Source of the DNA: a virus
Taxonomy: Duplodnaviria; Caudoviricetes
Virus record (IMG/VR): IMGVR_UViG_3300014204_000139
Coordinates: 1 to 64,000 of that record
Strand: one strand, 5' to 3'
Length of the DNA: 64,000 nucleotides
The notes under the pieces are model-generated. The model searched no databases. It was given only the letters and a program-made list of their open reading frames with translations, and had not been told where the DNA came from. A program made the translations under genes and the position numbers. Below are positions 1-64,000 of the stretch, one piece after another (position 1 is the first letter of the stretch; the number at the start of each line of letters is the position of its first letter).

Positions 1-1
1 A

Positions 2-160
2 AAATCAGGTTATAGTTCTTACAGTGGAATTTCCGGATACTCCGGATATTCAGGTATTTCTGGATTTAGCGGAATAAGTGGTTATTCAGGAAAATCAGGT
101 TATAGTTCTTACAGTGGAATTTCTGGCTATTCTGGTACAAGCGGATACTCTGGAGCTTTT
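2..160 (+). repeat. Collagen-like Gly-x-Ser tripeptide repeat inside the tail fibre gene
   Basis: SGYSGISGFSGISGYSG; AAAATCAGGTTATAGTTCTTACAGTGGAATTTC occurs at 1 and again at 91. Confidence 0.85.
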
Positions 161-3100
161 GCAGGAACTGGTACAAGTGGTTATATAGCTAAATTTACAG
201 GAGCTTCTTCATTAGGAAATTCTAATCTTTACCAAGTAGCAGGCGGTCAGGTTGGAATTGGGATTACAAATCCTTATTATATGTTAGAAGTTCAAAAAGA
301 TCAAAATGCAGGAACTGTAATTAGAGTAAGAAACGATTCAAATTCTAGCGCAGCTGGAGCAGCTATTCATGTTGATTATGGTTCAAATCATTATGCAGCC
401 CTTTATCAACTTAGCCCTTCTTTTACGACTGATGGTTTATTAGTTGCAGATAGTTCTATTTTATTCTCGTTAGGTAGCACAGCAGGATTAAGAGTTTGTA
501 CTTATGATAATTATAATTTAATTCTTGGTACAAATAAAACTGCTAGGGTTACAATTAAAACTGATGGAAGTACTGAGTTTAACACAGGAAATGGACAATC
601 TACTTCTATAGTTGTAGGAACATTAAGTGATAGTGTTAATTTTAATGCTATTTCTTTAAATACTTTAACCGGGAGTACTACCTTAAGCGGTCTTCTTGGT
701 GGTTATGGTGCTAGCGGAGATTTATATCTTCAATCCAGTGCAGCATTAGTATTTAGAGGCCCGGCTGGATTAGAATTCGCTAGATTTGACTCTACAGGTC
801 ATTTAGGAATAGGAATAAACAATCCTGGAACTTATAAGATTTTTGCTCAATGCGAAACCAATACAAATGTTGGTTTATTAAGACTTCATCTTAATTCTGG
901 AACAACTGCAGATGTTAATGGTATTGATTTTAGTCATTATTCTAATCCTGCAATTGTTGCTCCAATTAGAGCATATATTAGAGATTATATTTGTGATGAC
1001 TGGTCTGCAGATTTAAATTTTGGTGCAGCTCCTGGAAATGCAGCAGTAGCAGCAATAACAAGAATGACAATAAAGGGAAGTGGACTTGTCGGAATAGGAA
1101 CTACTATTCCTACTTTAGGTCCATCAGGTACTGGATTAGAAATTTATGGGCTCTCAAGTTGTATTACTTCCCTTAGACTTACTACTATCGACAATACTCA
1201 ATCACAGATACAGTTAAGTAGATTACAAACTGCTGGATCGTATAATACAGATTGGTATCTTTATATTCCTGCATCTTCTACTAGTTTGTTTCTATACAAT
1301 GGCGTAGATAGAGTTTCATTTACTGCAGCAGGACATGTTGGAATAGGAACAAATTCTCCAGGAAATAGATTACAAGTTCATACTATAGATGACATAGTAG
1401 GTATTGTTATATATGGTAGTGTAACTGCTAATAAATCGTATGGACAATTTATTCAGGCTGGAAGTAGTGCAACTGATTACTCATTATCAATTAGAAATTA
1501 CGATAGTAGTCTTCAATATTTTATGGTAAAAGGTAATGGTAATGTAGGTATTGGTTTAGCAACTCCATTGTCTAAATTTGATGTTTTAGGAAATTCTCAT
1601 ATTTTAGGAAATTTAAATATAGAGGGCGTTTCTAATTTAATAAATTCAGACTCAGTTTTAAATTTATATAAAAATATTGGACCAGATGTTGCAGGTTCTT
1701 GGAGTAGTGGTACTACGGGAGGTACTGTTTGTATAATTAGAAAGGGAGTTTATTATAAAGGAAAGGTTTATTTTTGTGGAGGAGTAGATGGAGCAGGAAC
1801 ATTTTTTAATACAATAGACATTTATGATATAAAATCAGGTATTTGGTCTACAGGAACTGCAGGTGGGACTGGAAGAATTCATCATACTGCTACCTTGTAT
1901 AATGGGAAAATTTACATAATTGGTGGAATTTGGGAAAATAATTTACTTAGTACTGTTACTGATGTAGACGTATATGACATTGAATCTGATTCTTGGTCTG
2001 TAGATGCCACTCAGTGTCCATTCACCTCAGTAGGAGCAACAGCAACACTATATAATGGGAAGATTTACATGTGGGGTGGAGTTGGAAATCAATCAGACCC
2101 AATTAAACAGATTAAAATTTTTGATATAGCTAATGACTCTTGGTCCACAGGAGCTTCTGGTGGTCAAGGAACAGGAAAAGAATTTCACACTGCGTGTTTG
2201 CATGATGGAATGATCTATTTTTGGGGAGGAATGGACGATGATTCTAATAGAGTAAACACTGTAGATATATATCATATAGGATATAACTTATTTATAACAG
2301 GTGCTACTGGAGGAACTGCAAGAAGTAGTCATACTTCTGTATTATACAATGGGAAAATTTACTCTTGGGGCGGTTCCAATTCTATATCTGCTCAGTTAAA
2401 TACCGTAGATATTTACAATACTGTAACAAATACATGGTCTACAGGGACTGCAGGCGGCACAGCTAGGGCATCACACACTAATATATTATATGATGGAAAG
2501 ATTTATAGTTTTACTGGATCTACAGGAGCAGGATACACAAACACTGTAGATATTTATGACATAGGAGACAGACAAACTTATTTAACATTCTATGAAAATA
2601 ATGAAAGTATGTTGTCCTATAGAACAAACGCTACTCTTAATTTAGATTATGGTAGTTTAACTATTACAGGTGGTGACTTATATCCTGTTGGAAATATTGA
2701 TATTACAGGAAAAATAGGAATAAATACTTATCCTCAAGTTGGTATTGATGTTTATGCTTCTATGAGAGTTAAAGAAACTGCAACTCTTGTTTCTCCAACT
2801 TCGGGAGCTGGACTTGAATTTTATTATAGAATAGATAATAGTTTAGACGATGCAGTTATACAATCATATGATAGAGATAGTACTGTATTTAGAAAATTGC
2901 ATTTATATGGAAGTACTGTATGTATAAATGATTCAGGAATTGGAAATGTTGGAATTGGAACAACAGTTGCTACAGAAAAACTACAAGTATACGGTTCTCT
3001 AGCATCAGTTTATTATGGAGCTGATTGGGGAACAGGAACTGCAAGAGCTATAATGGATTTCGTTCCTGGGGATAATATAGCAAGATTTGGTCAAGCTAAT

Positions 3101-3727
3101 GGTACAGTTGGAGATGGATATATTCAATTTATTACATGTAATACTGTTAAAGCGGTTATACTTGGTAATGGAAATGTAGGAATAGGGTTGACAAATCCAA
3201 CTAGTGCAAAATTACAGGTAATGGCAGATACAGGTAATGTTTGGACAAGTTATCTTTATGGAGTTGCTACTGCTAATCAATCTTATGGTTTGGGAATAAG
3301 AGCTGGAACAAGTAATGCTGATATGATTCTTGAATGTTGGGATTATGCAGGAAATGTAAGAATGTATGTAAGAGGCGATGCTTATACATGGGTTCAAACA
3401 GATTGGGCAGTTGGATCAGATAGAAGATTAAAAGAAAATATTACTTACATTATTGGAGATGTTGGTTTAAAAACAATTCTAAAATTAAAACCAGCAAAAT
3501 TTGATCTTATAAATAGTCTAAAAGATAATATTGGATTTATAGCTCAGGATGTTGAAGAAGTTATTCCAGAAGCTATATCATTAAATTCAGATGGTATGTT
3601 AAGTTTAAAATCAAGCTTTATTATACCTTATCTTGTTAAAGCTATACAAGAAGCAGATATTCTAATTAATGAAAATAAGAAACAAATTGAATTATTGTTA
3701 TTAGAAATAGAAAAATTAAAATCATAA
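2..3727 (+). CDS. Long tail fibre with G-x-S repeats, GNVGIG shaft repeats, Kelch beta-propeller and C-terminal peptidase S74 chaperone (5' truncated by window edge)
   Basis: The frame of the 281 ORF is open back to base 2 (KSGYSSYSGISGYSG...). Recurrent G(N/H/L)VGIG repeats, about six Kelch-like repeats (YNGKIYxWGG...VDIYD...WS) and SDRRLKENI...GFIAQDVEEV S74 motifs. Confidence 0.9.
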   Translation, partial: KSGYSSYSGISGYSGYSGISGFSGISGYSGKSGYSSYSGISGYSGTSGYSGAFAGTGTSGYIAKFTGASSLGNSNLYQVAGGQVGIGITNPYYMLEVQKDQNAGTVIRVRNDSNSSAAGAAIHVDYGSNHYAALYQLSPSFTTDGLLVADSSILFSLGSTAGLRVCTYDNYNLILGTNKTARVTIKTDGSTEFNTGNGQSTSIVVGTLSDSVNFNAISLNTLTGSTTLSGLLGGYGASGDLYLQSSAALVFRGPAGLEFARFDSTGHLGIGINNPGTYKIFAQCETNTNVGLLRLHLNSGTTADVNGIDFSHYSNPAIVAPIRAYIRDYICDDWSADLNFGAAPGNAAVAAITRMTIKGSGLVGIGTTIPTLGPSGTGLEIYGLSSCITSLRLTTIDNTQSQIQLSRLQTAGSYNTDWYLYIPASSTSLFLYNGVDRVSFTAAGHVGIGTNSPGNRLQVHTIDDIVGIVIYGSVTANKSYGQFIQAGSSATDYSLSIRNYDSSLQYFMVKGNGNVGIGLATPLSKFDVLGNSHILGNLNIEGVSNLINSDSVLNLYKNIGPDVAGSWSSGTTGGTVCIIRKGVYYKGKVYFCGGVDGAGTFFNTIDIYDIKSGIWSTGTAGGTGRIHHTATLYNGKIYIIGGIWENNLLSTVTDVDVYDIESDSWSVDATQCPFTSVGATATLYNGKIYMWGGVGNQSDPIKQIKIFDIANDSWSTGASGGQGTGKEFHTACLHDGMIYFWGGMDDDSNRVNTVDIYHIGYNLFITGATGGTARSSHTSVLYNGKIYSWGGSNSISAQLNTVDIYNTVTNTWSTGTAGGTARASHTNILYDGKIYSFTGSTGAGYTNTVDIYDIGDRQTYLTFYENNESMLSYRTNATLNLDYGSLTITGGDLYPVGNIDITGKIGINTYPQVGIDVYASMRVKETATLVSPTSGAGLEFYYRIDNSLDDAVIQSYDRDSTVFRKLHLYGSTVCINDSGIGNVGIGTTVATEKLQVYGSLASVYYGADWGTGTARAIMDFVPGDNIARFGQANGTVGDGYIQFITCNTVKAVILGNGNVGIGLTNPTSAKLQVMADTGNVWTSYLYGVATANQSYGLGIRAGTSNADMILECWDYAGNVRMYVRGDAYTWVQTDWAVGSDRRLKENITYIIGDVGLKTILKLKPAKFDLINSLKDNIGFIAQDVEEVIPEAISLNSDGMLSLKSSFIIPYLVKAIQEADILINENKKQIELLLLEIEKLKS

Positions 3728-3754
3728 AAGAACAAAATAAAAAGGAGTATTAAA

Positions 3755-4054
3755 ATGATAACAATTGATCAGATTAAAGAATCACAAGTTGCAGGAAACG
3801 CAACTTTTGAAAAAATTGCAGTAGAAGAAGGTACTATACCAGTAATGATAAACACAGATGAGATGTACAAAATTATATCAAAAAGATATAATGAATTTAC
3901 TGGTTTAGAAATAGAACCTAAAACCGAATTTGTTAATAAAACCGAATTAGAAAGAGAATTGGTTAATAATGATAAACAAATCTTAGCTCTTCAGGAAAGG
4001 TCGCAAAAAGTAAGAGATATGATTGCACTACTTGAAGGAATAAAACCAGAATAG
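3755..4054 (+). CDS. Hypothetical coiled-coil protein next to the tail fibre
   Basis: ORF with AGGAG RBS; C-terminal heptad pattern. Confidence 0.7.
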   Translation: MITIDQIKESQVAGNATFEKIAVEEGTIPVMINTDEMYKIISKRYNEFTGLEIEPKTEFVNKTELERELVNNDKQILALQERSQKVRDMIALLEGIKPE

Positions 4055-4067
4055 AAAGGGTCAAAAA

Positions 4068-4739
4068 ATGAGAATAATTATATGTTCTCCAGGTAATACA
4101 TTTAGTAAAGGTTTTAGAAGATCTTATACAGAATTATTATATTATGGTTGGAATAATGGAATTCAAATGACTTTATCAGATGCATCTAGTTGTAATATTT
4201 ATTATGTAAGAACTATGTGTCTATCTGGAGATTGTACTAAAGGAATTTACCAAAAACCATTTCAAGGAAAAGTTAAATATGATTATTTATTATGGTTAGA
4301 TTCTGATATGATTTTTACAGTTGATGATTTTAAAAAATTATTTAAACATAAAGAAGATATTATATCAGGAATTTATAATTTTGAAGGTGGAAAAGGATTA
4401 ACTTGTGGAAAATGGGATATCGATTTTTTTAAAGCTAATGGATACATGCCATATTTTACTGAAGAAACCATAATAAAAGAACCCAAAGATGATAGAGGTC
4501 TCGTAACAGTTGACTATACTGGGTTTGGATTTCTATTGGTAAAATATGGAGTTTTTGAAAGAATGGAATATCCTTGGTTTTTTCCTGAATGGACTGAAGT
4601 AATTAATGATAAATCTGTAAAAATAAGAGATTTCTCTATGGAAGATGTTGCGTGGAGTAATAAAGCTAGAGAATTAGGATTTAAAATATATGTTGACCCT
4701 AAAGTAAAACTAGGACATGAAAAATTATGTATTTATTAA
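4068..4739 (+). CDS. GT-A fold glycosyltransferase-like protein
   Basis: YDYLLWLDSDM (DxD), GFGFLLVK, SMEDVAW, KIYVDPKVKLGH motifs. Confidence 0.75.
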   Translation: MRIIICSPGNTFSKGFRRSYTELLYYGWNNGIQMTLSDASSCNIYYVRTMCLSGDCTKGIYQKPFQGKVKYDYLLWLDSDMIFTVDDFKKLFKHKEDIISGIYNFEGGKGLTCGKWDIDFFKANGYMPYFTEETIIKEPKDDRGLVTVDYTGFGFLLVKYGVFERMEYPWFFPEWTEVINDKSVKIRDFSMEDVAWSNKARELGFKIYVDPKVKLGHEKLCIY

Positions 4740-5103
4740 TAGGAGAAAAATTTTGATTTATTTTACATTATATACAAATAAATTTATTCCAAAAGGTTCT
4801 GCGGGATGTTCCAGAACTTTTTTTATTCTTATTAAACCAGAATATAAAGATGATATTGGACTCCATAAACATGAAATAAAACATGTAAGACAATTTTGGA
4901 GTAAAGGTTTGATAATTTTTTCTATTAGATATAAGTTTAGCAAAACATTTAGGTTAAAATGCGAAGTTGAAGCTTACAAAGAACAATTAGTATATCCACC
5001 AGCAAATAATTCAGAAGAGTATAAATATATTTATGCTCATTATATATCTGAAGATTATGGTTTATCAATTACTTTTAAAGAAGCATTTAACTTACTAAAT
5101 TAG
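4717..5103 (+). CDS. Small HExxH zinc-metallopeptidase-like protein
   Basis: HEIKHVRQ followed by EVEAY. Confidence 0.6.
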   Translation: MKNYVFINRRKILIYFTLYTNKFIPKGSAGCSRTFFILIKPEYKDDIGLHKHEIKHVRQFWSKGLIIFSIRYKFSKTFRLKCEVEAYKEQLVYPPANNSEEYKYIYAHYISEDYGLSITFKEAFNLLN

Positions 5104-5158
5104 AAGTTATGTATTTATTTATGAACAAAATAAAAAAGAAAGGATAGGGTATTACATA

Positions 5159-5596
5159 ATGATTAAAATGACAGTGGGCGAATTAGTTCAAATGTGGGAA
5201 GCATTACAAAAAGTTATGGAGTTAGATATTAAAAATGGAAAAGTTAGATATAGACTTGGAAGAATATTAAAAGCTTCATCAAAAGAATTTGAATTATATA
5301 ATGAAATTAGAAATAAAAAAGTAATGGAATATGGAACAAAAATTAGCGATGATTCAAATGAATATAAAATTGACCAAGACAAAATGGAAGCATTTAATAT
5401 AGCAATAGCTGAAATATTAAAAGAATCAATAGAGGTAAATGCTAATAAAATTACAGTAGATGATTTAGATCTTCTTCCATTATCACCTAAAGATTCTTGG
5501 TTTCTTGACCCAATAATTGAAGAAGAAACCGATTATAAAAAAGTTGATGAATCAGTAGTTTTAGATAAACCAGCGATACCAGTAAGTAAACAATAA
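5159..5596 (+). CDS. Tail-associated helical protein (DUF1617-like)
   Basis: Size and helical pattern recalled for this family; lies in the tail module. Confidence 0.5.
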   Translation: MIKMTVGELVQMWEALQKVMELDIKNGKVRYRLGRILKASSKEFELYNEIRNKKVMEYGTKISDDSNEYKIDQDKMEAFNIAIAEILKESIEVNANKITVDDLDLLPLSPKDSWFLDPIIEEETDYKKVDESVVLDKPAIPVSKQ

Positions 5597-5627
5597 TTAA
5601 ATATAGATTTAAATAAAGGATTATTTA

Positions 5628-6182
5628 ATGAATATATTAACATTTTTTACTAGTGATGGAGTCCCAAAAGAAGGACTAAGTCCGGTAATAAAAATAATAG
5701 ATGTATCTACTGGTTTAATAGTAATTAATTGGTTTGCAATGGATGAAATAAGTGATGGTTGGTATAAATATGATTTTGTAGCTTATGACTATAAACAAGA
5801 ATATGTAGTAGTTTGTGATGGGGGTTTTGAATTATCAGGAGCTGAAAGATTTATTGCATCTGCTTCTGATAATTCAAGACAAGAAATTCCAAAATTAGTT
5901 TGGAGTTCAAAAGTTGATGATTATCAAGAAGTTGATACTTTTGGTAAAAAATTTAAAGAAATCAGTAGTGATTTAAAAAGAACGTTAGGTTTATTACATG
6001 AGAACATATTTATAGACATGCCATCTTACGATGAATTTAATAATTTAGTTGGTGGAAGAGTTAGGATATATTCAGATGCTGTAAATGTTGGTACTGATAT
6101 TGGAGTTATTGGAACTTATTCAATTACTTCTACAGGAACAGGTCCTGGAAAATTTGATAATTGGAGCCAGATTAAAATATAA
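5628..6182 (+). CDS. Hypothetical virion protein
   Basis: ORF with RBS in the structural block. Confidence 0.6.
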   Translation: MNILTFFTSDGVPKEGLSPVIKIIDVSTGLIVINWFAMDEISDGWYKYDFVAYDYKQEYVVVCDGGFELSGAERFIASASDNSRQEIPKLVWSSKVDDYQEVDTFGKKFKEISSDLKRTLGLLHENIFIDMPSYDEFNNLVGGRVRIYSDAVNVGTDIGVIGTYSITSTGTGPGKFDNWSQIKI

Positions 6183-6370
6183 TGAGTATTTCAATAGCAA
6201 CTTTAGGAATGTTTACTCCAGCAGGTTTTGGAGGAAGCAGCGGACCAATTTATATTGAGGAAAAAAAGGTAAAACCTATAATACGAGTATTATCCGTCAC
6301 AGCAGAAAATACAATAGTTTCTTCTAAATCAAATTTAATAGAAGTACTATCCATAAAAATAGGAGATTAG
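6182..6370 (+). CDS. Small hypothetical protein
   Basis: TAATG coupling to the upstream stop. Confidence 0.6.
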   Translation: MSISIATLGMFTPAGFGGSSGPIYIEEKKVKPIIRVLSVTAENTIVSSKSNLIEVLSIKIGD

Positions 6371-6374
6371 TTAT

Positions 6375-7013
6375 ATGTTAGAAATAGATAATAATAAAGA
6401 ACGAAATATTACATTTGAGGTTTCATTATCAGGAATTAATCCTCAAGATTTGGAAGCGCATTTTAGAATATTAATAGATGGAATTGAGTATGGATTTCCC
6501 GCATATATAACTGAATCTTCTATATTGGTAACTATCCCTAGTTTAAAAAATATTATACACCGACCTTTAAGAGAGGATGAAAAACTTCCTTCTAAATTAG
6601 ATATTTTTGGAAGTGATCATTATTTTAATCCATGGTCAGGCGAAGTTAAAATTAAAAATACAGTAATGTTAGAAGCCAGAATCGTTGAGTCAAATGATAG
6701 TAAAAAACCAACAGTAAAAGCATCAATAGTTTCTAAAATAAATTCAAAAAAGACTACTTCTAAAGAAACAATTAAAGAAGAAAAAGAAATTAAACCTATT
6801 GTTCCTGTTAAAAAGACAAAAGTAGATCCTAAAGATATAACTATGGAACATTTAGAAGCATTTATGAAGCAAAATGGAACAAAAGATAAAAAGATTCAAA
6901 AAATAATTTTAGAAACGTGTATAACCAGAGTTGGAGATTCAAATCTTAAAGAATTATTTAAAGAATTATTTAGATATTACAAAAGAGAAAAAATATCAGC
7001 ACCAGAAAAATAA
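6375..7013 (+). CDS. Hypothetical protein (beta-rich N-terminus, Lys-rich linker)
   Basis: AGGAG RBS; 212-aa ORF. Confidence 0.65.
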   Translation: MLEIDNNKERNITFEVSLSGINPQDLEAHFRILIDGIEYGFPAYITESSILVTIPSLKNIIHRPLREDEKLPSKLDIFGSDHYFNPWSGEVKIKNTVMLEARIVESNDSKKPTVKASIVSKINSKKTTSKETIKEEKEIKPIVPVKKTKVDPKDITMEHLEAFMKQNGTKDKKIQKIILETCITRVGDSNLKELFKELFRYYKREKISAPEK

Positions 7014-7237
7014 TTTTTGAGAAACTTCCGATCTTATAAAATAAATAGAACAAAAAATAAACTAAATAGATTTTAGTTTATCACCAATCCCTTCCAATTT
7101 AATATCCGATTAGAGAAAACGGATTAAATTATAATAATATTTTGTTTTCTTTTTTTATTGGATATTTACCTAAAAAATTCAATAATTCTGTCCTATAATC
7201 CCTCTAAAAAATAATAAGTTAGGAGATTTTAAAAATT

Positions 7238-7546
7238 ATGAAAAATCAAGACTCAAATTCATCTAATTCTGCCAGAATTTCTAGGAAACTTCTTAGGGAA
7301 ATGGCTACTACTATTGAAAAATCTGAGACTCTTGATACTCTAATTAGTTTATTAGAAACTATTAATGACCCAGATCCGGCAGAATTATATTTACTCGAAA
7401 GTCTATATCAATTAAAAGAAAAAATAAAATTAGCGGAAAGTAGAATTAAAACGTTACTTAATAAAAACAATCAACTATTAGGGAATAAACTTAATGATTT
7501 ATATGAGTCAAAAAAAGGTTATGGTTCAAGTGTATTATTTGATTAA
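7238..7546 (+). CDS. Hypothetical coiled-coil protein
   Basis: AGGAG RBS; Leu-rich heptads. Confidence 0.6.
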   Translation: MKNQDSNSSNSARISRKLLREMATTIEKSETLDTLISLLETINDPDPAELYLLESLYQLKEKIKLAESRIKTLLNKNNQLLGNKLNDLYESKKGYGSSVLFD

Positions 7547-7547
7547 G

Positions 7548-7582
7548 TTTTATAAAAACCTAGTATGGGGGTTTTTATAAAA
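7548..7582 (+). terminator. Hairpin, possible intrinsic terminator
   Basis: TTTTATAAAAACC...GGTTTTTATAAAA inverted repeat just after the stop codon. Confidence 0.45.
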
Positions 7583-7628
7583 TAATTTTTTAATATTGCC
7601 ATATAATACTTAAATGGAGATATAATCA

Positions 7629-8117
7629 ATGTCAGAAGAATTAAGTAAAAATGATCTATATATACTCATGGAGTCATATAAAAATAATATACAACTAAAT
7701 ACGACTCTTCTTGAGCAACAAAAACAAATGATGAGTTTAAATAATTTATCAATTGAAAAACAACAAAGATTATGTGACTCTGTAGATGATTTGATTGAAA
7801 AATTAGCATATTGTTCAAAAATTATAGCTGAAAATCATGTTAAATTAAGCGATGATTTAAGCTCTACAAGTAATAAAATAACTACTCAAATAAATAATGT
7901 TTCTATGACCTTAGAAAAATGTAATAGCTCAGTAGTAAATCAATTTACTGAAAAATGTGGAAAATTAAGTAAAGAACACAGTTCTCTTAGTATAAAAATG
8001 TATATAGCATTTGCTGGAATGATAGGTATAATTATTTCCGGAATAAATTTATCAATAGCATTTGCTGAAAAGTATCATGCAATTTCTGACATGTTGATAA
8101 AACATATTGGGAGGTAA
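7629..8117 (+). CDS. Coiled-coil protein with a C-terminal transmembrane helix
   Basis: IAFAGMIGIIISGINLSIAFA hydrophobic segment after a coiled coil. Confidence 0.6.
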   Translation: MSEELSKNDLYILMESYKNNIQLNTTLLEQQKQMMSLNNLSIEKQQRLCDSVDDLIEKLAYCSKIIAENHVKLSDDLSSTSNKITTQINNVSMTLEKCNSSVVNQFTEKCGKLSKEHSSLSIKMYIAFAGMIGIIISGINLSIAFAEKYHAISDMLIKHIGR

Positions 8118-8129
8118 TGAGGGATATGG

Positions 8130-8450
8130 ATGATGAAAATTTGCATATTAGGAGAATTAAAATATATTGATGAAATAGAATATTTAAAAAATGAATTGTC
8201 ATCAACATCTAATTATATTTGTATTCCAGTATTAGAATATGAAGATAAAAAAAATATTCCAGAAAATGATGTTAATTATTATCTATTTGTAAGAGATTGT
8301 ATTTTAAACTCAGATTATATTTTAATAATTACTGAGGATAAAAAAAATAGATCATTTATCTTTAATTTTGGAATGGTTTTTGGGAGCAAAAAGAAATTTA
8401 AAGTTATTTTAAGAAAAAATGTAAAAATTTTATCTAACAAGGAGTTATAA
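8130..8450 (+). CDS. Hypothetical alpha/beta protein
   Basis: ORF with RBS; weak resemblance to a nucleoside deoxyribosyltransferase-type fold. Confidence 0.5.
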   Translation: MMKICILGELKYIDEIEYLKNELSSTSNYICIPVLEYEDKKNIPENDVNYYLFVRDCILNSDYILIITEDKKNRSFIFNFGMVFGSKKKFKVILRKNVKILSNKEL

Positions 8451-8456
8451 TTACAA

Positions 8457-9440
8457 ATGAGAAATCTTTTACCGAATAATAAAAAATGCCTAATTTACAT
8501 GTGCCATGATGATAAACAATTTGAAAGCAAGATTTTAGATTTAATTCTTTCTAAAATTAATAATGTTGAGGTAAAGATCTTTCCAACTATTAAAGATATT
8601 ATTAGTGATAAAGATATTCAAGATACTGATCTAATAATTTTAAGTTTACGTTTTGAAGATAAAAAAATAGAAGAATTTCACTCATATTTACAAGAAATTA
8701 ATTATAAAACAGGAGCTCCTTATTTGCTTTTTAGTAATACAAAAGAAGTTAATTCAGAAAAAATTTTATTTATTGATAGTTACCCAGATTTAATTCTTGA
8801 TTTTGTGGAAGAAACTGAATTTAGTGAATTTGTTTTTATTAATAGAGTTAGAGTTCTATTAAATATTCCTGCTTTAGAAAAATCTTTAAATTTAGAAAAG
8901 AGACTGATTATTGAAGGACTGTGGAGTTTTATTAATTATTCAACCATGTTCGCAGTAATGATAACCAAAGATTTAGAAATTAAATTAGTTAATTATCATT
9001 TAGCTAAAACACTTGGATATAATAATGAAGAAGAACCAATAGGCGATAACTGGACTAAATTTTTAAAGATAGAAGATTATGATTTAATTAAACATATTTC
9101 TAGTGAAATAATAGATGGAAATGGATCTTATAAAGAATTTAGTAATGATATAATTGATAAAGATAAAAATTTAATTACAGTTAAATGGTTTAATGTTTTA
9201 ATTAATCATGGTTTTAATTGTGTATTCTCCATTGGAATTCCATTAACTAAAGAACCAACAATAAATGAAGATATTGACTCAATAAGAGCTTATTTTAAAG
9301 ATATTCTTGAAAAAGATAAAACAATTATTAAAGCTATGAAAGAAGTAACTATGAAAAGATCTAAAGAAATATTAGAAGAAATAACTAATAATACTAATAA
9401 TGGTTCATGTTCTACAAAAAAGGAAATAACTAATGGCTAG
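8457..9440 (+). CDS. Degenerate receiver-like domain plus PAS domain protein
   Basis: HDD...TDLIILSLRF...PYLLFS receiver-like pattern; IKLVNYHLAKTLGY..EEPIGDNW...ITVKWFN PAS-like pattern. Confidence 0.6.
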   Translation: MRNLLPNNKKCLIYMCHDDKQFESKILDLILSKINNVEVKIFPTIKDIISDKDIQDTDLIILSLRFEDKKIEEFHSYLQEINYKTGAPYLLFSNTKEVNSEKILFIDSYPDLILDFVEETEFSEFVFINRVRVLLNIPALEKSLNLEKRLIIEGLWSFINYSTMFAVMITKDLEIKLVNYHLAKTLGYNNEEEPIGDNWTKFLKIEDYDLIKHISSEIIDGNGSYKEFSNDIIDKDKNLITVKWFNVLINHGFNCVFSIGIPLTKEPTINEDIDSIRAYFKDILEKDKTIIKAMKEVTMKRSKEILEEITNNTNNGSCSTKKEITNG

Positions 9441-9657
9441 TAGAAATGAGTCTCATTTAGAAGATATTCCAAATGGAAGTTATTGTTATACAATTAAAGA
9501 AATAATTGGAATTAAAATTAAAATAAATTTATGTCCTTATTATCAATATTTAGATGATGGGATTTGTCAATGTTCATTAACTAAAATTAGATCAGATGAA
9601 GATTTTTTATTTGATGATCAGGTTAAAGTTTGTAATATAAATGAATTAGATTTTTAA
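9433..9657 (+). CDS. Small Cys-rich protein
   Basis: IPNGSYCY, CPYY, CQC, DQVKVC. Confidence 0.6.
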   Translation: MASRNESHLEDIPNGSYCYTIKEIIGIKIKINLCPYYQYLDDGICQCSLTKIRSDEDFLFDDQVKVCNINELDF

Positions 9658-9676
9658 GAAGAAAGGAAAATGTGAA

Positions 9677-10444
9677 ATGAAGTGGATAGTTGATACAACA
9701 ATGAATGATTATGAAAAATTAGTAGAATCATTAAATAGATTTAATATTAATTATCAATTATTTAAATATAAACCTTTTATGAATTATAAAGATATTCTTG
9801 AAGAAATTAAGTATGAAATGGATGAAAAAGTTATCTGTTATGGAACTATAAATTTTATAGAAAAAATTCAAAAATGTATAGAATTATATCCTGGATCATA
9901 TTGTAATTTTGAAGGTTTTAAATGTAGTTCTTATTATCCAGTATTAAAAGATTTATTATTAAATGATAAGTATGAAATAATTTACTGGAAAGATGTATTA
10001 AATAAATTAAAAAATTTAGATACTGTGTTTATAAGACCAGATAGTGGAAAAAAAGAATTTACTGGATGTATTACTAATTATGATTCTTTAAAACATGATG
10101 TTGGTTTTTCAGTATCTAGTTTAGATCCTTTATTAAAAGTCATTATAGCTCCATATGTCGAAATAGATAAAGAATGGAGATTTTTTGTTTCTAATTGGAA
10201 TATTATAACAGGGTGTCTTTACCGTATTGGTTCTAAACATTATGAAGAATATACTTATGATAAAGAAGCTTATACTTTAGCTTTAAGAGCCACGACTCTA
10301 TATAACCCAGATCCAATTTTTGTTATTGATATTTGTAAAACTAAAACTGGAGAATATAAAGTTTTAGAATTAAATTCTTTTTCATGTTCAGGTTTATATA
10401 CTTGTAATACAAACAATATAGTACAATTTGTTGAGAATTTATAA
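9677..10444 (+). CDS. ATP-grasp domain protein (DUF4343/R2K-like)
   Basis: VFIRPDSGKKEFTG, EWRFFV, FVIDIC, VLELNSFSCSGLY. Confidence 0.8.
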   Translation: MKWIVDTTMNDYEKLVESLNRFNINYQLFKYKPFMNYKDILEEIKYEMDEKVICYGTINFIEKIQKCIELYPGSYCNFEGFKCSSYYPVLKDLLLNDKYEIIYWKDVLNKLKNLDTVFIRPDSGKKEFTGCITNYDSLKHDVGFSVSSLDPLLKVIIAPYVEIDKEWRFFVSNWNIITGCLYRIGSKHYEEYTYDKEAYTLALRATTLYNPDPIFVIDICKTKTGEYKVLELNSFSCSGLYTCNTNNIVQFVENL

Positions 10445-10464
10445 ATAAAAGAAAGGTATTTAAA

Positions 10465-10731
10465 ATGTCAAAAGAAAAAGAAATGGATTGCTCTTTTTGT
10501 AATCCAAAAAAGAAAGATTGGGAAGAGAAAGGGTTTTATGGTTATAGGTGCAATGAATGTCAGGGATCAACTGCATTTATTGTTTCAAGCAACCATTCTA
10601 GTTTAACAGAATCTTCAAAAAAAATAGTTGAAAATTTAGCTAAAAAACATTATCCAGATTTAAAAATTAAGTGGTTATCAGCTAAAAGAAAAAATATGTT
10701 ACATTGGTATGATTTCTTAGTACCTAAATAA
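10465..10731 (+). CDS. Small zinc-ribbon protein
   Basis: CSFC...CNEC plus His residues. Confidence 0.6.
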   Translation: MSKEKEMDCSFCNPKKKDWEEKGFYGYRCNECQGSTAFIVSSNHSSLTESSKKIVENLAKKHYPDLKIKWLSAKRKNMLHWYDFLVPK

Positions 10732-10751
10732 TTTTGGAGGAAATATTATAG

Positions 10752-11342
10752 ATGAAATTATATGAAAAATTTATTAAAGATAGAGAATACGTTGATGAAC
10801 AAATGAAATCTATTGGTAAAGGTTTAAGTAAGTTATATAAAACAGGAAGTAAAATTCTTCATTATTCAGGTATAGCAGCAGGAAAAGCTAAATTAACTGA
10901 TATTGAAAGATATCTATTTAAACATAGAGATATAACTAGTGTTATTGGAAAAACTTTAGAAAATAATCCATCTCCTGAAAATATAAAAATAGCTTTAATA
11001 AGAGTTAGAAATAAAGCTTCTGTTGGTCTAATAGCTGGTTTAATCATTATATACGCTTATAGAAAATATATTAGAAATTGGTCAGCAGCTGGAAGATATT
11101 GTAAAGGTACAACAGGAACTCATAGAACAGCTTGTTTAAGAAGATATAAAATAAGAATTATGAAAGAAAGATTAAATGATCTAGTCCAGAAAAAATTATA
11201 CTGCGGAAAATCAAAAGATCCTCAAAAATGTAAAACAAAAGTAGATTCAAAAATTAAAAAGTTAAAAGAAAGAATTTCTGTTTTACAAACCCAACAAGAA
11301 AGATATGATGATAGAATGAATGATCTATATGGCAGTCATTAA
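10752..11342 (+). CDS. Hydrophobic-helix plus paired-Cys basic protein, paralog 1
   Basis: GLIAGLIIIYAY followed by C-x9-C and C-x6-C (SKDPQKC). Confidence 0.7.
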   Translation: MKLYEKFIKDREYVDEQMKSIGKGLSKLYKTGSKILHYSGIAAGKAKLTDIERYLFKHRDITSVIGKTLENNPSPENIKIALIRVRNKASVGLIAGLIIIYAYRKYIRNWSAAGRYCKGTTGTHRTACLRRYKIRIMKERLNDLVQKKLYCGKSKDPQKCKTKVDSKIKKLKERISVLQTQQERYDDRMNDLYGSH

Positions 11343-12205
11343 TGAAATTAAATGATATTAATAAAACTACAGTTAAGTTATTAGATAATAAAGAACTAAT
11401 AACATTACATAGAAGGGTTCATCAATTATATGGTTTAAAAAGAAATTATTCAGTTGATTTAAAAAAGATACATTTAATTTTATCTAATGAAATAACAAGA
11501 AGAGGTTTTAAACATTCTTCAGACTTATATAATAAAAATACAGAACAAAAAATAAATGAGGAGAAAATAATGAAAACTTCAGATAAATTAAAACTATTAG
11601 CTATGGAATTTGTTTTTAATTCAGATCTTCCTGCCAAAAAGAAGAAACAAGATTTACAGTTTATTAAAGAAAAAGCTGATCCATATCAATGTATAGGATA
11701 TATTCTTGATGGTAAATTCTACAATCTAAATGAACAGGGAAAGATTGAGTTAAAGAAAAGATTTATAGAGGAAGGAAAAGGGAAGGCTTATAGAAAAACA
11801 GGTTTTTCAATCTATGGAGGTGCTGTAGCACCTGCTCTTTCTGCTGCAGGAAATATAGCGGCAGTAGCTGGTGATGGCGGAGTTATAAGCGTACCAATCT
11901 ATCCGTTCTATAGAGCAATTAGAGCAGCTTTTAATAAATGTTCAGGCGCATGCGGAATGTTTGCTCTTAATACTCCAAAAAGACAAATTTGTTTAGCAAA
12001 GTGTAAAGTTATGTCTTTAGAAAAAGGTCTTGTGGACGCTAAACGAAACAAAGCTTCAAGAGAATTTATTTTGAAACTTCAAGCTAAGTTAGAAAAAGCA
12101 AAGAAAAAATTTAAAGACTATCAAGATTTTGCTAAAAGTACAGGGAGAAATCCTGATCCTAAAATTGATCCAAATAAAAAATCTTTATTTAGAATACCAA
12201 AGTAA
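11342..12205 (+). CDS. Paired-Cys basic protein, paralog 2; probable internal start at 11570
   Basis: Gly/Ala-rich segment then CSGAC...QICLAKC; promoter motif and GAGGAG RBS precede the in-frame ATG at 11570. Confidence 0.65.
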   Translation: MKLNDINKTTVKLLDNKELITLHRRVHQLYGLKRNYSVDLKKIHLILSNEITRRGFKHSSDLYNKNTEQKINEEKIMKTSDKLKLLAMEFVFNSDLPAKKKKQDLQFIKEKADPYQCIGYILDGKFYNLNEQGKIELKKRFIEEGKGKAYRKTGFSIYGGAVAPALSAAGNIAAVAGDGGVISVPIYPFYRAIRAAFNKCSGACGMFALNTPKRQICLAKCKVMSLEKGLVDAKRNKASREFILKLQAKLEKAKKKFKDYQDFAKSTGRNPDPKIDPNKKSLFRIPK

Positions 12206-12248
12206 TAAAAAATAAATGTAATTTTTAAAAAGGAGTTTAAAAAATATC

Positions 12249-12725
12249 ATGGGAGAAGCATTAATTATAGATAGTGTATCTTATTATACATCACCTTACA
12301 TTATAGTAAATTATCAAGATTCTGAAGGTGTTGCAGCTGCTTCTGATTCAACTTCATTAATTGAATTATCATTACCTGGTTTATACACAACTGAAGAATC
12401 ATATAGACATGAACCAAGAAGAATGTTAACAAGTAAATCTTATGTAATTAAATTATTTAGAATAGCTATTTCATGTTTATCAGCTAATTATACATTTAGA
12501 ATATTAAATAGAAATGATATATTATTAATTAATTCTATTTATAAAGTATATACATCTGGAGCAATTAATTTAGGCGATAATATATCTTTAACAGAATTAA
12601 TAATTAGAAATAGAGATGTTGTATTAGATAATAAAATTTATTTATTTATTTCTAATTTAGGAATTGATACTGGTCCAATAGATATTGACTTAACTTTTCA
12701 AAGTCTTCAAGATAGAGAATTTTAA
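12249..12725 (+). CDS. Hypothetical virion protein
   Basis: AGGAG RBS; beta-rich. Confidence 0.6.
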   Translation: MGEALIIDSVSYYTSPYIIVNYQDSEGVAAASDSTSLIELSLPGLYTTEESYRHEPRRMLTSKSYVIKLFRIAISCLSANYTFRILNRNDILLINSIYKVYTSGAINLGDNISLTELIIRNRDVVLDNKIYLFISNLGIDTGPIDIDLTFQSLQDREF

Positions 12726-12730
12726 ATAAA

Positions 12731-13390
12731 ATGGTATTAAACATAGAGCAAACAATAGTAGATTACTTAAATAAATTTGGACTTTTATTTGAAAATAATA
12801 CATTGTCGGCTAATCCAAATATAGAAAATAAAATTAAAGAAACAAGAAAAAAATATAAAAGAAAAAGAAAACAATTATTAAAACATAAAGAATCAGCTTT
12901 AGAAAAATTAAAAGAATTTGCAAAAAGTTTAGGTGAAGATCTAGCTGATGAAATGATTGAAAAATTAGAAAAACAAAAATTAAGAATTAGAAGTGTATAT
13001 CTAATAAGAAAATCTTCTCTATGGAAAAAAGAATTAGAAGAAATTCAAAGACTTAAAAGTATTTCTAAAAAATCAGGTTTAGTTATATCAGGTATAGGTC
13101 TAGCTTCATTATTAATTTATTCATCATATAAAGTCTATACTGATAATAAAAAAAGATATCAAAGTTTATGTTTAAATAAAACTGGTAAAGAAAAATATGA
13201 TTGTATTAAAAAATATAAAGTTATAAGTCTAAGAAAGAGATATCAATTTCTAAATAATGCAGCTATTAAATGTAACTATTCTAAACATCCAGTTAAATGT
13301 AAAGATAAATTAGATGAAGAAATGTTAAAGATTAAATTAAAAATAGAAGATATAATTAGTTCAAGTAAAATAGGTAGGATGGTACATTAA
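12731..13390 (+). CDS. Hydrophobic-helix plus paired-Cys basic protein, paralog 3
   Basis: GLVISGIGLASLLIY then CLNKTGKEKYDC and CNYSKHPVKC. Confidence 0.7.
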   Translation: MVLNIEQTIVDYLNKFGLLFENNTLSANPNIENKIKETRKKYKRKRKQLLKHKESALEKLKEFAKSLGEDLADEMIEKLEKQKLRIRSVYLIRKSSLWKKELEEIQRLKSISKKSGLVISGIGLASLLIYSSYKVYTDNKKRYQSLCLNKTGKEKYDCIKKYKVISLRKRYQFLNNAAIKCNYSKHPVKCKDKLDEEMLKIKLKIEDIISSSKIGRMVH

Positions 13391-13394
13391 AATT

Positions 13395-13655
13395 ATGTCA
13401 TTAGATGATTACTTAAATATGTTAATTGAGTCCTATTCTTCATCTTTAACCAAAAGAGGTAGGATCCAAAAAACATCTACTACAGCTGGAACAATAGGTG
13501 TATCATTAGCAAGACAAAAAAATGATCCACTATATAAAAAAATGATTTATTATAAACATATGTATATGAAAACTAAAGAACAATTACAAAAGAAATATCA
13601 TTCAAAAGCTTTAAGTTTAGCTAGGAAGAAAGCTTCTGAATATGAAAAAGATTAA
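13395..13655 (+). CDS. Small basic protein
   Basis: LARQKNDPLYKK motif; LDDYLNMLIE leader. Confidence 0.65.
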   Translation: MSLDDYLNMLIESYSSSLTKRGRIQKTSTTAGTIGVSLARQKNDPLYKKMIYYKHMYMKTKEQLQKKYHSKALSLARKKASEYEKD

Positions 13656-13676
13656 TTTTTAAGGAGAAATTTAATT

Positions 13677-13964
13677 ATGAAAATTAAAAAGTCTATAGTA
13701 ATAGAAGCAGTTAATAGATATGTGGATGAGGTATTAAATGAATGCTCATGTGATTGTTCTAAAAAATTAATTGTAGATAAAGTTAAGAAGGAAGAAGTTG
13801 AGGAATTAGATGAACAATCAGTATTAGCTAAAGCTTTAACCAATCCTTCATTAGTTGCTAAAGCTAAAGAATTAATTAGAAAGTTTCCTAATAGGAAATA
13901 TACATTACATCAAGCTTTAATATTAGTTGCTAGAGCAGGCGGAAAAACAGGTGCCATGATTTAA
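13677..13964 (+). CDS. Hypothetical protein
   Basis: AAGGAG RBS. Confidence 0.6.
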   Translation: MKIKKSIVIEAVNRYVDEVLNECSCDCSKKLIVDKVKKEEVEELDEQSVLAKALTNPSLVAKAKELIRKFPNRKYTLHQALILVARAGGKTGAMI

Positions 13965-13968
13965 AAAT

Positions 13969-14123
13969 GGGTGTTCATATTTTTTCGGTTGAACATTTTT
14001 AAATTTTTGAACAATTACTGTTGCCACTATATTATTACAAATCTTCTGTACTAATTAAATAAAAATTTCTGTGCGTCACGTTCTACAAGTTACATTCTAA
14101 ACGTGTCACTCTGTACACCACCC
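13969..14123. ncRNA. Candidate structured non-coding element with a heptamer-periodic tract
   Basis: Intergenic; ends GGGTG/CACCC can pair; seven 7-nt units with 14-nt periodicity at 14067-14115. Confidence 0.4.
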
Positions 14124-14126
14124 TTT

Positions 14127-14165
14127 AACTAGAGATTTATATCCATTATAAATCTCTAGTTTTTT
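14127..14165 (+). terminator. Intrinsic terminator
   Basis: AACTAGAGATTTATA/TATAAATCTCTAGTT stem followed by a T-run. Confidence 0.8.
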
Positions 14166-14227
14166 ACGTTGAATTTATGAAATTTTCTGAACAAAATATA
14201 AACTAGCAAATTTGGGGTATATTAAAT

Positions 14228-14959
14228 ATGAAGAAAATTCTCGAAAATTACCTATATTTATTAACTGAAGATGAAACAGTAGAATCATTTGATAAAACAT
14301 ATAAAGAATTGCGACAGATGTTAAAGAATTTCAGAAATAAACATAACCCAGAAGCAATAGCTGCAAAATATGCTAATGTAGCTAAAGATCAAATACCAGA
14401 AAATGATAGAAAAATTCTAGATGCTCATAGAGATTTAACAGACCAATTTGCAAAAGTTAGTAAGAAGAGAGCTGAATATAGTGAATGGATAAGAAAAGGT
14501 GGAAATTCTAAAACATTTAAAGCTGTTAAAGATGCTGCAGAAAGTAAAATGAGATATAACGCTCAAGCATATGAAGACTTGATTAAAGCTAGAAATGCAT
14601 TTATGGCGAGAATGAATAAAGTAAGAAAAATTCAAAAAGGTGTTGCAGCTGTATATTTTATATTTATAGCTTTTATGTTATATAAACATTTATTTAGTAA
14701 AGCTGCAAGAGCTTGTTCTCATTATACTGGTTATCAAAAACGGATTTGCTTAACCCAATATAAAATTAATGCAACTAATAAAGAAATAATATCTCTTAAA
14801 GCTTCTTTATCAAAATCTAGTGAAAGTAAAGATCCTGAAAAATTTAAACAAAAAATTAACGAGAGAATTATTGAATTAGAGGTTAGACTTAAAAAACTAA
14901 ATAAAAGAATAAATTATTTTAAATCTCTGAAAATTACAAGTAATAAAAGGAATTATTAA
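14228..14959 (+). CDS. Hydrophobic-helix plus paired-Cys basic protein, paralog 4
   Basis: GVAAVYFIFIAFMLY then CSHYTGYQKRIC and SKDPEKF; ILENYLYLLTE leader. Confidence 0.7.
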   Translation: MKKILENYLYLLTEDETVESFDKTYKELRQMLKNFRNKHNPEAIAAKYANVAKDQIPENDRKILDAHRDLTDQFAKVSKKRAEYSEWIRKGGNSKTFKAVKDAAESKMRYNAQAYEDLIKARNAFMARMNKVRKIQKGVAAVYFIFIAFMLYKHLFSKAARACSHYTGYQKRICLTQYKINATNKEIISLKASLSKSSESKDPEKFKQKINERIIELEVRLKKLNKRINYFKSLKITSNKRNY

Positions 14960-14961
14960 AA

Positions 14962-15297
14962 TTGAATAATATACTAAGGGAGTATTTAAATAAATTGAAT
15001 AATAATCATATGGACGATTTATTATCGAAATATAAAGAAGTAATTATATACGATAATGAGAAGGATATAGAATTAGGTTTATTAAGATTTAAAGAACCTC
15101 CTAAGGGAAAAGCTTTTTTATTTAAATTCCCAAAAGAAGAGATATTGGATTTCCATACAGTTGGAATGAATTTTCCAATTAACATATATTTCTTTAATTC
15201 AAAGAAAGAGATAGTATTTTCATATAGTTCAGTATCACCAGGAATTGATCATATAAGTTCTAAAGGACAATCTAAATATGTAGTGGAGATACCATAA
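14962..15297 (+). CDS. DUF192-family protein
   Basis: GLLRF...AFLFKF...FHTVGMNFPINIYF...YVVEIP matches the DUF192 pattern; TTG start. Confidence 0.7.
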   Translation: MNNILREYLNKLNNNHMDDLLSKYKEVIIYDNEKDIELGLLRFKEPPKGKAFLFKFPKEEILDFHTVGMNFPINIYFFNSKKEIVFSYSSVSPGIDHISSKGQSKYVVEIP

Positions 15298-15773
15298 TGA
15301 AAAATAAGATATTAGAGAATTATTTACAAGTATTAAATGAAGGGTTATTTGACCATAAAAATTCTTATTGTAAAATTTTAGAATATACTGATTATTCTTT
15401 TTATAGAATATTCTATCTTGGTACTAAGGATATTAATAAATATAATTCTTTTCTTGGTGGAGGTCCAGGTGCAGTATTTCCTTTAACAAAACCTAATTAT
15501 GACAGTTTTCTTAATTATGAAGAAATAATTGCTCCTTTATTTACTCAGTTAGTTGGTAAATTTAGTTTTATTAAATTATCATCAAAGATAAAACATTTAA
15601 ACGTTATAGATTCTGGTTATGCAGATTCAAATGTATGGGGCACAATAATTAGTATTTCTAATTTTAAAAATATGCAAACTTTTGATAATAAGAATAAAAT
15701 TGAAATTGCAGGACATGATAAACAAACGTTAGTTCATCCAGCAACAATTACTGTTCAATTAAAGAGGAAATAA
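15297..15773 (+). CDS. Hypothetical protein with ILENYLQVLNE leader
   Basis: TAATG coupling. Confidence 0.65.
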   Translation: MKNKILENYLQVLNEGLFDHKNSYCKILEYTDYSFYRIFYLGTKDINKYNSFLGGGPGAVFPLTKPNYDSFLNYEEIIAPLFTQLVGKFSFIKLSSKIKHLNVIDSGYADSNVWGTIISISNFKNMQTFDNKNKIEIAGHDKQTLVHPATITVQLKRK

Positions 15774-15775
15774 CA

Positions 15776-16591
15776 ATGAGAAATAAATTAGATACATATT
15801 TACATGAAATAAATCTATCTTCTGGAGACATCAGAATTCTTATCCAATTAGCTGGAGCTATTCTTCTTCTTATAATTACACTTCTTTTCTATTTTTTTAA
15901 TTCTAAAAGAAATAGACATTTAGAATCTCTTCTTAAAAAAGTTACAGGTAAAAACTATATAGTAAGAGTATTACCAATGGACCAACCAAATGGTTTTTGT
16001 TTTGGTGGAGTTGGTAATAGTATTTTCTTAACTAAAGGTTTAATTAAAATCTTAAATGAAAGAGAAGTAATTTCAGTTTGTTTACATGAAGCTGGCCATA
16101 TTACAAATTTAGATAGTATAAAAATGGGTGCACTTTCTTTAGCAAATTTTGGGGTTACATCATACATGATTCAAAGTCTTACTAAAAAAATGACTGTTGT
16201 TAGTAATGCAGAATTAAGAATGTTATTTTCTATAGTAGTATTTATAATATTAGTTTCTTATTCAGTAAAAGTAACATCAATATTCTTAGATAAAATAAAT
16301 GAATACAGAGCAGATAAATATACAGTTAAATTTGGTTATGGAAATGATCTAATATCAGCTTTAACTAAATTAGAAAACTGGGTAAAAGAATATAAGTTTA
16401 AAGTTTATGGAGAAGAAACTAAATTTGAAAAGTTTATGGATAAAATACAAGGTATAGTAGATGCTCACCCATCTACTGAAAATAGAGTAAAAGCTTTATT
16501 TGAATCAGTTGAAATGTATGAAGCAATGTTAGAGAATAATAGTGAAAAAATTAAAAAGGTAATTCATAAGTTTCTATTTGAAGGAGCTTAA
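15776..16591 (+). CDS. Peptidase M48 (HtpX-like) membrane zinc metalloprotease
   Basis: PNGF, HEAGH, EYRAD, HPSTENR and transmembrane helices. Confidence 0.85.
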   Translation: MRNKLDTYLHEINLSSGDIRILIQLAGAILLLIITLLFYFFNSKRNRHLESLLKKVTGKNYIVRVLPMDQPNGFCFGGVGNSIFLTKGLIKILNEREVISVCLHEAGHITNLDSIKMGALSLANFGVTSYMIQSLTKKMTVVSNAELRMLFSIVVFIILVSYSVKVTSIFLDKINEYRADKYTVKFGYGNDLISALTKLENWVKEYKFKVYGEETKFEKFMDKIQGIVDAHPSTENRVKALFESVEMYEAMLENNSEKIKKVIHKFLFEGA

Positions 16592-16617
16592 AATAAAGAA
16601 TAAGAAAGGAATTATAA

Positions 16618-17178
16618 GTGCAAGACATATTCATAGAAAAGATAGACGAAATATTGAAAAGACATTTAACTCAAAAATCTTTCGAATTATGGGAAGGAAT
16701 AAAGGAAAATATATCCAATAAATGCTGGGAAAAACCAACTTCAAGTTCTGGAAAATATCATAGGAAAGATGAACAAGCTGGAAGAGTTCCTTCTGTATCA
16801 GAACACACATATGAAATGATTTATGCTGCAGATAAAATAATCTCTATGTTTGAAGGGATATTAAATAAAGATATTATATTTCTGTCTATAGCATTACATG
16901 ATTCTTATAAATATGGTTTAGTAAAAACATGTAATAGTACAGAATCAAAACATGATAGAATTATAGGCGACATTATAAAGAAGAATATTAAAATCTTTAA
17001 ATATGCTCTAAGTGAAAATGATATTCAATTATTAGAAGAATCTGTAAGGTTTCATATGGGCAAGTGGAGTACAGATACTACATTTAAAGAATTCTCATAT
17101 GATAAACATAATCCAATAGTTTTGTTTTTAAGTACATTAGACATGATGAGTTCAAGAAATTTAATCAAAGTATTATAA
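16618..17178 (+). CDS. HD-domain phosphohydrolase
   Basis: PTSSSGKYH...EHT...ALHDSYK...HMGKW...D. Confidence 0.8.
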   Translation: MQDIFIEKIDEILKRHLTQKSFELWEGIKENISNKCWEKPTSSSGKYHRKDEQAGRVPSVSEHTYEMIYAADKIISMFEGILNKDIIFLSIALHDSYKYGLVKTCNSTESKHDRIIGDIIKKNIKIFKYALSENDIQLLEESVRFHMGKWSTDTTFKEFSYDKHNPIVLFLSTLDMMSSRNLIKVL

Positions 17179-17195
17179 AAGGGAATTAAAATAAA

Positions 17196-17804
17196 ATGAC
17201 TTTACAAATGACTCGAGTAGTACCAGAATTATTATTCTATACTGAGCTATATGTAAAAGGTAGTGTTACTAATAAATTTAAAATACCATTCCCTCCTACA
17301 TTCTCTATTTCATATTTAAATGAAAACAAATCTTTTATTAGATTATTATTTGATGATAATTGGCCTATGGGCAGCATGAATTATTTAAATTATAGATATT
17401 TATACAGACAAGAAACAGACTTGACTAGTATCCCAGAAGCTCTTAGAAGACGAATGAGTGTATATCCTGGTATAAGTAGTTACTATGTTTGTGATTCAGA
17501 TTCCATAAGTATTTGTAATATAAACGTTTTTAATTTACAATCAGATGATTTGAATATGTTAGACAATTTATTACAATACAGATTAGACTCTACCTCAGTT
17601 AACATAACATTAATTAATTATAATTCATTGGATACTACCCTATCTAAGTTAATTTATATTTATTTAAATTTTAAAATTAATCATCAATATGTTGAATTTG
17701 ATAATGTTAATCCATTAAGTAGTGATATTCAAGTATTAGAAGGTTTCTATGAATCTTATTTAACCGATTTAATATTTATATACGAATCATCCCTAGGTAC
17801 ATAA
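17196..17804 (+). CDS. Hypothetical virion/baseplate protein
   Basis: 202-aa ORF directly before the baseplate gene. Confidence 0.6.
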   Translation: MTLQMTRVVPELLFYTELYVKGSVTNKFKIPFPPTFSISYLNENKSFIRLLFDDNWPMGSMNYLNYRYLYRQETDLTSIPEALRRRMSVYPGISSYYVCDSDSISICNINVFNLQSDDLNMLDNLLQYRLDSTSVNITLINYNSLDTTLSKLIYIYLNFKINHQYVEFDNVNPLSSDIQVLEGFYESYLTDLIFIYESSLGT

Positions 17805-17857
17805 TGAATTAAATAATTAATTACAATTAATTCATGATCCATATAGGAGAATAGACA

Positions 17858-20047
17858 TTGTTTACAATAAATGATTTTATAAATTTGATGAAGTATTTTA
17901 AAGGCGAGAGTGTACCAAACCTAGATTCTAATCTAATAATTTTAGCCGAAGATTCAAAAGCTAAAGCTACTCAACTATTTACTGAAAATATTGACCTTAA
18001 TTGTTTTACAAGTGATGATTATAAAAGATTAAAAAACTTTCTAACTCCTTGGTATGCTTCATTAAGATCTTTTCCAAGTACAATGAGACACGCCAGTGAT
18101 GTAAGATCATTACCAGATAGTCATCTAAATGAATTAATTAATAGTTTTGGTTTTGTAGATAGCTTAGATGAAATTAGTAAAGTAAATAAAGTTGACTTCT
18201 TTTATGATTTAGTAAACTTATATAAAATAAAAGGAACACCAGAAGCAGTAGAAAGAGTATTGGGATATTTTGGAATCTCAGATGTTGAATTAATGGAGTA
18301 TTGGTTACAATATGATAATCAAAATGAATTAATATTTAGACCAGTTAAAATTTCAAGTGCAACAAATCCAATTACAAATACTTATAGAGATATAGACTTT
18401 GATACAATTGTTAATACAGATCCTCATTGGTATTTAACTAAAGATAATATTAATCAATTATTTTTAAATAATAGAATAGCTTTTCCTTCTAAGAGTCCTT
18501 ATTTTGGATTGAGACCAACTGTTCAATTAGTTGGAGATTTAACTACTCCAAGTTTATCTATATTAACAAGAATTATTTTAAATCAGTATGATGATTATTT
18601 AGCGGGAAATTATCCAGTAAAGAATTTAATTCTTACAAATATAAAAATTTACGCTTCTATTTTAGATTTATATTTGGGAGTTATTTATGCATTTAATAAA
18701 TTGTTTCCAAAAACTTTTAACCCAAGTGCTTTAGAAACAATTATTTATAATGGCTCTATGAGTCTTTCTAATGATGATATTTTTGAACTGTATTCCACTC
18801 TAAATGGGAGAGCAAGTAATTTAACACGCGATCAAATTGAGATAAATAGAGTGTTAATGGGAAATAATTTTAGTAGAGATCGCAACACCAACTTTCTCAC
18901 GAACCTCAACACAGCTGAAACAAACTTAAATATTCTGAATCCTGACCTTAAATTAACAATTGATACGAGTTTCTCATCCGGTTCCGGACTCCTCCAACTC
19001 AAACAATTAGTCAAAGATTTGTCATCCTGGATTAAACAAAACATAAACATATACACACCCGACCTCTCAGTTCTTTTATTTGGTTTCTCTTCTCTTGAAT
19101 ACGTTACAGACATAATTAATTTCTTTAAACCATACAGGGCTAGACTTATATCATTAGAGCATGCATTCTACATTAATTCTCCTTTAAATGACTCTATAAT
19201 TACTGAAGATAACTTATCTCTTATTAAAGAAACTGATACATTTATAGACTGGGATGTTGCAGACTCTATCCCTGGTTTTGAGGAAGGTTTTGAAACTACA
19301 GGAATTACAAGTACTCCTCCAAATATCTCATCTAAAAGAATTACTAATATATACATAGATAATACATTAACTGTTAAATGTACTTATGATGACTCTACTT
19401 CATATACAGGAATTACTAATTTTATTTATTCTAATCCTTCAATAGGACAATATAGAATTACTAATTTATATTTATCTATATCTAATAATGGAGAATCTAA
19501 AATATTTATTGAATATAACAATATAGCTGAGACTACAGGAAATATCTCTACTAAGATTCCAAGTATACCTCCTTTATTAAATTATTCAATTATAGATGTA
19601 TACTTAAATGATAATAATATATTTGAAATGATATATGATACTGAATCTATTATTAATCCTAATGAAAAAATATATTTTACTAGAAATACTTATGATAATG
19701 GTTCATATTTTGACATAGGTGCATCTTGTGATGATCCTCCTACTAAGGCTTCATTATTTATTGAAGATAGAATAGATGAAATTTATAATTCTCATATTGG
19801 AATTGGTATTAATAATTTAGAATATACTTTAGATTCTACAACTAATGATGTTATTTATGTATTAACTGATGGCGGATGGTCATTATTTGATTCTGGTGCT
19901 TTATTTGATCAGCCTGCTATTTCTGATATATGTGAAATTGAAGTTTATAATGTTTTATATGGTATTAGAAATACTAGTGATGATGGAACATTTGATAATA
20001 TTTCTTTAGATGACATAAATATAAGAATTGGAAGGGAAGTTACATAA
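17858..20047 (+). CDS. Baseplate wedge-like protein
   Basis: LYKIKGTPEAVERVLGYFG and IINFFKPYRA motifs typical of contractile-tail baseplate wedge proteins. Confidence 0.65.
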   Translation: MFTINDFINLMKYFKGESVPNLDSNLIILAEDSKAKATQLFTENIDLNCFTSDDYKRLKNFLTPWYASLRSFPSTMRHASDVRSLPDSHLNELINSFGFVDSLDEISKVNKVDFFYDLVNLYKIKGTPEAVERVLGYFGISDVELMEYWLQYDNQNELIFRPVKISSATNPITNTYRDIDFDTIVNTDPHWYLTKDNINQLFLNNRIAFPSKSPYFGLRPTVQLVGDLTTPSLSILTRIILNQYDDYLAGNYPVKNLILTNIKIYASILDLYLGVIYAFNKLFPKTFNPSALETIIYNGSMSLSNDDIFELYSTLNGRASNLTRDQIEINRVLMGNNFSRDRNTNFLTNLNTAETNLNILNPDLKLTIDTSFSSGSGLLQLKQLVKDLSSWIKQNINIYTPDLSVLLFGFSSLEYVTDIINFFKPYRARLISLEHAFYINSPLNDSIITEDNLSLIKETDTFIDWDVADSIPGFEEGFETTGITSTPPNISSKRITNIYIDNTLTVKCTYDDSTSYTGITNFIYSNPSIGQYRITNLYLSISNNGESKIFIEYNNIAETTGNISTKIPSIPPLLNYSIIDVYLNDNNIFEMIYDTESIINPNEKIYFTRNTYDNGSYFDIGASCDDPPTKASLFIEDRIDEIYNSHIGIGINNLEYTLDSTTNDVIYVLTDGGWSLFDSGALFDQPAISDICEIEVYNVLYGIRNTSDDGTFDNISLDDINIRIGREVT

Positions 20048-20120
20048 ATTTTATTTAACTCTAATTTTTTAATAATTTTCTATATCTTTTTATAAGTTAT
20101 CTATATGTTTTGGAGGATAA

Positions 20121-21029
20121 ATGGGTATTAATTTAGAAAATATATATTTAAGATTTAATAGACTGACTATATCTCAAGGTGAATATTTTCCGAAGAAGTC
20201 TTTTTATTTATCAATTACTAATAAAAGAAATTGGAATATTAATGAGGATATATCATTAAAAGTATATGTTAATGAAACAGATAATGCAATTGCGCCTTTA
20301 TCTAAACTTCAAGCTGAAGCATTAGTTCTTAGTTCTTATTCATTAACTTGGAATATACCTAAAACTAAATTAAGAATTCATGGAAGATTATATTTTGATG
20401 TTACTAAATTAGTACAGAGAATAATAGAAAGACCAGGTTGGGTATATGGTAATGCAATAATGTTTGTTATTAAGGATAATACTCATACATCTGATTATTT
20501 AATTGAAGCATTTGATTTTTTAGACTCTATTAATGAGTCAGTTAAATTAGTTGGACATTATACTAAGAATGAAATATATACTTGGTTAACTATTCAATTT
20601 AATCCTAATCCTGTTGGTGCTAGATGGAAAATTGGTTCAGGATCTTGGAAATTACATGGTGAAACTGAGGTAGTATTAAAGAATTCTAATGCATCTATAA
20701 CTTATGATAATGTTACTGGTTATATTAGACCTATTGATGAAGTATTACCTATAGCTAATGATGAAATTGTTATTCAAAGAGTGTATATATCTGCTCCTGC
20801 ATTATTATCTGCAGAAACAAGTATTAATGGAGATACTATTACTCTTACATTTGATAAAGATATGAGTAATCCTATTGGATCTGAATCTGAGTTTAATGTT
20901 CTAGATGGTGGTGTTCCTGATATAGTTACATTAGCTGCTTTAGATCCATTAGATGCTAAGAAGATTATTTTAACATTAACAAATAATATTTCTTTTGCTT
21001 CTATAGTTACTATTGATTATACTGCATAA
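20121..21029 (+). CDS. Virion protein ending in a partial SwmB-like beta repeat
   Basis: APALLSAETSINGDTITLTFDKDM...LTL...VTIDYTA. Confidence 0.6.
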   Translation: MGINLENIYLRFNRLTISQGEYFPKKSFYLSITNKRNWNINEDISLKVYVNETDNAIAPLSKLQAEALVLSSYSLTWNIPKTKLRIHGRLYFDVTKLVQRIIERPGWVYGNAIMFVIKDNTHTSDYLIEAFDFLDSINESVKLVGHYTKNEIYTWLTIQFNPNPVGARWKIGSGSWKLHGETEVVLKNSNASITYDNVTGYIRPIDEVLPIANDEIVIQRVYISAPALLSAETSINGDTITLTFDKDMSNPIGSESEFNVLDGGVPDIVTLAALDPLDAKKIILTLTNNISFASIVTIDYTA

Positions 21030-21062
21030 GAAAAGATATATTTTTATTAAGTGGAGGTTTAA

Positions 21063-22934
21063 ATGATTACTGCTGTTGATGGTGGAATTTTACAGAATTT
21101 TTCAAATTATCCTGTAATTAATAATGTCCAATCAATTGGATTAGATTATATGGAATATGCTAATAATGTATTAGCTCAAAATGCATATCCTCTTGGTATA
21201 ACTTATGATCCTTATAATAAATTATTGTTACATTTTTGGGATAGAAAATGGATACTTAATGGTTATGTTTATTGTTCATCTGACTATGCTAAATTTGGAT
21301 CCTCTTCTTTGCGTTTATCATATTTTAATAATGTAACAAGTTATGCTTATACAGCTAGTCATTCAGATTTTGATTTTGGTTTAGAAGACTTTACAATAGA
21401 AGCTCAGATTTATAATTTAGGTACAAAGACTAGTGGTTTTATGTCTAGAAGATCATCAGGAGCTAATGGTTGGTCTATTCAAATACAAGAATCTGGTGCT
21501 GTGTTTTTTAGAGCTAAAATAGGTGGTACTTGGAGTGATACTTGGATGATTGGAACTGGTGTTACTCCTGGTGCATGGCATCATTTAGCTCTAGTTCGTT
21601 CAGGTGGAAAATGGGATATTTATGTAGACGGAATATCTAGTGCTACATTTACTAATGGTGGTGCTTTGCAAGATGAATCAGAACCAATTAGATTAGGTGT
21701 TGAATCTAGTCTTTATGAGAGTCCTCCTAATATTTTTATGGATGAGGTTAGAATATCAAAAGGTATAGCTAGATATACTTCAGACTTTGTTCCACCAACT
21801 GCTCCATTTGTATCAGATCAATATACATCTTCATTACTACATTTTAATCAACAAAGTCAAGGAAATGGAGAAGGAAACTTTGCTGGTTTCTTTTATGATT
21901 CTAGCACTAATTGGTCAATAGATGGAAATACAGAGTTTCATGATTTACTAGGTCATAATATTATCCCAGCTGGAACTGCGCAAAAGGATGTAGATCAGAA
22001 GAAATTTACAGGTAGTTTAAAACTTAATGGCAGTAGTGATTATATTTATTCACCAATACATCCAGATTGGAATTTTGGATCTGGGGATTTTACAGTTAGT
22101 TTCTTAGCATGTTGGAATAGTTTTCCTGATGCTTTAGACTTTGATCATATCATTAGTGTATATGATGGCGCATCTAATGAAAGAGGTTGGGTTGGAAGTT
22201 TAGCTAATGATGGAGGTGCATATAAACTTAGATTTGTATATTCTATTGATGGTCTAACAACAGTACCAATACTTGGAGAGGAGATTTCAATAACTACAGG
22301 TGTATGGTATCATATAGCTTTTATTAGATATGGAAATACTCTTGGTATGTATCTAGATGGTGTAGATGTTGGATCAGGAGATGTTACAGGAATAACATTC
22401 TACTCAGCTAATGCTCCATTATATATTGGTGCCCTTCAGGGTGGTACTAACTTTATGGATGGTTGGTTATCCGAAGCTAGAATTTCTAAAGGATTTGCTA
22501 GATGGACTACTGATTTTACTCCACCAACATCTGAATATGATATATTATCTACAGGTCTGCAAGATTATTCAGAATCAGTTATTAAAACTCAAGGTAACTA
22601 TTCATTAAAAGGTATAGCATTAAGAGGATCTTTAAATAGTCATGTATTAAGAACAATAACACCAACTATTGATTTATCTGGTAAAGATACTATTGGATTT
22701 GATATCAGAGGTTATAGAACCGGTGCTAATATTAAAATTGACATTCATAATACAGATGGAACATTAATTACAATAACTCCAAATATAACAGTATCTAATG
22801 TTTATCAAACAGTAACAAGTGACATATCAGGAGTTCTTCCTGCAAATAGAAATTCAATAGATAAGATAATTATAACAATGGTAAATACAGATTTAGATAA
22901 TACATTCTATATTGATAATATGTATGCATTCTAG
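21063..22934 (+). CDS. LamG/concanavalin-like domain virion protein (two domains)
   Basis: Two copies of DFT..., W(H/Y)HxAxxR, xDG, (D/S)E(V/A)RISKGxARxTxDFxPPT. Confidence 0.85.
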   Translation: MITAVDGGILQNFSNYPVINNVQSIGLDYMEYANNVLAQNAYPLGITYDPYNKLLLHFWDRKWILNGYVYCSSDYAKFGSSSLRLSYFNNVTSYAYTASHSDFDFGLEDFTIEAQIYNLGTKTSGFMSRRSSGANGWSIQIQESGAVFFRAKIGGTWSDTWMIGTGVTPGAWHHLALVRSGGKWDIYVDGISSATFTNGGALQDESEPIRLGVESSLYESPPNIFMDEVRISKGIARYTSDFVPPTAPFVSDQYTSSLLHFNQQSQGNGEGNFAGFFYDSSTNWSIDGNTEFHDLLGHNIIPAGTAQKDVDQKKFTGSLKLNGSSDYIYSPIHPDWNFGSGDFTVSFLACWNSFPDALDFDHIISVYDGASNERGWVGSLANDGGAYKLRFVYSIDGLTTVPILGEEISITTGVWYHIAFIRYGNTLGMYLDGVDVGSGDVTGITFYSANAPLYIGALQGGTNFMDGWLSEARISKGFARWTTDFTPPTSEYDILSTGLQDYSESVIKTQGNYSLKGIALRGSLNSHVLRTITPTIDLSGKDTIGFDIRGYRTGANIKIDIHNTDGTLITITPNITVSNVYQTVTSDISGVLPANRNSIDKIIITMVNTDLDNTFYIDNMYAF

Positions 22935-23050
22935 ATTCAAACTTGAATTTTAAATATAAATTTATAAATAGTTATTTTTCCAATAGATTAGAACAAATAA
23001 TAAATTAAGTTTATGATTTTGTTTAATATTTTATTGGAGGAAAAATAAAT

Positions 23051-24259
23051 ATGGCAAATTTAAAGAACGTTTATCCACCAGCTGTTGATGAAATTATTAT
23101 TACTAATTTAAAAAACGGAGAAAACTATTTAGAGATTTATAAAAAATTAAAAGCTTTAAACTTATATAAAAATGATTATGAATCATTTAGAAAGTATGCT
23201 CTAAAAGTAAAAAAGAAAAATGGTGTTATTGATGGTCAAAATATAATAGAAGAAATAGACAAAAAAATAATTAAACAACTAGAAGCTAATAAGATAATAA
23301 AAGTAACAGATTTAGTAAATAAACTTAATTGTTCTAAAAAAGATTTAGAAAAATCAATTCAAAATTGTAGAAGAAATGGTTATGAAATAATTATAGATAA
23401 CAATATTATAATTTTAAGTACTACAAATGTTAGAGACTCAGAAAAACTTTCACAATTAGGATGTTCAGAGATAATTTTTGGAGTTGTTTCAGATCCTCAT
23501 TTTGGTTCTAAGTCGTGTCAAATTACTGCGTTAAATGAATTTGCTGAAATAATGAGAAAAAAAGGAGTTAAACACATATTTGTACCAGGAGATTTAGTTT
23601 CTGGTTATGAAGTATATCCTGGTCAAATCCATGATGTCTATGCTATTTCAGCTAAAGAACAAGAAGAAACAACTCTTTTAAATTTACCGACAGGATTTGA
23701 ATGGTATGTTCTTGGTGGAAATCATGACTATTCATTTATTAAAAGAGGTGGTGGTTATAATATCATTAGTGTAGTAGCTAATAAGAGAGCTGATGTTCAT
23801 TATGTTGGTTTTGATGAAGCTACTATTCCTATTTTAAACAATGTTGACCTTATGATGATTCATCCTAGTGGTGGAATTCCTTATTCTGTATCATATAGAT
23901 TACAAAAAAATATAGAGCAGATAACTATAGGTGAATTACAAAATGTAGTAAGAGGGGTAAAAGATAAACCATCAATTAGATTTGTCTTGTTAGGTCATCT
24001 TCACATTCAAATGCAAGCCATGTTTGGATCAATATGGGGAGCTCAATGTGGAACATTTGAAGGCCAAACTAACTATCTAAAGAGGAAAGGTCTTGTGCCA
24101 TGTATTGGCGGATGGATTGTTAAAGCAACTCTAGGTAAGAATGGATTGTTAAAGAATTTTGATTCTAAGTTTTATATATTTGATGAAATAGAAAATGATT
24201 GGAGAAATTATAATCATTCAATTTGTGAACAAAAAATAACTGAGCCAATTTTTGAATAA
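23051..24259 (+). CDS. Calcineurin-like metallophosphoesterase with an N-terminal HTH
   Basis: SDPH, GD, GNHD, HP and GHLH motifs. Confidence 0.85.
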   Translation: MANLKNVYPPAVDEIIITNLKNGENYLEIYKKLKALNLYKNDYESFRKYALKVKKKNGVIDGQNIIEEIDKKIIKQLEANKIIKVTDLVNKLNCSKKDLEKSIQNCRRNGYEIIIDNNIIILSTTNVRDSEKLSQLGCSEIIFGVVSDPHFGSKSCQITALNEFAEIMRKKGVKHIFVPGDLVSGYEVYPGQIHDVYAISAKEQEETTLLNLPTGFEWYVLGGNHDYSFIKRGGGYNIISVVANKRADVHYVGFDEATIPILNNVDLMMIHPSGGIPYSVSYRLQKNIEQITIGELQNVVRGVKDKPSIRFVLLGHLHIQMQAMFGSIWGAQCGTFEGQTNYLKRKGLVPCIGGWIVKATLGKNGLLKNFDSKFYIFDEIENDWRNYNHSICEQKITEPIFE

Positions 24260-24265
24260 ATCTAA

Positions 24266-24309
24266 AAATAAATAGTTCATGTATTATTACATACATGAAC
24301 TATTTATTT
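24266..24309. terminator. Bidirectional terminator between convergent blocks
   Basis: AAATAAATAGTTCATGTAT/ATACATGAACTATTTATTT perfect inverted repeat. Confidence 0.85.
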
Positions 24310-24312
24310 CCA

Positions 24313-24549
24313 TCATTTTTTTCTAATTCTTTTATTCATTACTTTTATAAGAAATGACATTAATTTTACAATAAGTAGGAATAAACCCACTATTAATACA
24401 ATTGGCCAGAAAAATATAACTAGAATAAAATAAACTGTTATTATCGTTAAATCTTCTTTTTTATTTTCATCAAAATCTTCAGCATATTTTAAGAAAAAAT
24501 ACAATGAAACTATAGCAGTAATACATCCTATAAAAATATATAATATCAT
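24313..24549 (-). CDS. Small two-TM membrane protein (FFWP paralog)
   Basis: Two hydrophobic segments, acidic loop, basic tail. Confidence 0.7.
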   Translation of the reverse strand: MILYIFIGCITAIVSLYFFLKYAEDFDENKKEDLTIITVYFILVIFFWPIVLIVGLFLLIVKLMSFLIKVMNKRIRKK

Positions 24550-24803
24550 TTTTTTACCTCAGTATTGTTCTTTTTCATTCTTTTAATTATTAGTTGTATA
24601 AAAGAACAACTTAAACTCCTAATTGATAGATATGAAAACACTAATGCAAAAAATGGCCAACCAATTATAAAAATTATAAAAAGTAAAAATATATTTTCTA
24701 TTTCATTAGAATCATTCTCATCAATATCATTATATTTTACTACTAAAAATATTGCAATTATTGCAAAAACTAATCCAGATAAAAAGTATGAAGAAATTGT
24801 CAT
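24546..24803 (-). CDS. Small two-TM membrane protein (IGWP paralog)
   Basis: Same layout as its neighbours. Confidence 0.7.
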   Translation of the reverse strand: MTISSYFLSGLVFAIIAIFLVVKYNDIDENDSNEIENIFLLFIIFIIGWPFFALVFSYLSIRSLSCSFIQLIIKRMKKNNTEVKK

Positions 24804-25054
24804 TATTCTTTTACCCTAATATTATACTTTTTAACTTTTTTAAAAAGTTTCTTTAGTATTACTATCAAGATAAATAAAACTAAACTTATACCTATTATAA
24901 AAAATACAAACTGCCAGAATAAACCAATTATTACAGAAATAAATATAGTTAATGCTAATTCTTCATGATTATCAATATCAACATGATAAAATTTTATAAT
25001 TAAAAACATTGATAATATAGTAGAACATAAAGCTATTATCCAAAATACTGACAT
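24803..25054 (-). CDS. Small two-TM membrane protein (LFWQ paralog)
   Basis: Same layout as its neighbours. Confidence 0.7.
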   Translation of the reverse strand: MSVFWIIALCSTILSMFLIIKFYHVDIDNHEELALTIFISVIIGLFWQFVFFIIGISLVLFILIVILKKLFKKVKKYNIRVKE

Positions 25055-25055
25055 C

Positions 25056-25229
25056 TTATTGTTTCTCCTCTTTTATTTCCATTCCCCTTAATCTAGCTAC
25101 TTCTTTAATTAGAACTTTATTATTTTTTGATATTTCTTCTAATCTTTTCTTAATATTTGATACAAATTTATACTCCATCCATGATAGATAAATAATTAAA
25201 CATAGAATAATATAGATGATAATTTCCAT
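25056..25229 (-). CDS. Small membrane-anchored coiled-coil protein (start corrected to MEIIIY)
   Basis: The longer track ORF overlaps tRNA-Ser; AAGGA RBS lies before ATG 25229. Confidence 0.65.
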   Translation of the reverse strand: MEIIIYIILCLIIYLSWMEYKFVSNIKKRLEEISKNNKVLIKEVARLRGMEIKEEKQ

Positions 25230-25254
25230 AACTTTTCCTTTCTTAGATATAAAT

Positions 25255-25340
25255 TGGCGGAGAGTACAGGATTCGAACCTGTGGATCTTTCGACCTCTGG
25301 TTTTCAAGACCAGCTCCATAAACCACTCGGACAACTCTCC
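25255..25340 (-). tRNA. tRNA-Ser(UGA)
   Basis: Cloverleaf GGAGAGT..., anticodon arm CTGGT-CTTGAAA-ACCAG, long variable arm, GCCA end. Confidence 0.95.
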
Positions 25341-25354
25341 ATAATTTTTCTTTC

Positions 25355-25558
25355 TTATTTATATTTATTTTTTGATGTTAGAATTCTTAAAACATAGAAC
25401 CAATAAAGTGGCCAGGCTAACATAGTATAGAGAGGAACCAATATAAATCCACTTCCCTTCCAGATAAATGTTTTCCCTTTAATTATTGACATTACTAAAT
25501 TAGTAATAATTGTTAAAATCCCGCCAGCAAGGTATAGATATCCGATAATAAAATCCAT
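25355..25558 (-). CDS. Small membrane protein (LAWP)
   Basis: Two hydrophobic segments. Confidence 0.6.
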   Translation of the reverse strand: MDFIIGYLYLAGGILTIITNLVMSIIKGKTFIWKGSGFILVPLYTMLAWPLYWFYVLRILTSKNKYK

Positions 25559-25576
25559 GATTAATCCTATCTTAAT

Positions 25577-25662
25577 TGGTGGTAGGAACAGGATTCGAAC
25601 CTGTGGACCTTTCGGTCAAAAGTTTAGCAAACTTTCGTGATAGACCTCTCCACCATCCTACC
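25577..25662 (-). tRNA. tRNA-Ser(GCU)
   Basis: AAAGT-TTGCTAA-ACTTT arm, long variable arm, ACCA end (A73). Confidence 0.93.
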
Positions 25663-25667
25663 GTTTT

Positions 25668-25949
25668 TTAAAGCTTGTATTCCCTTACAGCTTTATTTCT
25701 TTCTTTCTTTGTGAGATATAATCCGATCATGCCCCATTCAAATATGTAACGAGTACCTTCATCTTTAAAGTAATCATCTTTGGTTAATACTTTTTCAATT
25801 GATTTTTTAATTATTTCATTCTCTTTTTTTGATCTTAAATGTAACAACAACTGAGGATGATTTCCAAAACGTTTTTTAAGTCTAGGATTTGGAGTATCTA
25901 GAGAATTCATTAATTTTATGATTTCAGGTAATGTATTTTCTGTAATCAT
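25668..25949 (-). CDS. Hypothetical protein
   Basis: ORF in a tightly packed operon. Confidence 0.6.
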   Translation of the reverse strand: MITENTLPEIIKLMNSLDTPNPRLKKRFGNHPQLLLHLRSKKENEIIKKSIEKVLTKDDYFKDEGTRYIFEWGMIGLYLTKKERNKAVREYKL

Positions 25950-25951
25950 TT

Positions 25952-26557
25952 TTAATCTGTTTCCTTTTCTAATAAAGCTATATCATATTTTCTTATTCTT
26001 TTTTGATTATATGTTCTAGTATGAAGTGCTTTTAATTTATTTAGATGTTTAGTACAAGACCCTATTTTAAGTTGGATCCAATTTGGTTCATTCTCTCTAT
26101 AATCCAACCGAACTGGTTTAGTAAACCATGAAGATATTTCTTTTCCATCTTCTTTTGATTTTACAAATGCAGAAATATTATGTAAATATAGATTATCAAT
26201 ATCTGGTTCTCTTTTTTTAGCTCCGCAAACAAAACAACATGGACATCGATCAAATCCAATCCCTCTGGAGTTAAAAAATAATGATTTTCCATACTTATTA
26301 TCATCTCTTTTTATTTCAAAGTTTAAAATTTCTTGTCTAATATCATTTAAACAAACTATTCCACAAGTTAGTAAACCTTTAATATGCTCAACTCTTTCTC
26401 CCCAATGTGTTCCAAATTCAATATCTGTTATAAGTCCTCTTGAATGAAATAACTCATCTCTTATTTCATCAATTAAAATACTTATTGGTTTAGAAAAATC
26501 TGTTTTATAAATTGGATGTTGTTTATACTCATCTATGGCTTCCGCTTTTCTAGTCAC
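25952..26557 (-). CDS. Hypothetical protein with a CPCCFVC motif
   Basis: GGAG RBS; Cys cluster. Confidence 0.65.
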   Translation of the reverse strand: MTRKAEAIDEYKQHPIYKTDFSKPISILIDEIRDELFHSRGLITDIEFGTHWGERVEHIKGLLTCGIVCLNDIRQEILNFEIKRDDNKYGKSLFFNSRGIGFDRCPCCFVCGAKKREPDIDNLYLHNISAFVKSKEDGKEISSWFTKPVRLDYRENEPNWIQLKIGSCTKHLNKLKALHTRTYNQKRIRKYDIALLEKETD

Positions 26558-26570
26558 TATATTATTCTCC

Positions 26571-27233
26571 TTATTCTAATGGAATCCACCATCTTTGGTC
26601 CATTCCAACTCCAGATAAACATGTCCATTTACAATTATTATTAAATCCTTGTTTGAATAAATGCATATGTCCAAAATACCATAGTTTTGGTTTATATTTT
26701 TGTAATACGTAACTTAATGCATCTCTTGATGGATCATGACCATATTTATCATGATAGTCAACAACATCAAACTCATTAGGTGATGTATGACTAATTACTA
26801 TATCAATATTTTCATCTGGTAATTCAGATATATCTTTTTGTGTAATTGTTTCTTCTGGAAACCAACTCTCTCCAATTATTCTATATTGTCTATCAATGGA
26901 TAATGCTCCACCAATAAATAAAACATTTCTTCCATCTACTAATTGTAATGTAGTGCCCCTACTCATATAAAACACATTTTTAGAAACTTCATCATTTTCT
27001 AATTTTTTTATGGATTCATAATCTTCATGATTTCCATCACACCAAAAAATTAAAGTATCTTTATTTTTTAAACTATCTTCTTGAAAAATTTTTGTAGCTC
27101 CCCTTCTGCGCATCCTAGGCCAAAACCCGAAGTCTCCACATTGAAGAATAGTGGAGACTTCGGGATGACGAGCTAGAAATACATTAACTAAAGGAAATTC
27201 TGCATGGAAGTCACCGCAAACAATGGTAGCCAT
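26571..27233 (-). CDS. Metallophosphoesterase
   Basis: GDFH, GDFG, DGNHE, SHTSP, GHMH. Confidence 0.9.
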   Translation of the reverse strand: MATIVCGDFHAEFPLVNVFLARHPEVSTILQCGDFGFWPRMRRRGATKIFQEDSLKNKDTLIFWCDGNHEDYESIKKLENDEVSKNVFYMSRGTTLQLVDGRNVLFIGGALSIDRQYRIIGESWFPEETITQKDISELPDENIDIVISHTSPNEFDVVDYHDKYGHDPSRDALSYVLQKYKPKLWYFGHMHLFKQGFNNNCKWTCLSGVGMDQRWWIPLE

Positions 27234-27417
27234 TAATTCTCCTCAATATGATTTGACTCTAAAATCTTTAATCTTTTTATTTTAAAGATCCTATTTACCC
27301 TTTCATCAAAATACAAGGTTGCAGGAGTCTTTAAGATTAAAAATTTTCTCAACTTCTTCTCTTTTTTCTTAGCTGGTCTCATTCTTCTTCTCATTTTATT
27401 TATCTCCTTTAAAATTA

Positions 27418-27500
27418 TGGCTGTCGGGAGAGGGGTCGAACCTCCATATTTATTCCACGTGATTAACAGTCACGCCTCTTACCAATTAGAGTACCCGACA
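27418..27500 (-). tRNA. tRNA-Asn(GUU) with a 12-nt variable loop
   Basis: TGTCGGG/CCCGACA acceptor, CGTGA-CTGTTAA-TCACG arm, GCCA end. Confidence 0.9.
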
Positions 27501-27509
27501 GTAGTTATA

Positions 27510-27788
27510 CTAAATTTCACCTTTTTCTTTATTTACATTTTTTATACCAACTGGTTCATAGATAGAGAAACCAATAAAATAAATTGGAGCAACAATTGTT
27601 TCACAAAGAAGAAATGACCAAATAAGATTACCAAGGATTAGTTGATATTCAATTTTTTCATTTTTCATTTCATTTTGGTTAAATAATCCATATGTACCAT
27701 ATGTTTTATTATTGATAACTTTATCATTTCCACAACCAGAAATGAAAAATACTACAATCAGAATTAGTGATACAATAAGTTTCTTCAT
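27510..27788 (-). CDS. Lipoprotein-like protein (start MKKLIV)
   Basis: Signal peptide with FISGC lipobox. Confidence 0.65.
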   Translation of the reverse strand: MKKLIVSLILIVVFFISGCGNDKVINNKTYGTYGLFNQNEMKNEKIEYQLILGNLIWSFLLCETIVAPIYFIGFSIYEPVGIKNVNKEKGEI

Positions 27789-27807
27789 CGTTATATTCCT
27801 TATTCCA

Positions 27808-28050
27808 TTAATTATAGTAAATTTCAACTTCTTCTGGAGCTAATTCTAAAATAACTCCATTAGAAAATTTTACTTGAAGAAGTATCTCTTTTTCTTTGTC
27901 TAATATTTGTTTATCATCAGGTAATATCTCACCCACCTGACCAAGATACTTATCATGAAGTTTTTTATACTCTGCTGATAAAGTTTCTGGCATATAACTA
28001 CTTTGTTTATAAACTACTTTTAGACCCTCTTTAATTTTGTCTAGATCCAT
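27808..28050 (-). CDS. Hypothetical SH3-like protein
   Basis: YLGQVGEI...LQVKFSNG beta pattern. Confidence 0.55.
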   Translation of the reverse strand: MDLDKIKEGLKVVYKQSSYMPETLSAEYKKLHDKYLGQVGEILPDDKQILDKEKEILLQVKFSNGVILELAPEEVEIYYN

Positions 28051-28064
28051 ATCTCATCTGTTCC

Positions 28065-28553
28065 TTAATCCATTAATGATTGAATTTTACTTACCGCTTG
28101 AGACGTTGACGTCAACTCTTCAGTGTCAGGAATAATAAGCACTGGAAAAGTATCACTTCCTATAACTTTATCTTCTTTTCCTAAAAAATCTTGATTTCTG
28201 AAAATTATACCTCTTTTTATAAATTTAGTCATGATAAACTTTAAAGTTTTTAAATTGTCAAGAAGGAAAACATAATCAACACACTTTAAACTATTTATCA
28301 TTCTTAATCTATGACCTTGATTAAAAATTGGACGATTCTTCCCTTTATCTTCTTTTACCATTATATCAGAATCAACTCCAACAATTAAATAGTCACATTT
28401 CATTCTACATTGTTCTAAGTAGTTGAGATGATAGTAATGAATCATATCAAAACAACCACTTGTTATTCCAATTAATGACTCTTTACTTTTAATTAATGTT
28501 GAAGCTGCCTTAATGGATGTTTTATCAAGAAGATCTATTATCATTCTTATCAC
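28065..28553 (-). CDS. Cytidylyltransferase-like (RfaE/TagD-type HIGH-superfamily) nucleotidyltransferase
   Basis: SGCFDMIHYYH, LIVGVDSD, KGKNRPI, VDYVF, TSTS. Confidence 0.85.
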   Translation of the reverse strand: MIRMIIDLLDKTSIKAASTLIKSKESLIGITSGCFDMIHYYHLNYLEQCRMKCDYLIVGVDSDIMVKEDKGKNRPIFNQGHRLRMINSLKCVDYVFLLDNLKTLKFIMTKFIKRGIIFRNQDFLGKEDKVIGSDTFPVLIIPDTEELTSTSQAVSKIQSLMD

Positions 28554-28570
28554 TATTTCTTTATTAATTA

Positions 28571-28686
28571 GGTTAATGGTCAGTTGCCACCATCATTTTT
28601 AAAAAGAGGCCCAATCACCCATGAATGATCGACTCCTCCGGATACAACTGAAGCTAGATTCTAATCATCTAGATCGGAAGGAGATA
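28571..28686 (-). ncRNA. Candidate structured RNA upstream of the nucleotidyltransferase
   Basis: GC-rich intergenic segment with several stems and a 7-bp loop pairing (TCAGTTG/CAACTGA). Confidence 0.5.
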
Positions 28687-28720
28687 AACTATGAACAAAA
28701 TTAAAAACATGGTTATTTTA

Positions 28721-28957
28721 TTATGCAATAATTTCTGCAAACTTATCTCGAACTCTCTTTGCATACTCCATTGCTTCTGTGTTACTTTTATTTTCAGATT
28801 CCAGTTCAGCAATTTTTTTCAGGTTTTCTGAAGTACCTGCCTCAATAACTGCAATATTTTCATTAAATGAGTCCACAATACCAGAAACCTTTGACACCAA
28901 ACCATTAATCTTATTTTTAGCACTCTCAACTGAATTCCCGGTGAAGTTAATATTCAT
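28721..28957 (-). CDS. Small coiled-coil protein
   Basis: ATGA overlap with the rtcB stop. Confidence 0.65.
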   Translation of the reverse strand: MNINFTGNSVESAKNKINGLVSKVSGIVDSFNENIAVIEAGTSENLKKIAELESENKSNTEAMEYAKRVRDKFAEIIA

Positions 28958-31305
28958 CTTTCTTCTTTCTCCTTATTATTTTTCTTTTTCCAAGGTTTTT
29001 CGTCTGATACATCTTTCATGTTATGAATTGGAATAATCCTATCCAGAATTTTTGCTGTTGGTTCTATAGCTTTTTCAATTATATTTGAATCTTTATATGC
29101 ATCAGGAGATTCATCAATTGTACCTCTACCAACTGACGTTGAATAAATTCCTTCCATATCTTTTTCAAATTTTTGTAGATCTAATTCCTCCTTAGCTTTT
29201 GATCTGGAATAAACTCTTCCTGCACCATGTGGTGCTGAGAAATTCCATTCTGAATTTGACTTTCCTTCACAAATTAAAATTCCGTCTCTCATATTAAAGG
29301 GAATTATCATTTTTTCCCCAATATAAGATCTTATTGCACCTTTTCTAATTATGTAATCTGTTGAATCTATATAATTATGAACAGTTTCAATTGTTTCTTT
29401 TACTTTAAAGTACTTTTCATATACAGTTTCTCTTAAAACAGAGATAATAGTTTGCATTATAATACGTCTGTTAGTAGAAGCATATTCTTGAGCAAAATAC
29501 ATATCTGAAAGATAACCATCCAAATCTTTACCTTTAAGATAATCCAACTCGCTTTTTTTAGTTGATCCTATTTTATTTTTTGCTTTTACTATTTCTTCTT
29601 GCCACTCTTTTTTAGGAAATTTTTCTTTAATTTCTAAAATTATTTTATTTATATCCGGGAGCGGTCTTTCATAGGCTATATTCTGCCAATATTCACAAAT
29701 CTTTTTACCTAAATTTCTTGATCCTGAGTGAATAGTAACCCAAATATTACCTGTATTTTGTGATTCTCCTAATTCTATGAAATGATTCATTTTTATCCCA
29801 TAGCCTTTTATTTTTTGTTCACATTACGGCTATAGATGGACTATCGCATCACCAAAATTATGGTGTTCTCTCGCTTAGTCTCTCACGGTACAATATTATA
29901 AAAATATTGCTTCCGCCCTGTCGTCCATGTCTGGACTTCCAAGTCAATCAGAGAGAATTTCAGATTAAGGTCTGGAGGCAACCAGTTTACCACCACCTAA
30001 ACTACCTAAAGAATAAACTGCATAATCAAAATCAATTCCTACTCTTTTACACAAAACTTTCACATCTGATGATAATCTTATTTTCCCTTTTTCATTAACA
30101 TTTATCCCAAAAGGGATTTTTTCTCTTATACCTTCATCTAAGCTAACATGATTAATAGTTAATTTTCCAACATTAAAAGATAGCATTCCACAATTATGAA
30201 CGAAAACTCCTGCTGACAAAGCAAAGTTGTGATATTTTTCTACTTGTAAACAATAAACATCTTCTTTATAATCTAATTTTTTAATAGATAAAACTTTATG
30301 ATTATTTATTATTTTATTACATGCCTTTTTATGTCTACCAAAACTACCTTTTCCCTTTATTCTTCTTCCACATTCACATTCAAAGATTTCTTCATTATTA
30401 AGATATTTAGATCCTCTTTTACCATTGTCTTTAAAATCTTCTTTCCATTTTCCTGAATTCATATAATCAGAAATATTTTTCTTTGCTACTTCTTGTTTTT
30501 TTTCTAAAAATTTTGGATTAAAATATTCACCTTTTAGATCCATTTTTAATTTCTTTTTTTCTTTAAAATCTTCTGTTGTAAAATAATTTCTTTGAGTAGC
30601 AGTAATTGAACAATGTTTATTTTTTGTTAAATATTCTATATTTTCTGGTGTATTATTATACCAACAATCATCTTTGTGATGAGTATGATAATCATATGGT
30701 CTCTTGCCATATAAAAATTCTCCAATAACATGATGTGTAGCTATTGGTTTTTGTTTTCCAGTTGAAACATGTTCATATCCATCTCTTGATTCATATGTTC
30801 TATATAATGGCATTAAACTATCTTTAATTTTTAAATCTTTAGCTTCTTTATAATTTCCATCAATTAACATAAATAATTGGTCAGGTGTGCATCTGATTAC
30901 TTCTCCACCACTAATTATTATTTCATATAATTCTGAATTTTCTTTAGTTTTAATTGCAGTTGCTAAACCAGGAACTATTTTTAAATTTTCATCTAATGAG
31001 TAGACATAGAATATTTTTTCAACTAAGTTAATTAAACTCTCTTGAAAACCATTCAATAGCGGAATTTTTGTAGATCCAACGAAACATCCGATATCTACCC
31101 CAACAACGTTGGGAACTAATTTATTTCCAACTTCCATTGTAAATCCAATTACAGATCCTTTACCAGAATGACAATCTGGCATAATAGATACAGGATTTGT
31201 AAAAGCTTCATGATTGATCATTTGAATTATTTGAGACATACAATTTTCATCAACTTGATCAATCATTATTTTTGCTTTTGTATATTTACCAGAATATTCA
31301 ATCAT
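28954..31305 (-). CDS. rtcB: RtcB RNA ligase; exons 31305-29989 and 29787-28954; contains an intein; mature protein about 418 aa
   Basis: MPDCHSG, VGVDIG|CGM, SLGSLGGG|NHFIE, HSGSR, HNY, SAPHGAGR, DESPDAYK motifs. Confidence 0.93.
29788..29988 (-). mobile_element. Group I intron, 201 nt, no homing endonuclease ORF
   Basis: Removal restores GGG-NHFIE in frame. The 5' exon ends in U and can pair with GCCUCC (P1, U-G wobble). GAGACUAA and GAUAGUCC (P7) are present, and the intron ends in G. Confidence 0.92.
30193..31086 (-). mobile_element. Intein, 298 aa, with an HNH-type endonuclease region
   Basis: Starts CFVGST, ends HNFALSAGVFVHN before Cys+1; internal HHKDDCWYNNTPENI...H. Confidence 0.93.
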
Positions 31306-31603
31306 TGCTTTTATCTTTCATAAAAAATTTTAAAAAATTTATATTTTTTGATTTTATTATTTCAACAGTATAGGAAATTTCACTGCATTTTTCAATTATA
31401 AAATTTCTATAACAAGAATTACAATAATAAGTTCTATGATATTTAAATGTATAGTTACGAGTTAATGGATAATTATCAAAAATACAAGAATAACAAGTTC
31501 GATTATAATTCATTAACTCATTTCTATGTATCACAAAAAGTTTAAGTTTCTCTTTAATTATTATTTCTTTTGGAATTTGAAGACTGTCTAAAATATTATC
31601 CAT
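31298..31603 (-). CDS. Hypothetical CxxC-containing protein
   Basis: CYSC...CNSC. Confidence 0.55.
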   Translation of the reverse strand: MDNILDSLQIPKEIIIKEKLKLFVIHRNELMNYNRTCYSCIFDNYPLTRNYTFKYHRTYYCNSCYRNFIIEKCSEISYTVEIIKSKNINFLKFFMKDKSND

Positions 31604-31962
31604 TAACCTAAACCAAAATTAATCACACATCTGTAACATTCAGGTTTTTGACATGGTTGGTATTTTTCTTTTTCCTTATTCCATTTATACCAATACTCTT
31701 TTTGATTACAATTATATATTCCTGATTCAACTTCTTCTATTACACAAAAATTGTTTGTAAATTCACAAATATCACCATAGTTATTCACAACACATTTTTC
31801 TGCTAATTTTAAAGTTGGAAACCATCCAACTGATCTTGATCTATTATCAAAGAATTTTTTTGTATTCTCATCAGGAATTCTCATTGTTGTTACAACAAAT
31901 ATTGTTTTTGATTTTCTTCTTCTTGGTTTTATATAAGTGAGTCGATAATGAATTCTTAGCAT
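31603..31962 (-). CDS. Hypothetical phage protein
   Basis: AAGGA RBS; GWF...DICE...VIEE motif. Confidence 0.65.
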   Translation of the reverse strand: MLRIHYRLTYIKPRRRKSKTIFVVTTMRIPDENTKKFFDNRSRSVGWFPTLKLAEKCVVNNYGDICEFTNNFCVIEEVESGIYNCNQKEYWYKWNKEKEKYQPCQKPECYRCVINFGLG

Positions 31963-31981
31963 ATTTAAATCCTTTCTTTAG

Positions 31982-32058
31982 TGGTACCCCTAGCAAGACT
32001 CGAACTTGCGACCCACTGATTAGAAGTCAGTTGCTCTATCCATCTGAGCTATAGGGGC
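31982..32058 (-). tRNA. tRNA-Arg(UCU)
   Basis: ACTGA-CTTCTAA-TCAGT arm; ACCA end. Confidence 0.96.
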
Positions 32059-32066
32059 ATCTTTTT

Positions 32067-32138
32067 GGTGAGTGAATGGATTTGAACCATCAATCCTGGA
32101 GCCACAATCCAGTGTCTTACCATTTGACGACACCCACC
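32067..32138 (-). tRNA. tRNA-His(GUG); G-1 encoded, CCA not encoded
   Basis: CTGGA-TTGTGGC-TCCAG arm; G-1:C73. Confidence 0.92.
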
Positions 32139-32150
32139 ATTAATTTTATG

Positions 32151-32223
32151 AGCGGTATACGAGACTCGAACTCGTAACAACTTGATTGGAAATCAAGAGC
32201 TCTACCAATTGAACTAATACCGC
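32151..32223 (-). tRNA. tRNA-Gly(UCC); CCA not encoded
   Basis: CTTGA-TTTCCAA-TCAAG arm; U73. Confidence 0.93.
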
Positions 32224-32225
32224 TT

Positions 32226-32301
32226 TGGTACTCCCAAACGGATTTGAACCGATGTTTTCAGATTGAAGGTCTGACTACCTAACCAATTAGTAGATGGGAG
32301 C
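32226..32301 (-). tRNA. tRNA-Glu(UUC) with C33
   Basis: TCAGA-CCTTCAA-TCTGA arm; ACCA end. Confidence 0.9.
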
Positions 32302-32313
32302 ATTTATAAAAGA

Positions 32314-32509
32314 GAGATAATAATAGGTGGGATTTGAAACCCACAGCTGTAACCAAAATATGAGCTAGCATCACTTTCGGCACCTTAATATTAGTATGTA
32401 TTAACCTATACAGCTTTTTTAACTTTCAACATTTTTTATCTCATCCGGGTTCGGACCCTGAAAATTATGTTTACTTGTTAGCATTTCCTTCTGCGACTAT
32501 TATTATCTC
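32314..32509 (-). ncRNA. Expanded tRNA-like RNA, 196 nt
   Basis: 13-bp terminal stem, D-like arm, T-like arm GTGGG-TTTCAAAT-CCCAC, two large internal stem-loop domains. Confidence 0.65.
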
Positions 32510-32666
32510 AAATTCTTTTTTATTTTTCATATATTATAATAACTTTTTTACCTTTTCTTTTTAGTTTTTTCAAAGGTAGATCGCCACATTTAGTTCCAGC
32601 AAATAAAGCTGCGGCTCCTTGATATTCTGATACTTCAAATTCTTGTATGATTTTATTCTTTTTCAT
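32508..32666 (-). CDS. Small basic protein, 52 aa (absent from the ORF track)
   Basis: MKKNKIIQEFEV...KKRI; starts 1 nt after the upstream stop. Confidence 0.5.
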
Positions 32667-32667
32667 A

Positions 32668-33084
32668 TTAATTAATGATTATAAACTTAGAAAATGAACC
32701 AGATGGAATATGAAAATCAAAACGACATCTATATTCTACAGGATATGAAATAACATCATCTATTATAGATTCAGGAGGATTTTTTACTGTTGTCTCATAT
32801 GTAATAATTAATTTTGACTGATCTATTGTTTTTACATCTTCATAAAATCTGCACTTTTGTATTGGAACTTTACCAAATTTTAAATAATTATTATGTTTTA
32901 TAACAAAATTTGCAAATTTTCCTTCATATGAAGATGCAGAACTTAAGAATGAACCTGTAGTTACATTAGAGTTTTTAGTTTCTAATTGAATTAAGGTTAA
33001 TTCAGCTAAATTTTGATTATAACATCCGCTTAAAATAAATAAAATAATTATAATAAGAAAGATCTTTAATTTCATCTTATTCAC
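32668..33084 (-). CDS. Lipoprotein-like protein
   Basis: ILSGC lipobox. Confidence 0.65.
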   Translation of the reverse strand: MNKMKLKIFLIIIILFILSGCYNQNLAELTLIQLETKNSNVTTGSFLSSASSYEGKFANFVIKHNNYLKFGKVPIQKCRFYEDVKTIDQSKLIITYETTVKNPPESIIDDVISYPVEYRCRFDFHIPSGSFSKFIIIN

Positions 33085-33667
33085 TTTCTTTATACCAATG
33101 ATTTTCTTGTACGTATTTTATAATTTTTTCTAAAGAATCAAAAACTTTTAGTTCATGTGTTACATGATATCTATCCAGCATTAGTTTATAAATTTTTTCT
33201 TCTTCATTAAATAACATATAATAAGAACCATTTTCAGATAAAGTATATTCGAAAATATCTATAAACTTAAAACCTGGATAAGTTTCATGAAGGGGTTTTA
33301 TAAATTCTAAAATTTCTTTAAGAGCTAAAATTGTTTTATTAAAAGATTCAATTGAGTTCTTAGTTAACATAACCTTAATGCATCTTTGACCAGTTTCAGG
33401 AAAATACCCACCATAATATAATCCTTTTTGTTGAACTATTTCTGAGTATTTATTATAAACTGTATAACCACTATTTTCATCTAATAATAAATTCCAATCA
33501 GTTGGATTTTTATCAATTTTAAGTTTTCCTATTTCATTTTTTATTTTTTCAATTTTCTTATAATTAGAACTAAGTTCAGATTGAATAGGTTCTAAAAGTT
33601 TAAATAATTCTTTTCTTCTTTCTACTAATTTTTTCATTTCTTTTTGTAAATTTAATTCAAGACTCAT
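33077..33667 (-). CDS. Hypothetical protein with an N-terminal coiled coil
   Basis: 196-aa ORF. Confidence 0.65.
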   Translation of the reverse strand: MSLELNLQKEMKKLVERRKELFKLLEPIQSELSSNYKKIEKIKNEIGKLKIDKNPTDWNLLLDENSGYTVYNKYSEIVQQKGLYYGGYFPETGQRCIKVMLTKNSIESFNKTILALKEILEFIKPLHETYPGFKFIDIFEYTLSENGSYYMLFNEEEKIYKLMLDRYHVTHELKVFDSLEKIIKYVQENHWYKESE

Positions 33668-33670
33668 TAA

Positions 33671-33808
33671 TCACCTATAATCTTTAAAAGAAGTTTCTTT
33701 CTCTTTTTTTAATAACCATTTTGTTAGAAATCTTTTCCAATATCCTTTTGGTTTTTTAAAAATCCCATCCTTTGTGAAATCCCACCAGCCACCTTTTGGA
33801 TTCTTCAT
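33671..33808 (-). CDS. Small Trp/Lys-rich protein, 45 aa (absent from the ORF track)
   Basis: MKNPKGGWWDF...; ATGA overlap with the upstream stop and fills the gap exactly. Confidence 0.5.
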   Translation of the reverse strand: MKNPKGGWWDFTKDGIFKKPKGYWKRFLTKWLLKKEKETSFKDYR

Positions 33809-34317
33809 TTTCTAATAAAATTAAAATTGTCAGGTTTATTTTTCATAATTTCAAATATTTTCTCTTCTGAGATAGGATAAAAATTATTATTATCTACTCC
33901 TATATCATGACATTTTCCTTGAACCATATCATTTAGACCTGAATGAGAATGTCCAAATAATAAAATACTGTTATAATGAGATCTTGGCCATACTAACATA
34001 GCATAATGACAAACAACAATATGTTGACTATTTATTGTTTTACACCACATTTCATGATAACTTCTATCCATCCACTTATCATGAGATCCTCTTATAAAAA
34101 AATGCTGTCCATTTAATCTTTTTATAATTTCTTCTAAATACTTTCTATCTCTTAGTGAAGCATCTCCACCATGAATTACAATATCATTTGGCTTAACTAT
34201 TTCATTATTTCTTTTAATTAATTCTTCATTCATTTCTTCAACTGAGTTAAAAGGTCTATTACAATATCGAATAATATTATAATGACCATAGTGTTCATCA
34301 CTAGTAAAAAAATACAT
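33805..34317 (-). CDS. Calcineurin-like phosphoesterase (COG4186-type)
   Basis: TSDEHYGHYNIIRYCNRPF, GGD, GSHD, CHY, GHSH, DIGVD. Confidence 0.9.
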   Translation of the reverse strand: MYFFTSDEHYGHYNIIRYCNRPFNSVEEMNEELIKRNNEIVKPNDIVIHGGDASLRDRKYLEEIIKRLNGQHFFIRGSHDKWMDRSYHEMWCKTINSQHIVVCHYAMLVWPRSHYNSILLFGHSHSGLNDMVQGKCHDIGVDNNNFYPISEEKIFEIMKNKPDNFNFIRK

Positions 34318-34776
34318 CTAATCGTCCTCTGTATTAGCTTTATAGCTTTTTATAAACTCAGTTGCTATTTCTATTTGTATTTGTTCCATGAATAAATCAG
34401 ATATCTCTTTTATTTTTAATAGTTGTTCTTCAGTAAAATATTCAATACTTTTTTTATAATAGGTATAAATTCTTCCTTTATCTATATAATAATAATCAAT
34501 ATCATTACTTTTATAGTATAGAGGACCCATTAATAAAGAATTTAATACAAAATGAATTTGTCTGCATAATATTGTATTATTTTCTTGTACAAATATACAT
34601 TCGCGAAATATTTCTTTAAATCTTTTTTTTAAACTAATTTTATGAAGCTTTTCGATTATTTTATCTCTATTTTTTCGTATTCTTTCCGTACCAAAATTTG
34701 TTCCATTAATATTATAAGCATATAAATTATAAAACATACAAACTAATACATCATAGAATGTGAATGGTAGTTTCAT
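34318..34776 (-). CDS. Hypothetical protein
   Basis: Coupled ORF. Confidence 0.55.
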   Translation of the reverse strand: MKLPFTFYDVLVCMFYNLYAYNINGTNFGTERIRKNRDKIIEKLHKISLKKRFKEIFRECIFVQENNTILCRQIHFVLNSLLMGPLYYKSNDIDYYYIDKGRIYTYYKKSIEYFTEEQLLKIKEISDLFMEQIQIEIATEFIKSYKANTEDD

Positions 34777-34988
34777 ATATCACTAGTCTTTCTTGTTCTT
34801 TTATAGTTTTGACTTATTATATTCATTTCATGTGATGTTTTTCTTTGATCACTGACTTCAATTATTTTCCAACTTCCTTCAAGTTCATCAATTTTAATTA
34901 ATTTGTTTAAATTTGCAAATTTTTCTGGAATGTATGCAGTTGTTTTTTTATTTTCTTTTTCTAAGATACATTGTTTTAAATAATACAT
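34773..34988 (-). CDS. Hypothetical protein
   Basis: GAGG RBS; QC...AYIPEKFA motif. Confidence 0.65.
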   Translation of the reverse strand: MYYLKQCILEKENKKTTAYIPEKFANLNKLIKIDELEGSWKIIEVSDQRKTSHEMNIISQNYKRTRKTSDI

Positions 34989-35010
34989 TTTAATGTTTCC
35001 TCTTTATGAT

Positions 35011-35093
35011 TGGTAGGGAAGAAGGGATTCGAACCCTTAAACCGAAGTATCCGCTCTTGAGGCGGACGTGTATGCCAGCTCCACCACTTCCCC
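35011..35093 (-). tRNA. tRNA-Leu(CAA)
   Basis: TCCGC-CTCAAGA-GCGGA arm, variable arm, ACCA end. Confidence 0.94.
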
Positions 35094-35102
35094 ACATTTA
35101 CT

Positions 35103-35179
35103 TGGTCTCTATGGGAAGATTCGAACTTCCGACTCTCTGGTCCCAGGCCAGATACGCTACCAGGCTGCGCTACATAGAG
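35103..35179 (-). tRNA. tRNA-Pro(UGG) with C33
   Basis: TCTGG-CCTGGGA-CCAGA arm; C1:G72, A73, CCA. Confidence 0.92.
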
Positions 35180-35184
35180 AAAAA

Positions 35185-35260
35185 TGGTGACCCCAATGGG
35201 ATTTGAACCCATCACCTACTGGTTAAAAGCCAGTTGCTCTACCAAATGAGCTATGAGGTC
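35185..35260 (-). tRNA. tRNA-Lys(UUU)
   Basis: ACTGG-CTTTTAA-CCAGT arm; ACCA end. Confidence 0.96.
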
Positions 35261-35266
35261 ACTGTT

Positions 35267-35647
35267 TTATTTTAAAATTAGAAAAGAATCTGGTAATTTT
35301 ACATTTTCTGGGATATCATAGTTAAAAAACAATGGCGCGATATCTAATGGTTTATAACCTGCAAGACCACATCCGATGGGAGTAACTAAGAATGTTAAAT
35401 TTGGATTTCTTTTAGCAAATCTTATAAATTTTCCAATTTGACTCTCAATTATTTTTAATGGTAAAATTTTAAGATTTCTATCTTTTGTTGCTATTCCATA
35501 ACACTTTCCCATTAAACCTGTTCCTACACCATTTCTTGCTCCAAATTTTTTTAGTGCTATTAAAGCTGCACCTTTACCATGTTTACCCGCGTAATTTGAT
35601 CCAAATACAAATATTTCATTATCTTTTAATTTTGTTATTTTATTCAT
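35267..35647 (-). CDS. Macro-domain-like phage protein
   Basis: IFVFGSNYAGKHGKGAA...FLVTPIGCGLAG. Confidence 0.8.
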   Translation of the reverse strand: MNKITKLKDNEIFVFGSNYAGKHGKGAALIALKKFGARNGVGTGLMGKCYGIATKDRNLKILPLKIIESQIGKFIRFAKRNPNLTFLVTPIGCGLAGYKPLDIAPLFFNYDIPENVKLPDSFLILK

Positions 35648-35659
35648 TTTAAACTCCAG

Positions 35660-35733
35660 TGGCTGGCGGAATAGGACTCGAACCTATATTAATGGCTTCA
35701 AGGGCCACTTACCTACCTTTAGTAGATCCGTCA
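35660..35733 (-). tRNA. tRNA-Gln(UUG) with C33
   Basis: GTGGC-CCTTGAA-GCCAT arm; U1:A72, G73, CCA; one A-C mismatch in the acceptor stem. Confidence 0.88.
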
Positions 35734-35830
35734 GTAATAAAAAATTGGTTCTTCTCTATCAATGATAAATTTATTTACAAATTTCCTACAAGGTCCATAA
35801 TAGACTCTTAAAATGTTTTTAACAAATAAT

Positions 35831-35849
35831 ATTCAGTTTTCAAAGAGCA
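35831..35849 (-). promoter_or_regulatory. boxA-like antitermination element upstream of the tRNA cluster
   Basis: TGCTCTTTGAAAACTGAAT on the minus strand, resembling rRNA-operon boxA. Confidence 0.6.
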
Positions 35850-35934
35850 TATCATTTAGATAGAGTTTCCAATAAAATTTTACCACATGCCCATGAGTAA
35901 AATTAAATTAGATTAAGAACCAATTTATTAAATT

Positions 35935-36591
35935 CTACATATTCCTGAATGATGTTACTAAATCAAATCCTCCCTTTACTATTTTATCTTTATTGGAAAT
36001 ATTTACTATTTTATCTTCATCTGAGTTAATGACATTACCAATAAAAGATACAATATCAACGTAAAGTTGTTCAGCCGGAATTAATAGTGGTATACCTTTT
36101 ATTTTTGAAAGGTTTGGACATCTTTCAAAAATCTCTACATAACTAACATGATTATAGATACCAGTCCGACTTATCATAAAAATTGGCGATTTAATTTTCT
36201 TATGAATCTTTATTAAATCTTTTTCTTCTACATTTAGAAAAGATTTCAAAATCATATCTTTGGATCTTTGGTTTCTTTTCTTAAATGTTAAAAAATCCAT
36301 ACTTGAATACATTAACTGATTCCAAATTCTTTGATCATTTAAATCTTCTTCAGATAATATTTTAGATTTCTTCTCTTCTTCCATTACTAAAAATAATTTT
36401 GAACAAATTACCAACCAATAAAAATAAATACAACGCTCATGTTCATAAATGTGGCTTGGATAAGAACTACAATTAATGTTATAAAATGTTGTAGTTTCAA
36501 AATTTGTTCTGTTAAAAACTATCTTTTTATCAATTCCATATTTACCAATCAAAAAATCATAGTAATCTTTAAAATTTGAAATCACTAACAT
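35935..36591 (-). CDS. Hypothetical phage protein
   Basis: ISNFKDYYD N-terminus and KIVKGGFDLVTSFR C-terminus. Confidence 0.75.
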   Translation of the reverse strand: MLVISNFKDYYDFLIGKYGIDKKIVFNRTNFETTTFYNINCSSYPSHIYEHERCIYFYWLVICSKLFLVMEEEKKSKILSEEDLNDQRIWNQLMYSSMDFLTFKKRNQRSKDMILKSFLNVEEKDLIKIHKKIKSPIFMISRTGIYNHVSYVEIFERCPNLSKIKGIPLLIPAEQLYVDIVSFIGNVINSDEDKIVNISNKDKIVKGGFDLVTSFRNM

Positions 36592-36610
36592 TTTGATTCC
36601 TTTCTTTATT

Positions 36611-36681
36611 TGGTAGTCGTGGGAGGATTTGAACCTTCGACCTGTCGCTTATAAGGCATCTACCTACTGAGCTACACGACT
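36611..36681 (-). pseudogene. Degenerate tRNA, Ile(UAU)-like, with a deletion between the D and anticodon stems
   Basis: Intact acceptor stem, T arm and ACCA; about 5 nt missing; loop CTTATAA. Confidence 0.7.
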
Positions 36682-36705
36682 ACAATGATTTATTTTACTC
36701 ACAAA

Positions 36706-36718
36706 TTAATATATGTAG
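36706..36718 (-). promoter_or_regulatory. Putative promoter motif CTAnATATATTA heading a minus-strand block
   Basis: Same motif at 39042-39054, 41253-41265 and 58841-58853, each upstream of a minus-strand unit. Confidence 0.65.
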
Positions 36719-36745
36719 TAATAACTTATTTAACTAAAAAATTCT

Positions 36746-36757
36746 GAACAAAATAAA
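36746..36757 (+). promoter_or_regulatory. Putative late promoter motif GAACAAA(W)nTAAA
   Basis: Also at 3730, 5123, 7048, 11543, 14189, 22991, 39100, 41311, 58923, 59486 and 62945. Confidence 0.65.
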
Positions 36758-36771
36758 GGAGGATACTATAT

Positions 36772-36858
36772 ATGATTGTACTTGATATTTTAAGAAGTCT
36801 TATTGTATTTCTAATTATACTTCTTTGGTATAGATTCTATAAAAGAACAAAAAAATAA
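36772..36858 (+). CDS. 28-aa single-TM peptide (absent from the ORF track)
   Basis: MIVLDILRSLIVFLIILLWYRFYKRTKK; AAGGAGG RBS, upstream promoter motif, downstream hairpin. Confidence 0.65.
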   Translation: MIVLDILRSLIVFLIILLWYRFYKRTKK

Positions 36859-36877
36859 TTTCTGGTTTTAATTAGAG

Positions 36878-36917
36878 ATGAGAGAGTGATAATCGACCAG
36901 AATTATCACTCTCTCAT
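36878..36917. terminator. 16-bp perfect hairpin between convergent units
   Basis: ATGAGAGAGTGATAAT/ATTATCACTCTCTCAT. Confidence 0.75.
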
Positions 36918-36933
36918 TCAGAAAGGAGAAAAT

Positions 36934-37197
36934 GGAACCAGAGAATATTGTAAAACTCCAAATAGCAGCTGGGAGTTGTTAAGATGCTGAGAGATGCACA
37001 ACTCGAATCCAGATTTTTCCAATGTCTTTAACCATAACTCTTAAGTCTTGTGTTACCCATTATTTTATCAGTCGGGTTAACTGTCAGTCTTGAACCATTA
37101 GTCCTTAGTCTTGGTTTTCTTTTCGCGCCATATTGTGATTAAATAATAATCTAATAATCGCACCCATTAACCCGAGGATACAGGGGCTCTCAATTCC
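36934..37197 (-). ncRNA. 264-nt structured ncRNA candidate with two 4x7-nt repeat blocks
   Basis: Ends pair (GGAAUUGAGAG/UUCUCUGGUUCC, G-U pairs on the minus strand); internal stems; heptamer blocks at 37113-37086 and 37050-37023. Confidence 0.7.
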
Positions 37198-37229
37198 TTA
37201 CTTTTACACTACCGAAGTCTTATTTTTAG

Positions 37230-37466
37230 GAGCGAGGAGTATTTTCTTTTAGCAAAGTATTTTAATAGGAACTCCTTCTGCTCGAATACTTTTTTGAAAA
37301 GCGAGTGGTATATTTCTGGAATGATTTATAGGAACCACTTATGCTTTTTGAATTTCAAAAGGCGGAAAGTATTTTCAATTTAATAGGAACTTTCTATGCC
37401 GATTTTATGTTAATATAGCGAGGAGTATGTCATCACCCAAGATTTTAATAGGAACTCCTTCTGCTA
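37230..37466 (-). repeat. Array of four covarying RNA hairpins (37230-37283, 37297-37348, 37361-37400, 37416-37466)
   Basis: Shared GC-AKA-stem-UCCUAU(U)AAA-variable-U-stem-C-GC layout with compensatory stem changes. Confidence 0.85.
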
Positions 37467-37498
37467 ATTCTTAAACTAATAGATTACTTTATTGTATA

Positions 37499-37505
37499 TT
37501 TGTTC
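37499..37505 (-). promoter_or_regulatory. GAACAAA promoter motif pointing into the hairpin array
   Basis: TAGAACAAATATA on the minus strand about 35 nt upstream of the first hairpin. Confidence 0.55.
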
Positions 37506-37576
37506 TATAAAATTTTGAAATAAACTAAAAATTAACTAGAAAAAATAGAAATATTATTGCATAAGTACTAAAAAAA

Positions 37577-38101
37577 TTATTCTACTATATCAGTGGTTGC
37601 ATTTAACATTTCCAGATGAGCATCAATGTAATCAAATTTCATCTGCAGGTCTTTTAGAGAATTATTTTTAAAATCTTCATCGTATAACTGAATTGATTGA
37701 GCTCTTGATCCATCTGAATTCAGTTGAATTGATTTTAATTTGTTTTCTGCAACTACCTTATTTAGAGCTACAAATAATGTACAGTATTCTTTATAATTCA
37801 TTTTAAACATTAGAGCTTCTGCGATTGAAATTTCATGTTCTTGAGTCACAACACCTTTTGGAATTCTTAATTTTGTATTGATGTTTGTCTTATCAATCAT
37901 TACTTTTAATTTTGCTCTTCTTTCTAATAGATCTATTCCTGATTGAATTAGTCGAAGAATATGTTCCCTTTGAGTTTTTTCTGAATCAAATGCTGGTTTT
38001 TCAGTTGATGTTAATGATGAATACTTTTGAATTTCTTGAGTCACTCCTGCTACTTTCTTTTGATTTAACTTCTTTTCTTTTAAAGCTTCAATCATCTTCA
38101 T
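37577..38101 (-). CDS. DUF6847/DIP1984-like coiled-coil protein
   Basis: MKxxEAL...IDKTNxxT...SIAEAL...ID..L...NATT pattern recalled for that family. Confidence 0.7.
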   Translation of the reverse strand: MKMIEALKEKKLNQKKVAGVTQEIQKYSSLTSTEKPAFDSEKTQREHILRLIQSGIDLLERRAKLKVMIDKTNINTKLRIPKGVVTQEHEISIAEALMFKMNYKEYCTLFVALNKVVAENKLKSIQLNSDGSRAQSIQLYDEDFKNNSLKDLQMKFDYIDAHLEMLNATTDIVE

Positions 38102-38149
38102 AAGTCTTAAATCTCTCCTTATTATATTATAGGATTATAAATAATCCTT

Positions 38150-38332
38150 TCAAATCCAAAACTTTTTATTTTTCTCATCCTCATTCTTTTTCCAGTTCCA
38201 TGACCATATTGGTATTTCACCATGTTTTGGACAAATTGCTCTACTAAATCTATAATGATGTGGACCATGATAAAATCCACCAATTCCAAATATTTTAATT
38301 TTTTCTTCACAATCTTTTTGTGTGCAATTCAT
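38150..38332 (-). CDS. Small Cys/His protein
   Basis: CTQKDC...CPKHG. Confidence 0.5.
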   Translation of the reverse strand: MNCTQKDCEEKIKIFGIGGFYHGPHHYRFSRAICPKHGEIPIWSWNWKKNEDEKNKKFWI

Positions 38333-38337
38333 AATAA

Positions 38338-38748
38338 TTATTCCACTGTTATTCCTTCTTGTTCTGCAATAATTTTTAGTAGTTGTAAGGTAGGTATACC
38401 TTTAAAAGCAGCATCAATCAACCATTTCAACATTGTATCTTCAGAATGATGATGCCACCATTCAACCCAATTTATCATTCCCCATAAACCTCTTGGTTTT
38501 TCACCTAGTTTTTTTCTATCACTATCTTTTAGATCAATTGGATGGGGGATTCGAAAGAATCCTGTTTTTGGCGGGATTATAGGATCATAAGACAATGTAT
38601 TGTAGAACTCAAATGGTTGACATTCACCATACATATGAATCTTTGGACATTTATCATTACAGAGGTAAAGATCCCCTTGTTGCCACGGAGCAATTTCATC
38701 AAACTTATTCTTTAAAGCTTTATAATACTTAATCTCTTCTTCAGTCAT
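38338..38748 (-). CDS. Hypothetical protein
   Basis: GGAG RBS; ATGA overlap. Confidence 0.65.
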   Translation of the reverse strand: MTEEEIKYYKALKNKFDEIAPWQQGDLYLCNDKCPKIHMYGECQPFEFYNTLSYDPIIPPKTGFFRIPHPIDLKDSDRKKLGEKPRGLWGMINWVEWWHHHSEDTMLKWLIDAAFKGIPTLQLLKIIAEQEGITVE

Positions 38749-38939
38749 GTTTTTACTACTCCTTCAACTCTATCCATTAAGAATCTCCATTCCTTTAGAG
38801 CGTTTTCAAACATTTCTTTTAGTTTTTGATTTTCAAGTTCTAATGATTTTACATCCTCATATCTTACAAACTCGCCATGTTGTGATAACTTCATGTGAGC
38901 TCCATTTTTTGAACTTTCCCATAAATCAAATCTATTCAT
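38745..38939 (-). CDS. Small protein (start MNRFDL)
   Basis: AGGAG RBS before 38939; GEFVRYED motif. Confidence 0.6.
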   Translation of the reverse strand: MNRFDLWESSKNGAHMKLSQHGEFVRYEDVKSLELENQKLKEMFENALKEWRFLMDRVEGVVKT

Positions 38940-39137
38940 TTTTTGTCTCCTTTTAAAAACAAAAAGAATATTATCGTGTCTAACACACGACATACTCAAA
39001 AAATATTCAAGAGTTAGATTCTAAATTACTTTTCTCAAATATTAATATATTTAGCAGTCATTTTTATAATGAATTTTTAGTCTTTTTCTTTAAACCTTAG
39101 AACAAATATATGATGGATAAAACCATCAAAAAATCCA

Positions 39138-39176
39138 ACCGACTTTAAAAATAAAAATGAGTTTAGTCGGTACTCA
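39138..39176 (+). promoter_or_regulatory. H-type pseudoknot next to the RBS
   Basis: ACCGACT/AGTCGGT and TGAGT/ACTCA crossing stems a few nt before AAGGAGG. Confidence 0.6.
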
Positions 39177-39196
39177 GTAAAAAGGAGGTAGTAAAA

Positions 39197-39994
39197 ATGA
39201 TGTATAATTCAGGTCTTGTGGTAGTTGTCAAAAGTAATGGTAAAATTCTAAGAGAAGATAAAGATTTGGTTTTCTTACCATTCAATTCAGAGTATTCAAT
39301 TCTTTTAAAAAATTTAGATTCCAGAAAAGCTTTAGTTAATGTTTCAATTGATGGTCAAGATGTATTAGATAATAAAAGTCTAATCTTAGATCCAAATAGT
39401 AAAAGAGAAATTAAGGGTTTTCTAAATGGAATGTCTGCAAAAAATAGATTTAAATTTATTAAGAAAACAGAAGAAATTTCTGAATATCGAGGTGATAGAA
39501 TCGATGATGGAATTATCAGAGTTGAGTATTGGTTTGAGAAAGTAATTGAAAAGAAACAAATAATAACAGAATATATTACATCCTATCCATATCCTTCCTT
39601 CCCACCAGTTTTTTATAATTCAAGCGGAATTTATGGTAGTTCTGAAGGAAATAATTTAAGATCTTCTACAAGGTCAATTAATGTAAATTCAACAATAACA
39701 AAAAGTTTAAGTAATTCAGAAATAAATTCTTCGCTATCTACTAATTTTCAACCTCAAGAAGAAGGAATAACCGTTAAAGGTTCAGAGGTCTTTCAACAAT
39801 TTAGTTATGGAACTATTGGATCTTTAGAAGATAATTCAAAGGTTATAATTTTAAAGCTAATTGGTACTAAACAATCTGGAAAAATAGTACAAGAACCAAT
39901 AACAATTCAAACAAAAAAAATATGTCCAACATGCGGAAGAAGATCTAAATCTTATGCTAAACATTGTTCAAATTGTGGCACATTTCTAGATTAA
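39197..39994 (+). CDS. Conserved hypothetical protein with a C-terminal zinc ribbon
   Basis: AAGGAGG RBS; CPTCG...CSNCG. Confidence 0.8.
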   Translation: MMYNSGLVVVVKSNGKILREDKDLVFLPFNSEYSILLKNLDSRKALVNVSIDGQDVLDNKSLILDPNSKREIKGFLNGMSAKNRFKFIKKTEEISEYRGDRIDDGIIRVEYWFEKVIEKKQIITEYITSYPYPSFPPVFYNSSGIYGSSEGNNLRSSTRSINVNSTITKSLSNSEINSSLSTNFQPQEEGITVKGSEVFQQFSYGTIGSLEDNSKVIILKLIGTKQSGKIVQEPITIQTKKICPTCGRRSKSYAKHCSNCGTFLD

Positions 39995-39998
39995 TTTT

Positions 39999-40038
39999 TA
40001 AACCCTCTCATTTATATCACTATAAATGAGAGGGTTTA
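39999..40038. terminator. Bidirectional terminator
   Basis: TAAACCCTCTCATTTATA/TATAAATGAGAGGGTTTA. Confidence 0.85.
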
Positions 40039-40043
40039 ATCCG

Positions 40044-41249
40044 TTAGATTGCTGCTTGAAGTTGCTCTATCATATTTTTTATTTTCTCTCTTACCATATT
40101 CTCAGCAATTTCATTGACTCGTTTCTCAACCATGTCATTGGTAATATCAGAAATCTTAAATCTCATTTGTTTGACGATATTCTCAATTCCATTCGCTATA
40201 ATTTCATCGAATGGATTTTCATTTTTGAGAGTTTCATCAACTTGTTTTTCAACAACTGGGATTGGAGTATCAACTTGTTTTTCAACAACTGGGATTGGTG
40301 TTTCTTTTTCTACTTCAGGTTTACTCTCAAGATCATTTCCTTCCTTTTTTAGTATCCTCCATCCTTTAAATCTGTCGTTTTTACTTCCCGGTTGAAGTGA
40401 TAGATGCCCCATTATAAATAGTTCATCACAACACCTTTCACAAAGAAATTTAGAAATATTATGTTTTTCTGCATAATATTCAATTGAATAAAAGTAGTGA
40501 CCGCTATCATCAACTTGTGTAAACCAATTTAGAATTTCCGTGCGGAGGGTGAAAATCTCATTAATTCTAACCTGTCCAAATTCTGGATTAGTAATAGAAA
40601 TAATCCTATGAGCTTTTTTGGTTCTGTCAATTTTTATAAATCCTGAAAATTCAAAATAGTTCAAACACGTTGATGTGAAACCAAAAGATCTTCTGGTCTC
40701 ATTGGAAATTTCTTTAACTGTTTTAAAACCTGAAAATATAGCTTTAATAGTTAGGTATTCAAACCATTTTCTTTCACCACTGCTATATGTTCCGTTTATA
40801 TAATTTTCTAGTGCTTTATTTGTAATTTCTTCTGTCATAACCTTTTTCTCCTCTTCAATTTTTTGTTGTTTTACAAGTTTATAACTATCCTTGTATCTTT
40901 TAATTATTCCTGCCTTCACCATCCTATTCAGGACCTTTCTGCAGCATTTCGGAGAATATCCACAAGCTGAAACACAGCTTTTAATCTGTTCTTTGTTTGC
41001 AACATAAATCTGTCCGATATAATTTGTAATTATCGGAATGATTTTCATAATTTGAGAATATTTATTCTCTTCTAATTTTACTATTAATCTGCTTCTTTCC
41101 AACCTTTCAAGCTTCAAATCCAGGTCTGGAATACCTTCAAAAAACTCTGTAGTAATAATACTTCCATTTGATAAGTTCTCCGATCCCAGTCTTTGAATAA
41201 GTTGTAGCACTTTTATTCTCCTTTCAAAAAAATAATTTTTTATATTCAA
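40044..41249 (-). CDS. Multi winged-helix-like DNA-binding protein (true start uncertain)
   Basis: Repeated L...G(I/F/H)I wHTH-like segments; TPIPVVEKQVD duplicated. Confidence 0.55.
   Translation of the reverse strand: MNIKNYFFERRIKVLQLIQRLGSENLSNGSIITTEFFEGIPDLDLKLERLERSRLIVKLEENKYSQIMKIIPIITNYIGQIYVANKEQIKSCVSACGYSPKCCRKVLNRMVKAGIIKRYKDSYKLVKQQKIEEEKKVMTEEITNKALENYINGTYSSGERKWFEYLTIKAIFSGFKTVKEISNETRRSFGFTSTCLNYFEFSGFIKIDRTKKAHRIISITNPEFGQVRINEIFTLRTEILNWFTQVDDSGHYFYSIEYYAEKHNISKFLCERCCDELFIMGHLSLQPGSKNDRFKGWRILKKEGNDLESKPEVEKETPIPVVEKQVDTPIPVVEKQVDETLKNENPFDEIIANGIENIVKQMRFKISDITNDMVEKRVNEIAENMVREKIKNMIEQLQAAI
40236..40298. repeat. 33-nt in-frame tandem duplication
   Basis: ATCAACTTGTTTTTCAACAACTGGGATTGG occurs twice. 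Confidence 0.9.
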
Positions 41250-41336
41250 ATATTAATATATATAGTTAGATTCTTTTTAAAAGTATTTTTCTAATCTGAT
41301 CAGAATTATAGAACAAATAATAAATCTAAACTTCAT

Positions 41337-42038
41337 ATGTTTAAAAATAGAAGGATTTATAAAAATATGGATAAAGAAAAAAATTTAGTTGTAGAAATTA
41401 CAGATAACTATGGAGATTGCTTATCCGATAAAATTATTGGTAGTAGCAATAAAAACTCAGAGAGACCAAAAGGTTTTGTTGAAATATATGAACTAACAGA
41501 AAAAAATAAAAAACGATTAATTGATAAACAAAATCTTGTAGTAAATCTTGGAAGAGAATGGTTGTTATCAAGAGCATTTAATGAAGCAAATACATCAATT
41601 GTTCCTTTACCATCGGAATTTATTACTTGGTTTGGAGTTGGAAATGGCGGATGTCCAATAGCAGATCCATTAAATCCTACTTCTCCAACAAATTTAGATA
41701 CCGATTTAGCTAATTCAGTTATGATTAATGCAACAGATTCAACTTGTGCAGATTTTAGATTAACTCCAGATTCAGGATATTATAAACATCCATTTGATTC
41801 ACTTACTTTTGAGCAAGATGGGGATAATAGCAATTCTTGGTTAATAATTAAAGTTTCAACTACATTAGATGCTGATGACGGAAATGATTTTAATTTAAAT
41901 GAAGCAGGTCTGTTTACTGCAGCAAGTGGAGGCGGAGGATACTCTGGTAATTTTAATTTATACGCTAGAGTAACATTTCCATCTATTGTTAAAACAGCTG
42001 CAAGACAATTACTATTCGTTTGGTATGTATATTTTTAA
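41337..42038 (+). CDS. Baseplate/tail-collar-like structural protein
   Basis: NLVVNLGR, FGVGNGG, LNEAGLF, YARVTFPSIVKT; directly before the sheath gene. Confidence 0.7.
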   Translation: MFKNRRIYKNMDKEKNLVVEITDNYGDCLSDKIIGSSNKNSERPKGFVEIYELTEKNKKRLIDKQNLVVNLGREWLLSRAFNEANTSIVPLPSEFITWFGVGNGGCPIADPLNPTSPTNLDTDLANSVMINATDSTCADFRLTPDSGYYKHPFDSLTFEQDGDNSNSWLIIKVSTTLDADDGNDFNLNEAGLFTAASGGGGYSGNFNLYARVTFPSIVKTAARQLLFVWYVYF

Positions 42039-42112
42039 TATAGAATTGTAGGAAAGGAATAAACTAAAATAGAAGATAAAAAAATAAAAAAATAGAAATA
42101 GGAATAAATAAA

Positions 42113-44089
42113 ATGAATGTAAGTCCTGGTGTTTATAGTAAAATAATTGATATATCTGATTATGTTCAATCTGTACCTAGTACAATTGGTTGTTTAATGG
42201 CTCTAACTAAAAAAGGAAAAGATAATCAATTTAGCTTTGTAGGGAGTCGTTCTGAGTTAATTTCAGGATGGGGTGAACCAAACATCAATGATTACGGAAA
42301 AAATTATGGACAGGGATTATATGAAGCATATAACTTTTTAGGTGAATCTGGTGCTCTTTATTTTATGAGATGTTTACCAGATGATGCTACATTCGCTTGT
42401 ATTAGAATAGATGCTAGTTTAGCTCCAGCTGATTCCACTGCAGCAATTTCAATTAGTTATGTTGATAGTTTAAACACAATTGATGAAATCAAAACGGGTT
42501 TAGCAACTGCAGGAACTACTTTTCCATTATGTATGTTATATCCAATAGGAAGAGGTGAATATTACAATGCAATTTCTATTAGATTAACAGAATACTCTAA
42601 TCCAATGGTTAATGGGGTTTATGTATTAGATATTTATGAAAAACAATCAGATGGTGATGATGTAATTATAGAATCATTTGAGGTTTCTTTTGATCCAAAA
42701 GCAGTTGATAGATCTGGAGATTCAATTTTTATTGCTTATATTTTAGAAACATACTCTTCAATTCTTAGATGTGAAATGGTTTTAGCTAGTGGAGATTACA
42801 CTAGTGGTTATAATCTTGTTAGTAGAATTTATGATAAAGATATTGGTACCGTTTCTATTGTTGAAACCGCAGCTTCAGCAGAAATAATTGATAACAAACA
42901 ATTATTCACAGATTGGGAAAATAGTGGTGAAACAGGTAATGCAACATACATGGTAATTGCAAAAGATGCAAAAGGTAATTCCATTTATGGCTGGTTAGGT
43001 CAGGCTACAGGAACAGATAATGATAGAATCAATGTTTGGGACGGAAGAAATTTATCTACTGCATCAAGAGGATGGATAGGAGATATTACATTATTTGATA
43101 ATTCAAGTATAATTACTTATGAAATTAAAAAATCTAATACTTCAATAACTGATGCATTTATTTCTTCAACACCAGTTCCATTTAAGAAAGGAACAGATGG
43201 TACACTTCTAGATTCAGTTGGAAGTTTGGATACTACGGTTGCAACCCAAGTTTTAGCAGAAGCATATGCAGGAACATTAATAAATCCAATTACTGGATTA
43301 GTTGAAGATTTAATTACCGATACAGAAAATGTTTATTTTAGTATGGTTTTTGATGCTGGTTATCCTGCAAGTGTTAAATCACAAATTTCAACTCTAGTAC
43401 AAACCAGAAGAGATTGTGTTGCTATTATTGATAATGGTGATAATGCAACATATAACTTAGCAATTTCTGCTAGAAATAATACTAATACATTTAATAACTA
43501 CTATACTGCTATTTATGAATGTTATAATAAAGTGTATGATATCTTTACAGGGCAGGATATTTGGGTTAGTCCAATTTACCATATGTCTTATATTCTTCCT
43601 AGAAATGATAGTGTTAGTGAATTATGGAATGCTGCTGCAGGATTTAATAGAGCTTCAATAGATACAATTAAAGAATTAAGATATAATGCTAAGGTTGGTC
43701 AGAGAGATGGTTTTTATTTAACACAACTTAATGATATTGTTAAGTTTAGTTCTGGTTATGTTGTTTGGTCCCAGTTAACAAGTCAAGCTAAAGCTTCTGC
43801 AATGCAAGATTTAAATATAGTTCGATTAGTTTTATATTGTAAGAGAAGTCTTGAGAATTTTGCTAAATTTTATATATTCGAAATGAATGACCAAATTACA
43901 TGGAATAAATTTAATAATGAAATAGTAGGATTTCTTGAAGATGTTAAAAGAAGAAGAGGTTTATACTCATATAGTACAGACACATCTGCAACTGCATATG
44001 AAAGAAAAACAAAAACCTTCCATTCAAATATTATTTTAGAACCTACACGTACTACAGAGCAAATTAAATTAAACTTTTATGTTAAATAA
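42113..44089 (+). CDS. Tail sheath protein
   Basis: SPGVY N-terminus, RRDCVAIID, WNAAAGFNR, LNIVRL, FEMND. Confidence 0.92.
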   Translation: MNVSPGVYSKIIDISDYVQSVPSTIGCLMALTKKGKDNQFSFVGSRSELISGWGEPNINDYGKNYGQGLYEAYNFLGESGALYFMRCLPDDATFACIRIDASLAPADSTAAISISYVDSLNTIDEIKTGLATAGTTFPLCMLYPIGRGEYYNAISIRLTEYSNPMVNGVYVLDIYEKQSDGDDVIIESFEVSFDPKAVDRSGDSIFIAYILETYSSILRCEMVLASGDYTSGYNLVSRIYDKDIGTVSIVETAASAEIIDNKQLFTDWENSGETGNATYMVIAKDAKGNSIYGWLGQATGTDNDRINVWDGRNLSTASRGWIGDITLFDNSSIITYEIKKSNTSITDAFISSTPVPFKKGTDGTLLDSVGSLDTTVATQVLAEAYAGTLINPITGLVEDLITDTENVYFSMVFDAGYPASVKSQISTLVQTRRDCVAIIDNGDNATYNLAISARNNTNTFNNYYTAIYECYNKVYDIFTGQDIWVSPIYHMSYILPRNDSVSELWNAAAGFNRASIDTIKELRYNAKVGQRDGFYLTQLNDIVKFSSGYVVWSQLTSQAKASAMQDLNIVRLVLYCKRSLENFAKFYIFEMNDQITWNKFNNEIVGFLEDVKRRRGLYSYSTDTSATAYERKTKTFHSNIILEPTRTTEQIKLNFYVK

Positions 44090-44110
44090 ATAATTTATAC
44101 AAAAAAATAA

Positions 44111-44154
44111 TAAAAATGGAGTTAAGCTATAACTAAAGCTTAACTCCATTTTTA
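44111..44154. terminator. Bidirectional terminator
   Basis: TAAAAATGGAGTTAAGCT/AGCTTAACTCCATTTTTA. Confidence 0.85.
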
Positions 44155-44163
44155 CCGTAATAT

Positions 44164-44403
44164 TTATTTTCCGGGAGGTATCTCAACACCTATCCCATTA
44201 TATATTTTATCTATTGCATCAATTTTAAAATAAGCTTCTTTATATTCTTTTGCATCATTTTTTGCTGAAGTTAGTTTTTCAATTAGAAGATTAACTTGGC
44301 CTTCTGTTAATTCACATAATGCAGTACCAATTAGTAATATAATCTTTCCTTTAGGAGAAATCTTTACCCTAACATTTCTAATAGCGTCTGATTCAGTTCC
44401 CAT
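44164..44403 (-). CDS. Hypothetical protein
   Basis: Last ORF of the operon. Confidence 0.6.
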   Translation of the reverse strand: MGTESDAIRNVRVKISPKGKIILLIGTALCELTEGQVNLLIEKLTSAKNDAKEYKEAYFKIDAIDKIYNGIGVEIPPGK

Positions 44404-44409
44404 AAAAGT

Positions 44410-44823
44410 TTATCCATCTCTCCAAGCTTCTTCTATAAATGCTAATTCGTTCTCTTTTACAATAATTCCATAACTTGCAAGTTCTGAAATAATTTCTTTC
44501 TTAAAATCTCCCAGTGTTTGATTATCTTGCATATTTACAGGTGATGCAGCAATCATAATATAATCAGAACCATAACAACCAAAAGAAAAATTAAGAATCG
44601 TACTATAAAAATTATCTGAAATATTATATCTTAGATTTTTTTTGTCTTCTATAAATTTTTCATAATTAATAGATACATCATAATATTTACTTGTTTTGTA
44701 GTTTTCAAAACATCTCTTTAAAAATAATTCATTTTTAAAAATATTACTATTTTCTATTTCAACTCCCCATCCAATAAAAGATGTTGTACTTGAGTTTGTA
44801 ACAAAATCTAACTTTCTTCTCAT
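44410..44823 (-). CDS. TNSS-motif protein 1
   Basis: MRRKLDFVTNSSTTSFI. Confidence 0.8.
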   Translation of the reverse strand: MRRKLDFVTNSSTTSFIGWGVEIENSNIFKNELFLKRCFENYKTSKYYDVSINYEKFIEDKKNLRYNISDNFYSTILNFSFGCYGSDYIMIAASPVNMQDNQTLGDFKKEIISELASYGIIVKENELAFIEEAWRDG

Positions 44824-44844
44824 AAAAATGTATAAAATCTCCTC

Positions 44845-45360
44845 TTAGTGCGTATCAACCACTTCAATTTTTACTTTATTGATGTCAAACTTTTTTAAAT
44901 TTGTTTCTCTATAAATTAAGTATAGCATCCAATCTGGAACATCTTGAAAAAAATCATTATACATACTTGTATCATGAGTAACAGTAAAGAAATTTTCAAA
45001 CTTTATATCAAAATTCATTTCTCCTAATAACGTTCTTTTTATTTGGTCATCTGTAGCTAATAAACTAGCTTTTTCATCAAAATGTTTATATATCAAATCA
45101 TAAAATAATTCGTCTCTCTTATCCGCTTCTCCTTTCTCAATTTTTTCTTCTAATTCTTTTTTGCTTTTTATGTGTTTTTTAGTAGCATCCTTATATTTTT
45201 CAACTTTTTTATCTAAACTTTCAGAATTAATTTCTATATAATAATCTATATATTTATTCCACAATTTAATAAATTCATTTAAAGTTTTTGCTTCACAATT
45301 TACATATAAAATAAATGAGGCACTTGATGAATTAGTTATAAAATCTGTTTTTACTTTCAT
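44845..45360 (-). CDS. TNSS-motif protein 2 (start MKVK)
   Basis: MKVKTDFITNSSSASFI. Confidence 0.8.
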   Translation of the reverse strand: MKVKTDFITNSSSASFILYVNCEAKTLNEFIKLWNKYIDYYIEINSESLDKKVEKYKDATKKHIKSKKELEEKIEKGEADKRDELFYDLIYKHFDEKASLLATDDQIKRTLLGEMNFDIKFENFFTVTHDTSMYNDFFQDVPDWMLYLIYRETNLKKFDINKVKIEVVDTH

Positions 45361-45361
45361 A

Positions 45362-45895
45362 TTAATGTTCACTATTTTCTAAATTTGGAAGTTGATTAAA
45401 AGTGCCACCGTGTTCCATGTCGCTAAAAAACCCCCCACCTTCATCTGAATAACAAAAAGTATATATAAAACCTTTTTTATTTTCTAAAATAAAATCTTTT
45501 AAATCATCATCTGAGACTCTTAAAGTTGTATAATTATCAGAAAAATGTTTTATTATTTTCATTACAATATAATCAACTTGTGCAACTGGAATTATTAGAC
45601 TAGGATAAAAATTTGCACTTTTTTCTTTTATTTCTTCAATAATAGAATTAACAAAATCAGGATCAAATCTATCTAATAAAATTGATTCAACTAAATCCAT
45701 AAAATTAACATCAGCAAAAGTTTTACTAAGATCTATTTCTATTGGAATTTGTTCCATTGAATCTCTAAAAACCTGTTTTGCTTTTTCTAAAGCCATATAA
45801 GGACTTACATCATCTATAGACTCAATCTTTTTTGGAAATAAAACTATGAAGCTTGTTGAACTTGAATTAGTTACGAAATCATACTTTATTTTCAT
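45362..45895 (-). CDS. TNSS-motif protein 3
   Basis: MKIKYDFVTNSSSTSFI. Confidence 0.8.
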   Translation of the reverse strand: MKIKYDFVTNSSSTSFIVLFPKKIESIDDVSPYMALEKAKQVFRDSMEQIPIEIDLSKTFADVNFMDLVESILLDRFDPDFVNSIIEEIKEKSANFYPSLIIPVAQVDYIVMKIIKHFSDNYTTLRVSDDDLKDFILENKKGFIYTFCYSDEGGGFFSDMEHGGTFNQLPNLENSEH

Positions 45896-46242
45896 TAATA
45901 ACCGCCATCACCAATTATAACTTCAAAATCTTTTCCAAAATTTAATTTATTAATTCCATTATTTACCATAAAAATCTCAAGAGGATCATCTGATTCTGAA
46001 GAAGCCTCAATTAATAAAATTTCTCCGTTACTATTTATAACATTCTTCATTTTTTCAAAATCTGTGTAATCTTTAAAATTTTGTTTTAATTGATCAATAT
46101 CTCTAATTTTATCACTAACATATCTATCTAGATCAATCTCAATCTCAATTTTTATTTTTCCTAATTTTTCATTTCTATTTGTATGACCTATAATAAAACA
46201 AGCGCTGCTTGAATTGGTTACAAAATCTGTTTTTCTTTTCAA
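45895..46242 (-). CDS. TNSS-motif protein 4 (TTG start at 46242)
   Basis: MKRKTDFVTNSSSACFI; GGAG RBS and TTGA overlap with the upstream stop. Confidence 0.8.
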   Translation of the reverse strand: MKRKTDFVTNSSSACFIIGHTNRNEKLGKIKIEIEIDLDRYVSDKIRDIDQLKQNFKDYTDFEKMKNVINSNGEILLIEASSESDDPLEIFMVNNGINKLNFGKDFEVIIGDGGY

Positions 46243-46514
46243 TGATCGCTCCACTTAATCTTTTTTTCATCAACGTGAATTAATTCTAAAAATTCACGCA
46301 TATTAAAATTATCTAAAAATGTAGATAATTTTAATGCTTCTCCCAAATCTTCAATATACCATTTGTCTTCTTCTGCATATTGACCCATTCCCATTCTTGT
46401 AGCATAATATAAGTGATTTTCAATTTTTTTAATTTGATTTGGACTTAAATATTCTTTTTGAATTATAAATGAGCAACTACTTGAATTTGTTACAAAATCA
46501 TTCTTGAATTTCAT
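46239..46514 (-). CDS. TNSS-motif protein 5
   Basis: MKFKNDFVTNSSSCSFI. Confidence 0.8.
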   Translation of the reverse strand: MKFKNDFVTNSSSCSFIIQKEYLSPNQIKKIENHLYYATRMGMGQYAEEDKWYIEDLGEALKLSTFLDNFNMREFLELIHVDEKKIKWSDH

Positions 46515-47139
46515 TGAACTTCTTATCCTTATTACAAACTATTACGATATTTTTTTCAGATTTGCACTGTTTATCAAATTGACCATTACCATTAGATAAC
46601 TTACAAAGATCTAAACACCATAATTCATATGGACTTAACTTATCTACAATAAAAGATGGATATTTTTCTGATTTATTTCCTTCACAACAGGGCATCATAA
46701 TTAAATAATCTGCCCCTGATTTTTTATAAATATCAATAATTGCAATAGCTAGTTCATCACAAGGATGAACTGATACAATTATAGAAGGATTATTTTCGTT
46801 TATTGTTTTAATTAAAATATCTTTTTCTTTTATTATATCTAACTTTATTCTACTAAAACCTCTGATTTTAGAAAATCCTTGTCTATCTCTATCTTTATTA
46901 TCAATTGCAACTACATTTTTGACTTTAAATAAATGTGCTATTAAAGAAGAAGTAACACAATTACCTGAACACAAATCAAAAATATTATATTTATTAGGAT
47001 TTGTAACTAAAATCTTTTTAATCCTTTTAATTATAGACATAGATTCAGTAATTTCTTTTTCAGGTTCAAGAAATGGATATACTGAATTTAAAACATCTCC
47101 TGCACATTTTAGTTCTAGAAAATGATTAATAGCACTCAT
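46498..47139 (-). CDS. Class I SAM-dependent methyltransferase (Methyltransf_32/Trm13-like motifs)
   Basis: IFDLCSGN, VVAID, VSVHPC, MMPCC, SEKN. Confidence 0.75.
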   Translation of the reverse strand: MSAINHFLELKCAGDVLNSVYPFLEPEKEITESMSIIKRIKKILVTNPNKYNIFDLCSGNCVTSSLIAHLFKVKNVVAIDNKDRDRQGFSKIRGFSRIKLDIIKEKDILIKTINENNPSIIVSVHPCDELAIAIIDIYKKSGADYLIMMPCCEGNKSEKYPSFIVDKLSPYELWCLDLCKLSNGNGQFDKQCKSEKNIVIVCNKDKKFNEIQE

Positions 47140-47156
47140 TTAATCTTCTTTCTTTA

Positions 47157-48176
47157 TTACAATTCATATGGACAAGACATTGGATTATTGTTTAGTTTAT
47201 TTCTAAACATTTGAAAAGATGAACCATCATCCCAAATTTTTTGAATTGGTGTTTCTTTTGTAATTTTCAAACCATATTTGTATTTATCTCCAAAAGAGCA
47301 TGGCATAAACATCATATCTGGAGAAATATAACAACTCATTCTTGAACCTTCACATGTATCAACACAAGTTTTTTCATTTTCGGTCAAATCTCTTACTTGA
47401 CTAACCTTGTTAATCATACATGAATCACAACCAATTTTAAATTTTGACTTTGGATCAAGAAGGTGATTTGCAAACTCTTTTATTTGATCATTATTTAAAC
47501 ATAGATATTTTTTATCTGCACCATTTCCTTGTGGTTTAAATAAAAGAAATACTACAGCATTTAATTTATCAATAGGAAATTTTTCATTCCATATATCTTC
47601 ACCTTTTAAGATTTTAATTGAGTTAAAAAAAGTTTCATTTGAAACTACAAAATGAATATTAGTTTTAATTTCTTCTTTAATGAATTTATTTAATGCATTA
47701 TAAGTAAAATCTTTATCATAATTTGAAACTGCAACAGCGCCACATAGTTTACTAATTTCAACTTCTTCATCTGTTAAACCATTACCAGATGTAGTATAAT
47801 TTGGAATTACATTATTCTTTCTGCAATATTCAAGAATTTCTTTAAAATTTTCATGTTTATTTGGGTCACCCTTTCCACCTAAAGCGACCTGATTAATATG
47901 AGATTTACATTGATCGATAATTGATTTAAAATCTTCTAATTTCATATTTGGTTCATTGACATCGCCCTGATAGCAAATTTTACAATTATTTAAGCAATGG
48001 CCCATAATACCAATATCAATCATACTAGGAGAATTCAGAACAAATGGATCTGGATTTCCATGAATACCAGACAGAACTTCAAAACCATTAAAACCATTAA
48101 ACAAAATAATATACTTCTCAGTCTCAATCTTCTTAGTAAAAATCATTATAATACCTTTCAGAAATATTTTATTCAT
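47157..48176 (-). CDS. Radical SAM enzyme with a SPASM/twitch-like C-terminus
   Basis: CLNNCKIC, ALGGKGDP, YTTSG, CEGSRMSCYISPD...PCSF...CP. Confidence 0.9.
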   Translation of the reverse strand: MNKIFLKGIIMIFTKKIETEKYIILFNGFNGFEVLSGIHGNPDPFVLNSPSMIDIGIMGHCLNNCKICYQGDVNEPNMKLEDFKSIIDQCKSHINQVALGGKGDPNKHENFKEILEYCRKNNVIPNYTTSGNGLTDEEVEISKLCGAVAVSNYDKDFTYNALNKFIKEEIKTNIHFVVSNETFFNSIKILKGEDIWNEKFPIDKLNAVVFLLFKPQGNGADKKYLCLNNDQIKEFANHLLDPKSKFKIGCDSCMINKVSQVRDLTENEKTCVDTCEGSRMSCYISPDMMFMPCSFGDKYKYGLKITKETPIQKIWDDGSSFQMFRNKLNNNPMSCPYEL

Positions 48177-48657
48177 TCCCAGTAACTAAAACTACTAATT
48201 TATCATTATCAATTTTAATTCTTTCATATCTCATTTTACATTCAGATAAATTTCCATTATGATCTGAAAATCCACAGGTACTTATAGATTTAAAACCCTT
48301 TCTCTCTTTATATTTCAAAAGTTCAATTAGTTTTTCATCTTTCTCAATTTCATCTTTATAATATTCTAAATATATCGATGATTTATCTCTTTCATCTTTA
48401 ATCAATCTTTTATAAGTAATTATATTTTTTTCTATTTCTTTAATTTTATCGTTAATATCTATTACTTTAACATAATCTTTTTCATTTATAATTTTAATAA
48501 CCTCATATACATTTACATTATAAATTTCATCAATAAATTCAAAAGATCTCCAGTTATCTTTCATAACTGAATAAAGATCATTTAATTCTCTTCCTCTAAA
48601 AACAAAAATATATGAAGTTGAACTTGAGTTAGTTACAAAATCTCTTTTTATTAACAT
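48169..48657 (-). CDS. TNSS-motif protein 6
   Basis: MLIKRDFVTNSSSTSYI. Confidence 0.8.
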   Translation of the reverse strand: MLIKRDFVTNSSSTSYIFVFRGRELNDLYSVMKDNWRSFEFIDEIYNVNVYEVIKIINEKDYVKVIDINDKIKEIEKNIITYKRLIKDERDKSSIYLEYYKDEIEKDEKLIELLKYKERKGFKSISTCGFSDHNGNLSECKMRYERIKIDNDKLVVLVTGNE

Positions 48658-49018
48658 TAATCATTCTAGCCTTTATAAGCGTGTAAGATGAAGATTCTTT
48701 TTTACCAAAAATTTTTTCTAACCAGTTTAAAATTCCAGTTGTATTACATGTATCACAACTAAGATTCATTTTAGAATTAGGCTTAGTAAAACAATCAGGA
48801 CATAAAAAATTTGGTGGTTTAATTATAACTACAAATACTTCTTTACATATTGTACATCTAAAAATATATTTTGATTGATTAATTTTTCTTAAAAGTTTTA
48901 AATAATATCTTGTATAAGATTCACTAGAAAAATTTGGAAATGGACCATGATTATTAATACATTTTAAACCTTCCGAACTAATGAATTTTTTAGTATTACT
49001 ATTATATATTGTTATCAT
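48629..49018 (-). CDS. Zinc-finger protein
   Basis: CTIC, CPDC, CDTC. Confidence 0.55.
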   Translation of the reverse strand: MITIYNSNTKKFISSEGLKCINNHGPFPNFSSESYTRYYLKLLRKINQSKYIFRCTICKEVFVVIIKPPNFLCPDCFTKPNSKMNLSCDTCNTTGILNWLEKIFGKKESSSYTLIKARMINVNKKRFCN

Positions 49019-49147
49019 TAATTAATTCTTTATTCATTATCTTTAATTTAGTAGAACATTCTCTACTAAATTGAAAAATATAATTAGTATCTAAAGTATA
49101 TAAGATATCATCAAAAATATTTCTAAAGATTAATTTTTTTTCTTCAA

Positions 49148-50221
49148 TTAATCCAATTGACATTTTGTCTCCTTAGATAAAAGAAATCTTTTTGTAATTT
49201 TTTGACAAAGTTTATCAATTGCAACTTTATTTGCTGTATGTGGAAGAACAGACTTCTCATATAGTTCATTAAATTTTAAATCAAATGATTCTAGAAGATT
49301 TGAAATTTCTTCATATTTATAAGTGCCATTTTTAATTTCAAGTAAGAATTTTGCATCTGGTCTTGGAAATGTTATTTTTCCTGTTGTTAATAATTCTTCG
49401 CCTTCAGTAATTAATCTTACTAAATGTGAACCATGTTTTGTATCAAATCCATATTTTTCTTCTAGTTTTGCTCTTTCTGGATTTCTATTCTTTTTCCAAT
49501 TTTCATACTGATTAAAATATCTTTCTGCCATTGCATAAGAATTTTCTTTTTGAAGAATTTCTATAAATTGATCAGAAATAGGTAAAATTGCTTGAGTTGC
49601 TTCTTTGTCTAAATTTGGAAATTGTTTGCAAAGAGCTTTAAAATCATAAGTCTCTTGCATTTGTTCTAGTTGTTCTTTTAGAGGATGAAACTCTTTAACA
49701 TTCTCTAACTTCATTGCAACTAATACATTTAAAGCACCAATTTGATCTTTTGTTAAATCAGATTTAGATTCAGATAAACCATAATCAGATCTTTTTGGTT
49801 TTTTAGTTGGAGGATTTAGTAACCAAGATCTATGTAGTTTAATTCTATTAAATTGAGAATGAGCATAACCTGAAAATGTAAATTTAGACTTTTTAGAAAC
49901 AAATAAGTCTCTATTTTTTGAAATTTGTAACCAGTCTACTGAGTTCTGTAGCCATTTATCTTTTGGAACAAATAAAAGTTCAATAATATTTGGGTTATTT
50001 TCCATTGCTAACTGCATAAATTTTCTAATTTCAAAATATGTTATATCATTTTTCTTATCTTCAAATTGCTCTACTCTATTTAAGAACCCATAAAAATATG
50101 TTTCATCTGCAATAAAAACACCTCGTTCATCAATATCTGATTGTGGTGTATTTGTGCCATATAGATGTGATCCAGCTAAACATCTAAAAATTAATTTAAA
50201 GGAGTTTGGAAGTTGAATCAA
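49148..50221 (-). CDS. Pol-beta superfamily nucleotidyltransferase (RlaP/YcgL/T4 NrdC.11-like)
   Basis: GSHLYGTNTPQSDIDERGVF, NPNIIELL, KHGSHLVRL. Confidence 0.88.
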   Translation of the reverse strand: MIQLPNSFKLIFRCLAGSHLYGTNTPQSDIDERGVFIADETYFYGFLNRVEQFEDKKNDITYFEIRKFMQLAMENNPNIIELLFVPKDKWLQNSVDWLQISKNRDLFVSKKSKFTFSGYAHSQFNRIKLHRSWLLNPPTKKPKRSDYGLSESKSDLTKDQIGALNVLVAMKLENVKEFHPLKEQLEQMQETYDFKALCKQFPNLDKEATQAILPISDQFIEILQKENSYAMAERYFNQYENWKKNRNPERAKLEEKYGFDTKHGSHLVRLITEGEELLTTGKITFPRPDAKFLLEIKNGTYKYEEISNLLESFDLKFNELYEKSVLPHTANKVAIDKLCQKITKRFLLSKETKCQLD

Positions 50222-50250
50222 TTCTTATTACCTTTCTTTTTATTAAAATA

Positions 50251-50288
50251 ATATCCGCATTAGACAAACTAATATCTAATGCGGATAT
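50251..50288 (-). terminator. Hairpin after the TerD-like gene
   Basis: ATATCCGCATTAGA/TCTAATGCGGATAT. Confidence 0.7.
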
Positions 50289-50295
50289 CTTAAAC

Positions 50296-52197
50296 TTAGC
50301 TAATCAGATTTATTATTGTATCTTTCTCTAAACTTTCAGGTGAAAGATCAATATCACAATCTTCTTTTGAGTCAACCAATATTGCTCCAGATTTCTCTAA
50401 AACCTCATTTAATGTTATACTACCAAAATTAAAGTCAAAAAGAAACTGTCTAATTTTATTGGTTGATTTTGTTGCTCTTGATGTTATTGAATCCCCAAAT
50501 GAGGTTTCAACATAATAGAATTTACACTCTTTCTCGTTAGTAACCATCAACCCAATAATTTTCTGACGAGTTGAAATTTTAGCACTGTCGGACGAGATAA
50601 CGTTATTTGGACTAATCATATAATTTCTGGAAAGATTTTCTCTTACATCTCTTCCAACAATTATTTTGAATGGAACCTCAACCTTTTCGTTAAAATTATA
50701 ATAGTTGACAAACATAATTGAACATATGGAACTATTTTTATTTACATGAAATAATTCTGTAGCACCATTTGGAGGAGTTGCAGAGGTCATATCTCCAGAA
50801 AATAAAACAGTTAAATTCTGATTCCTGTAACGTCCATCCCATCCTATTTTGTCTCCAAGATGATTAATCAAAGAGAGATCTAGATCAATTCTATTTTCTC
50901 CAACATCATTCCAATGAATACCAAAAATCATATTATTTGGAACACTAATACAGGTTCCAGATGGAAAATTTCCAACAAATTGTTTTTCTGTTGCAGGTAA
51001 TGAATATGTAATATTTTTTGGAATATAAATATTCTTTCCTGCAACCTTTTGTCGGAGATTTTCACTTATAGATTTTAGAATAATGTTCAATGCATCTTGA
51101 TGTTTTTTAGAACTTAATTCATTAAAATCTGTAACAAAATTTTTTCCATTTCTAATTCTATACAATATATAACTTGGTTCAGATTCTCTAAACTTTACTG
51201 AATATACAAGTCTTATTTTTCTAAAGACATTTACTTTTTTTAATTCTTTTTCAAGAATTTCTAAATCTAGAGTATCATTTTTAATTTTAGATGTTACACT
51301 GTTTAGAAAATCTTCTGGCATCGGTTTATGAAAACGTACTGCAAGTCTTCTGATTCTATTAATTATGTTATTCATTTCTTCACTTCTTTTAAATGCTAGA
51401 AATAAAGGTTTAAATCTGTAGAAAATCTCGCCAAGATGTTCAATACCAAATTCTTTATCATATTTTTTAAATAATTTGTAAACAATATCTTTGGTGATTG
51501 TCATTGATACTTTTATTTCTGAAATTGTATTTGGATCTTTAATCAACAACGTTCTCCCAATAGATTTAAATATTACAAATCTTAGGAATTCAATAGGATT
51601 CTTTGGAATTTTATTTAGACTATCATATAGAACAACTCTAACTTCTTTATTTTTAATTTGAACCAACTCATCTTCAGAAAAATTAAAAAGTTGTTTAATA
51701 AGATTAACCATGCCAATTTTTGTATCATCTTTTAAAGCGATTCCAGACTTTAGAACTGCAAAAACTTTTTCTTTTAATTCTTCTATAGTGTATCCCTTAA
51801 TAACTGTCAAGGGAATTTTATCTAAATTGATTCTTGGAAGTTCTAATTTTTCACATGGAATATAAACTGAATTATTATCATATACACCAAGAGCCTCAAA
51901 TCCATATGTAGTTATGTAATGCATTATTTGCTCAATTACTAAAACTTCAATATTTGTTTCTTTTATTTTTCTCCATGATTTATGAAAGGTGTTGTTTATC
52001 TTTCTTGAATTAAATCCAATTGTTTCTTCAATCATGGGAATTATTTTAATTAAAAAATCTGTATCATAGTTATAAATTACTTCTGGTGCATAAATAAATC
52101 CACTTTTAATTGTTTCTTTGAGAAGTTTTTTATTTGCTTCTTTTTTTCCATTTTTTGTAATTGGTAATGCTTTGAATAAACTAATAAATGTCTGCAT
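50296..52197 (-). CDS. 633-aa protein with a helical N-terminal region and a C-terminal TerD-like domain
   Basis: FGIHW...RIDLDLS...GW...FSGDMTSA...GATE TerD-like motifs; NNTFHKSW and EQIMHYITTYG in the N-terminal part. Confidence 0.75.
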   Translation of the reverse strand: MQTFISLFKALPITKNGKKEANKKLLKETIKSGFIYAPEVIYNYDTDFLIKIIPMIEETIGFNSRKINNTFHKSWRKIKETNIEVLVIEQIMHYITTYGFEALGVYDNNSVYIPCEKLELPRINLDKIPLTVIKGYTIEELKEKVFAVLKSGIALKDDTKIGMVNLIKQLFNFSEDELVQIKNKEVRVVLYDSLNKIPKNPIEFLRFVIFKSIGRTLLIKDPNTISEIKVSMTITKDIVYKLFKKYDKEFGIEHLGEIFYRFKPLFLAFKRSEEMNNIINRIRRLAVRFHKPMPEDFLNSVTSKIKNDTLDLEILEKELKKVNVFRKIRLVYSVKFRESEPSYILYRIRNGKNFVTDFNELSSKKHQDALNIILKSISENLRQKVAGKNIYIPKNITYSLPATEKQFVGNFPSGTCISVPNNMIFGIHWNDVGENRIDLDLSLINHLGDKIGWDGRYRNQNLTVLFSGDMTSATPPNGATELFHVNKNSSICSIMFVNYYNFNEKVEVPFKIIVGRDVRENLSRNYMISPNNVISSDSAKISTRQKIIGLMVTNEKECKFYYVETSFGDSITSRATKSTNKIRQFLFDFNFGSITLNEVLEKSGAILVDSKEDCDIDLSPESLEKDTIINLIS

Positions 52198-52214
52198 AAA
52201 AATTTCCTTTCTTT

Positions 52215-52255
52215 AAGCGAATGGTATTTTGATTTAATAAGGACCATATATGCTT
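52215..52255 (-). promoter_or_regulatory. Fifth copy of the array hairpin, directly upstream of the RBS of the TerD-like gene
   Basis: AAGC-AUA-UAUGGU-CCUUAUUAAAUCAAAAU-ACCAUU-C-GCUU followed by AAAGAAAGGAAA. Confidence 0.75.
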
Positions 52256-52276
52256 TAAATAATACCTTTTATTTTG

Positions 52277-52834
52277 TTATCTTAGTTTTATAGGTGCAGC
52301 CTTTTTTTCTTCAAAAGCTTTTTCAGTTTCTGTTGATGTAATAATTGTCATTTTAGAAAGATCAATCTTTGGGAATCCCAACATACTTGCAATAATACTT
52401 CTTGGAAAAATTCCCAACATTGTCTCATAGACTCTCTTTTTATCAATCAACATTTTTTGATTCATCTCAAAATCATTTCTTCCAGCTTCAATTACTTGTT
52501 GAATTTTAACATAGAGACTTGAATCAAAGTTTGGATTATGTTCCTTGATAAACTGAAACATTGCTTTTGATCCTTCTGCGCCATATCTAGCAGAAATAGC
52601 ACTATTGTACACCTTTTTCATATCTTCAGTATACATATCAGGTACCTGGGCAACTTCCTTAACCTTTTTAAAGAAGTTATCATAGTTATTTCTATTCTGG
52701 TCATATTGTGCTTTAATGATCTGTTCTTGTTTTACCATGTCATTATTTATACCAATGATTGCTGAACAAGAACCAATTGCAAGGACCAAAATAATCACTG
52801 CAAATACCATAAAGATTTTCATTCCAGTCTTCAT
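52277..52834 (-). CDS. LemA-like membrane-anchored protein
   Basis: N-terminal TM helix, helical body, FPRSIIASMLGF. Confidence 0.6.
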   Translation of the reverse strand: MKTGMKIFMVFAVIILVLAIGSCSAIIGINNDMVKQEQIIKAQYDQNRNNYDNFFKKVKEVAQVPDMYTEDMKKVYNSAISARYGAEGSKAMFQFIKEHNPNFDSSLYVKIQQVIEAGRNDFEMNQKMLIDKKRVYETMLGIFPRSIIASMLGFPKIDLSKMTIITSTETEKAFEEKKAAPIKLR

Positions 52835-52855
52835 TCTTTTTTTCCTCCAAAATAC

Positions 52856-53953
52856 TTAGTTTTTATAAAAATATAGTGTTAAAAAGAAACAAATAATTGA
52901 GTTTATTATAGTTGCCACTAATAGCTGACCTTCTGTTGGTGCTATACTAGCTGACAAATATTCAAAATCTCTCATCCTTTTTCTTTGATAATTTACCCTT
53001 ACATTACTTTCTATTTCTGAATATATTTTTGGCATATCCAATGTTCCGATAGACATAATTGAATCTCTTAATTTAACTCTAAATATGTCACTATTAGCCA
53101 AACAAATTACATTTACCCATTCAATTTTTTTATTTGTTTCATCAACTGAAATTACAATAATTATGTCGTTTTTATTTCCTCCTCTCCATTTTTGGTCAAG
53201 TGCATAAATATAATTTGGATTTTGTTTCTTTACCAAGTTTATGATTATATTACATTGTTTTGCAGGACTAATTCTTCCATTCATTTCAGATAAATTAGTT
53301 TGTAATTCACCAATATTTTTTATTGGAACCTCACTTACAATAAATCTATCTAATCTGTAATAGTCATAAATCCCAAAAGGATATTCTGGTATTTTAAAAC
53401 CTTCATATTTAGCTTCTTTACTAAATAAGTTTCCCTTTGACGCCTTAACATAGTCTTTATATTCATGTTTACTTGATGTTGGTTCTCCAATTTTAACTTG
53501 ATCAAATCTTTGAGGAGTTTTTAAACCTTGTCTATCTATTCTATCAATTGTAAATCTTTCACCCGTATTATCATGAACTCTATACGAAAAATCATAAGGA
53601 TGTTCATAACAGGTATCACATGTTGTACTGCATGATCTATTCTTTCCAGAACCAGAACAAGATTCTCTACAATTACATGAGTAGCTATGTTCACAAGAAA
53701 CTTTTTCTCTTACTTTTTTTGTAACTAAACCATTCCAGATCTCATCATGCGTCACATTTTGGTGATAAATAAAAACTATTGAAAGTGCCGCTATGATTAT
53801 TGAAACTGAAATTAGAATTAAAAATTCTTTAATTGTAATTTGTCTTATATTTATTCCAAATCTATTTTTTTGATTTTTAGTTGAATATATAACACCTGCA
53901 GCAACTATACAAAACGGAACTATCAAAATTACCAGAAAGTATAGAAAGTTCAT
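52856..53953 (-). CDS. Membrane protein with a Cys-rich loop and TPM-like domain
   Basis: CEHSYSCNC...CDTCYEH, WRGGNKNDIII, terminal TM helices. Confidence 0.65.
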   Translation of the reverse strand: MNFLYFLVILIVPFCIVAAGVIYSTKNQKNRFGINIRQITIKEFLILISVSIIIAALSIVFIYHQNVTHDEIWNGLVTKKVREKVSCEHSYSCNCRESCSGSGKNRSCSTTCDTCYEHPYDFSYRVHDNTGERFTIDRIDRQGLKTPQRFDQVKIGEPTSSKHEYKDYVKASKGNLFSKEAKYEGFKIPEYPFGIYDYYRLDRFIVSEVPIKNIGELQTNLSEMNGRISPAKQCNIIINLVKKQNPNYIYALDQKWRGGNKNDIIIVISVDETNKKIEWVNVICLANSDIFRVKLRDSIMSIGTLDMPKIYSEIESNVRVNYQRKRMRDFEYLSASIAPTEGQLLVATIINSIICFFLTLYFYKN

Positions 53954-53962
53954 ATATTTACC

Positions 53963-54610
53963 TCAAAATTTTAGTTTTCCTCTTTCTTCTGGCGGAAAAT
54001 CTAAGTATTTTAATTTAGTAATAATTCTTTCACCAGATCTTGTATATAACTCTTCTTCTGGTTTTGCAACAATTCCCTCTGCTGGAAGATTTGCAAGATT
54101 TGATATAAATCCATTTTTTACAATTTCAAGCATTTCTTTTAAAGTTCCGCTTCCAATATTTGGAACAATATTAAAATTAAATTTTTTTGCAATCATTTGT
54201 TTAGAAATATTATTTAGCCACCATCCATCAATATTAATATCAATTAGAATTATTGAAACTCCATTTGGAAGATATCTTGATCCATCATTTTCTTGGATCC
54301 CTTTTCCATAACCTTCAAAATACATCTCAACTTCTTTATCTTTAAACATTTCTTCAAATAAATCAATTTTTGAAAAAACTTTTTCACCACAATAATTTAT
54401 CAATGGAACTGGAATTTGACTTCCTGGATTTCCAAAAGATATACAATTATTATTCCATTTAATACAAATATTAGTACCATTTATTTTTTCAGTAAAATTC
54501 CAAATATTATTTTGTAAATATCTAAATTCAGGTATAGAATAATCACCAACAATTAATCTTTTTGAGTTATCTCTTTTAAACAATGATTGTATTTTATGAT
54601 ATTCCTTCAT
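53963..54610 (-). CDS. ATP-dependent RNA ligase, Rnl2-like adenylyltransferase domain
   Basis: EYHKI, TEKINGTN (motif I), FEGYG, AEGIVAKP, RIITKLK. Confidence 0.8.
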   Translation of the reverse strand: MKEYHKIQSLFKRDNSKRLIVGDYSIPEFRYLQNNIWNFTEKINGTNICIKWNNNCISFGNPGSQIPVPLINYCGEKVFSKIDLFEEMFKDKEVEMYFEGYGKGIQENDGSRYLPNGVSIILIDINIDGWWLNNISKQMIAKKFNFNIVPNIGSGTLKEMLEIVKNGFISNLANLPAEGIVAKPEEELYTRSGERIITKLKYLDFPPEERGKLKF

Positions 54611-54613
54611 TAT

Positions 54614-55105
54614 TTACCCCATAAAAGCTTCATTAAATCTTGATCTTGAATTTTTAAAATTATGTACAATTAATTTACAAATATTTTCTATTTCTGCTTT
54701 TTCCATTCCGTCTTTTATAAGTTCATCTTCTAGAGTAGATAAAGCTAGATACATTATATCACCTGATATAAATTCTCTTCCTAAACAATGTAAAAATTTT
54801 TGAAATAATGGATCTAAATTTTTATTTTCTTCTTTTATTACTGTTCTATTTTTTATGTCTTGTCTCCAAGAATTTAAACCACAACAACAACCAGCACCTA
54901 CATATAATTCTTCTCTATATGAAGTCCCCATCTTTCCTGGTATTTGCATTAATTTACAAAAATATCTATTTTCTTCTTCTGACCAATTTAATGCTTTACA
55001 AATATCAGATGATCCAAAAAGTCTTAAACCAGCTGCACATTTAGTTTTAATACAACAAAATCCACAACCAACACATGGTTTAGTTATAATTTTAAAATCA
55101 TCCAT
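54614..55105 (-). CDS. Cys-cluster (YkgJ-like) protein
   Basis: CVGCGFCC...C...C...C...GCCC. Confidence 0.65.
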   Translation of the reverse strand: MDDFKIITKPCVGCGFCCIKTKCAAGLRLFGSSDICKALNWSEEENRYFCKLMQIPGKMGTSYREELYVGAGCCCGLNSWRQDIKNRTVIKEENKNLDPLFQKFLHCLGREFISGDIMYLALSTLEDELIKDGMEKAEIENICKLIVHNFKNSRSRFNEAFMG

Positions 55106-55377
55106 TATGAATACCTCTTAAAGGTAAATACTTCTTTTGCAATTTTAATTTGATCTTTATATGGAAGATCTCTAAATTCTAATAATTCTTCTTTTTTAAA
55201 ACCACCATGAGTTTCCATGTAATCTGCATCTAAAACAACTTCTATAACTTCTCTTTGCGGAATTGACTCACCAACTCCTTCACATTGAAAGATATCACTT
55301 GAAATTGCATCCCATGTATTTCGCATACATCTATGAACCTTTTCAATTGTTTCTTTTGGTAGTAATTCTTTTTTCAT
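55105..55377 (-). CDS. Hypothetical protein
   Basis: AAGGA RBS; coupled. Confidence 0.65.
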   Translation of the reverse strand: MKKELLPKETIEKVHRCMRNTWDAISSDIFQCEGVGESIPQREVIEVVLDADYMETHGGFKKEELLEFRDLPYKDQIKIAKEVFTFKRYS

Positions 55378-55395
55378 TCTTTCCTTTCCTTTCCT

Positions 55396-55749
55396 TTAAT
55401 CTACTACAAATACTTCTGGATAACAAATTGTTCCTTGTGGAACTACAGCTATTCTATAAATATCTCTATTTCCTTCATAAAAATATTTTATAGAAGTTTC
55501 AAAACTGATATTTTTAGATGATATAGCTATACATTCTGGTATATTTCCTCTTTTTAATGGAATTACTCTTAAAATTTTATCGCCAGGTACCACAAAATTT
55601 TTAGCATCTTTTTTTCTTTTAAAACAAAAGATTCCCAAAGTATTATCTTTTGCTTTTACAGTCGATCCTGTTTCATATTTTAAATAATACTCACTACCTT
55701 TAACTATTATACTTTCTCTATTTTTATTAACAACTTTATATCTTATCAT
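55396..55749 (-). CDS. Hypothetical protein, paralog A
   Basis: YKVV...RESIIV...LGIFCFK...GTICYPEVFVVD. Confidence 0.7.
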   Translation of the reverse strand: MIRYKVVNKNRESIIVKGSEYYLKYETGSTVKAKDNTLGIFCFKRKKDAKNFVVPGDKILRVIPLKRGNIPECIAISSKNISFETSIKYFYEGNRDIYRIAVVPQGTICYPEVFVVD

Positions 55750-55765
55750 ATTTTAAGTTTCCCCT

Positions 55766-56112
55766 TTAATCAATTACCAATACTTCTGGATAGCAAATTG
55801 TACCTTCTGGTCCACCATAAGAAATTTTTGTATTCATTTTTCTTCTATAAAAATTTTCTAGGTTGTGGGTATCCAAGCCTATTTTTTTGGACTTTTTCCT
55901 CTTTTTAATGGAACAACCCTTAAAATTCTAGATGTTGTAAAGTTATTTGCAAAATGTGTAGCATCTCTTTTTGTTTTGAAACAAAATACACCCAAACTAT
56001 CATCTTTACCTTTTATAATAGATCCTTTTTCATATTTTAATATAAATTTAAGATCCCTAACTATAATACTTTCTCTATTATGATCTACAACTTTATATTT
56101 ATATTTAGTCAT
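55766..56112 (-). CDS. Paralog B, frameshifted at an A7 run (55882-55888)
   Basis: A -1 shift restores ...GTICYPEVLVID, homologous to paralog A. Confidence 0.7.
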
Positions 56113-57446
56113 ATTTCAAGTTCCTTAACTAGATTAGTTAATTTTTCTTTATCATTTAATTCAGGTTCATCTAAAACACATTCCAATAAATACTTCAAAA
56201 CATCACCAACTTCTTTTCCTGGTTTTAATCCTGTTAATTCCATAATCTCATAACCATCTATTTTTAAATCTCGAAATTGATTAACAGGGTCTTTTCTATT
56301 AGCCTGATCTCTAAAACATTTTGTTAAGTTATAGATATCTCTTAGTTTATAATATTCTCTACTTTTTAAACCACCCATCTTATCACAAATTGCAACTCTA
56401 ATTAGACTTTGGTATGGAATATTACAATCATTTAATGATTTGAGAGTTCTCCTTACACCCTTTGGACCAGTTCTTTCACTGGAGACTCTCATATGCAATA
56501 ATATTAAATTAGAGATTAAATTAATCTCTTCATAACTAAACCTTAAATTTCCTAATTCAAATTTTGCTTCTTCACATCCTGTTTCCTCATGACCCTCAAA
56601 CCAAATATCTTTTGTTTTTGGGTTAGTTCTTGCAGAGATTGGTTTTCCTATATCATGAAGATAGGCAGCTAATTTGATTAATGGATCTTTTGTATGACAA
56701 TGATCGCCTGCCATCATACAGTGATCAAATACATCTTCTATATGATATGGACCACCTGGGTGCAAATATGCTAAATTTAAACTTGGAAAAACATATTTTA
56801 ATGCATTAATATCATAAAGAGATCTAAAGAATATGGAAGCCTTTTTTACTGACATAGCTTTTAATACTTCAAGTCTTATTCTTTCTGGACTAATATAAGA
56901 CTTAATATAATCAGAATATTTTTTCAAAGATTCAAATGTATCATCTGAAAAGTATCCATCAATTTTTGCTAAAAATCTACAAGCTCTTATGATTCTATTT
57001 GGATCTTCCCAGATTCTCTTTTCTGGTTCTCCATTAAATCTTATGATTCTCTTTTGAAGATCTTCTTGACCATTTACATAATCAATAATCTTTTTTGAAG
57101 TTGGATCATATAGTAAAGAATTAATTGTAAAATCCCTTCTTTTTACATCCTCTTCAGCTGATTTAGAAACTTTAATTTGTACATTTTTATCATTTAGTCC
57201 ATTATAAGAATCTGTTCTGAATGTTGCAACTTCAATACCATCAATAAAAGTAACCAGAAAACTTTTACCAAATGTTTTTATTTCTTGATCTTTAAAAATT
57301 TCAATTAATTTATCTGGTTCAGCTGAAGTTACTACATCTTTATCTTTACATTTAATCCCTAGAATCATATCTCTAACATAACCACCAACAAGATATGATT
57401 CATAACCTAAATCTTGAAGTTTTAAAATAATTTCTTCTGCAGTCAT
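56109..57446 (-). CDS. cca: Class II tRNA nucleotidyltransferase (CCA-adding-like) with HD domain
   Basis: VGGYVRD...DKD, RRDFTINSL, EDPNRIIRACRF, ERIRLE, HDIGKP. Confidence 0.9.
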   Translation of the reverse strand: MTAEEIILKLQDLGYESYLVGGYVRDMILGIKCKDKDVVTSAEPDKLIEIFKDQEIKTFGKSFLVTFIDGIEVATFRTDSYNGLNDKNVQIKVSKSAEEDVKRRDFTINSLLYDPTSKKIIDYVNGQEDLQKRIIRFNGEPEKRIWEDPNRIIRACRFLAKIDGYFSDDTFESLKKYSDYIKSYISPERIRLEVLKAMSVKKASIFFRSLYDINALKYVFPSLNLAYLHPGGPYHIEDVFDHCMMAGDHCHTKDPLIKLAAYLHDIGKPISARTNPKTKDIWFEGHEETGCEEAKFELGNLRFSYEEINLISNLILLHMRVSSERTGPKGVRRTLKSLNDCNIPYQSLIRVAICDKMGGLKSREYYKLRDIYNLTKCFRDQANRKDPVNQFRDLKIDGYEIMELTGLKPGKEVGDVLKYLLECVLDEPELNDKEKLTNLVKELEI

Positions 57447-57461
57447 AGTTTTTCCCTAATA

Positions 57462-57695
57462 TTAGTCAATTTCTACTCTATCTATTTTTCCACAAATAGT
57501 GCATTTATTAACATAAATTATTGATTTTACCACTTCTTGATAATAATAATTTCTATTTGTTATTCTATACTGTTCAATTAATATCCATTTATGATTAGTA
57601 CATGGTGGTTCTCTAAAAGCTTTTCCACAATTTATACAATATTGAAATCCATCTTTTTCAACTTTTCCTAGCTTATGTTTACAAAAATTAAACAT
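57462..57695 (-). CDS. Small zinc-finger protein
   Basis: CKH...CINCG...CTNH...CTICG. Confidence 0.65.
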   Translation of the reverse strand: MFNFCKHKLGKVEKDGFQYCINCGKAFREPPCTNHKWILIEQYRITNRNYYYQEVVKSIIYVNKCTICGKIDRVEID

Positions 57696-57738
57696 TAATA
57701 TTCCTTTTTATAAAAAACTTTTTAAAGATTTTATTTCT

Positions 57739-58014
57739 TTATATACCATATCTTCTATAATTTTCGCCTTCAATCGACTTTCTAATAATTTTTTCATACC
57801 AACTATTATCTTCGTCTTCAATTAAACTTTTATTAACTTCTTCAAGCAAAATATTATCTTCTTGATCATATGATTCAATTTCTAAAGTTCCAAAACAATC
57901 ATAATTATATACAAAACTTTTACATTTTTTAATTTCGCTTGAATCTTCTTTAGTACAAAATAAACTTTTAGTACAAAATAAACAAGGAAAACTTGCATCT
58001 TCTCTTACTATCAT
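57739..58014 (-). CDS. Small Cys-containing protein
   Basis: GAGGAG RBS; CLFC...C...C. Confidence 0.55.
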   Translation of the reverse strand: MIVREDASFPCLFCTKSLFCTKEDSSEIKKCKSFVYNYDCFGTLEIESYDQEDNILLEEVNKSLIEDEDNSWYEKIIRKSIEGENYRRYGI

Positions 58015-58316
58015 GATTCTTCTCCTCTTTCTGATTGAATAATAGCTTTATTAAATTCTTTTAAAACTTTTGAAATTTGATCCTCATGAAAACCATTTGC
58101 TGTACTTATTAATGTTTGTGGTATTTTCTTAATTAGTTTATATTTTCCTTGTCCAATTCTTTCTAGATAATTCTCTCTTGTTAGTGTTCTTCTGTATATA
58201 TCAATTGTATATTTTTCACCTGTAGTTTCTATTTCTTTAATAATTTCTTTTCTGGTTATTATTTCTCCAATTGAATGAGTATTTATAAAATTAATTAATT
58301 TCTGAAATTTTGTCAT
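58011..58316 (-). CDS. Winged-helix-like protein
   Basis: ITRKEI...YLERIGQGKY. Confidence 0.6.
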   Translation of the reverse strand: MTKFQKLINFINTHSIGEIITRKEIIKEIETTGEKYTIDIYRRTLTRENYLERIGQGKYKLIKKIPQTLISTANGFHEDQISKVLKEFNKAIIQSERGEES

Positions 58317-58818
58317 TTTTCTCTTTCTTTAATTTTAATTCTAATTTTTTCAATAAAAAAAGATAATATGTTTTAAAAATTAAAAGAATTAAATCTTCAT
58401 TTTCAATTTCAATTATTGGTTTATGATTATTAATTCCATCAAATGTTAATTTCATAATCCAAGTATAGTCATAATCAGAATAAATATTCATACAACAAAC
58501 CAATTTACTTTCTCTAATTATCTTCAAAAAATTAAGAGCGTATTCTTTATTGAATAGTTTTTTAAATAGATTATCTTTATCAAAATACAATTTTATATTA
58601 TTTTTTGTTAAATAAGAATACATAGTTCTATTTCCAAATGAAAATTTATGCCAAATTCTTTTAAATTTTGATTTTGGCACTTCTATTTTTTCTATTATAA
58701 AAATATGATCCAACAAGAAAAAAATAAGATCATCACCTTTTAAAGCATTAAATTTATTTTCTATATCTTTTATTCTATTTAATTTACTTTCTAAATCGTT
58801 CATTGTTTTTCCTTTCAA
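58291..58818 (-). CDS. Hypothetical protein
   Basis: First ORF after the CTAnATATATTA motif; start probably MNDL. Confidence 0.6.
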   Translation of the reverse strand: MKGKTMNDLESKLNRIKDIENKFNALKGDDLIFFLLDHIFIIEKIEVPKSKFKRIWHKFSFGNRTMYSYLTKNNIKLYFDKDNLFKKLFNKEYALNFLKIIRESKLVCCMNIYSDYDYTWIMKLTFDGINNHKPIIEIENEDLILLIFKTYYLFLLKKLELKLKKEKNDKISEIN

Positions 58819-58966
58819 TAAATTTTTATTATTTCATTAAATAATATATGTAGTAACTAATTAAATAACTAAATTTAAATTCGGAAGTTTCTAAAAACAT
58901 TTGATAAGTTCAGGAAAATATAGAACAAAATATAAATTACCATTATTTTACTCATGGAGAGAATGA

Positions 58967-59479
58967 ATGCTTAAAAAGTATTTAAAGTGGTTAAGCGAAG
59001 ATAATGAAACCGAGTCAGTTGGTGGTTTCGCAATAGATTCTTTTCCAAATAAAGCTAATAAAAAACCTTTACCCGTAGTATATCCAGAAAATATAGTCGG
59101 AGAAAATTATAATCCAGATGTTGAAAGAATTATGATTGATTTTGACAGAACTATTCATAAATATTCAGAAGGTTGGAAAGACGGATCTATATATGATGAA
59201 CCATTTGATGGAGTAAAAGAAGTTATTAAAATTCTCAGAGAAAATGGTTATGAAATAGTAATTTTTACTTGCAGATTGAGTGAAACTGCTAATGGAAAAG
59301 AAAATGTTGAAAAACAAAAAATCTTAATTAAAGATTGGTTGAAAAAATATGAAATTGAAGTGGATGGTATGACTGCAGAAAAATTACCAGCTTTAGCTTA
59401 TATTGATGATTCAGCTTTATATTTTGATGGACAATGGAATAAAGAATTTGTCAATCAAATAAAAAATAGAATTACTTAA
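58967..59479 (+). CDS. HAD-superfamily phosphatase with an N-terminal leader
   Basis: IDFDRTIH, IFTCR, K, YIDDS. Confidence 0.85.
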   Translation: MLKKYLKWLSEDNETESVGGFAIDSFPNKANKKPLPVVYPENIVGENYNPDVERIMIDFDRTIHKYSEGWKDGSIYDEPFDGVKEVIKILRENGYEIVIFTCRLSETANGKENVEKQKILIKDWLKKYEIEVDGMTAEKLPALAYIDDSALYFDGQWNKEFVNQIKNRIT

Positions 59480-59524
59480 AAATCAGAACAAATATATAAT
59501 AAGAAAAAATTTTAAAGAGATAAA

Positions 59525-60739
59525 ATGTCAAGAGGAAAAGTAATATCTGTACCATTAAATGATAATGAAAATTTAATATGTGAATATGGATGCGGTAAAA
59601 AAGCTAAATTTAGATTTACTAATAATAAAGTTTGTTGTTCAAATATACATGTTAAATGTGATAATTTTAGAAAAAATCTATCTGTAAAAAATTATGGAAA
59701 AGCAAATACAGGGCAATGTTTTAAAAATTACGATAATTTACTTTGTCATTTTGGTTGTGGACAATTAGCTAAATATAAGTTTAAAAATAAAGTATGTTGT
59801 GAAAAATATGTTAATTCATGTCCATCTGTAAGACAAAAAATGAGTAATAGCATGTCAGGTAGAGAAACTAAAGCTAATAAAATTGAGAATATTACAGGAA
59901 TTCTTTGTGAATTTGGTTGTGGAAAAATAGCACAATATAAGTATAAACTTGGAAAATATTCGTGCAGTGAAAAGTGGGAAAGTTGTCCAGTTATTAGAAA
60001 AAGAAATTCAGAAATAATTATAAATAAATGGTTACAACCAGATTTTAGAGATAAAATTACTAAAAGAATTAGAGATTCAAGAGATGAAAAATTTTGTAAT
60101 TTGATCAGTTTAAAAAAACTTTCTGAATGGCGAGATCCGAATAGTTTACTTAATTCATTAGAAAGAAGTAAAAAATTAAGTAAATCTCAAAAAATGGGAT
60201 TAGAAAAATTATCTAAAAAATATCCAGATTTTATAAAAAATAGAAATGGTGAAGTAATAGAAGATGAAAAAACTAGAAAAATTATAGTAAAATGTGATTG
60301 TTGTAAAAAATGGTTTATTCCAGAAGAAGAATATTTATATGAAGCTACTTTTAAATCTACTATTAAAAATTTATATTTTTTAATGCTATGTAGTTTTAAA
60401 TGTTTTATAAAAATGGGAATTGAACCTAAAAAATGGTCATATTTAGAAGAATATAAAAAATATAAAGAATATAGCTATAAAGTAGTAAAAGAAACAGGAA
60501 AAACAATTAGAAAATATGGAAATAAAATAAAAAATTTAGAGTTAAGAGGATTTAAATTTGGATATGAAATAGATCATAAATTATCAGTAATTCAGGGTTT
60601 TAAATTAGGAGTAGATATAAAAATAATTTCACATTGGAAAAATTTAGAAATAATAACATTACAAAAAAATAGAAAAAAATTAGGAAATTCTTCTATAACT
60701 TTAGAAGAATTATTGAAAGAAATTAAAAGTATACAATAG
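59525..60739 (+). CDS. Free-standing HNH endonuclease-like protein with three Cys-rich repeats
   Basis: Three Cx(Y/F)GCGxxA repeats; EIDHK...NLEIITLQKNRKK. Confidence 0.7.
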   Translation: MSRGKVISVPLNDNENLICEYGCGKKAKFRFTNNKVCCSNIHVKCDNFRKNLSVKNYGKANTGQCFKNYDNLLCHFGCGQLAKYKFKNKVCCEKYVNSCPSVRQKMSNSMSGRETKANKIENITGILCEFGCGKIAQYKYKLGKYSCSEKWESCPVIRKRNSEIIINKWLQPDFRDKITKRIRDSRDEKFCNLISLKKLSEWRDPNSLLNSLERSKKLSKSQKMGLEKLSKKYPDFIKNRNGEVIEDEKTRKIIVKCDCCKKWFIPEEEYLYEATFKSTIKNLYFLMLCSFKCFIKMGIEPKKWSYLEEYKKYKEYSYKVVKETGKTIRKYGNKIKNLELRGFKFGYEIDHKLSVIQGFKLGVDIKIISHWKNLEIITLQKNRKKLGNSSITLEELLKEIKSIQ

Positions 60740-60752
60740 GGGGTATATCATT

Positions 60753-61472
60753 ATGCGCTATAGTTTTGCTGAATTGGGGCAAAATATGTTAACAAGAAAA
60801 TTTGGTGGAACAAAAGTAGGTGTAGCAGATCCATATATTACAGGATATCATTTTATATATTTTGATAATCTACCACCAAGACTTATCAATTTTACAAATG
60901 CTTATAACAGTGGTTTAAATAATATTGATGAGATTGCAAATGTTCTTTCAGCTTCTTGTTTAAGTGTAACTCCTCCAGGGGGAAGTCTTAATAAGATAGA
61001 ATTTACTGGATTGGGTGGAGTTAAATTTGCGGTTCCTGGAAATATTGATTATGGAAATAGTGTTTCTATAAAATTCTTAGAGTTTAATAAAACACCTATT
61101 TTAGATATTTTCTCTGGATGGTTCAAATTAATTCGAGATTATAGAACAGGTGTTACTGATTTGGTTGATGGAGAGCAAGGAGAGGGATATACTAAAAAAG
61201 CTTATGGAGCTTCAATGTTTTATTGGACAACTGCACCTGATGCAGAAACAGTAGAATTTTTTGCATACTATGATGGTATGTTCCCAACAAAAGATCCATC
61301 TGATTTATTTGGTAGTGATGTAGAAACAGTAGGAAGACTTGATATAGAAATAGAATTTAACGTTGACTATGCATGGAGAGAACCATGGGTTCTTCAGAAA
61401 TGTAAAGATTATACTGAATTCTTCAAGGCTTCTAAATCAACTGTTAAAGAATACAATCCATCAGGAAGATAA
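60753..61472 (+). CDS. Tail tube-like protein (gp19-like)
   Basis: SVTPPG...VPGNIDY..VSIKFLE...W...YDGMFP...IEFNVD pattern and gene context. Confidence 0.7.
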   Translation: MRYSFAELGQNMLTRKFGGTKVGVADPYITGYHFIYFDNLPPRLINFTNAYNSGLNNIDEIANVLSASCLSVTPPGGSLNKIEFTGLGGVKFAVPGNIDYGNSVSIKFLEFNKTPILDIFSGWFKLIRDYRTGVTDLVDGEQGEGYTKKAYGASMFYWTTAPDAETVEFFAYYDGMFPTKDPSDLFGSDVETVGRLDIEIEFNVDYAWREPWVLQKCKDYTEFFKASKSTVKEYNPSGR

Positions 61473-61509
61473 TTTTAAAAATAGAAAATAAAAGAAAGGG
61501 GATTAAAAA

Positions 61510-62301
61510 ATGTCATTTACAGGTTTTAACATAAAATATCCAGAATACGAGGTAATAACTCCACAGACACATTTATCATTTACAACTAGAAGTTTAAGCG
61601 TTCAAGATGAAGAAAGATTAAAAGGTTCATTAATGACACCTTCTAAAATAATTGAACATTTAAACAAATCTATTTATGAAACATTAGTTAAGAAACCAGA
61701 TACAATTAAGGAGTACAAAGATTTCTTAAAATTAGTAACTTTAAAAGATAGAGATACTTTACTTTATGGTCTTTATCATATAACTTATGAAGATATAAGA
61801 AATTATGATATTAAATGTAAAAATTGTAAAAAGGATTTCTCGGTTACTGTATCAGCTTCAGATACTTTTAATTTTAATCCTTATCCAGGTGAAGATATAT
61901 TAACAAAAAGAATTAAAGTTACTCTACCAAAATCAGTTGGAGTTTACGCTTATATTAAACAACCAACTTTAGATGATGAAATGGAATCTATTAAAAATAT
62001 GTCAGCTAGACCTGGTTTAACAATGGATATAATTACAGAAACATTAATTATTGAAAAATTTGAACAAGATATTGAAGCTAGTATTGAACCAAGAATTATT
62101 AATACTAGAATTGATGTAATAGATGCATATAGATCTTTACCAGCTAAAGATAAAAGAGAAATTCATGAAAAATTTAATGAAGAGTTTGGTCAATTTGAAA
62201 CTTCTTTAAAAATGAAAGTTTTTTGTCAGCACTGTGGTACTGAAGATATTATAACATTAGATTTGGTCGACAACTTTTTTCGTATGGTGTACTCTTCATA
62301 G
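61510..62301 (+). CDS. Baseplate hub/tail assembly protein (T4 gp26-like)
   Basis: YPEYEV, two CxxC motifs, C-terminal NFF. Confidence 0.75.
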   Translation: MSFTGFNIKYPEYEVITPQTHLSFTTRSLSVQDEERLKGSLMTPSKIIEHLNKSIYETLVKKPDTIKEYKDFLKLVTLKDRDTLLYGLYHITYEDIRNYDIKCKNCKKDFSVTVSASDTFNFNPYPGEDILTKRIKVTLPKSVGVYAYIKQPTLDDEMESIKNMSARPGLTMDIITETLIIEKFEQDIEASIEPRIINTRIDVIDAYRSLPAKDKREIHEKFNEEFGQFETSLKMKVFCQHCGTEDIITLDLVDNFFRMVYSS

Positions 62302-62305
62302 TGAT

Positions 62306-62512
62306 ATGATACGTTATAAGAAAAGTCTGACAGAGAATATATTTTCATTAATGGAATTAATGAAAATTCCATATCATGATATTATGTTCATGCCAGTAAA
62401 AAGATTTTATGATTTAATCAAATGGAAATCTGATTTAGAAGAAGAGAAACAAAAAATTATGAAGGAGCAAGAAAGTAAGATCAGATCCAATCAAAAAAAT
62501 ATTAAGAGGTAA
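62306..62512 (+). CDS. Small tail/baseplate assembly protein (gp51- or gpT-like)
   Basis: YHDIMFMPVKR motif; follows the gp26-like gene. Confidence 0.65.
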   Translation: MIRYKKSLTENIFSLMELMKIPYHDIMFMPVKRFYDLIKWKSDLEEEKQKIMKEQESKIRSNQKNIKR

Positions 62513-62513
62513 A

Positions 62514-62939
62514 ATGGCTAATATATTAGATAGATTTAAAAGTACAACTGTTGGATCATCTGGAAGAGTATTAGATTATTCTTCCAAGTTATCTCCAAAT
62601 GGTGACTTTACTAAATTATATGATATAGATGCTATTCTTACTTCATGGAATAATATTTTAATTACACCTAGAGGTTCTATGGATCATGATCCTGAATTTG
62701 GATGTAATTTATACTTATATTTATTTGAACCATTAGATGAGGTCTCACAAGAGGGTATTAAAGATGAGATAATTAGTTCATTAAGTAGATATGATGACAG
62801 AGCTACTGTTGAAGATGTAGAGGTTTCTTTTTTTAAAAATAAAAAAGGTTTTAATGTTTCAATAAGTGTAAGTTATGCAGGAACTAAAAATAATTTAAGT
62901 CTCACTTTGGATGAAAATACATATCAGAACTTTATTTAA
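62514..62939 (+). CDS. Baseplate wedge protein (GPW/gp25 family)
   Basis: NILITPRGS..HDPEFGCNL...LFEP...RYDDR. Confidence 0.9.
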   Translation: MANILDRFKSTTVGSSGRVLDYSSKLSPNGDFTKLYDIDAILTSWNNILITPRGSMDHDPEFGCNLYLYLFEPLDEVSQEGIKDEIISSLSRYDDRATVEDVEVSFFKNKKGFNVSISVSYAGTKNNLSLTLDENTYQNFI

Positions 62940-62981
62940 AAGAAGAACAAATTAAAAATGATATAGGAGTCTACCATAAAA

Positions 62982-63530
62982 ATGGATGGAACTATAAAAT
63001 ATTTTGTTGTTAAAAAATATAAAGGATTATTAATTAAACGACATAAAAATAATACACATTTATTTTTTATTCCGGTAGATCCTAAAAAATATATGTACCT
63101 AGCTTTAATTGGACAATTATCTGATGAAGAAGATACATATGCTGCTCAGTTATTAGTAAGACTACCAGAGGAAGTTATTGATGAAACCATTGAAGGAGAA
63201 TATGAGTATTTTGGTGAAAGATTTGTAGAAGTAGAATCTTTAAAATGTAAATCATTAAATCAATCACCAGGAAGATATTCAATTGCTCTTCCAAAAAAAG
63301 GTTTTAATATTAGATCAAATTTGGAAATAGAATATCAAGTTGAATATAGTACTGTTTCAAGAAGAATATATCTAATCAAAGGAGATTTAAATTTAATAAC
63401 TGGGGAAATAACAGATCAAGACATAAAAATGGTTGCTTCAAAACAGGCAGCTTTTATGGGAGATAAACAAAGGTTTGAAGAAATGAAAAAAATAACAAAA
63501 TCAGGAGGATTAAAATACTATTATGACTAG
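62982..63530 (+). CDS. Hypothetical protein
   Basis: AGGAG RBS; promoter motif at 62945. Confidence 0.65.
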   Translation: MDGTIKYFVVKKYKGLLIKRHKNNTHLFFIPVDPKKYMYLALIGQLSDEEDTYAAQLLVRLPEEVIDETIEGEYEYFGERFVEVESLKCKSLNQSPGRYSIALPKKGFNIRSNLEIEYQVEYSTVSRRIYLIKGDLNLITGEITDQDIKMVASKQAAFMGDKQRFEEMKKITKSGGLKYYYD

Positions 63531-64000
63531 AGACAGCAAATTAATCGAACTTTCTTGTAAAGAAGTTTTAATGACAATCGTTAAAGAGAGTAAGGTTCTA
63601 GACAAAAAACTTTCTTTTTTCCAGAAAACTCTTTTATATGATAAGATTAGAGAAATGGATTATGATAAAGTTATTAGCCTTTTATTTAATGAAGGTGAAA
63701 AAATTACAACAGAACAGAAAAGAGATTTTGAATCAAAAACTAAAAAGATAGCTACATATGGAGCAGCAGGTATAGGTGGTGCGATGCTTTATAGAAGAAG
63801 AAAAAATTTAAAAAATCTTCCAGGAAAAATAAAAAGAGGGGCAAAATGGATGTTTCAAGCACCTGGTGAACTAAAATCTTTTAGACTTCAGAAGGCTGGA
63901 ACTAGAGCAGGTATTGTTGGTGCAGCTGGTGCTGTTGCAGGTCTATATCTTTTTAGAAAATTAACTGATCCTTGTATAAGAAAACATATTGGAAATAAAC
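63523..64000 (+). CDS. Gly/Ala hydrophobic-helix protein, probably a fifth paired-Cys paralog (3' truncated)
   Basis: MTRDSKL...GIVGAAGAVAGLYLFRKLTDPC; AGGAGG RBS; open to the window edge. Confidence 0.65.
   Translation, partial: MTRDSKLIELSCKEVLMTIVKESKVLDKKLSFFQKTLLYDKIREMDYDKVISLLFNEGEKITTEQKRDFESKTKKIATYGAAGIGGAMLYRRRKNLKNLPGKIKRGAKWMFQAPGELKSFRLQKAGTRAGIVGAAGAVAGLYLFRKLTDPCIRKHIGNK

Follow-up and report, generated by a model that had tools for sequence, protein, structure and literature searches.

The window, a 64,000-nt stretch of DNA, comes from a 95.6-kb fragment of an uncultured jumbo phage. On its minus strand lies a gene for a small helical protein, followed by a structured non-coding RNA with two blocks of regularly spaced AAG triplets (Table 1). 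All of the sequence features named in a first-pass annotation of this DNA were located on that strand. Gene and RNA sit inside a tRNA cluster, where their strand also encodes an RtcB ligase and phosphoesterases. The phage encodes its own set of tRNAs, including tRNA-Lys. PADLOC matched no defence-system family. RtcB lies 6–8 kb from the gene/RNA pair in this one window; as a conserved neighbour it is not supported, since the 2 kb around the gene in other loci do not contain it, except for one locus with RtcB/intein-like fragments.

Table 1. Features of the gene/RNA locus, with positions in the window.
Feature	Position	Strand	Remarks
Gene of 174-aa helical protein	37577..38101	-	ORF; divergent DUF6847/DIP1984 superfamily member
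Four-unit hairpin array	37231..37465	-	About 50 nt per unit; between gene and RNA
Whole structured non-coding RNA	36952..37221	-	About 270 nt; ends pair in P1
P1 closing stem	5' strand 37208..37221, 3' strand 36952..36969	-	14 pairs
Pseudoknot PK1	37159..37187	-	Two stems
PK1 stem 1	37184-37187 with 37171-37174	-	GCCC with CGGG
PK1 stem 2	37176-37182 with 37159-37165	-	Loop UGUAUCC with GGGUGCG
Variable region, predicted hairpin	37114..37158	-	Length and sequence vary among relatives (alignment)
AAG block 1	37086..37113	-	CAAGACU, AAGGACU, AAUGGUU, CAAGACU; four units of about 7 nt
Middle hairpin and pseudoknot PK2	37055..37083	-	Covariation, strand-swap permutation
Middle hairpin stem	37080-37083 with 37069-37072	-	CAGU with ACUG
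PK2 stem	37073-37077 with 37055-37059	-	Loop ACCCG with UGGGU, spanning conserved AUAAAUA-type linker
AAG block 2	37023..37050	-	CAAGACU, UAAGAGU, UAUGGUU, AAAGACA; four units of about 7 nt
Conserved UUGGAAAAAUC segment, then 3' domain	36969..37022	-	P3a, P3b, inner hairpin UGC...GCA
P3a	37008-37011 with 36969-36972	-	CUGG/CCAG
P3b	36999-37004 with 36973-36978	-	GAGUUG/CAACUC
Perfect 16-bp hairpin	36878..36917	-	About 35 nt past RNA; candidate 3' end/terminator-like element; no U-run directly behind
tRNA-Ile(UAU)	36611..36681	-	Next gene downstream of RNA, same strand

The protein had been assigned from its motif to the DUF6847/DIP1984 family. It has no Pfam match at E ≤ 1, PF20935 (DUF6847; gathering score 27 bits) included, and a six-frame search of the whole record found no DUF6847. 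Against NF038048 (DIP1984_fam), it scores 18.8 bits (E = 0.0014), under the curated cut-off of 70 bits, in a match that is nevertheless full-length, from residue 2 to 171 of the protein and from position 1 to 148 of the 149 in the model. A profile made from 16 close homologues reached at least 381 clusters at 50% identity, all about 170 aa long and matched over their full length. Of 69 profile-detected relatives, 26 match PF20935 (best E = 1.8e-9) and 39 match NF038048 (best E = 3.6e-10). Length, a TN near residue 72 and an LE..NA.T motif near the C-terminus are shared family-wide.

The AlphaFold model of the protein has a pLDDT of 96.9. Its only whole-length fold match is 3KDQ (Foldseek probability 1.00, TM 0.55–0.63), the crystal structure of a functionally uncharacterised DIP1984/DUF6847 family protein from Corynebacterium diphtheriae; VIA against 3KDQ gave Z 11.6 with 149 residues aligned, and a PDB profile search returned the same entry (E = 0.018). 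Past 3KDQ, the fold search yielded only generic helical hairpins. The assignment is therefore right at the superfamily level, as judged from the relatives' profile matches and the 3KDQ fold, and the protein resembles the family in fold, length and conserved motifs, although it scores below both curated thresholds. DUF6847/DIP1984 proteins are often mislabelled as “septicolysin” or “tail fiber protein”. A literature search on DIP1984, DUF6847, PF20935, 3KDQ, RAGATH-27 and T5.085 found nothing relevant.

No recognised RNA-binding domain is present in the protein. The family is not basic overall, with a median pI of 6.8; that of the window protein is 8.8. The first-pass annotation had proposed that an oligomer of this protein binds the RNA repeats, and the oligomer part of that proposal gained some ground from structure prediction. 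A self-association model reached an ipSAE of 0.70, against 0.00 for the best control; among proteins whose structures were solved as pairs, 20 of 30 attain this mark, compared with 1 of 23 among those solved as single chains. Runs share at least 79% of their contacts, and the partner pLDDT is 85 or more; the scored interface is that of a dimer, not a tetramer. The model supports self-association, though its score may owe something to the predictor having memorised 3KDQ, a crystal with four chains.

The RNA region holds no open reading frame of 40 aa or more on either strand. Rfam leaves the RNA unmatched at E ≤ 10 and matches only tRNAs in the window. The paired ends that had been described for a 264-nt RNA correspond to P1, which closes a closely similar length. 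In the alignment of relatives, 92.9% of P1 cells are paired versus 73.5% in shuffles, with compensatory changes at 10 pairs. Its covariation score of 0.692, versus 0.295 in shuffles, was reached by none of 500 shuffles, and slid controls gave 37–50%.

Within P1, the 5' part of the RNA forms pseudoknot PK1. Its stem 2 pairs better with its own strands than with strands swapped between sequences (mean 5.58 vs. 3.93; none of 5000 permutations), and its stem 1 gives no covariation evidence because it is near-invariant. The hairpin that had been noted between the two blocks was confirmed as CAGU/ACUG, with compensatory change at all four pairs, and its loop also pairs downstream to make a second pseudoknot, PK2 (own strands 4.92 vs. 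3.30 swapped; none of 5000 permutations). The two internal stems of the first-pass annotation are P3a and P3b in the 3' domain; both covary in relatives, with 89–94% of cells paired and three compensatory pairs each (none of 500 shuffles). Taken together, the middle hairpin, P3a and P3b are 90.7% paired versus 70.4% in shuffles (none of 500), with slid controls at 30–49%. The sequence GGAAAAAUCUGG is identical among the five closest relatives. Compensatory change in every helix that varies, across 13 distinct homologues, shows by comparative analysis that the RNA is real and structured.

Both AAG blocks are unpaired in the consensus fold. They are direct repeats with starts exactly 63 nt apart, as had been claimed, and are identical at 22 of 27 positions; when the 991-nt gap was shuffled 300 times with its dinucleotides preserved, no 27-mer pair did better than 21 of 27 (mean 18.3, sd 0.9). 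Each block in the window consists of three exact AAG units and one degenerate unit (AAU or AUG), so that two of the eight units lack AAG. Among 13 sequences, the AAG of unit 4 in block 1 is invariant and those of units 1 and 2 are at least 90% conserved. The triplet is the sole conserved part of each unit, while the flanking bases vary. In 57 arrays from the wider family, the AAG spacing is 7 nt in 179 cases and 8 nt in 127. The regular period of about 7 nt thus stands, but the heptamer originally described as the repeat unit gives way to a conserved AAG triplet, for which a spacing of 8 nt is also common. Exact AAG at 6–8-nt spacing is not exceptional within the window, where lysine-rich coding regions score equally high; the significance of the array comes from the repeat pair and the comparison with relatives, not from the AAG count in the window.

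The first-pass annotation had named homologous genes without such an RNA as grounds for refutation; this test was carried out and left the proposal standing. Behind each of the 13 distinct homologues of the gene at close and middle distance (blastn, nhmmer) lies the RNA, which starts there 3–55 nt past the stop codon. Farther out, 79 viral loci with relatives at 22–35% identity were scanned for at least six periodic AAG within 120 nt. Such an array is found on the gene strand in 61 of them and on the opposite strand in none; 18 have no array at this threshold, and in about 13 loci the array lies upstream, not downstream, of the gene. A stricter two-block pattern gave zero reverse-strand matches. 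Covariance models built on the 150-nt core of the RNA match the gene strand only, at 22 loci and then 23, and an nhmmer search with the gene masked converged at 16 loci; RNAs beyond those 16 are linked only by weaker covariance-model matches and shared architecture. The window's neighbouring genes were not found in the distant loci, so the gene and the RNA move together as a two-part module. This conservation pattern shows that the RNA is genetically coupled to the gene.

Several other searches had little reach. Searching viral contigs with the single protein gave no matches, and the bare 14-mer TTGGAAAAATCTGG was too unspecific (118 matches, mostly chance). A specific two-anchor pattern found only two already-known viral contigs, and none in genome contigs. 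Searches of GenBank phages with tblastn, using the window protein and a central family member, also gave no match. A counterpart in phage T5 was reached by the AAG scan and profile comparison: T5.085 and the gap behind it are likely the equivalent of the gene/RNA pair.

AAG-N4/5-AAG also occurs within 24 nt upstream of the start codon in 19 of 75 family genes, compared to 8 of 177 control ORFs. The enrichment is a hint of autoregulation; its Fisher p value of 4.5e-6 is optimistic since the loci are related. The window gene itself has no AAG pair at 7–8-nt spacing at its ribosome-binding site.

In many of the distant loci, a tRNA or tRNA-like module separates the gene from the first AAG block; in the window's clade, this place is held by the pseudoknot and the variable hairpin. 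Modules between gene and array have odd anticodons (att, aat, act, agg), and in one locus, inspected by eye, the module lies inside the closing stem. Of 60 loci scanned, 35 have a tRNA or tRNA-like element less than 1 kb away on the gene strand, and many loci have no tRNA nearby.

TRAP and HutP are oligomeric proteins that recognise rows of evenly spaced triplets. TRAP recognises 11 GAG/UAG triplets, 2–3 nt apart, in the Bacillus trp leader, and HutP recognises two sets of three NAG triplets in hut mRNA that are 4 nt apart, which amounts to a 7-nt period in two blocks. The window RNA, with its two blocks of four AAG, resembles these targets in its conserved purine triplets, variable spacers and single-stranded tracks. 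The window protein, however, shares neither sequence nor fold with TRAP or HutP: it has no Pfam match to either, its fold is that of 3KDQ, and neither is among its listed fold matches. Moreover, TRAP and HutP act on mRNA leaders that control attenuation, whereas the RNA described here is a stem-closed, pseudoknotted, stand-alone molecule with no downstream gene to regulate. By analogy, the spacing supports a TRAP/HutP-like mode of action, not membership in either family.

Ro60/Rsr proteins pair with bacterial Y RNAs (YrlA), as in the Salmonella operon rsr-yrlBA-rtcBA. Here, too, a protein gene stands beside a stem-closed non-coding RNA whose relatives include a tRNA-like module, in a phage setting among tRNA and RNA-repair genes with RtcB on the same strand. 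TROVE proteins with a tRNA-like partner have been described in jumbo phages (PMC7824862). In the present case, however, the partner is a small helical DUF6847 protein rather than a TROVE/HEAT ring, Y RNAs lack AAG arrays and the window RNA lacks a tRNA-like module. YrlA/Y RNA models have no match in the window at E ≤ 10, and one distant locus (L186) scores 43.7 bits with YrlA, below the gathering score of 69. TROVE (PF05731) was not found at E ≤ 0.01 in the 95.6-kb record, which represents about 28% of the genome.

The end-to-end closing stem and several pseudoknots recall tmRNA, as do the tRNA-like modules of the relatives, but the window RNA has no T-arm, CCA end or tag reading frame, and ARAGORN and Rfam find no tRNA, tmRNA or tRNA-like domain inside it. 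A recent preprint (2026) on bacterial tRNA mimics deals with motifs other than the AAG-array RNA. CsrB/RsmZ are likewise multivalent non-coding RNAs that present many copies of a short purine motif to a small dimeric protein, CsrA. Their GGA motifs, however, are irregularly spaced in hairpin loops and not arranged in linear tracks of fixed period, the proteins are unrelated, and the Csr sponge and protein genes are not adjacent. RAGATH-27 (RF03100; covariance-model threshold 76.1 bits) is an orphan candidate RNA of unknown function; its model does not match the RNA in a search of the whole record at E ≤ 10, nor 15 distant loci at E ≤ 0.1, nor the T5 counterpart at E ≤ 1.

The reading that we favour, if by a narrow margin over even chances, is that the gene and the RNA, a conserved two-part module, act as a ribonucleoprotein, in which an oligomer of the DUF6847 protein reads the spaced AAG triplets. 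Since the pair recurs in most of the related phage contigs examined, it probably represents an undescribed protein–RNA particle. In this reading, P1 closes the RNA, and the 5' pseudoknot, the central hairpin-pseudoknot and the 3' two-helix domain keep it rigid. On display are two single-stranded tracks in which an AAG triplet recurs four times at intervals of about 7 nt. The protein would self-associate, with each subunit or dimer contacting one triplet, as TRAP and HutP do, and one or two such oligomers would be held by the scaffold in a fixed spatial arrangement. The binding of protein to RNA, its stoichiometry and its function are what we infer from these features. The tRNA cluster with RtcB and phosphoesterases is a weak hint that, in the infected cell, the pair has a part in the biology of tRNA or of RNA damage.

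Alternatively, the RNA might be a decoy or sponge that works by itself, with a host factor titrated by the AAG tracks and by the relatives' tRNA-like module. The factor could, for instance, be a protein that binds RNA, an enzyme that modifies or cleaves tRNA, or machinery related to tRNA-Lys (AAG being a lysine codon). The DUF6847 protein would then be co-expressed without being a ligand of the RNA, and might serve as a chaperone or as a separate effector in that pathway. The single-stranded, multivalent, CsrB-like tracks are compatible with a sponge, and so are the odd-anticodon elements between gene and array in many distant loci and the phage's own tRNA-Lys and ligase. Strict adjacency and co-orientation over 22–74% protein identity, with no other conserved neighbour, is nevertheless the pattern of a cognate partner, and the AAG pairs enriched at the gene's own start suggest that the protein itself reads AAG. 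With no candidate host factor identified either, a sponge seems to us unlikely. Less likely again is a cis-acting part of the transcript, such as a structured 3' UTR or a scaffold for processing, which would stabilise the mRNA of the gene or organise how RNase P, Z or E processes the downstream tRNA precursor. The short distance to the stop codon in relatives leaves little space for a promoter of the RNA's own, a strong hairpin and then a tRNA follow the RNA in the window, and over half of the loci scanned have a tRNA or tRNA-like element close by on the gene strand. Yet known stabilisers are far simpler than this 270-nt element, which combines a closing stem and two pseudoknots with spaced triplets that do not vary. 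In addition, the loci with the array upstream of the gene show no tie to a 3' UTR position, and many loci lack a nearby tRNA.

It could also be argued that there is no functional RNA at all, only features at the level of DNA (iterons, or sites bound by proteins at an origin or in a regulatory region) or repeats that arose by chance in AT-rich intergenic sequence. The region is indeed AT-rich and repeat-rich, the folding energy by itself is unremarkable and not significantly below that of shuffles (z = -1.58), and the exact-AAG periodicity does not stand out in the window alone. This explanation is, however, largely refuted by the compensatory changes in five helices, including two pseudoknots, which are the signature of an RNA; the strand specificity is absolute, and the 22/27 repeat beats all 300 shuffles. 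We consider it highly improbable.

If the pair does form a ribonucleoprotein, it would be a widespread phage particle that combines a protein domain of unknown function with an RNA that Rfam lacks, with a breadth indicated by the number of protein clusters and by the RNA signature in most of the viral loci. It would give the first functional handle on DUF6847/DIP1984 and a second, independent case of spaced-triplet reading in the style of TRAP and HutP. The likely T5 counterpart makes this hypothesis testable in a standard laboratory system. The recurrent link with tRNA genes and tRNA-like modules points to a contest between phage and host over tRNA integrity.

A bolder proposal, on which we place rather low confidence, is a new type of ribonucleoprotein platform, composed of the AAG-track RNA and the DUF6847 oligomer, with which phages and possibly cells would withstand attacks on tRNA. 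The rigid, knotted scaffold would show protein-coated AAG tracks beside a bait that either decoys host anticodon nucleases or recruits repair enzymes, among them the phage's RtcB. The bait would be tRNA-like or anticodon-loop-like, embedded in the RNA in the relatives and here perhaps supplied by the four-hairpin array. Such a particle would be a functional analogue of Ro60–Y RNA made of unrelated parts.

The four-hairpin array was not found in any of the relatives, and there is no other copy in the 95.6-kb record or in IMG/VR. Its stems covary among the units (GGAGU/ACUCC, GAAAGU/ACUUUC and GUGGU/ACCAC). Compared with anticodon loops, it gave one exact 7-mer match, located in unit 4, to the GCU loop of tRNA-Ser, and a further match that differs at one position; mimicry of an anticodon loop was not convincing, as about one such match is expected by chance. 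The perfect hairpin behind the RNA was not called in a terminator scan. Strong hairpins of differing sequence were seen by eye at the equivalent relative position in three other loci (L008, L009 and L010).

The 174-aa ORF is followed by 985 nt that hold no ORF of at least 40 aa on either strand. All of the features named there by the first-pass annotation are found on the minus strand: the stems GAGUUG/CAACUC (P3b) and CUGG/CCAG (P3a) exist, the ends of the RNA pair (P1), and the two blocks are direct repeats, identical at 22 of 27 positions and with starts 63 nt apart. None of 300 dinucleotide-preserving shuffles yielded a pair this similar; the best of them had 21 matches. The folding energy of the single sequence is unremarkable (MFE z-score -1.58), and lysine-rich coding regions in other parts of the window reach the same count of exact AAG triplets at 6-8-nt spacing, so the evidence has to come from related sequences. 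A search of Rfam gave no match to the RNA, even at E<=10.

Coordinates of the features discussed (window numbering unless another record is named)
Feature	Position	Strand	Remark
DUF6847/DIP1984-like gene	37577-38101	-	174 aa
Structured RNA	36952-37221	-	~270 nt
P1	37208-37221/36952-36969	-	closing stem
PK1	37159-37187	-	5' pseudoknot
Block 1	37113-37086	-	AAG block of four ~7-nt units
PK2	37055-37083	-	pseudoknot of middle hairpin
Block 2	37050-37023	-	AAG block of four ~7-nt units
Four tandem ~50-nt hairpin units	37231-37465	-	between gene and RNA; starts 63, 55 and 65 nt apart
Inverted repeat	36878-36917		perfect, 16 bp, 8-nt loop
RtcB RNA ligase	28954-31305	-	two ORFs, the first with an intein bearing an HNH domain
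RtcB, upstream ORF	29965-31305	-	RtcB N-terminus and intein with HNH endonuclease
RtcB, downstream ORF	28954-29790	-	RtcB positions 154-425
Tail sheath gene	42113-44089
T5.085 and following element, locus L221 (phage T5, NC_005859)	23064-24144 (record 43063-44143)	-
tmRNA call, locus L167	1306-1661	+	viral contig

In all of six loci (four distinct) with close homologues of the gene, a conserved element of ~280 nt follows the stop codon and aligns to window positions 36947-37227. An nhmmer search added loci whose proteins are only 31-35% identical, giving a total of 13 distinct RNA sequences (alignment A4). RNAalifold predicts 28 pairs for these, and compensatory changes occur in 20. P1 is paired in 92.9% of cells, compared with 73.5% in shuffled alignments (covariation 0.692 vs 0.295; slid controls 37-50%), and the middle hairpin, P3a and P3b together in 90.7%, compared with 70.4% (0.578 vs 0.210; slid controls 30-49%); in both cases, none of 500 shuffles reaches the observed covariation score. 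Two H-type pseudoknots were spotted by eye. In PK1, the loop enclosed by a GCCC/CGGG stem pairs 3' of that stem; in PK2, the partner of the middle-hairpin loop lies past a conserved AUAAAUA-type linker. Using a custom strand-swap permutation script rather than R-scape, complementarity of the variable pseudoknot helices was 5.58 for their own strands against 3.93 for swapped ones in PK1 and 4.92 against 3.30 in PK2 (0 of 5000 permutations each); the first stem of PK1 is nearly invariant and carries no evidence of this kind. Both repeat blocks are unpaired in the consensus fold and conserve nothing but their AAG triplets. Judged by sequence comparison, the RNA is a real element.

The protein encoded upstream matches nothing in Pfam at E<=1, and its full-length match to NCBIfam DIP1984_fam (18.8 bits) lies under the cut-off of 70. 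It has 15 homologues in metagenomes (57-74% identity), and a profile made from these reaches 381 clusters at E<=1e-3, nearly all of ~170 aa and matched end to end. Among 69 diverse family members, PF20935 (DUF6847) is matched by 26 and DIP1984_fam by 39. The DUF6847/DIP1984 assignment made in the first-pass annotation is correct at the superfamily level, with both curated thresholds failed by the window protein. The AlphaFold model is confident (pLDDT 96.9), and the only structure that it matches over the whole chain is 3KDQ, an uncharacterised protein from Corynebacterium diphtheriae (Foldseek probability 1.00; VIA Z 11.6 over 149 residues); the remaining matches are restricted to the N-terminal helical hairpin. 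A four-copy model, in which the scored interface is a symmetric dimer, gave an ipSAE of 0.70 against 0.00 for the best control, with contact agreement of at least 79% and partner pLDDT of at least 85. In calibration, 20 of 30 proteins solved as pairs reached the ipSAE mark, as did 1 of 23 solved as single chains. The modelling supports self-association of the protein, a result to which the solved 3KDQ crystal may have contributed.

Gene and RNA are coupled in distant relatives too. A search with a 69-sequence alignment gave 79 viral loci, and a strict pattern (two blocks, each made of four AAG spaced 7-8 nt apart with up to one mismatch) is present on the gene strand in ~40 of them and on the reverse strand in none. 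A looser score (a minimum of six AAG in 120 nt, each 7 or 8 nt from another) is reached on the gene strand by 61 of the 79 and on the opposite strand by none of them. Arrays lie mostly 100-400 nt past the gene, or upstream of it in ~13 loci. In 57 arrays, successive AAG are spaced by 7 nt (179 cases) or by 8 nt (127 cases), and flanking bases vary. A covariance model of the 150-nt core from block 1 to P3 matches the gene strand only, in 22 loci; one iteration brings this to 23 loci, including 17 new ones at E<0.1. By tblastn, the neighbouring proteins of the window are present only in close relatives; the conserved unit is therefore the gene-RNA pair itself.

Many distant loci have a tRNA, as called by Rfam and ARAGORN, in the stretch that separates the gene from the first AAG block. 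Its anticodon is often one not usual in genuine tRNAs (att, aat, act, agg or unassignable). By our own count, a tRNA or tRNA-like element lies within 1 kb of the gene in 35 of 60 loci, and on the opposite strand in 0 of 60. At one locus (L156), the closing stem was seen to enclose both tRNA and arrays, and another (L186) has a YrlA (Y RNA-like) match below threshold at 43.7 bits. In the clade of the window, PK1 and a variable hairpin stand where the tRNA-like module would be, and there is no tRNA-like match. Across loci L144-L202, the tRNA-like elements lie ~50-400 nt after the DUF6847-like gene and before the array, some with 2- and 4-base "anticodons". In L167, ARAGORN also reports a tmRNA with the tag ANPDLALQAA, placed ~340 nt upstream of the gene; this is either a phage-borne tmRNA or a misread knotted RNA with a tRNA-like module.

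In the tRNA region of phage T5, an AAG scan picks out the gap that follows T5.085, a gene annotated as "tail fiber protein". T5.085 matches the family profile by hhalign (probability 88%, E = 3e-6, 51 columns) over the conserved QS..DL...TN.T segment, and the 440-nt gap holds an unannotated element of ~340 nt with P1-like complementary ends and periodic AAG. From these sequence matches, T5.085 and its element are the probable T5 counterpart of the gene-RNA pair. The best PHROG match of the window protein, phrog_1491, carries the same label, which is probably a mis-annotation. The T5 element matches neither RAGATH-27 nor any other Rfam family, and RAGATH-27 matches none of the loci tested.

The IMG/VR virus record whose first 64 kb make up the window is 95.6 kb long and, according to CheckV, ~28% complete; it is therefore a jumbo-phage fragment. 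From 25 to 37 kb, the minus strand carries eleven or twelve tRNA genes, in the same block as RtcB, two metallophosphoesterases and one cytidylyltransferase-like gene. The gene and RNA are placed at the upstream end of this tRNA/RNA-repair block, with tRNA-Ile(UAU) ~270 nt downstream of the RNA. The gap of 174 nt between the RtcB ORFs may represent either another intervening element or a break.

The RNA is built like a scaffold, in which long-range closure, two pseudoknots and rigid 3' helices present two single-stranded tracks of spaced triplets. To our knowledge, the known cases of such tracks are the targets of TRAP and HutP, in which each subunit of an oligomer reads one triplet. The HutP target, with two sets of NAG-N4 repeats, is the closest formal parallel. 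The exclusive gene-RNA coupling, the predicted self-association and the AAG pairs at start codons make the DUF6847 protein the most economical candidate for the ligand. AAG-N4/5-AAG occurs within 24 nt of 19 of 75 family start codons and 8 of 177 control ORFs, an enrichment among related loci that arises partly through the AAGGAG Shine-Dalgarno sequence. In the window, the corresponding stretch (38102-38125, minus strand) has no AAG pair; the AUG directly adjoins a single UAAGACU, a unit identical to the heptamer of the RNA. Such a unit or pair could be an autoregulatory site. On balance, we lean slightly towards gene product and RNA forming a ribonucleoprotein. By analogy, the tRNA setting, the tRNA-like modules, RtcB and the phosphoesterases suggest a role in tRNA or RNA-damage biology, a setting that recalls Ro60-Y RNA; RtcB is not a conserved neighbour within 2 kb of the gene in other loci and provides context in this window only. 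Pairings of the Ro60-Y RNA type have been described in jumbo phages (PMC7824862); no TROVE protein is present in the 95.6-kb record. We found no literature on DUF6847, DIP1984, 3KDQ or T5.085, and PADLOC gave no match to a defence-system family.

The four hairpin units each have a closing (A/G)GC...GC(U/C) stem, an internal loop and a 5-6-bp stem that covaries between units; the loops start with a conserved UCCUAU(U/A)AA and are otherwise variable. The array is absent from all relatives, the rest of the 95.6-kb record and IMG/VR. Anticodon-loop mimicry is not supported, as one exact 7-mer match (tRNA-Ser GCU loop, unit 4) and one with a single mismatch are at about chance level. The perfect inverted repeat ~35 nt past the RNA was not called in a terminator scan because no U-run follows it. 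Relatives carry equally strong hairpins of unrelated sequence at the matching position.

What the first reader, a model, noticed from the sequence alone, without database searches (positions are those of the whole stretch)
37230..52255. Array of covarying RNA hairpins linked to a distant TerD-like protein: candidate new RNP system
Seen: four tandem hairpins (37230-37466) with inner stems AGGAGU/ACUCCU, AGUGGU/ACCACU, GAAAGU/ACUUUC and AGGAGU/ACUCCU. Outer stems vary but always end in GC, a 3x1 internal loop (A-G/U-A opposite C) is fixed, and loops begin UCCUAU(U)AAA then vary. A promoter motif points into the array. A fifth copy lies 15 kb away beside the RBS of the 633-aa TerD-like gene, which is flanked by an RlaP-like transferase and an RNA ligase. 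Known: Ro60/Rsr binds Y RNA at a helix with a single C bulge and a 3-nt bulge and is linked to RtcB loci. Inference: the protein binds this hairpin, autoregulates through copy five, and uses the array RNAs as partners in RNA repair.
Basis: partly seen in the sequence, partly recalled or inferred. Interest (0 to 1): 0.9.

Follow-up and report, generated by a model that had tools for sequence, protein, structure and literature searches.

The report
Phage handle RNAs with TerD-fold partner
Five small folded RNAs in this large phage share one conserved "handle" that is found, in phages and bacteria alike, only next to one uncharacterised 630-residue protein, usually among tRNA or RNA-repair genes. 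The pair is probably an undescribed RNA-protein particle that works like the Ro60/Y-RNA particle but is not related to it.

Summary
Five minus-strand hairpins (four at 37230-37466, one at 52215-52255) share an outer stem ending in G-C, a fixed 3x1 internal loop, a covarying 6-bp inner stem and a conserved loop start.

A covariance model built only from relatives finds exactly these five copies in the 95.6-kb contig. No Rfam family matches.

The link to the 633-aa gene is very strong.
- The motif lies on the gene's strand, almost always just upstream, in 77 of 77 informative phage loci and 77 of 80 bacterial or archaeal genome loci.
- In reverse, 22 of 23 true motif loci found by DNA pattern carry the gene directly downstream.

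The protein has a basic helical N-terminal domain with no recognisable fold and a TerD-fold C-terminal domain. TROVE/Ro60 homology was tested and not found.

The context is tRNA clusters and RNA repair. This window holds a CCA-adding enzyme, an RNA ligase, RlaP, RtcB and 11 tRNA genes. In Chryseobacterium the order is RtcB, a tRNA-like RNA carrying a permuted handle, three hairpins, then the gene.

My best reading is an undescribed RNA-protein particle analogous to Ro60/Y RNA. Binding, autoregulation through copy five and the repair role are inferred, not shown. Earlier notes of this scan reached the same reading on other genomes. I found no publication.

The parts
37416..37466 (-). Hairpin unit U4, first in transcription order. 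Handle plus a 27-nt loop whose apical mini-hairpin shows UGG.
   Evidence: R1 65.3 bits; R2 55.8 bits; sequence
37361..37400 (-). Hairpin unit U3. Handle with a short 18-nt loop and no apical hairpin.
   Evidence: R1 65.0 bits; R2 54.7 bits
37297..37348 (-). Hairpin unit U2
   Evidence: R1 59.0 bits; R2 54.2 bits
37230..37283 (-). Hairpin unit U1. Its apical loop shares a 9-mer with the anticodon loop of the phage's own tRNA-Ser(GCU).
   Evidence: R1 73.1 bits; R2 60.6 bits
37491..37519 (-). Weak sigma-70-like promoter (9 of 12) that would start transcription about 10-18 nt before U4
   Evidence: A promoter scoring >= 10 of 12 sits at the same place in 27% of related loci, against 2% of control windows.
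52215..52255 (-). Hairpin unit U5 in the 5' leader of the protein gene. Its 3' end lies 5 nt before the Shine-Dalgarno sequence and 18 nt before the ATG.
   Evidence: 64 bits; 35.9 bits
50296..52197 (-). 633-aa partner protein (P0001). Basic helical N-terminal domain (net charge +19), TerD-fold domain at ~390-570, short C-terminal domain.
49148..50221 (-). RlaP-family nucleotidyltransferase, directly downstream
   Evidence: PF10127 85 bits, phrog_388
53963..54610 (-). RNA ligase, two genes upstream in the same orientation
   Evidence: PF09414 41 bits, phrog_548
56109..57446 (-). CCA-adding enzyme with HD domain, same orientation
   Evidence: PF01743, PF12627, PF01966, PF13735
28954..31305 (-). 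RtcB RNA ligase gene inside the tRNA region, interrupted twice
   Evidence: PF01139 145.7 bits; translation
25255..36681 (-). Eleven tRNA genes (a twelfth in Rfam only) on the same strand. The hairpin array sits about 550 nt upstream of the first one.

Best explanation
The five hairpins are copies of an undescribed structured RNA module, read from the minus strand.

Each copy has an invariant 'handle' and a free apical part. The handle consists of an outer stem ending in G-C, an A-N-A bulge opposite one C, a 6-bp inner stem closed by G-C and U-A, and conserved nucleotides where the loop begins and ends. The apical part varies from copy to copy.

The handle is the recognition site of the 633-aa protein at 50296-52197, most likely through its strongly basic helical N-terminal domain. 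Together they form an RNA-protein particle.

Four units (37230-37466) are made as small RNAs from their own weak promoter at the head of the phage's tRNA region. The fifth lies in the mRNA leader of the protein gene, 5 nt from the ribosome-binding site. There the bound protein could shut off its own translation.

The particle works on tRNA or damaged RNA together with the neighbouring healing and sealing enzymes (CCA-adding enzyme, RNA ligase, RlaP, RtcB). The variable loops serve as adaptors that resemble parts of tRNA.

Shown: the RNA structure, the transcribed strand, the RNA-gene linkage and the gene context. Inferred: binding, autoregulation and the repair role.
For: Structure
- In 137 distinct copies from other phages, 99.2% of cells are paired.
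- There are 316 cells changed on both sides, against 82 in shuffles, and 8 of 10 pairs covary.
- G-U pairs outnumber A-C pairs 27 to 3, which fits RNA read from the gene's strand.

Linkage
- All 164 hits in 80 phage loci lie on the gene's strand, and 139 lie within 1 kb upstream.
- In 74 loci the hits are among the best 150. Three more loci have weaker upstream hits. The last three loci have almost no upstream DNA.
- All 111 hits in 77 of 80 bacterial or archaeal loci lie upstream on the same strand.
- The motif also lies beside distant homologues (27-30% identity) in the cultured phages S-CRM01, S-CBWM1 and Phass-1.
- Reverse test: 22 of 23 true motif loci have the gene directly downstream.
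- There are no hits in nine Ro60 loci.

A free RNA rather than only a leader
- The array in this window is detached.
- One copy sits between tRNA genes in S-CBWM1, and an array lies downstream of the gene in Phass-1.
- One copy carries a whole YrlA-like tRNA module (39 bits, E 2.9e-7).
- In Chryseobacterium a tRNA-like RNA (49.6 bits) carries a circularly permuted handle in place of the anticodon arm.

Context
- The closest syntenic relative reads RNA ligase, four hairpins, gene, RlaP, with a CCA-adding enzyme upstream.
- Chryseobacterium reads RtcB, RNAs, gene, then two RlaP genes.
- The gene is embedded in tRNA clusters in many phages.

Protein
- The N-terminal domain has a net charge of +19, with a median of +20 in 30 homologues.
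Against: - No binding, expression or processing data exist.
- The N-terminal domain has no recognisable RNA-binding fold.
- RNA-repair genes lie within 10 kb in only 14 of 80 phage loci. The 32 of 80 genome loci with such genes are mostly one genus.
- Roughly half of the phage loci scanned have no tRNA gene nearby.
- In most loci the last hairpin abuts the ribosome-binding site, which a purely cis-acting leader would also explain.
- The window's promoter match is weak.
- The covariation counts were made on an alignment fitted to the model and on related sequences.
Confidence: 0.6

Rival explanations
1. The hairpins are only a cis-acting leader element. In this reading they are a translational operator, attenuator or mRNA stabiliser of the 633-aa gene, and extra copies are redundant. 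They are never free RNAs.
For: In 139 of 150 hits the motif lies within 1 kb upstream of the gene. The last copy usually ends 2-44 nt before the start codon. U5 ends 5 nt before the Shine-Dalgarno sequence. The conserved loop start contains a pyrimidine run that could pair with a purine-rich ribosome-binding site.
Against: - Four of the five copies here lie 15 kb from the gene with their own promoter-like site.
- Copies occur between tRNA genes (S-CBWM1) and downstream of the gene (Phass-1 and six other hits).
- Arrays hold 1-6 copies with diversified stems and loops.
- The handle also occurs, circularly permuted, inside a tRNA-like RNA and around a YrlA-like module.
Confidence: 0.15
2. The hairpins are processing or punctuation signals of tRNA and mRNA precursors, recognised by a host RNase or another factor. 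The 633-aa protein is only a neighbour.
For: Units abut tRNA genes in several loci, for example L043 where a tRNA ends where a unit starts. The array here heads the tRNA region.
Against: A host-factor signal would not track one accessory protein family across phages, Bacteroidota, Chloroflexota, cyanobacteria and Planctomycetota at near 100%. About half of the phage loci have no tRNA gene nearby.
Confidence: 0.07
3. It is a highly divergent member of the Ro60 (TROVE)/Y-RNA system itself.
For: - Same logic: small RNAs are encoded beside the protein in RNA-repair loci.
- One copy scores 39 bits on Rfam YrlA through its tRNA-like module.
- The 5' strand of the handle (G-N-C, three bases, then G) recalls the Rsr-recognition motif reported for bacterial Y RNAs (PMC4201824).
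- Ro60 (1yvp) appears at Z 6.0 in the structural search.
Against: - Profile-profile comparison with eight TROVE proteins gives probability 0.25%.
- There is no PDB sequence hit at E <= 1, and no Pfam TROVE hit in 30 members.
- The Z 6.0 match covers only 66 residues and is tied with unrelated helical proteins.
- The C-terminal domain has the TerD fold, not vWA.
- The window's RNAs do not match YrlA at E <= 10.
Confidence: 0.05
4. They are DNA-level repeats, such as a miniature mobile element or a protein-binding operator, with no RNA role.
For: They are tandem inverted repeats in intergenic DNA.
Against: All 275 hits in relatives are on the gene's strand. G-U pairs outnumber A-C pairs 27 to 3. 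Stems change sequence while keeping pairing. The conserved loop is asymmetric, and there are no target-site duplications or transposase genes.
Confidence: 0.02

Closest known systems
Ro60 (Rsr; TROVE + vWA) with bacterial Y RNAs YrlA and YrlB, for example the Salmonella rsr-yrlBA-rtcBA operon (PMC4201824; Rfam RF02553)
   Same: One or more small structured RNAs are encoded next to a ~550-630-aa protein with a helical N-terminal part. Each RNA combines a conserved protein-binding stem holding a small asymmetric loop with a variable module that in some copies mimics tRNA. The pair is linked with RtcB and other RNA-repair genes and also occurs in phages.
   Different: No sequence or fold relationship to TROVE was detected. 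The C-terminal domain is TerD-fold, not vWA. The handle sequence is different. Most units are minimal 40-70-nt hairpins in tandem arrays, and they usually lie in the gene's own leader. None of four bacterial genomes and none of this 95.6-kb contig that carry the new pair has a TROVE gene.
TerD family (PF02342; structures 2kxt, 3ibz, 2qng, 2qz7)
   Same: The C-terminal ~180 residues adopt the TerD beta-sandwich (Foldseek probability 1.0, target TM 0.53-0.59). They keep acidic D-L-D-L-S and S-G-D motifs of the kind that bind calcium in TerD.
   Different: The Pfam model does not match any of 30 members. The domain is fused to a 385-residue basic helical domain. There is no Ter operon context.
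MXAN_6230/SCO0854 family RING-domain proteins (NCBIfam NF041916) of Actinomycetota and Myxococcota
   Same: The ESM Atlas structural search aligns 596 residues at TM 0.74, so the helical-plus-TerD core seems shared. A weak HMM hit covers the TerD part (26.7 bits).
   Different: Those proteins are ~850-1000 aa with a RING domain. The score is far below the family cut-off of 600 bits. I did not examine whether they have the RNA.
Phage translational operators (T4 RegA, gp32 and gp43 operator hairpins)
   Same: A hairpin lies next to the ribosome-binding site of the gene for the protein thought to bind it (U5).
   Different: Those operators are single sites without tandem free copies. They have no tRNA-like modules and do not occur in bacteria next to RNA ligases.

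Membership tests
Ro60/Y RNA system | The protein has a TROVE domain detectable by sequence | tested here: not met
   No Pfam hit. The profile search of PDB finds nothing at E <= 1. hhalign against eight TROVE proteins gives probability 0.25%, E 0.24.
Ro60/Y RNA system | The N-terminal domain has the TROVE (HEAT-repeat ring) fold | tested here: inconclusive
   Foldseek finds no match at E <= 1e-3. VIA-align lists 1yvp_A at Z 6.0 over 66 residues, tied with unrelated helical proteins. The domain model has pLDDT 76 with a disordered 60-130 segment.
Ro60/Y RNA system | C-terminal vWA domain | tested here: not met
   The C-terminal domain matches TerD structures at probability 1.0.
YrlA (RF02553) | The RNA reaches the Rfam gathering score of 69 bits | tested here: not met
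   The window array has no YrlA hit at E <= 10. The best relative, L029:2426-2538, scores 39 bits.
YrlA (RF02553) | tRNA-like domain with T and D arms | tested here: not met
   None of U1-U5 has one. Four of 137 related copies carry a T-arm-like element and one carries a full module.
YrlA (RF02553) | The G-N-C-G-A-A-(N)-G recognition motif near the 5' end (PMC4201824) | tested here: not met
   The handle reads G-G-C, then A-U/A/C-A, then R-G. The bulge is AUA in 85, AAA in 28 and ACA in 15 of 137 copies.
Ro60/Y RNA system | The RNA genes lie beside the protein gene, in RNA-repair neighbourhoods | tested here: met
TerD (PF02342) | TerD beta-sandwich fold | tested here: met
   2kxt, 3ibz, 2qng and 2qz7 at probability 1.0, target TM 0.53-0.59. 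Phage TerD-like proteins in BFVD also match.
TerD (PF02342) | Match to the Pfam family model | tested here: not met
   No hit at E <= 1 in any of 30 members.
Known anti-phage defence proteins (PADLOC) | Match to a defence-system model | tested here: not met
   No family at E <= 0.01.
Any Rfam family | Covariance-model match of the hairpins | tested here: not met
   Only tRNAs reach the gathering score in 64 kb. The only hit at E <= 10 on the array is a chance microRNA match of 17 bits.

The most novel reading that the evidence does not exclude
The particle is a display rack for tRNA look-alikes. One protein grips the constant handle while the variable loops present tRNA-like elements.

Three kinds of element appear in the loops:
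- anticodon-loop mimics. Seven-base loops with the U33 and R37 pattern occur in 31 of 142 copies against 9 expected, including Asn, Tyr, Ser and Lys-type loops. U1 here copies the loop of the phage's own tRNA-Ser(GCU).
- UGG-bearing loops that could pair with tRNA CCA ends.
- whole tRNA bodies.

The phage or cell could use this rack in two ways. It could decoy host anticodon nucleases, or it could hold cleaved tRNA halves in register for RlaP, RNA ligase and RtcB.
Probability: 0.2. Interest if true: 0.9.

Novelty: categorically new. Interest (0 to 1): 0.8.

Why it matters
If the pairing is what it appears to be, there is a second, independently evolved RNA-protein particle of the Ro60/Y-RNA type. 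It spans about 1,700 protein clusters at 50% identity, in large phages and in several bacterial phyla.

It would give names and a testable role to a large 'hypothetical protein' family and to an RNA family absent from Rfam. It would add a missing scaffold to phage and bacterial tRNA-repair pathways. It would also show how phages with large tRNA sets protect or service them against host ribotoxins.

Cultured systems exist for testing: the cyanophages S-CRM01 and S-CBWM1, and Chryseobacterium species.

Tried and rejected
- **Rfam.** The gathering-score search of the whole window and the E <= 10 search of the array found nothing but tRNAs and one chance microRNA hit.
- **Phage DNA search around the array.** Only tRNA-Ile matched.
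- **Energy of the whole array.** It is not better than shuffles on either strand (z -0.3 and -0.7). The case rests on covariation, not on energy.
- **Loop-start motif alone.** With two mismatches it is no more frequent than chance (107 found, 117 expected). Only the full hairpin is specific.
- **Family searches with the protein.** Pfam, PHROGs, NCBIfam and PADLOC gave no informative family.
- **TROVE homology.** It was rejected by sequence profile. The fold comparison is inconclusive.
- **Conserved gene neighbourhood.** The two genes between the RNA ligase and U5 (phrog_2087, phrog_1383) occur in none of 83 related loci, so they are not part of the module.
- **Pattern-only search of viral contigs.** Eleven of 34 matches were chance hits without a hairpin.
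- **MFE folding of the variable loops.** It gave a heterogeneous picture. Only targeted counts showed enrichment, and those use mononucleotide shuffles on related sequences, so they are leads only.
- **Literature.** Burroughs & Aravind 2016 (RNA repair systems) is not in the library, so I could not check whether it mentions this protein.


Full report
**What the window is.** The window is the first 64 kb of a 95.6-kb IMG/VR phage contig that CheckV rates 28% complete. That points to a genome of roughly 300 kb or more. It is a myovirus with a tail sheath and T4-type baseplate genes. Eleven tRNA genes lie on the minus strand between 25.2 and 36.7 kb; Rfam adds a twelfth.

**The observation.** Each has:
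- an outer stem of 3-4 pairs ending in G-C;
- three unpaired bases (A-G/U-A) opposite a single C;
- a 6-bp inner stem whose first four pairs differ between copies while the last two (G-C, U-A) are fixed;
- a loop that begins with a fixed pyrimidine-rich motif and ends in A-U.

RNAalifold predicts this structure unaided. Pair counts on the five copies give 97.9% paired cells and 6 of 10 pairs changed on both sides. No shuffle out of 500 reaches the covariation score, and slid registers fall to 27-50% paired. The folding energy of the whole array is not unusual, so the evidence is covariation, not stability.

A covariance model of the five copies (R1) finds no other copy in the contig. A model built only from copies in other phages (R2) recovers exactly these five, at 36-61 bits. 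Rfam has no matching family.

**Linkage to the gene.** The 633-aa product of 50296-52197 (P0001) has thousands of relatives at about 50% identity in metagenomes, none of them named. A profile search of 1.84 billion cluster representatives finds 1,685 clusters at E <= 1e-3 and 1,131 at E <= 1e-30.

I fetched 80 IMG/VR loci that hold a homologue and searched them with R1. There were 164 hits at E <= 1, all on the gene's strand.
- Of the best 150 hits, 139 lie within 1 kb upstream of the start codon, six lie just downstream and five lie 1.0-1.5 kb upstream.
- Seventy-four loci are covered by those 150 hits. Three more (L080, L083, L091) have weaker upstream hits. The remaining three have 65 nt or less of upstream sequence.

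Eighty bacterial and archaeal genome loci gave 111 R2 hits in 77 loci, again all upstream and on the same strand. They include complete Chryseobacterium chromosomes, Ktedonobacter racemifer, cyanobacteria and Pirellulaceae.

The three cultured phages with distant homologues (27-30% identity) also have the motif beside the gene. These are Synechococcus phages S-CRM01 and S-CBWM1 and the gut phage Phass-1.

I also ran the test in reverse. A 17-base pattern from the handle found 34 viral loci. Twenty-three of them hold a true hairpin by the model. Twenty-two of those have the gene directly downstream, and the last is cut off by the end of the locus. Nine Ro60 loci contain no copy.

**Structure and strand in the large set.** In 137 distinct copies, 99.2% of cells pair. 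There are 316 cells changed on both sides, against 82 in shuffles, and 8 of 10 pairs covary. This alignment was fitted to the model, so the counts lean towards it. G-U pairs outnumber A-C pairs 27 to 3, as expected for RNA read from the gene's strand. Strong sigma-70-like promoters (>= 10 of 12) end just before the first unit in 27% of loci, against 2% of control windows. The window's 9-of-12 match at 37519-37491 sits in the same position.

**The protein.** AlphaFold gives a confident model (pLDDT 83.7). Residues ~390-570 match TerD structures at Foldseek probability 1.0, although the Pfam TerD model matches none of 30 members. The first 385 residues are helical and strongly basic, with net charge +19 and a median of +20 in 30 homologues. 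Many Arg, Lys, His and aromatic residues there are invariant.

No known fold was recognised for the N-terminal domain. Foldseek gives only TPR-like noise. VIA-align's best score is Z 7.0, and Ro60 (1yvp) appears at Z 6.0 over 66 residues among unrelated helical proteins. A profile-profile comparison with eight TROVE proteins from Bacteroidota gives probability 0.25%. I therefore do not file the protein under Ro60.

Similar whole-length architectures turn up in two places.
- BFVD lists uncharacterised proteins of Campylobacter phages and of Lactobacillus phage LpeD.
- The ESM Atlas gives TM 0.74 to the bacterial MXAN_6230/SCO0854 RING-domain family.

**Context.** The gene here sits in a minus-strand run. 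In transcription order it reads:
- CCA-adding enzyme with HD domain (56109-57446);
- RNA ligase (53963-54610);
- two unrelated genes;
- U5;
- the gene;
- RlaP (49148-50221);
- radical-SAM and methyltransferase genes further downstream.

An RtcB gene lies among the tRNA genes.

The closest syntenic relative (60% identity, L227) reads CCA-adding enzyme, RNA ligase, four hairpins filling a 342-nt gap, the gene, then RlaP. So the likely ancestral order is ligase, array, gene, RlaP. In this window two genes have entered between the ligase and the gene, one hairpin remains in the leader, and a four-unit array sits 15 kb away at the head of the tRNA region.

In Chryseobacterium sp. S-02 the order is as follows.
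- RtcB comes first.
- Next is a tRNA-like RNA. It scores 49.6 bits on the Rfam tRNA model, and its anticodon arm is replaced by a circularly permuted handle.
- Three standard hairpins follow.
- Then comes the gene.
- Two RlaP genes lie 3 kb further on.

RNA-repair genes lie within the flanks of 14 of 80 phage loci and 32 of 80 genome loci. The latter are mostly Chryseobacterium but include four other lineages. About half of 60 phage loci have same-strand tRNA genes within 10 kb. In at least eight phages, S-CRM01 and S-CBWM1 among them, the gene is embedded in a large tRNA cluster.

**The variable loops.** Loop length runs from 12 to 92 nt, with a median of 29.
- Four of 137 copies carry a T-arm-like hairpin.
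- One copy (L029:2426-2538) carries a full T-arm, stem and D-arm module. It scores 39 bits on Rfam YrlA over the whole model, below the gathering score of 69.
- UGG is enriched: 50 of 141 loops against 17.7 expected. It sits inside small hairpin loops in 34 copies against 6.8 expected.
- Mini-hairpins with seven-base loops that fit the anticodon-loop pattern occur in 31 of 142 copies against 9.1 expected, with a shuffle maximum of 17.
- U1's apical loop shares nine bases with the anticodon loop of the phage's own tRNA-Ser(GCU).

These counts use simple shuffles on related sequences, so they are leads only.

**Mechanism.** The constant handle paired with a free apical part has several features that point to free RNA partners rather than to a mere leader:
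- its portability into a tRNA scaffold;
- the detached arrays;
- the promoters placed just before the first unit;
- the near-perfect, strand-specific linkage to one basic protein.

Together these are best explained by small RNAs that this protein binds at the handle. U5 ends 18 nt before the ATG and 5 nt before the Shine-Dalgarno sequence. A bound 73-kDa protein there would block ribosome entry, which makes feedback repression plausible. The same position in most relatives supports that idea, although a leader-only model predicts it too.

The role in tRNA or RNA repair rests on gene context alone. I put the whole reading at about 0.6. The rivals are a purely cis-acting leader (0.15), a processing signal unrelated to the protein (0.07), a very divergent Ro60/Y-RNA system (0.05) and DNA-level repeats (0.02).

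**Comparison and novelty.** The system works like Ro60 with YrlA and YrlB (PMC4201824). Small RNAs with a protein-binding stem and, sometimes, a tRNA-like module are encoded beside the protein in RtcB-type loci. It fails the membership tests for that family on the protein domains, the RNA recognition motif and the Rfam score.

Neither this contig nor four bacterial genomes that carry the new pair has a TROVE gene. I found no paper describing the pair. The jumbo-phage survey PMC7824862 mentions only standalone TerD and ROT/TROVE proteins.

Earlier AI notes of this scan reached the same 'Y-like RNA with TerD-domain partner' reading on other genomes. I consulted them after forming my own reading, and I re-tested their main claims here.

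Noticed in passing
window 28954-31305 (-): The RtcB gene is interrupted twice. The first interruption is an intein-like insert of about 300 aa. It starts with Cys after the conserved V-G-V-D-I-G, ends in H-N and is followed by Cys. The second is a ~190-nt stretch (about 29791-29980) with six in-frame stops, lying exactly between the conserved G-S-L-G-G-G and N-H-F-I-E motifs. That stretch is richer in G+C and folds at z -3.5, so it looks like a small self-splicing intron. Rfam finds no family for it.
   Followed up: partly
window 36876-36918 (-): A perfect 16-bp hairpin lies about 310 nt downstream of the array and upstream of two promoter-like sites and tRNA-Ile. It may end the array transcript, but it has no U tract.
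   Followed up: no
window 37253-37261 (U1 loop) and tRNA-Ser(GCU) at 25577-25662: U1's apical loop shares a nine-base string with the anticodon loop of the phage's own tRNA-Ser(GCU). I put the chance of this at roughly 0.05-0.2 by a rough estimate.
   Followed up: partly
L188:5553-5660 (Chryseobacterium sp. S-02 chromosome): A tRNA-like RNA has normal acceptor, D and T arms. Its anticodon arm is replaced by a 44-nt insert that is the handle in circularly permuted order, with the outer stem closed by a triloop. It lies between RtcB and three standard hairpin units.
   Followed up: partly
L098:8979-9446 (Phage Phass-1, OQ749652.1): About six hairpin copies form an array 1.2 kb downstream of the homologue. 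They overlap an annotated 'hypothetical protein' CDS (locus 8992-9291), which is probably a mis-annotation.
   Followed up: no
window 46498-48176 (-): A radical-SAM/SPASM protein and a Methyltransf_32 protein lie downstream in the same operon as RlaP. L227 has the methyltransferase too. They may be RNA-modifying enzymes.
   Followed up: no
window 52277-53953 (-): Two genes (phrog_1383 'virion structural protein' with a weak LemA/2TM likeness, and phrog_2087) sit between the RNA ligase and U5. They are absent from all 83 related loci, so they look like an insertion that split the ancestral ligase-array-gene order.
   Followed up: partly
window 36611-36681 (-): tRNA-Ile(UAU) scores only 39 bits and has a shortened D arm. 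It is the tRNA gene closest to the array.
   Followed up: no

Follow-up and report, generated by a model that had tools for sequence, protein, structure and literature searches.

The locus described here raises the question of why six small phage proteins with different bodies begin with the same short sequence and are encoded together with a radical SAM (rSAM) enzyme. The window, the whole 64,000-nucleotide stretch of giant-phage DNA that we analyzed, contains a minus-strand unit (44410–48657) in which six genes, designated W1 to W6, are translationally coupled to an rSAM/twitch enzyme. Strong terminator-like hairpins at 50250–50289 and 44109–44156 flank the unit; the latter has a 20-bp stem and lies 3′ of the last gene. 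The features are as follows.

49148..50221, minus strand: RlaP-type nucleotidyltransferase, 357 aa (PF10127, 6.4e-24); first gene after the hairpin at 50250–50289
48629..49018, minus strand: Cys-rich zinc-ribbon-like protein, 129 aa (weak Pfam zinc-ribbon matches only); overlaps the W6 start by 29 nt
48169..48657, minus strand: W6 tag protein, 162 aa, starting MLIKRDFVTNSSSTSY; stop overlaps the rSAM start by 8 nt; orthologs P0039, P0043 and P0049
47157..48176, minus strand: radical SAM enzyme "type A", 339 aa (phrog_7293, 4.6e-26)
46498..47139, minus strand: Methyltransf_32-type methyltransferase, 213 aa (PF13679, 1.8e-10)
46239..46514, minus strand: W5 tag protein, 91 aa, the smallest; C-terminus ...WSDH; orthologs P0101–P0103
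45895..46242, minus strand: W4 tag protein, 115 aa; C-terminus ...GDGGY; orthologs P0107 and P0120
45362..45895, minus strand: W3 tag protein, 177 aa (phrog_7397); C-terminus ...SEH
44845..45360, minus strand: W2 tag protein, 171 aa; C-terminus ...DTH
44410..44823, minus strand: W1 tag protein, 137 aa; C-terminus ...IEEAWRDG
44164..44403, minus strand: final gene of the operon, 79 aa, without a tag or a family; homolog in L015 (58% identity)

The six open reading frames were confirmed, as were the two starts that the initial annotation had corrected: an ATG at 45360 for W2 and a TTG at 46242 for W4, the latter overlapping the TGA of the upstream gene. The tight gene coupling claimed there is also established, in that neighbouring tag genes either overlap or are spaced 1–21 nt apart, with overlaps of 8 nt with the rSAM gene and 17 nt with the methyltransferase gene. 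The tag proteins are acidic (pI 4.5–6.0) and, as previously stated, three of them end in His (W2, ...DTH; W3, ...SEH; W5, ...SDH). The methyltransferase had been counted as part of the system, a view that we abandoned; it had no homolog in 119 related phage loci or in the nearest relative, G002, and is probably incidental. Similarly, the 129-aa Cys-rich protein is an operon member here but is not kept in relatives and is absent from G002. The RlaP-type nucleotidyltransferase gene is retained beside the type A enzyme gene in several related phages, with homologs adjoining the rSAM gene in L007, L027, L072, L080, L082, L103 and also G002.

The shared N-terminal tag

All six proteins begin with M-x-x-K-x-D-F-[VI]-T-N-S-S in exact register, as the initial annotation had claimed, and the shared stretch extends over 13–17 amino acids. 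Alignment of all six shows M1, K4, D6, F7, T9, N10, S11, S12 and I17 to be invariant, and the same holds for a second, weak common element close to the C-terminal strand, an aromatic-x-Asp (D151 of W3). When the full 64 kb was scanned in six frames, D-[FY..]-[VI]-[TS]-N-S-S occurred only at the six tag starts, each time five codons past the start codon. The tag contains neither a conserved Cys nor the sulfatase C/S-x-P/A-x-R motif. It is not repeated DNA: over codons 1–17 the six genes are 61–76% identical in nucleotide sequence, and only 97 of 173 same-residue tag positions use an identical codon. Because the Ser codons alternate between the TCN and AGY classes, the tag is under selection at the protein level.

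Proteins with the tag make up a very large family without annotation, 6462 clusters at 50% identity, across thousands of which eight polar residues are near-100% invariant. The match begins at residue 1 in 142 of the best 150 of the 6462 representatives. The start codon lies exactly five codons before the Asp in 307 of 313 unique tag ORFs, and the same spacing was found in 48 of the 54 tag ORFs outside the selection of the search pattern. The tag behaves as a module rather than as part of a domain. When two subfamily profiles were compared with hhalign, residues 1–19 aligned and nothing beyond them did. The AF2 models of W1 and W3 are confident overall (pLDDT 88 and 89, respectively), with values below 50 for residues 1–9 of W1 and 1–10 of W3, establishing the predicted disorder of the tag. 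In both models the fold begins at S11–S13 and residues 13–20 form β-strand 1; neither model matched a solved fold (best Z 4.1 and 4.6).

Outside the tag, individual subfamilies carry conserved elements of their own. Of the subfamilies, that of W3 occurs alone with the type A enzyme most frequently. Its members share a conserved element at the C-terminus (Y-S-D-E-x-G ... E-H-G-G-T-F ... H-H) and include gp118 of the cultured Klebsiella phage Matisse, a W3 ortholog that aligns over the full length (BLASTP 2e-8); Matisse has a variant of the module. The C-terminus of W1 is kept in about 34 orthologs. In bacteria tag proteins reach about 510 aa, compared with 91–177 aa in the window.

The enzymes and their co-occurrence with the tag

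The type A enzyme contains the CX3CX2C motif (C61, C65 and C68) and one conserved set of auxiliary-cluster Cys residues (C253, C275, C293 and C335, plus C145). Cellular orthologs have the full SPASM motif, whereas the type A enzyme stops short of its final four Cys, and we therefore consider it twitch-like. Its Pfam matches (PF04055, 5.4e-5; PF13186, 2.7e-3) are both under Pfam's cut-offs; an HMM built from the cellular orthologs scored it at 2.4e-77. The NCBIfam similarities, all far below curated cut-offs, are exclusively to SPASM peptide or protein maturases or cofactor enzymes (MftC, WgkB, KxxxW cyclase, PqqE, NirJ and GeoRSP), and a RiPP-recognition element (RRE) was not identified in the enzyme. 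A second clade, type B (347 aa; PF04055, 2e-12), likewise follows tag genes directly in these jumbo phages and is coupled to them. Judged by sequence, type A and type B are unrelated rSAM clades (BLASTP E = 0.04), each located beside tag genes.

The co-occurrence of tag and enzyme is established across phages, bacteria and archaea. We retrieved 60 prokaryotic loci with the tag DNA pattern alone; in 48 of them an orthologous rSAM/SPASM gene lay no more than 121 bp from the tag, usually overlapping it, and 3 others ended before a downstream gene could show. Five genomes that seemed to lack the enzyme at first look all contained it (E <= 2e-85). Among 401 sampled Bacteroidota genomes, the tag was present in 2, as was the enzyme, adjacent to the tag in both, and neither was present in the other 399. 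In phages, for which the records used were incomplete, an rSAM gene was found within 62 of 117 tag loci. An additional 27 of the 43 phage records without one at the tag locus had rSAM genes elsewhere in the record, nearly all of type A or type B and most again flanked by tag genes; the records without any rSAM gene are fragments, at most 53% complete. In the relative G002, whose rSAM enzyme is 79% identical, 10 tag genes occupy 6 places and only 4 of them are beside an enzyme. Many phage tag genes are thus distant from every rSAM gene, so that in phages the two are often linked at the level of the genome rather than the operon. Occurrence of the motif independently of the enzyme had been named beforehand as evidence against a functional tie, and we did not find it in the phage and prokaryotic genomes examined. 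These results support the core of the original idea, that one SPASM/twitch-type rSAM enzyme is functionally tied to a common N-terminal tag.

The system had been described as a phage system. The pair does occur in phages but is not confined to them, as its orthologs are found within Avs2-like STAND operons across many bacterial phyla. The cellular unit is a four-gene operon encoding an Avs2-like STAND NTPase, a small protein that we call "up", a tag protein and the rSAM enzyme. The upstream STAND proteins match PADLOC Avs2 models (2e-24 and 8.5e-20), and the cellular tag proteins are single-copy, in both chromosomal and plasmid operons.

A proposed role for the tag

We favour the reading in which the enzyme modifies the tag, and hold it with moderate confidence. 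The covalent installation of a cofactor or crosslink, as proposed in the initial annotation, is a hypothesis, and the enzyme–substrate relationship, the site, the chemistry and the biological role are inferred. According to this model, the 13–17 N-terminal residues (M-K-[IV]-K-x-D-F-[VI]-T-N-S-S-S-x-S-[FY]) would constitute a free, flexible recognition-and-reaction tag for a dedicated rSAM/SPASM-twitch maturase, and in the window phage a single enzyme would serve six tagged proteins with different bodies. The enzyme would bind the tag and the 5′-deoxyadenosyl radical would then bring about a covalent change within it. As nothing else is common to the bodies, the likeliest candidates for the reactive residues are the invariant K2, K4, D6, F7, T9, N10 and S11–S13. 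A side-chain crosslink or cyclisation would be the most likely chemistry, followed by cleavage or oxidation at N10–S11. As an undescribed enzyme–tag pair inside STAND-type antiviral operons of many bacteria, the two genes probably represent a system for chemically marking whole proteins at the N-terminus. Because the pair is a module of such Avs2-like operons, the phage versions most likely serve as weapons or counter-weapons in phage–host or phage–phage conflict.

Instead of being modified, the tag could be a non-covalent docking strand through which the tagged proteins, as adaptors, specificity subunits or regulators, attach to a hub, either the rSAM enzyme or, for example, the STAND NTPase. 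The target of the enzyme would then lie elsewhere, in nucleotides, nucleic acids or the other small protein encoded in the cellular operon. This is possible, though less probable. Partner-binding strands are often disordered, as the tag is predicted to be; one tag on many different bodies would suit a set of adaptors; and Avap2, the small accessory of KpAvs2, binds physically to the STAND protein (PMC11564622). The conserved "up" protein could also be the true substrate; however, its family is absent from all phage loci that retain the enzyme and tags. Moreover, the near invariance of eight polar residues exceeds the usual need of docking, and the enzyme clades resemble peptide and protein maturases.

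It is unlikely that the conserved N-terminus and the aromatic-x-Asp form a strand-loop active or metal site of one very divergent small domain, with the rSAM gene as a mere pathway neighbour. The Asp near the last strand does recur in subfamilies as YSDE, WRDG, FSDH and LxSD, the residues after the tag form β-strand 1 in both models, and the His/Glu-rich C-terminus of the W3 type looks metal-binding. The invariant Asp element, a point against the modification model, leaves room for a common structural or catalytic core that includes the segment right after the tag. Nevertheless, profile–profile comparison detected no homology past residue 19, residues 1–10, the most conserved part, are unpacked in both confident models, and the absence of a solved-fold match likewise argues against this explanation. 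In addition, strict N-terminal register would be unexpected for an internal catalytic loop.

Autoprocessing at the Asn-Ser site, the alternative offered in the initial annotation, we regard as improbable. Autocatalytic N10–S11 cleavage, by an N-to-O acyl shift or Asn cyclisation, would free a decapeptide, so that the remaining protein would begin with Ser or a pyruvoyl group, as happens in Ntn hydrolases, pyruvoyl enzymes and intein C-terminal cleavage. It fits the order/disorder boundary, which two independent models place exactly at N10|S11, the invariance of N10, S11 and S12, and the resemblance of D-F-V-T-N|S-S-S to intein C-termini (the RtcB intein of the window ends G-V-F-V-H-N|C). However, ten residues are too few for a Hint fold, Thr replaces the penultimate His, the RtcB intein has the only Hint domain in the whole 95-kb record, and the obligate pairing with rSAM enzymes would be left unexplained.

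The T4 internal proteins are divergent small acidic proteins with only an N-terminal peptide in common. A similar sorting signal, sending diverse cargo into the virion or ejectosome as the T4 capsid-targeting sequence does, would match the layout of divergent small acidic tag proteins in variable arrays beside the tail sheath gene, but it is very improbable given that the same tag occurs on single-copy proteins in STAND operons of bacteria without a virion, is conserved between phage groups that are unrelated, as scaffold-specific targeting signals are not, and has no L/I-x-E-type protease site.

Related systems

Among published systems, KpAvs2 with Avap1 and Avap2 comes closest. Defence against some phages requires Avap1, the rSAM accessory of the KpAvs2 operon, and the Avap1 model does not fit an NTP site (PMC11564622). 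The gene order matches that around the cellular orthologs described here: first an Avs2-type STAND NTPase bearing a nuclease-type N-terminal effector, then one or more small accessory proteins and an rSAM enzyme (PMC11564622). In contrast, the present cellular operons encode two small proteins, the tag protein being joined by "up", and their STAND proteins are shorter (about 710–1070 aa); HMMER did not detect in these operons PF19902 (DUF6375), which defines Avap2 (PMC11564622). The window phage differs further in having six tag proteins and neither a STAND nor an "up" gene; Avap1 and Avap2 were compared by description only.

In HXS antiphage defence, the effector HxsA is matured by the rSAM enzymes HxsB and HxsC (PMC13128918). 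The likeness is one of principle, in that a whole protein is matured in a phage-defence setting by a process that includes N-terminal processing. HXS differs in its His-Xaa-Ser repeats as the recognition element, its periplasmic effector and its two rSAM enzymes plus HxsD (PMC13128918); the HxsB and HxsC models gave weak partial matches to related enzymes and none to the window enzyme.

Kaur, Burroughs, Iyer and Aravind (2020) predicted peptide modification for modules of NTP-dependent conflict systems. In the part of that report considered here, an rSAM-SPASM enzyme is found beside small proteins that vary except for one conserved terminal piece, with a link to STAND/AP-ATPase effectors, but that piece is C-terminal (FxSxx type) and belongs to a vWA-MoxR ternary system with a metallopeptidase; the same part does not mention an N-terminal tag of the present kind (PMC7159879).

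Thioether crosslinking of CrpA by CrpC provides a precedent for rSAM maturation of whole proteins (PMC13692751), and in both CrpC/CrpA and anSME/AtsB a SPASM rSAM enzyme modifies full-size proteins encoded alongside. CrpA is Cys-rich and sulfatases carry C/S-x-P/A-x-R, whereas the tag has neither feature. RiPP maturases (StrB/SuiB-streptide KxxxW, WgkB, MftC, PqqE and PapB) are the best, though weak, NCBIfam similarities of these enzymes. Features in common are the rSAM core with its auxiliary Fe-S domain, variable substrates that carry a conserved recognition sequence at the N-terminus, several paralogous substrates beside one enzyme, and a substrate gene that precedes the enzyme gene. The putative substrates here differ in being folded proteins with confident models, and no leader protease or exporter is present. 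At one locus, L107, three PapB-like SPASM maturases are located near a tag ORF.

The shared N-terminal tag and its operon

All six tag proteins encoded by the window operon (W1 to W6) begin with M-x-x-K-x-D-F-[VI]-T-N-S-S in exact register, as the initial annotation had reported. Its two corrected starts also stand: W2 opens with an ATG at position 45360, and W4 with a TTG (46242) that overlaps the upstream TGA. The operon is flanked by strong terminator-like hairpins at both ends and is convergent with the tail sheath gene.

Features of the operon, in order of transcription, and of two further minus-strand genes
50250-50289, terminator-like hairpin
49148-50221, minus strand, RlaP-type (RNA-repair-pathway) nucleotidyltransferase, a recurrent neighbour of the type A radical SAM gene (the window gene and its orthologs) in L007, L027, L072, L080, L082 and L103, which are loci of related phages, and in G002, the closest phage relative
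Next gene, minus strand, Cys-rich 129-aa protein
48169-48657, minus strand, tag protein W6
47157-48176, minus strand, radical SAM enzyme
Next gene, minus strand, Methyltransf_32 methyltransferase
46239-46514, minus strand, tag protein W5
45895-46242, minus strand, tag protein W4
45362-45895, minus strand, tag protein W3
44845-45360, minus strand, tag protein W2
44410-44823, minus strand, tag protein W1
Next gene, minus strand, 79-aa protein
44109-44156, terminator-like hairpin
50296-52197, minus strand, 633-aa ORF without a Pfam family
28954-31305, minus strand, RtcB RNA ligase gene with an HNH-containing intein at 29965-31305 (splice junctions ...GVDIG/C and ...GVFVHN/C)

The virus record is 95.6 kb long with about 26% G+C and an estimated completeness of 28%; it reads as a jumbo-phage fragment of which the window is the first 64 kb. 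The RlaP-type nucleotidyltransferase and RtcB suggest that RNA repair is a theme of this phage. A separate ORF (28954-29790), beyond a 175-nt gap, encodes profile positions 154-425 of RtcB, its C-terminal two thirds, and thus the gene may be split or interrupted a second time.

No further copy of the motif was found in a six-frame translation of the 64-kb window, and neither motif copies nor tag genes were found in the rest of the record. Tag DNA is just 61-76% identical across the six genes and the Ser codons alternate between TCN and AGY, indicating that selection at the protein level, and not a recent duplication or gene conversion, keeps the tag. For each of the window paralogs there are separate orthologs elsewhere, and each subfamily has a conserved C-terminus of its own (...IEEAWRDG in W1; ...EHGGTF...HH in W3). 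When the W3 and W1 subfamily profiles were compared, the alignment (98.6% probability) was confined to residues 1-19. The tag is a module.

Conservation was assessed in 313 unique ORFs from phages and cells. K2 (95%), K4 (97%), F7 (98%), T9 (97%), S13 (95%) and F/Y16 (98%) were nearly invariant; D6, N10, S11 and S12 were present in 100%, but these residues belonged to the search expression. A start codon (ATG, TTG or GTG) lay exactly five codons before the Asp in 307 of the 313 ORFs, including 48 of the 54 that had not been selected by DNA pattern. A 40-position tag profile matched at least 6462 representative proteins (clusters at 50% identity; E ≤ 0.001) among 1.84 billion, and in 142 of the best 150 of these 6462 the match started at residue 1. 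The shared tag is real and far beyond chance. Models for tag proteins were lacking in Pfam, NCBIfam and PADLOC, phrog_7397 being the only model to touch the tag. A PDB sequence search with the tag proteins gave nothing, an ESM Atlas search gave only unnamed clusters, and literature searches on the motif strings returned nothing relevant. We found no description of either the tag family or the enzyme family in Pfam, NCBIfam or the literature.

The radical SAM enzyme and its linkage to the tag

Members of the radical SAM superfamily (PF04055) have a partial TIM barrel and a CX3CX2C motif that holds the SAM-cleaving [4Fe-4S] cluster. In the window enzyme this motif is formed by C61, C65 and C68, which follow an N-terminal extension of 55 residues and do not vary among the 39 aligned orthologs. 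Its PF04055 score of 23.9 bits falls under the cut-off of 29.5, although cellular orthologs do pass Pfam, and an HMM of the cellular orthologs matched it at 2.4e-77. SPASM domains (PF13186/TIGR04085) contain seven to eight Cys residues, including a C-terminal CX2CX5CX3C, and hold two auxiliary clusters. Here C253, C275, C293 and C335 are kept and, together with C145, are invariant in the aligned orthologs, but the protein ends right after C335 and scores 18.4 bits with PF13186, under the cut-off of 21.5. Four further C-terminal Cys residues are found in 15 of 15 cellular orthologs versus none of 24 phage enzymes. Because all 24 of the aligned phage enzymes stop after C335 and have none of these four residues, the phage form is, on its cysteine pattern, twitch-like with one auxiliary cluster, and the cellular form has a full SPASM domain. 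Similarities in NCBIfam were weak and were solely to peptide, protein or cofactor maturases (MftC, WgkB, the KxxxW cyclase, PqqE, NirJ, GeoRSP and the tungsten-cofactor oxidoreductase maturase). The enzyme family comprises at least 2755 clusters at 90% identity (E ≤ 1e-30).

Scanning IMG/VR with the tag DNA pattern gave at least 119 phage stretches. A type A homolog, about 50% identical to the window enzyme, was present in at least 48 of the tag loci, mostly at the corresponding site next to the tail sheath gene. At least 16 loci carried type B, a separate radical SAM clade (347 aa; PF04055, 2e-12; BLASTP against type A, E = 0.04) coupled directly to a tag gene, and among the 119 stretches listed one contained three PapB-like SPASM maturases. 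For 43 records whose tag locus had no enzyme, we found one elsewhere in 27, nearly all of type A or type B and most of them again flanked by more tag genes; the records without any radical SAM enzyme were fragments. In G002, the closest relative among the matches listed (79% identity between the radical SAM enzymes), the locus has three tag genes and no orthologs of W4, W5 or W6, and the whole genome holds ten tag genes distributed over six places, with a 346-aa radical SAM frame beside one. Thus, turnover of the arrays is quick, and in phages a tag gene is often distant from the enzyme. Counted by operon, tag and enzyme are often apart in phages; counted by genome, they are not.

The initial annotation had also noted the methyltransferase in the cluster. 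A part for it in the system was not borne out, as no homolog was found in any related locus among the 119 phage stretches listed or in G002, and we treat the gene as incidental.

Type B had no match in cultured phages or in the 95-kb record of the window phage. That record does hold a second radical SAM gene outside the window (G000:C1:82873-83196; 275-aa open frame; PF04055, 8e-12), which by BLAST is not type B. In one type B context (L013:508-5284) two further genes come after those of the tag protein and the enzyme, one for a WYL_2 protein and one for a protein of 872 aa that matches Prok-E2_D weakly; this block adjoins SbcCD genes, themselves flanked by further tag genes.

A cellular set of 60 loci was obtained with the tag DNA pattern from prokaryote contigs, one genome per species, and spans Bacteroidota, Clostridia, Desulfobacterota, Nitrospirota, Omnitrophota, Campylobacterota, Spirochaetia, Anaerolineae and archaeal MAGs, in which the multi-copy contigs may be viral. 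In 48 of the 60 loci a type A ortholog was within 121 bp of the tag gene, mostly overlapping it. Five genomes that at first seemed to have no enzyme all contained one, including those with tag proteins of 505-513 aa. Moreover, among 401 sampled Bacteroidota genomes the tag and the enzyme occurred in the same two, adjacent in both, and neither was present in the other 399. The initial annotation had reasoned that a motif occurring independently of the enzyme, with no modification seen, would be just a structural strand of a common domain; by the 48 loci, the five genomes and the 401-genome sample, the motif is not independent of the enzyme. From gene neighbourhood and co-occurrence, the enzyme-tag link is strongly supported.

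The tag is also found on large proteins outside the STAND operons described below. In Clostridia-type MAGs (L163:3200-4717, L186:2752-4293 and L198:5669-7204) the 505-513-aa proteins begin MKIKVDFVTNSSSE and have a type A gene directly upstream, and in another locus (L187) a 367-aa tag protein has an SCP2/alkyl-sulfatase C-terminal domain.

Records of 168 cultured phages contain a divergent form of the enzyme, with 27-28% identity across more than 90% of the protein; most are T4-like phages of Klebsiella, Enterobacter, Cronobacter and Citrobacter. In Klebsiella phage Matisse there was no tag gene within 4 kb of the enzyme gene, and tblastn searches of cultured phages with W3 and with the first 40 residues of W6 gave nothing useful. 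The tag profile alone detected two tag genes about 20 kb from the enzyme gene.

Tag genes of Klebsiella phage Matisse, found with the tag profile
L223:503-973, gp113
L223:4358-4873, gp118

Both products begin M-K-I-R-S-G-F-V-S-N-S-S-S-S-S-F, and gp118 aligns with W3 over its full length, including the Y-S-D-E...E-H-G...H-H end (E = 2e-8). This variant, MKIRSGFVSNSSSSSF, has Gly for Asp at position 6 and Ser for Thr at position 9. Since the enzyme branch that it accompanies is the most divergent one, tag and enzyme may co-vary.

Possible functions of the tag

AlphaFold2 models of W1 and W3 were confident (pLDDT 88.3 and 89.1, respectively), except that residues 1-9 of W1 and 1-10 of W3 were at pLDDT < 50, with the fold opening as a β-strand at S11-S13. 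Foldseek and VIA gave no convincing resemblance of either model to a solved fold (for W1 the top Z was 4.1, with an rmsd of 4.5 across 86 residues; for W3 it was 4.6, with an rmsd of 4.5 across 92 residues), and BFVD matches were weak and to uncharacterised viral proteins.

The reading with the best support, which we consider somewhat probable, is that the tag and enzyme form an enzyme-substrate pair, in which the radical SAM enzyme would recognise the free, flexible tag and alter it covalently, a single enzyme serving six different proteins in the window phage. The reaction site would be expected within the tag because the bodies have no detectable common part. Our first guess would be a side-chain crosslink, given which residues are invariant (Lys, Asp, Phe, Thr, Asn and Ser) and the resemblance to enzymes that cross-link Lys to aromatic residues; our second would be enzyme-dependent processing between N10 and S11.

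The tag could instead be a strand that docks without covalent change, which we think unlikely. A predicted complex of the window enzyme, its clusters and SAM with W3 scored 0.13 against a mark of 0.32, which speaks neither for nor against binding. That the tag is part of a divergent catalytic core is quite improbable: the first 9 or 10 residues are modelled at low confidence, and the W3 and W1 profiles do not align beyond residue 19.

A self-processing Asn-Ser site is very improbable. The C-terminal junction of an intein consists of a Hint fold (blocks A, B and F) before a terminal His-Asn, followed by Ser, Thr or Cys. The tag does place Ser after Asn, but only 10 residues precede this junction, the penultimate residue is Thr, and the single Hint domain of the record is that of the RtcB intein. 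A split intein with a 10-residue C-fragment was rejected, as there is no partner Hint fragment and the radical SAM linkage would be left unexplained. A virion-sorting signal, for which the tail sheath neighbourhood in phages might be cited and which would have to account for the cellular loci, is scarcely credible.

Returning to the enzyme-substrate pair, it would be of an already known kind, a radical SAM maturase with a tagged substrate; what would be new are candidate substrates that are whole proteins with an N-terminal tag, common to immune operons and phages. As in RiPP systems, a conserved recognition sequence lies on variable candidate substrates encoded beside the enzyme. These candidates are, however, proteins of 91-177 aa that are predicted to be folded (pLDDT 88-89) rather than short leader-core precursors. 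RiPP clusters may also encode a leader peptidase or an exporter, and an RRE (PqqD-like) domain; a family search of the window operon found no peptidase or transporter family. Unlike the substrates of the anSME/AtsB-sulfatase pair, with their C/S-x-P/A-x-R motif, no Ser of the tag logo is followed by Pro/Ala-x-Arg. The HXS system differs in having His-Xaa-Ser repeats and paired HxsB and HxsC; the six window proteins have no HxS repeats, and the operon has one enzyme only and no HxsB or HxsC match. Precedents for radical SAM maturation of a whole protein are CrpC/CrpA (PMC13692751) and, in antiphage defence, HxsA with HxsB and HxsC (PMC13128918). If the enzyme does modify the tag, whole proteins would be subject to a post-translational modification that is both new and very widespread, and the short, portable tag might serve as a tool for enzyme-directed protein modification.

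Cellular operons and a possible wider role

In cells the pair forms the end of a conserved four-gene operon. Its first gene encodes a 710-1070-aa protein and its second a helical protein of roughly 130 aa; the tag gene, whose product has some 135 aa and a Trp at its end, comes third, and the gene of the radical SAM/SPASM enzyme last. The 42 upstream large proteins constitute one family and match the PADLOC Avs2 models, and genes for Avs2-type STAND NTPases adjoin those of the cellular enzymes; there is no STAND gene in the window operon. The N-terminal effector domains are swapped among operons, being SMEK/REase, PNP_UDP_1 or a trypsin-like protease with a separate Avs1a-like MBL protein. Judged from gene content, the cellular context is immune-like.

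The only related system that we found in print is the KpAvs2 operon, in which defence against some phages requires Avap1, a radical SAM protein, and the receptor is bound by Avap2, a small protein, neither having been assigned a function there (PMC11564622); our comparison is with this description. Avap2 was called DUF6375-like by HHpred in that work, whereas HMMER found no DUF6375 (PF19902) in five operon-bearing genomes or in 401 Desulfobacterota genomes. A blastn search of E. coli genomes with the Shewanella cassette also gave nothing. For STAND-linked conflict systems, Kaur et al. 2020 describe radical SAM-SPASM peptide-processing modules whose motif is C-terminal (PMC7159879), in contrast to the N-terminal tag here.

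A broader proposal, which we make tentatively and with some doubt, is that tag and enzyme constitute a general radical protein-marking system common to immunity and counter-immunity. The Avs2-type STAND receptors of bacteria would have the marked tag protein as a component with a regulatory or sensor role, which would explain an Avap1-type accessory enzyme. Jumbo phages, and T4-like phages of Klebsiella, would carry an enzyme of their own together with fast-turning-over tagged arrays, whose products might mimic or inhibit that component, serve as its decoys, or be effectors dependent on the same mark. If true, this would give a concrete role to the radical SAM accessory genes of bacterial NLR-like receptors of the Avs2 type, left open in PMC11564622, and the multiple copies of the module in phages would suggest immune mimicry or evasion.

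Tractable material includes phage Matisse and about 168 related cultured phages. Cultured carriers of the cellular operon include Tissierella praeacuta DSM 18095, Agrobacterium tumefaciens Ach5 (plasmid pAt), a Shewanella isolate and a Chryseobacterium isolate. The Chryseobacterium operon (L220/L221) is on an ICE-like block with PRTRC, Prok_Ub and Prok-E2 genes, and that of Tissierella (L214/L215) adjoins a KAP NTPase, a reverse transcriptase and IS66; both are in mobile or defence-island settings.
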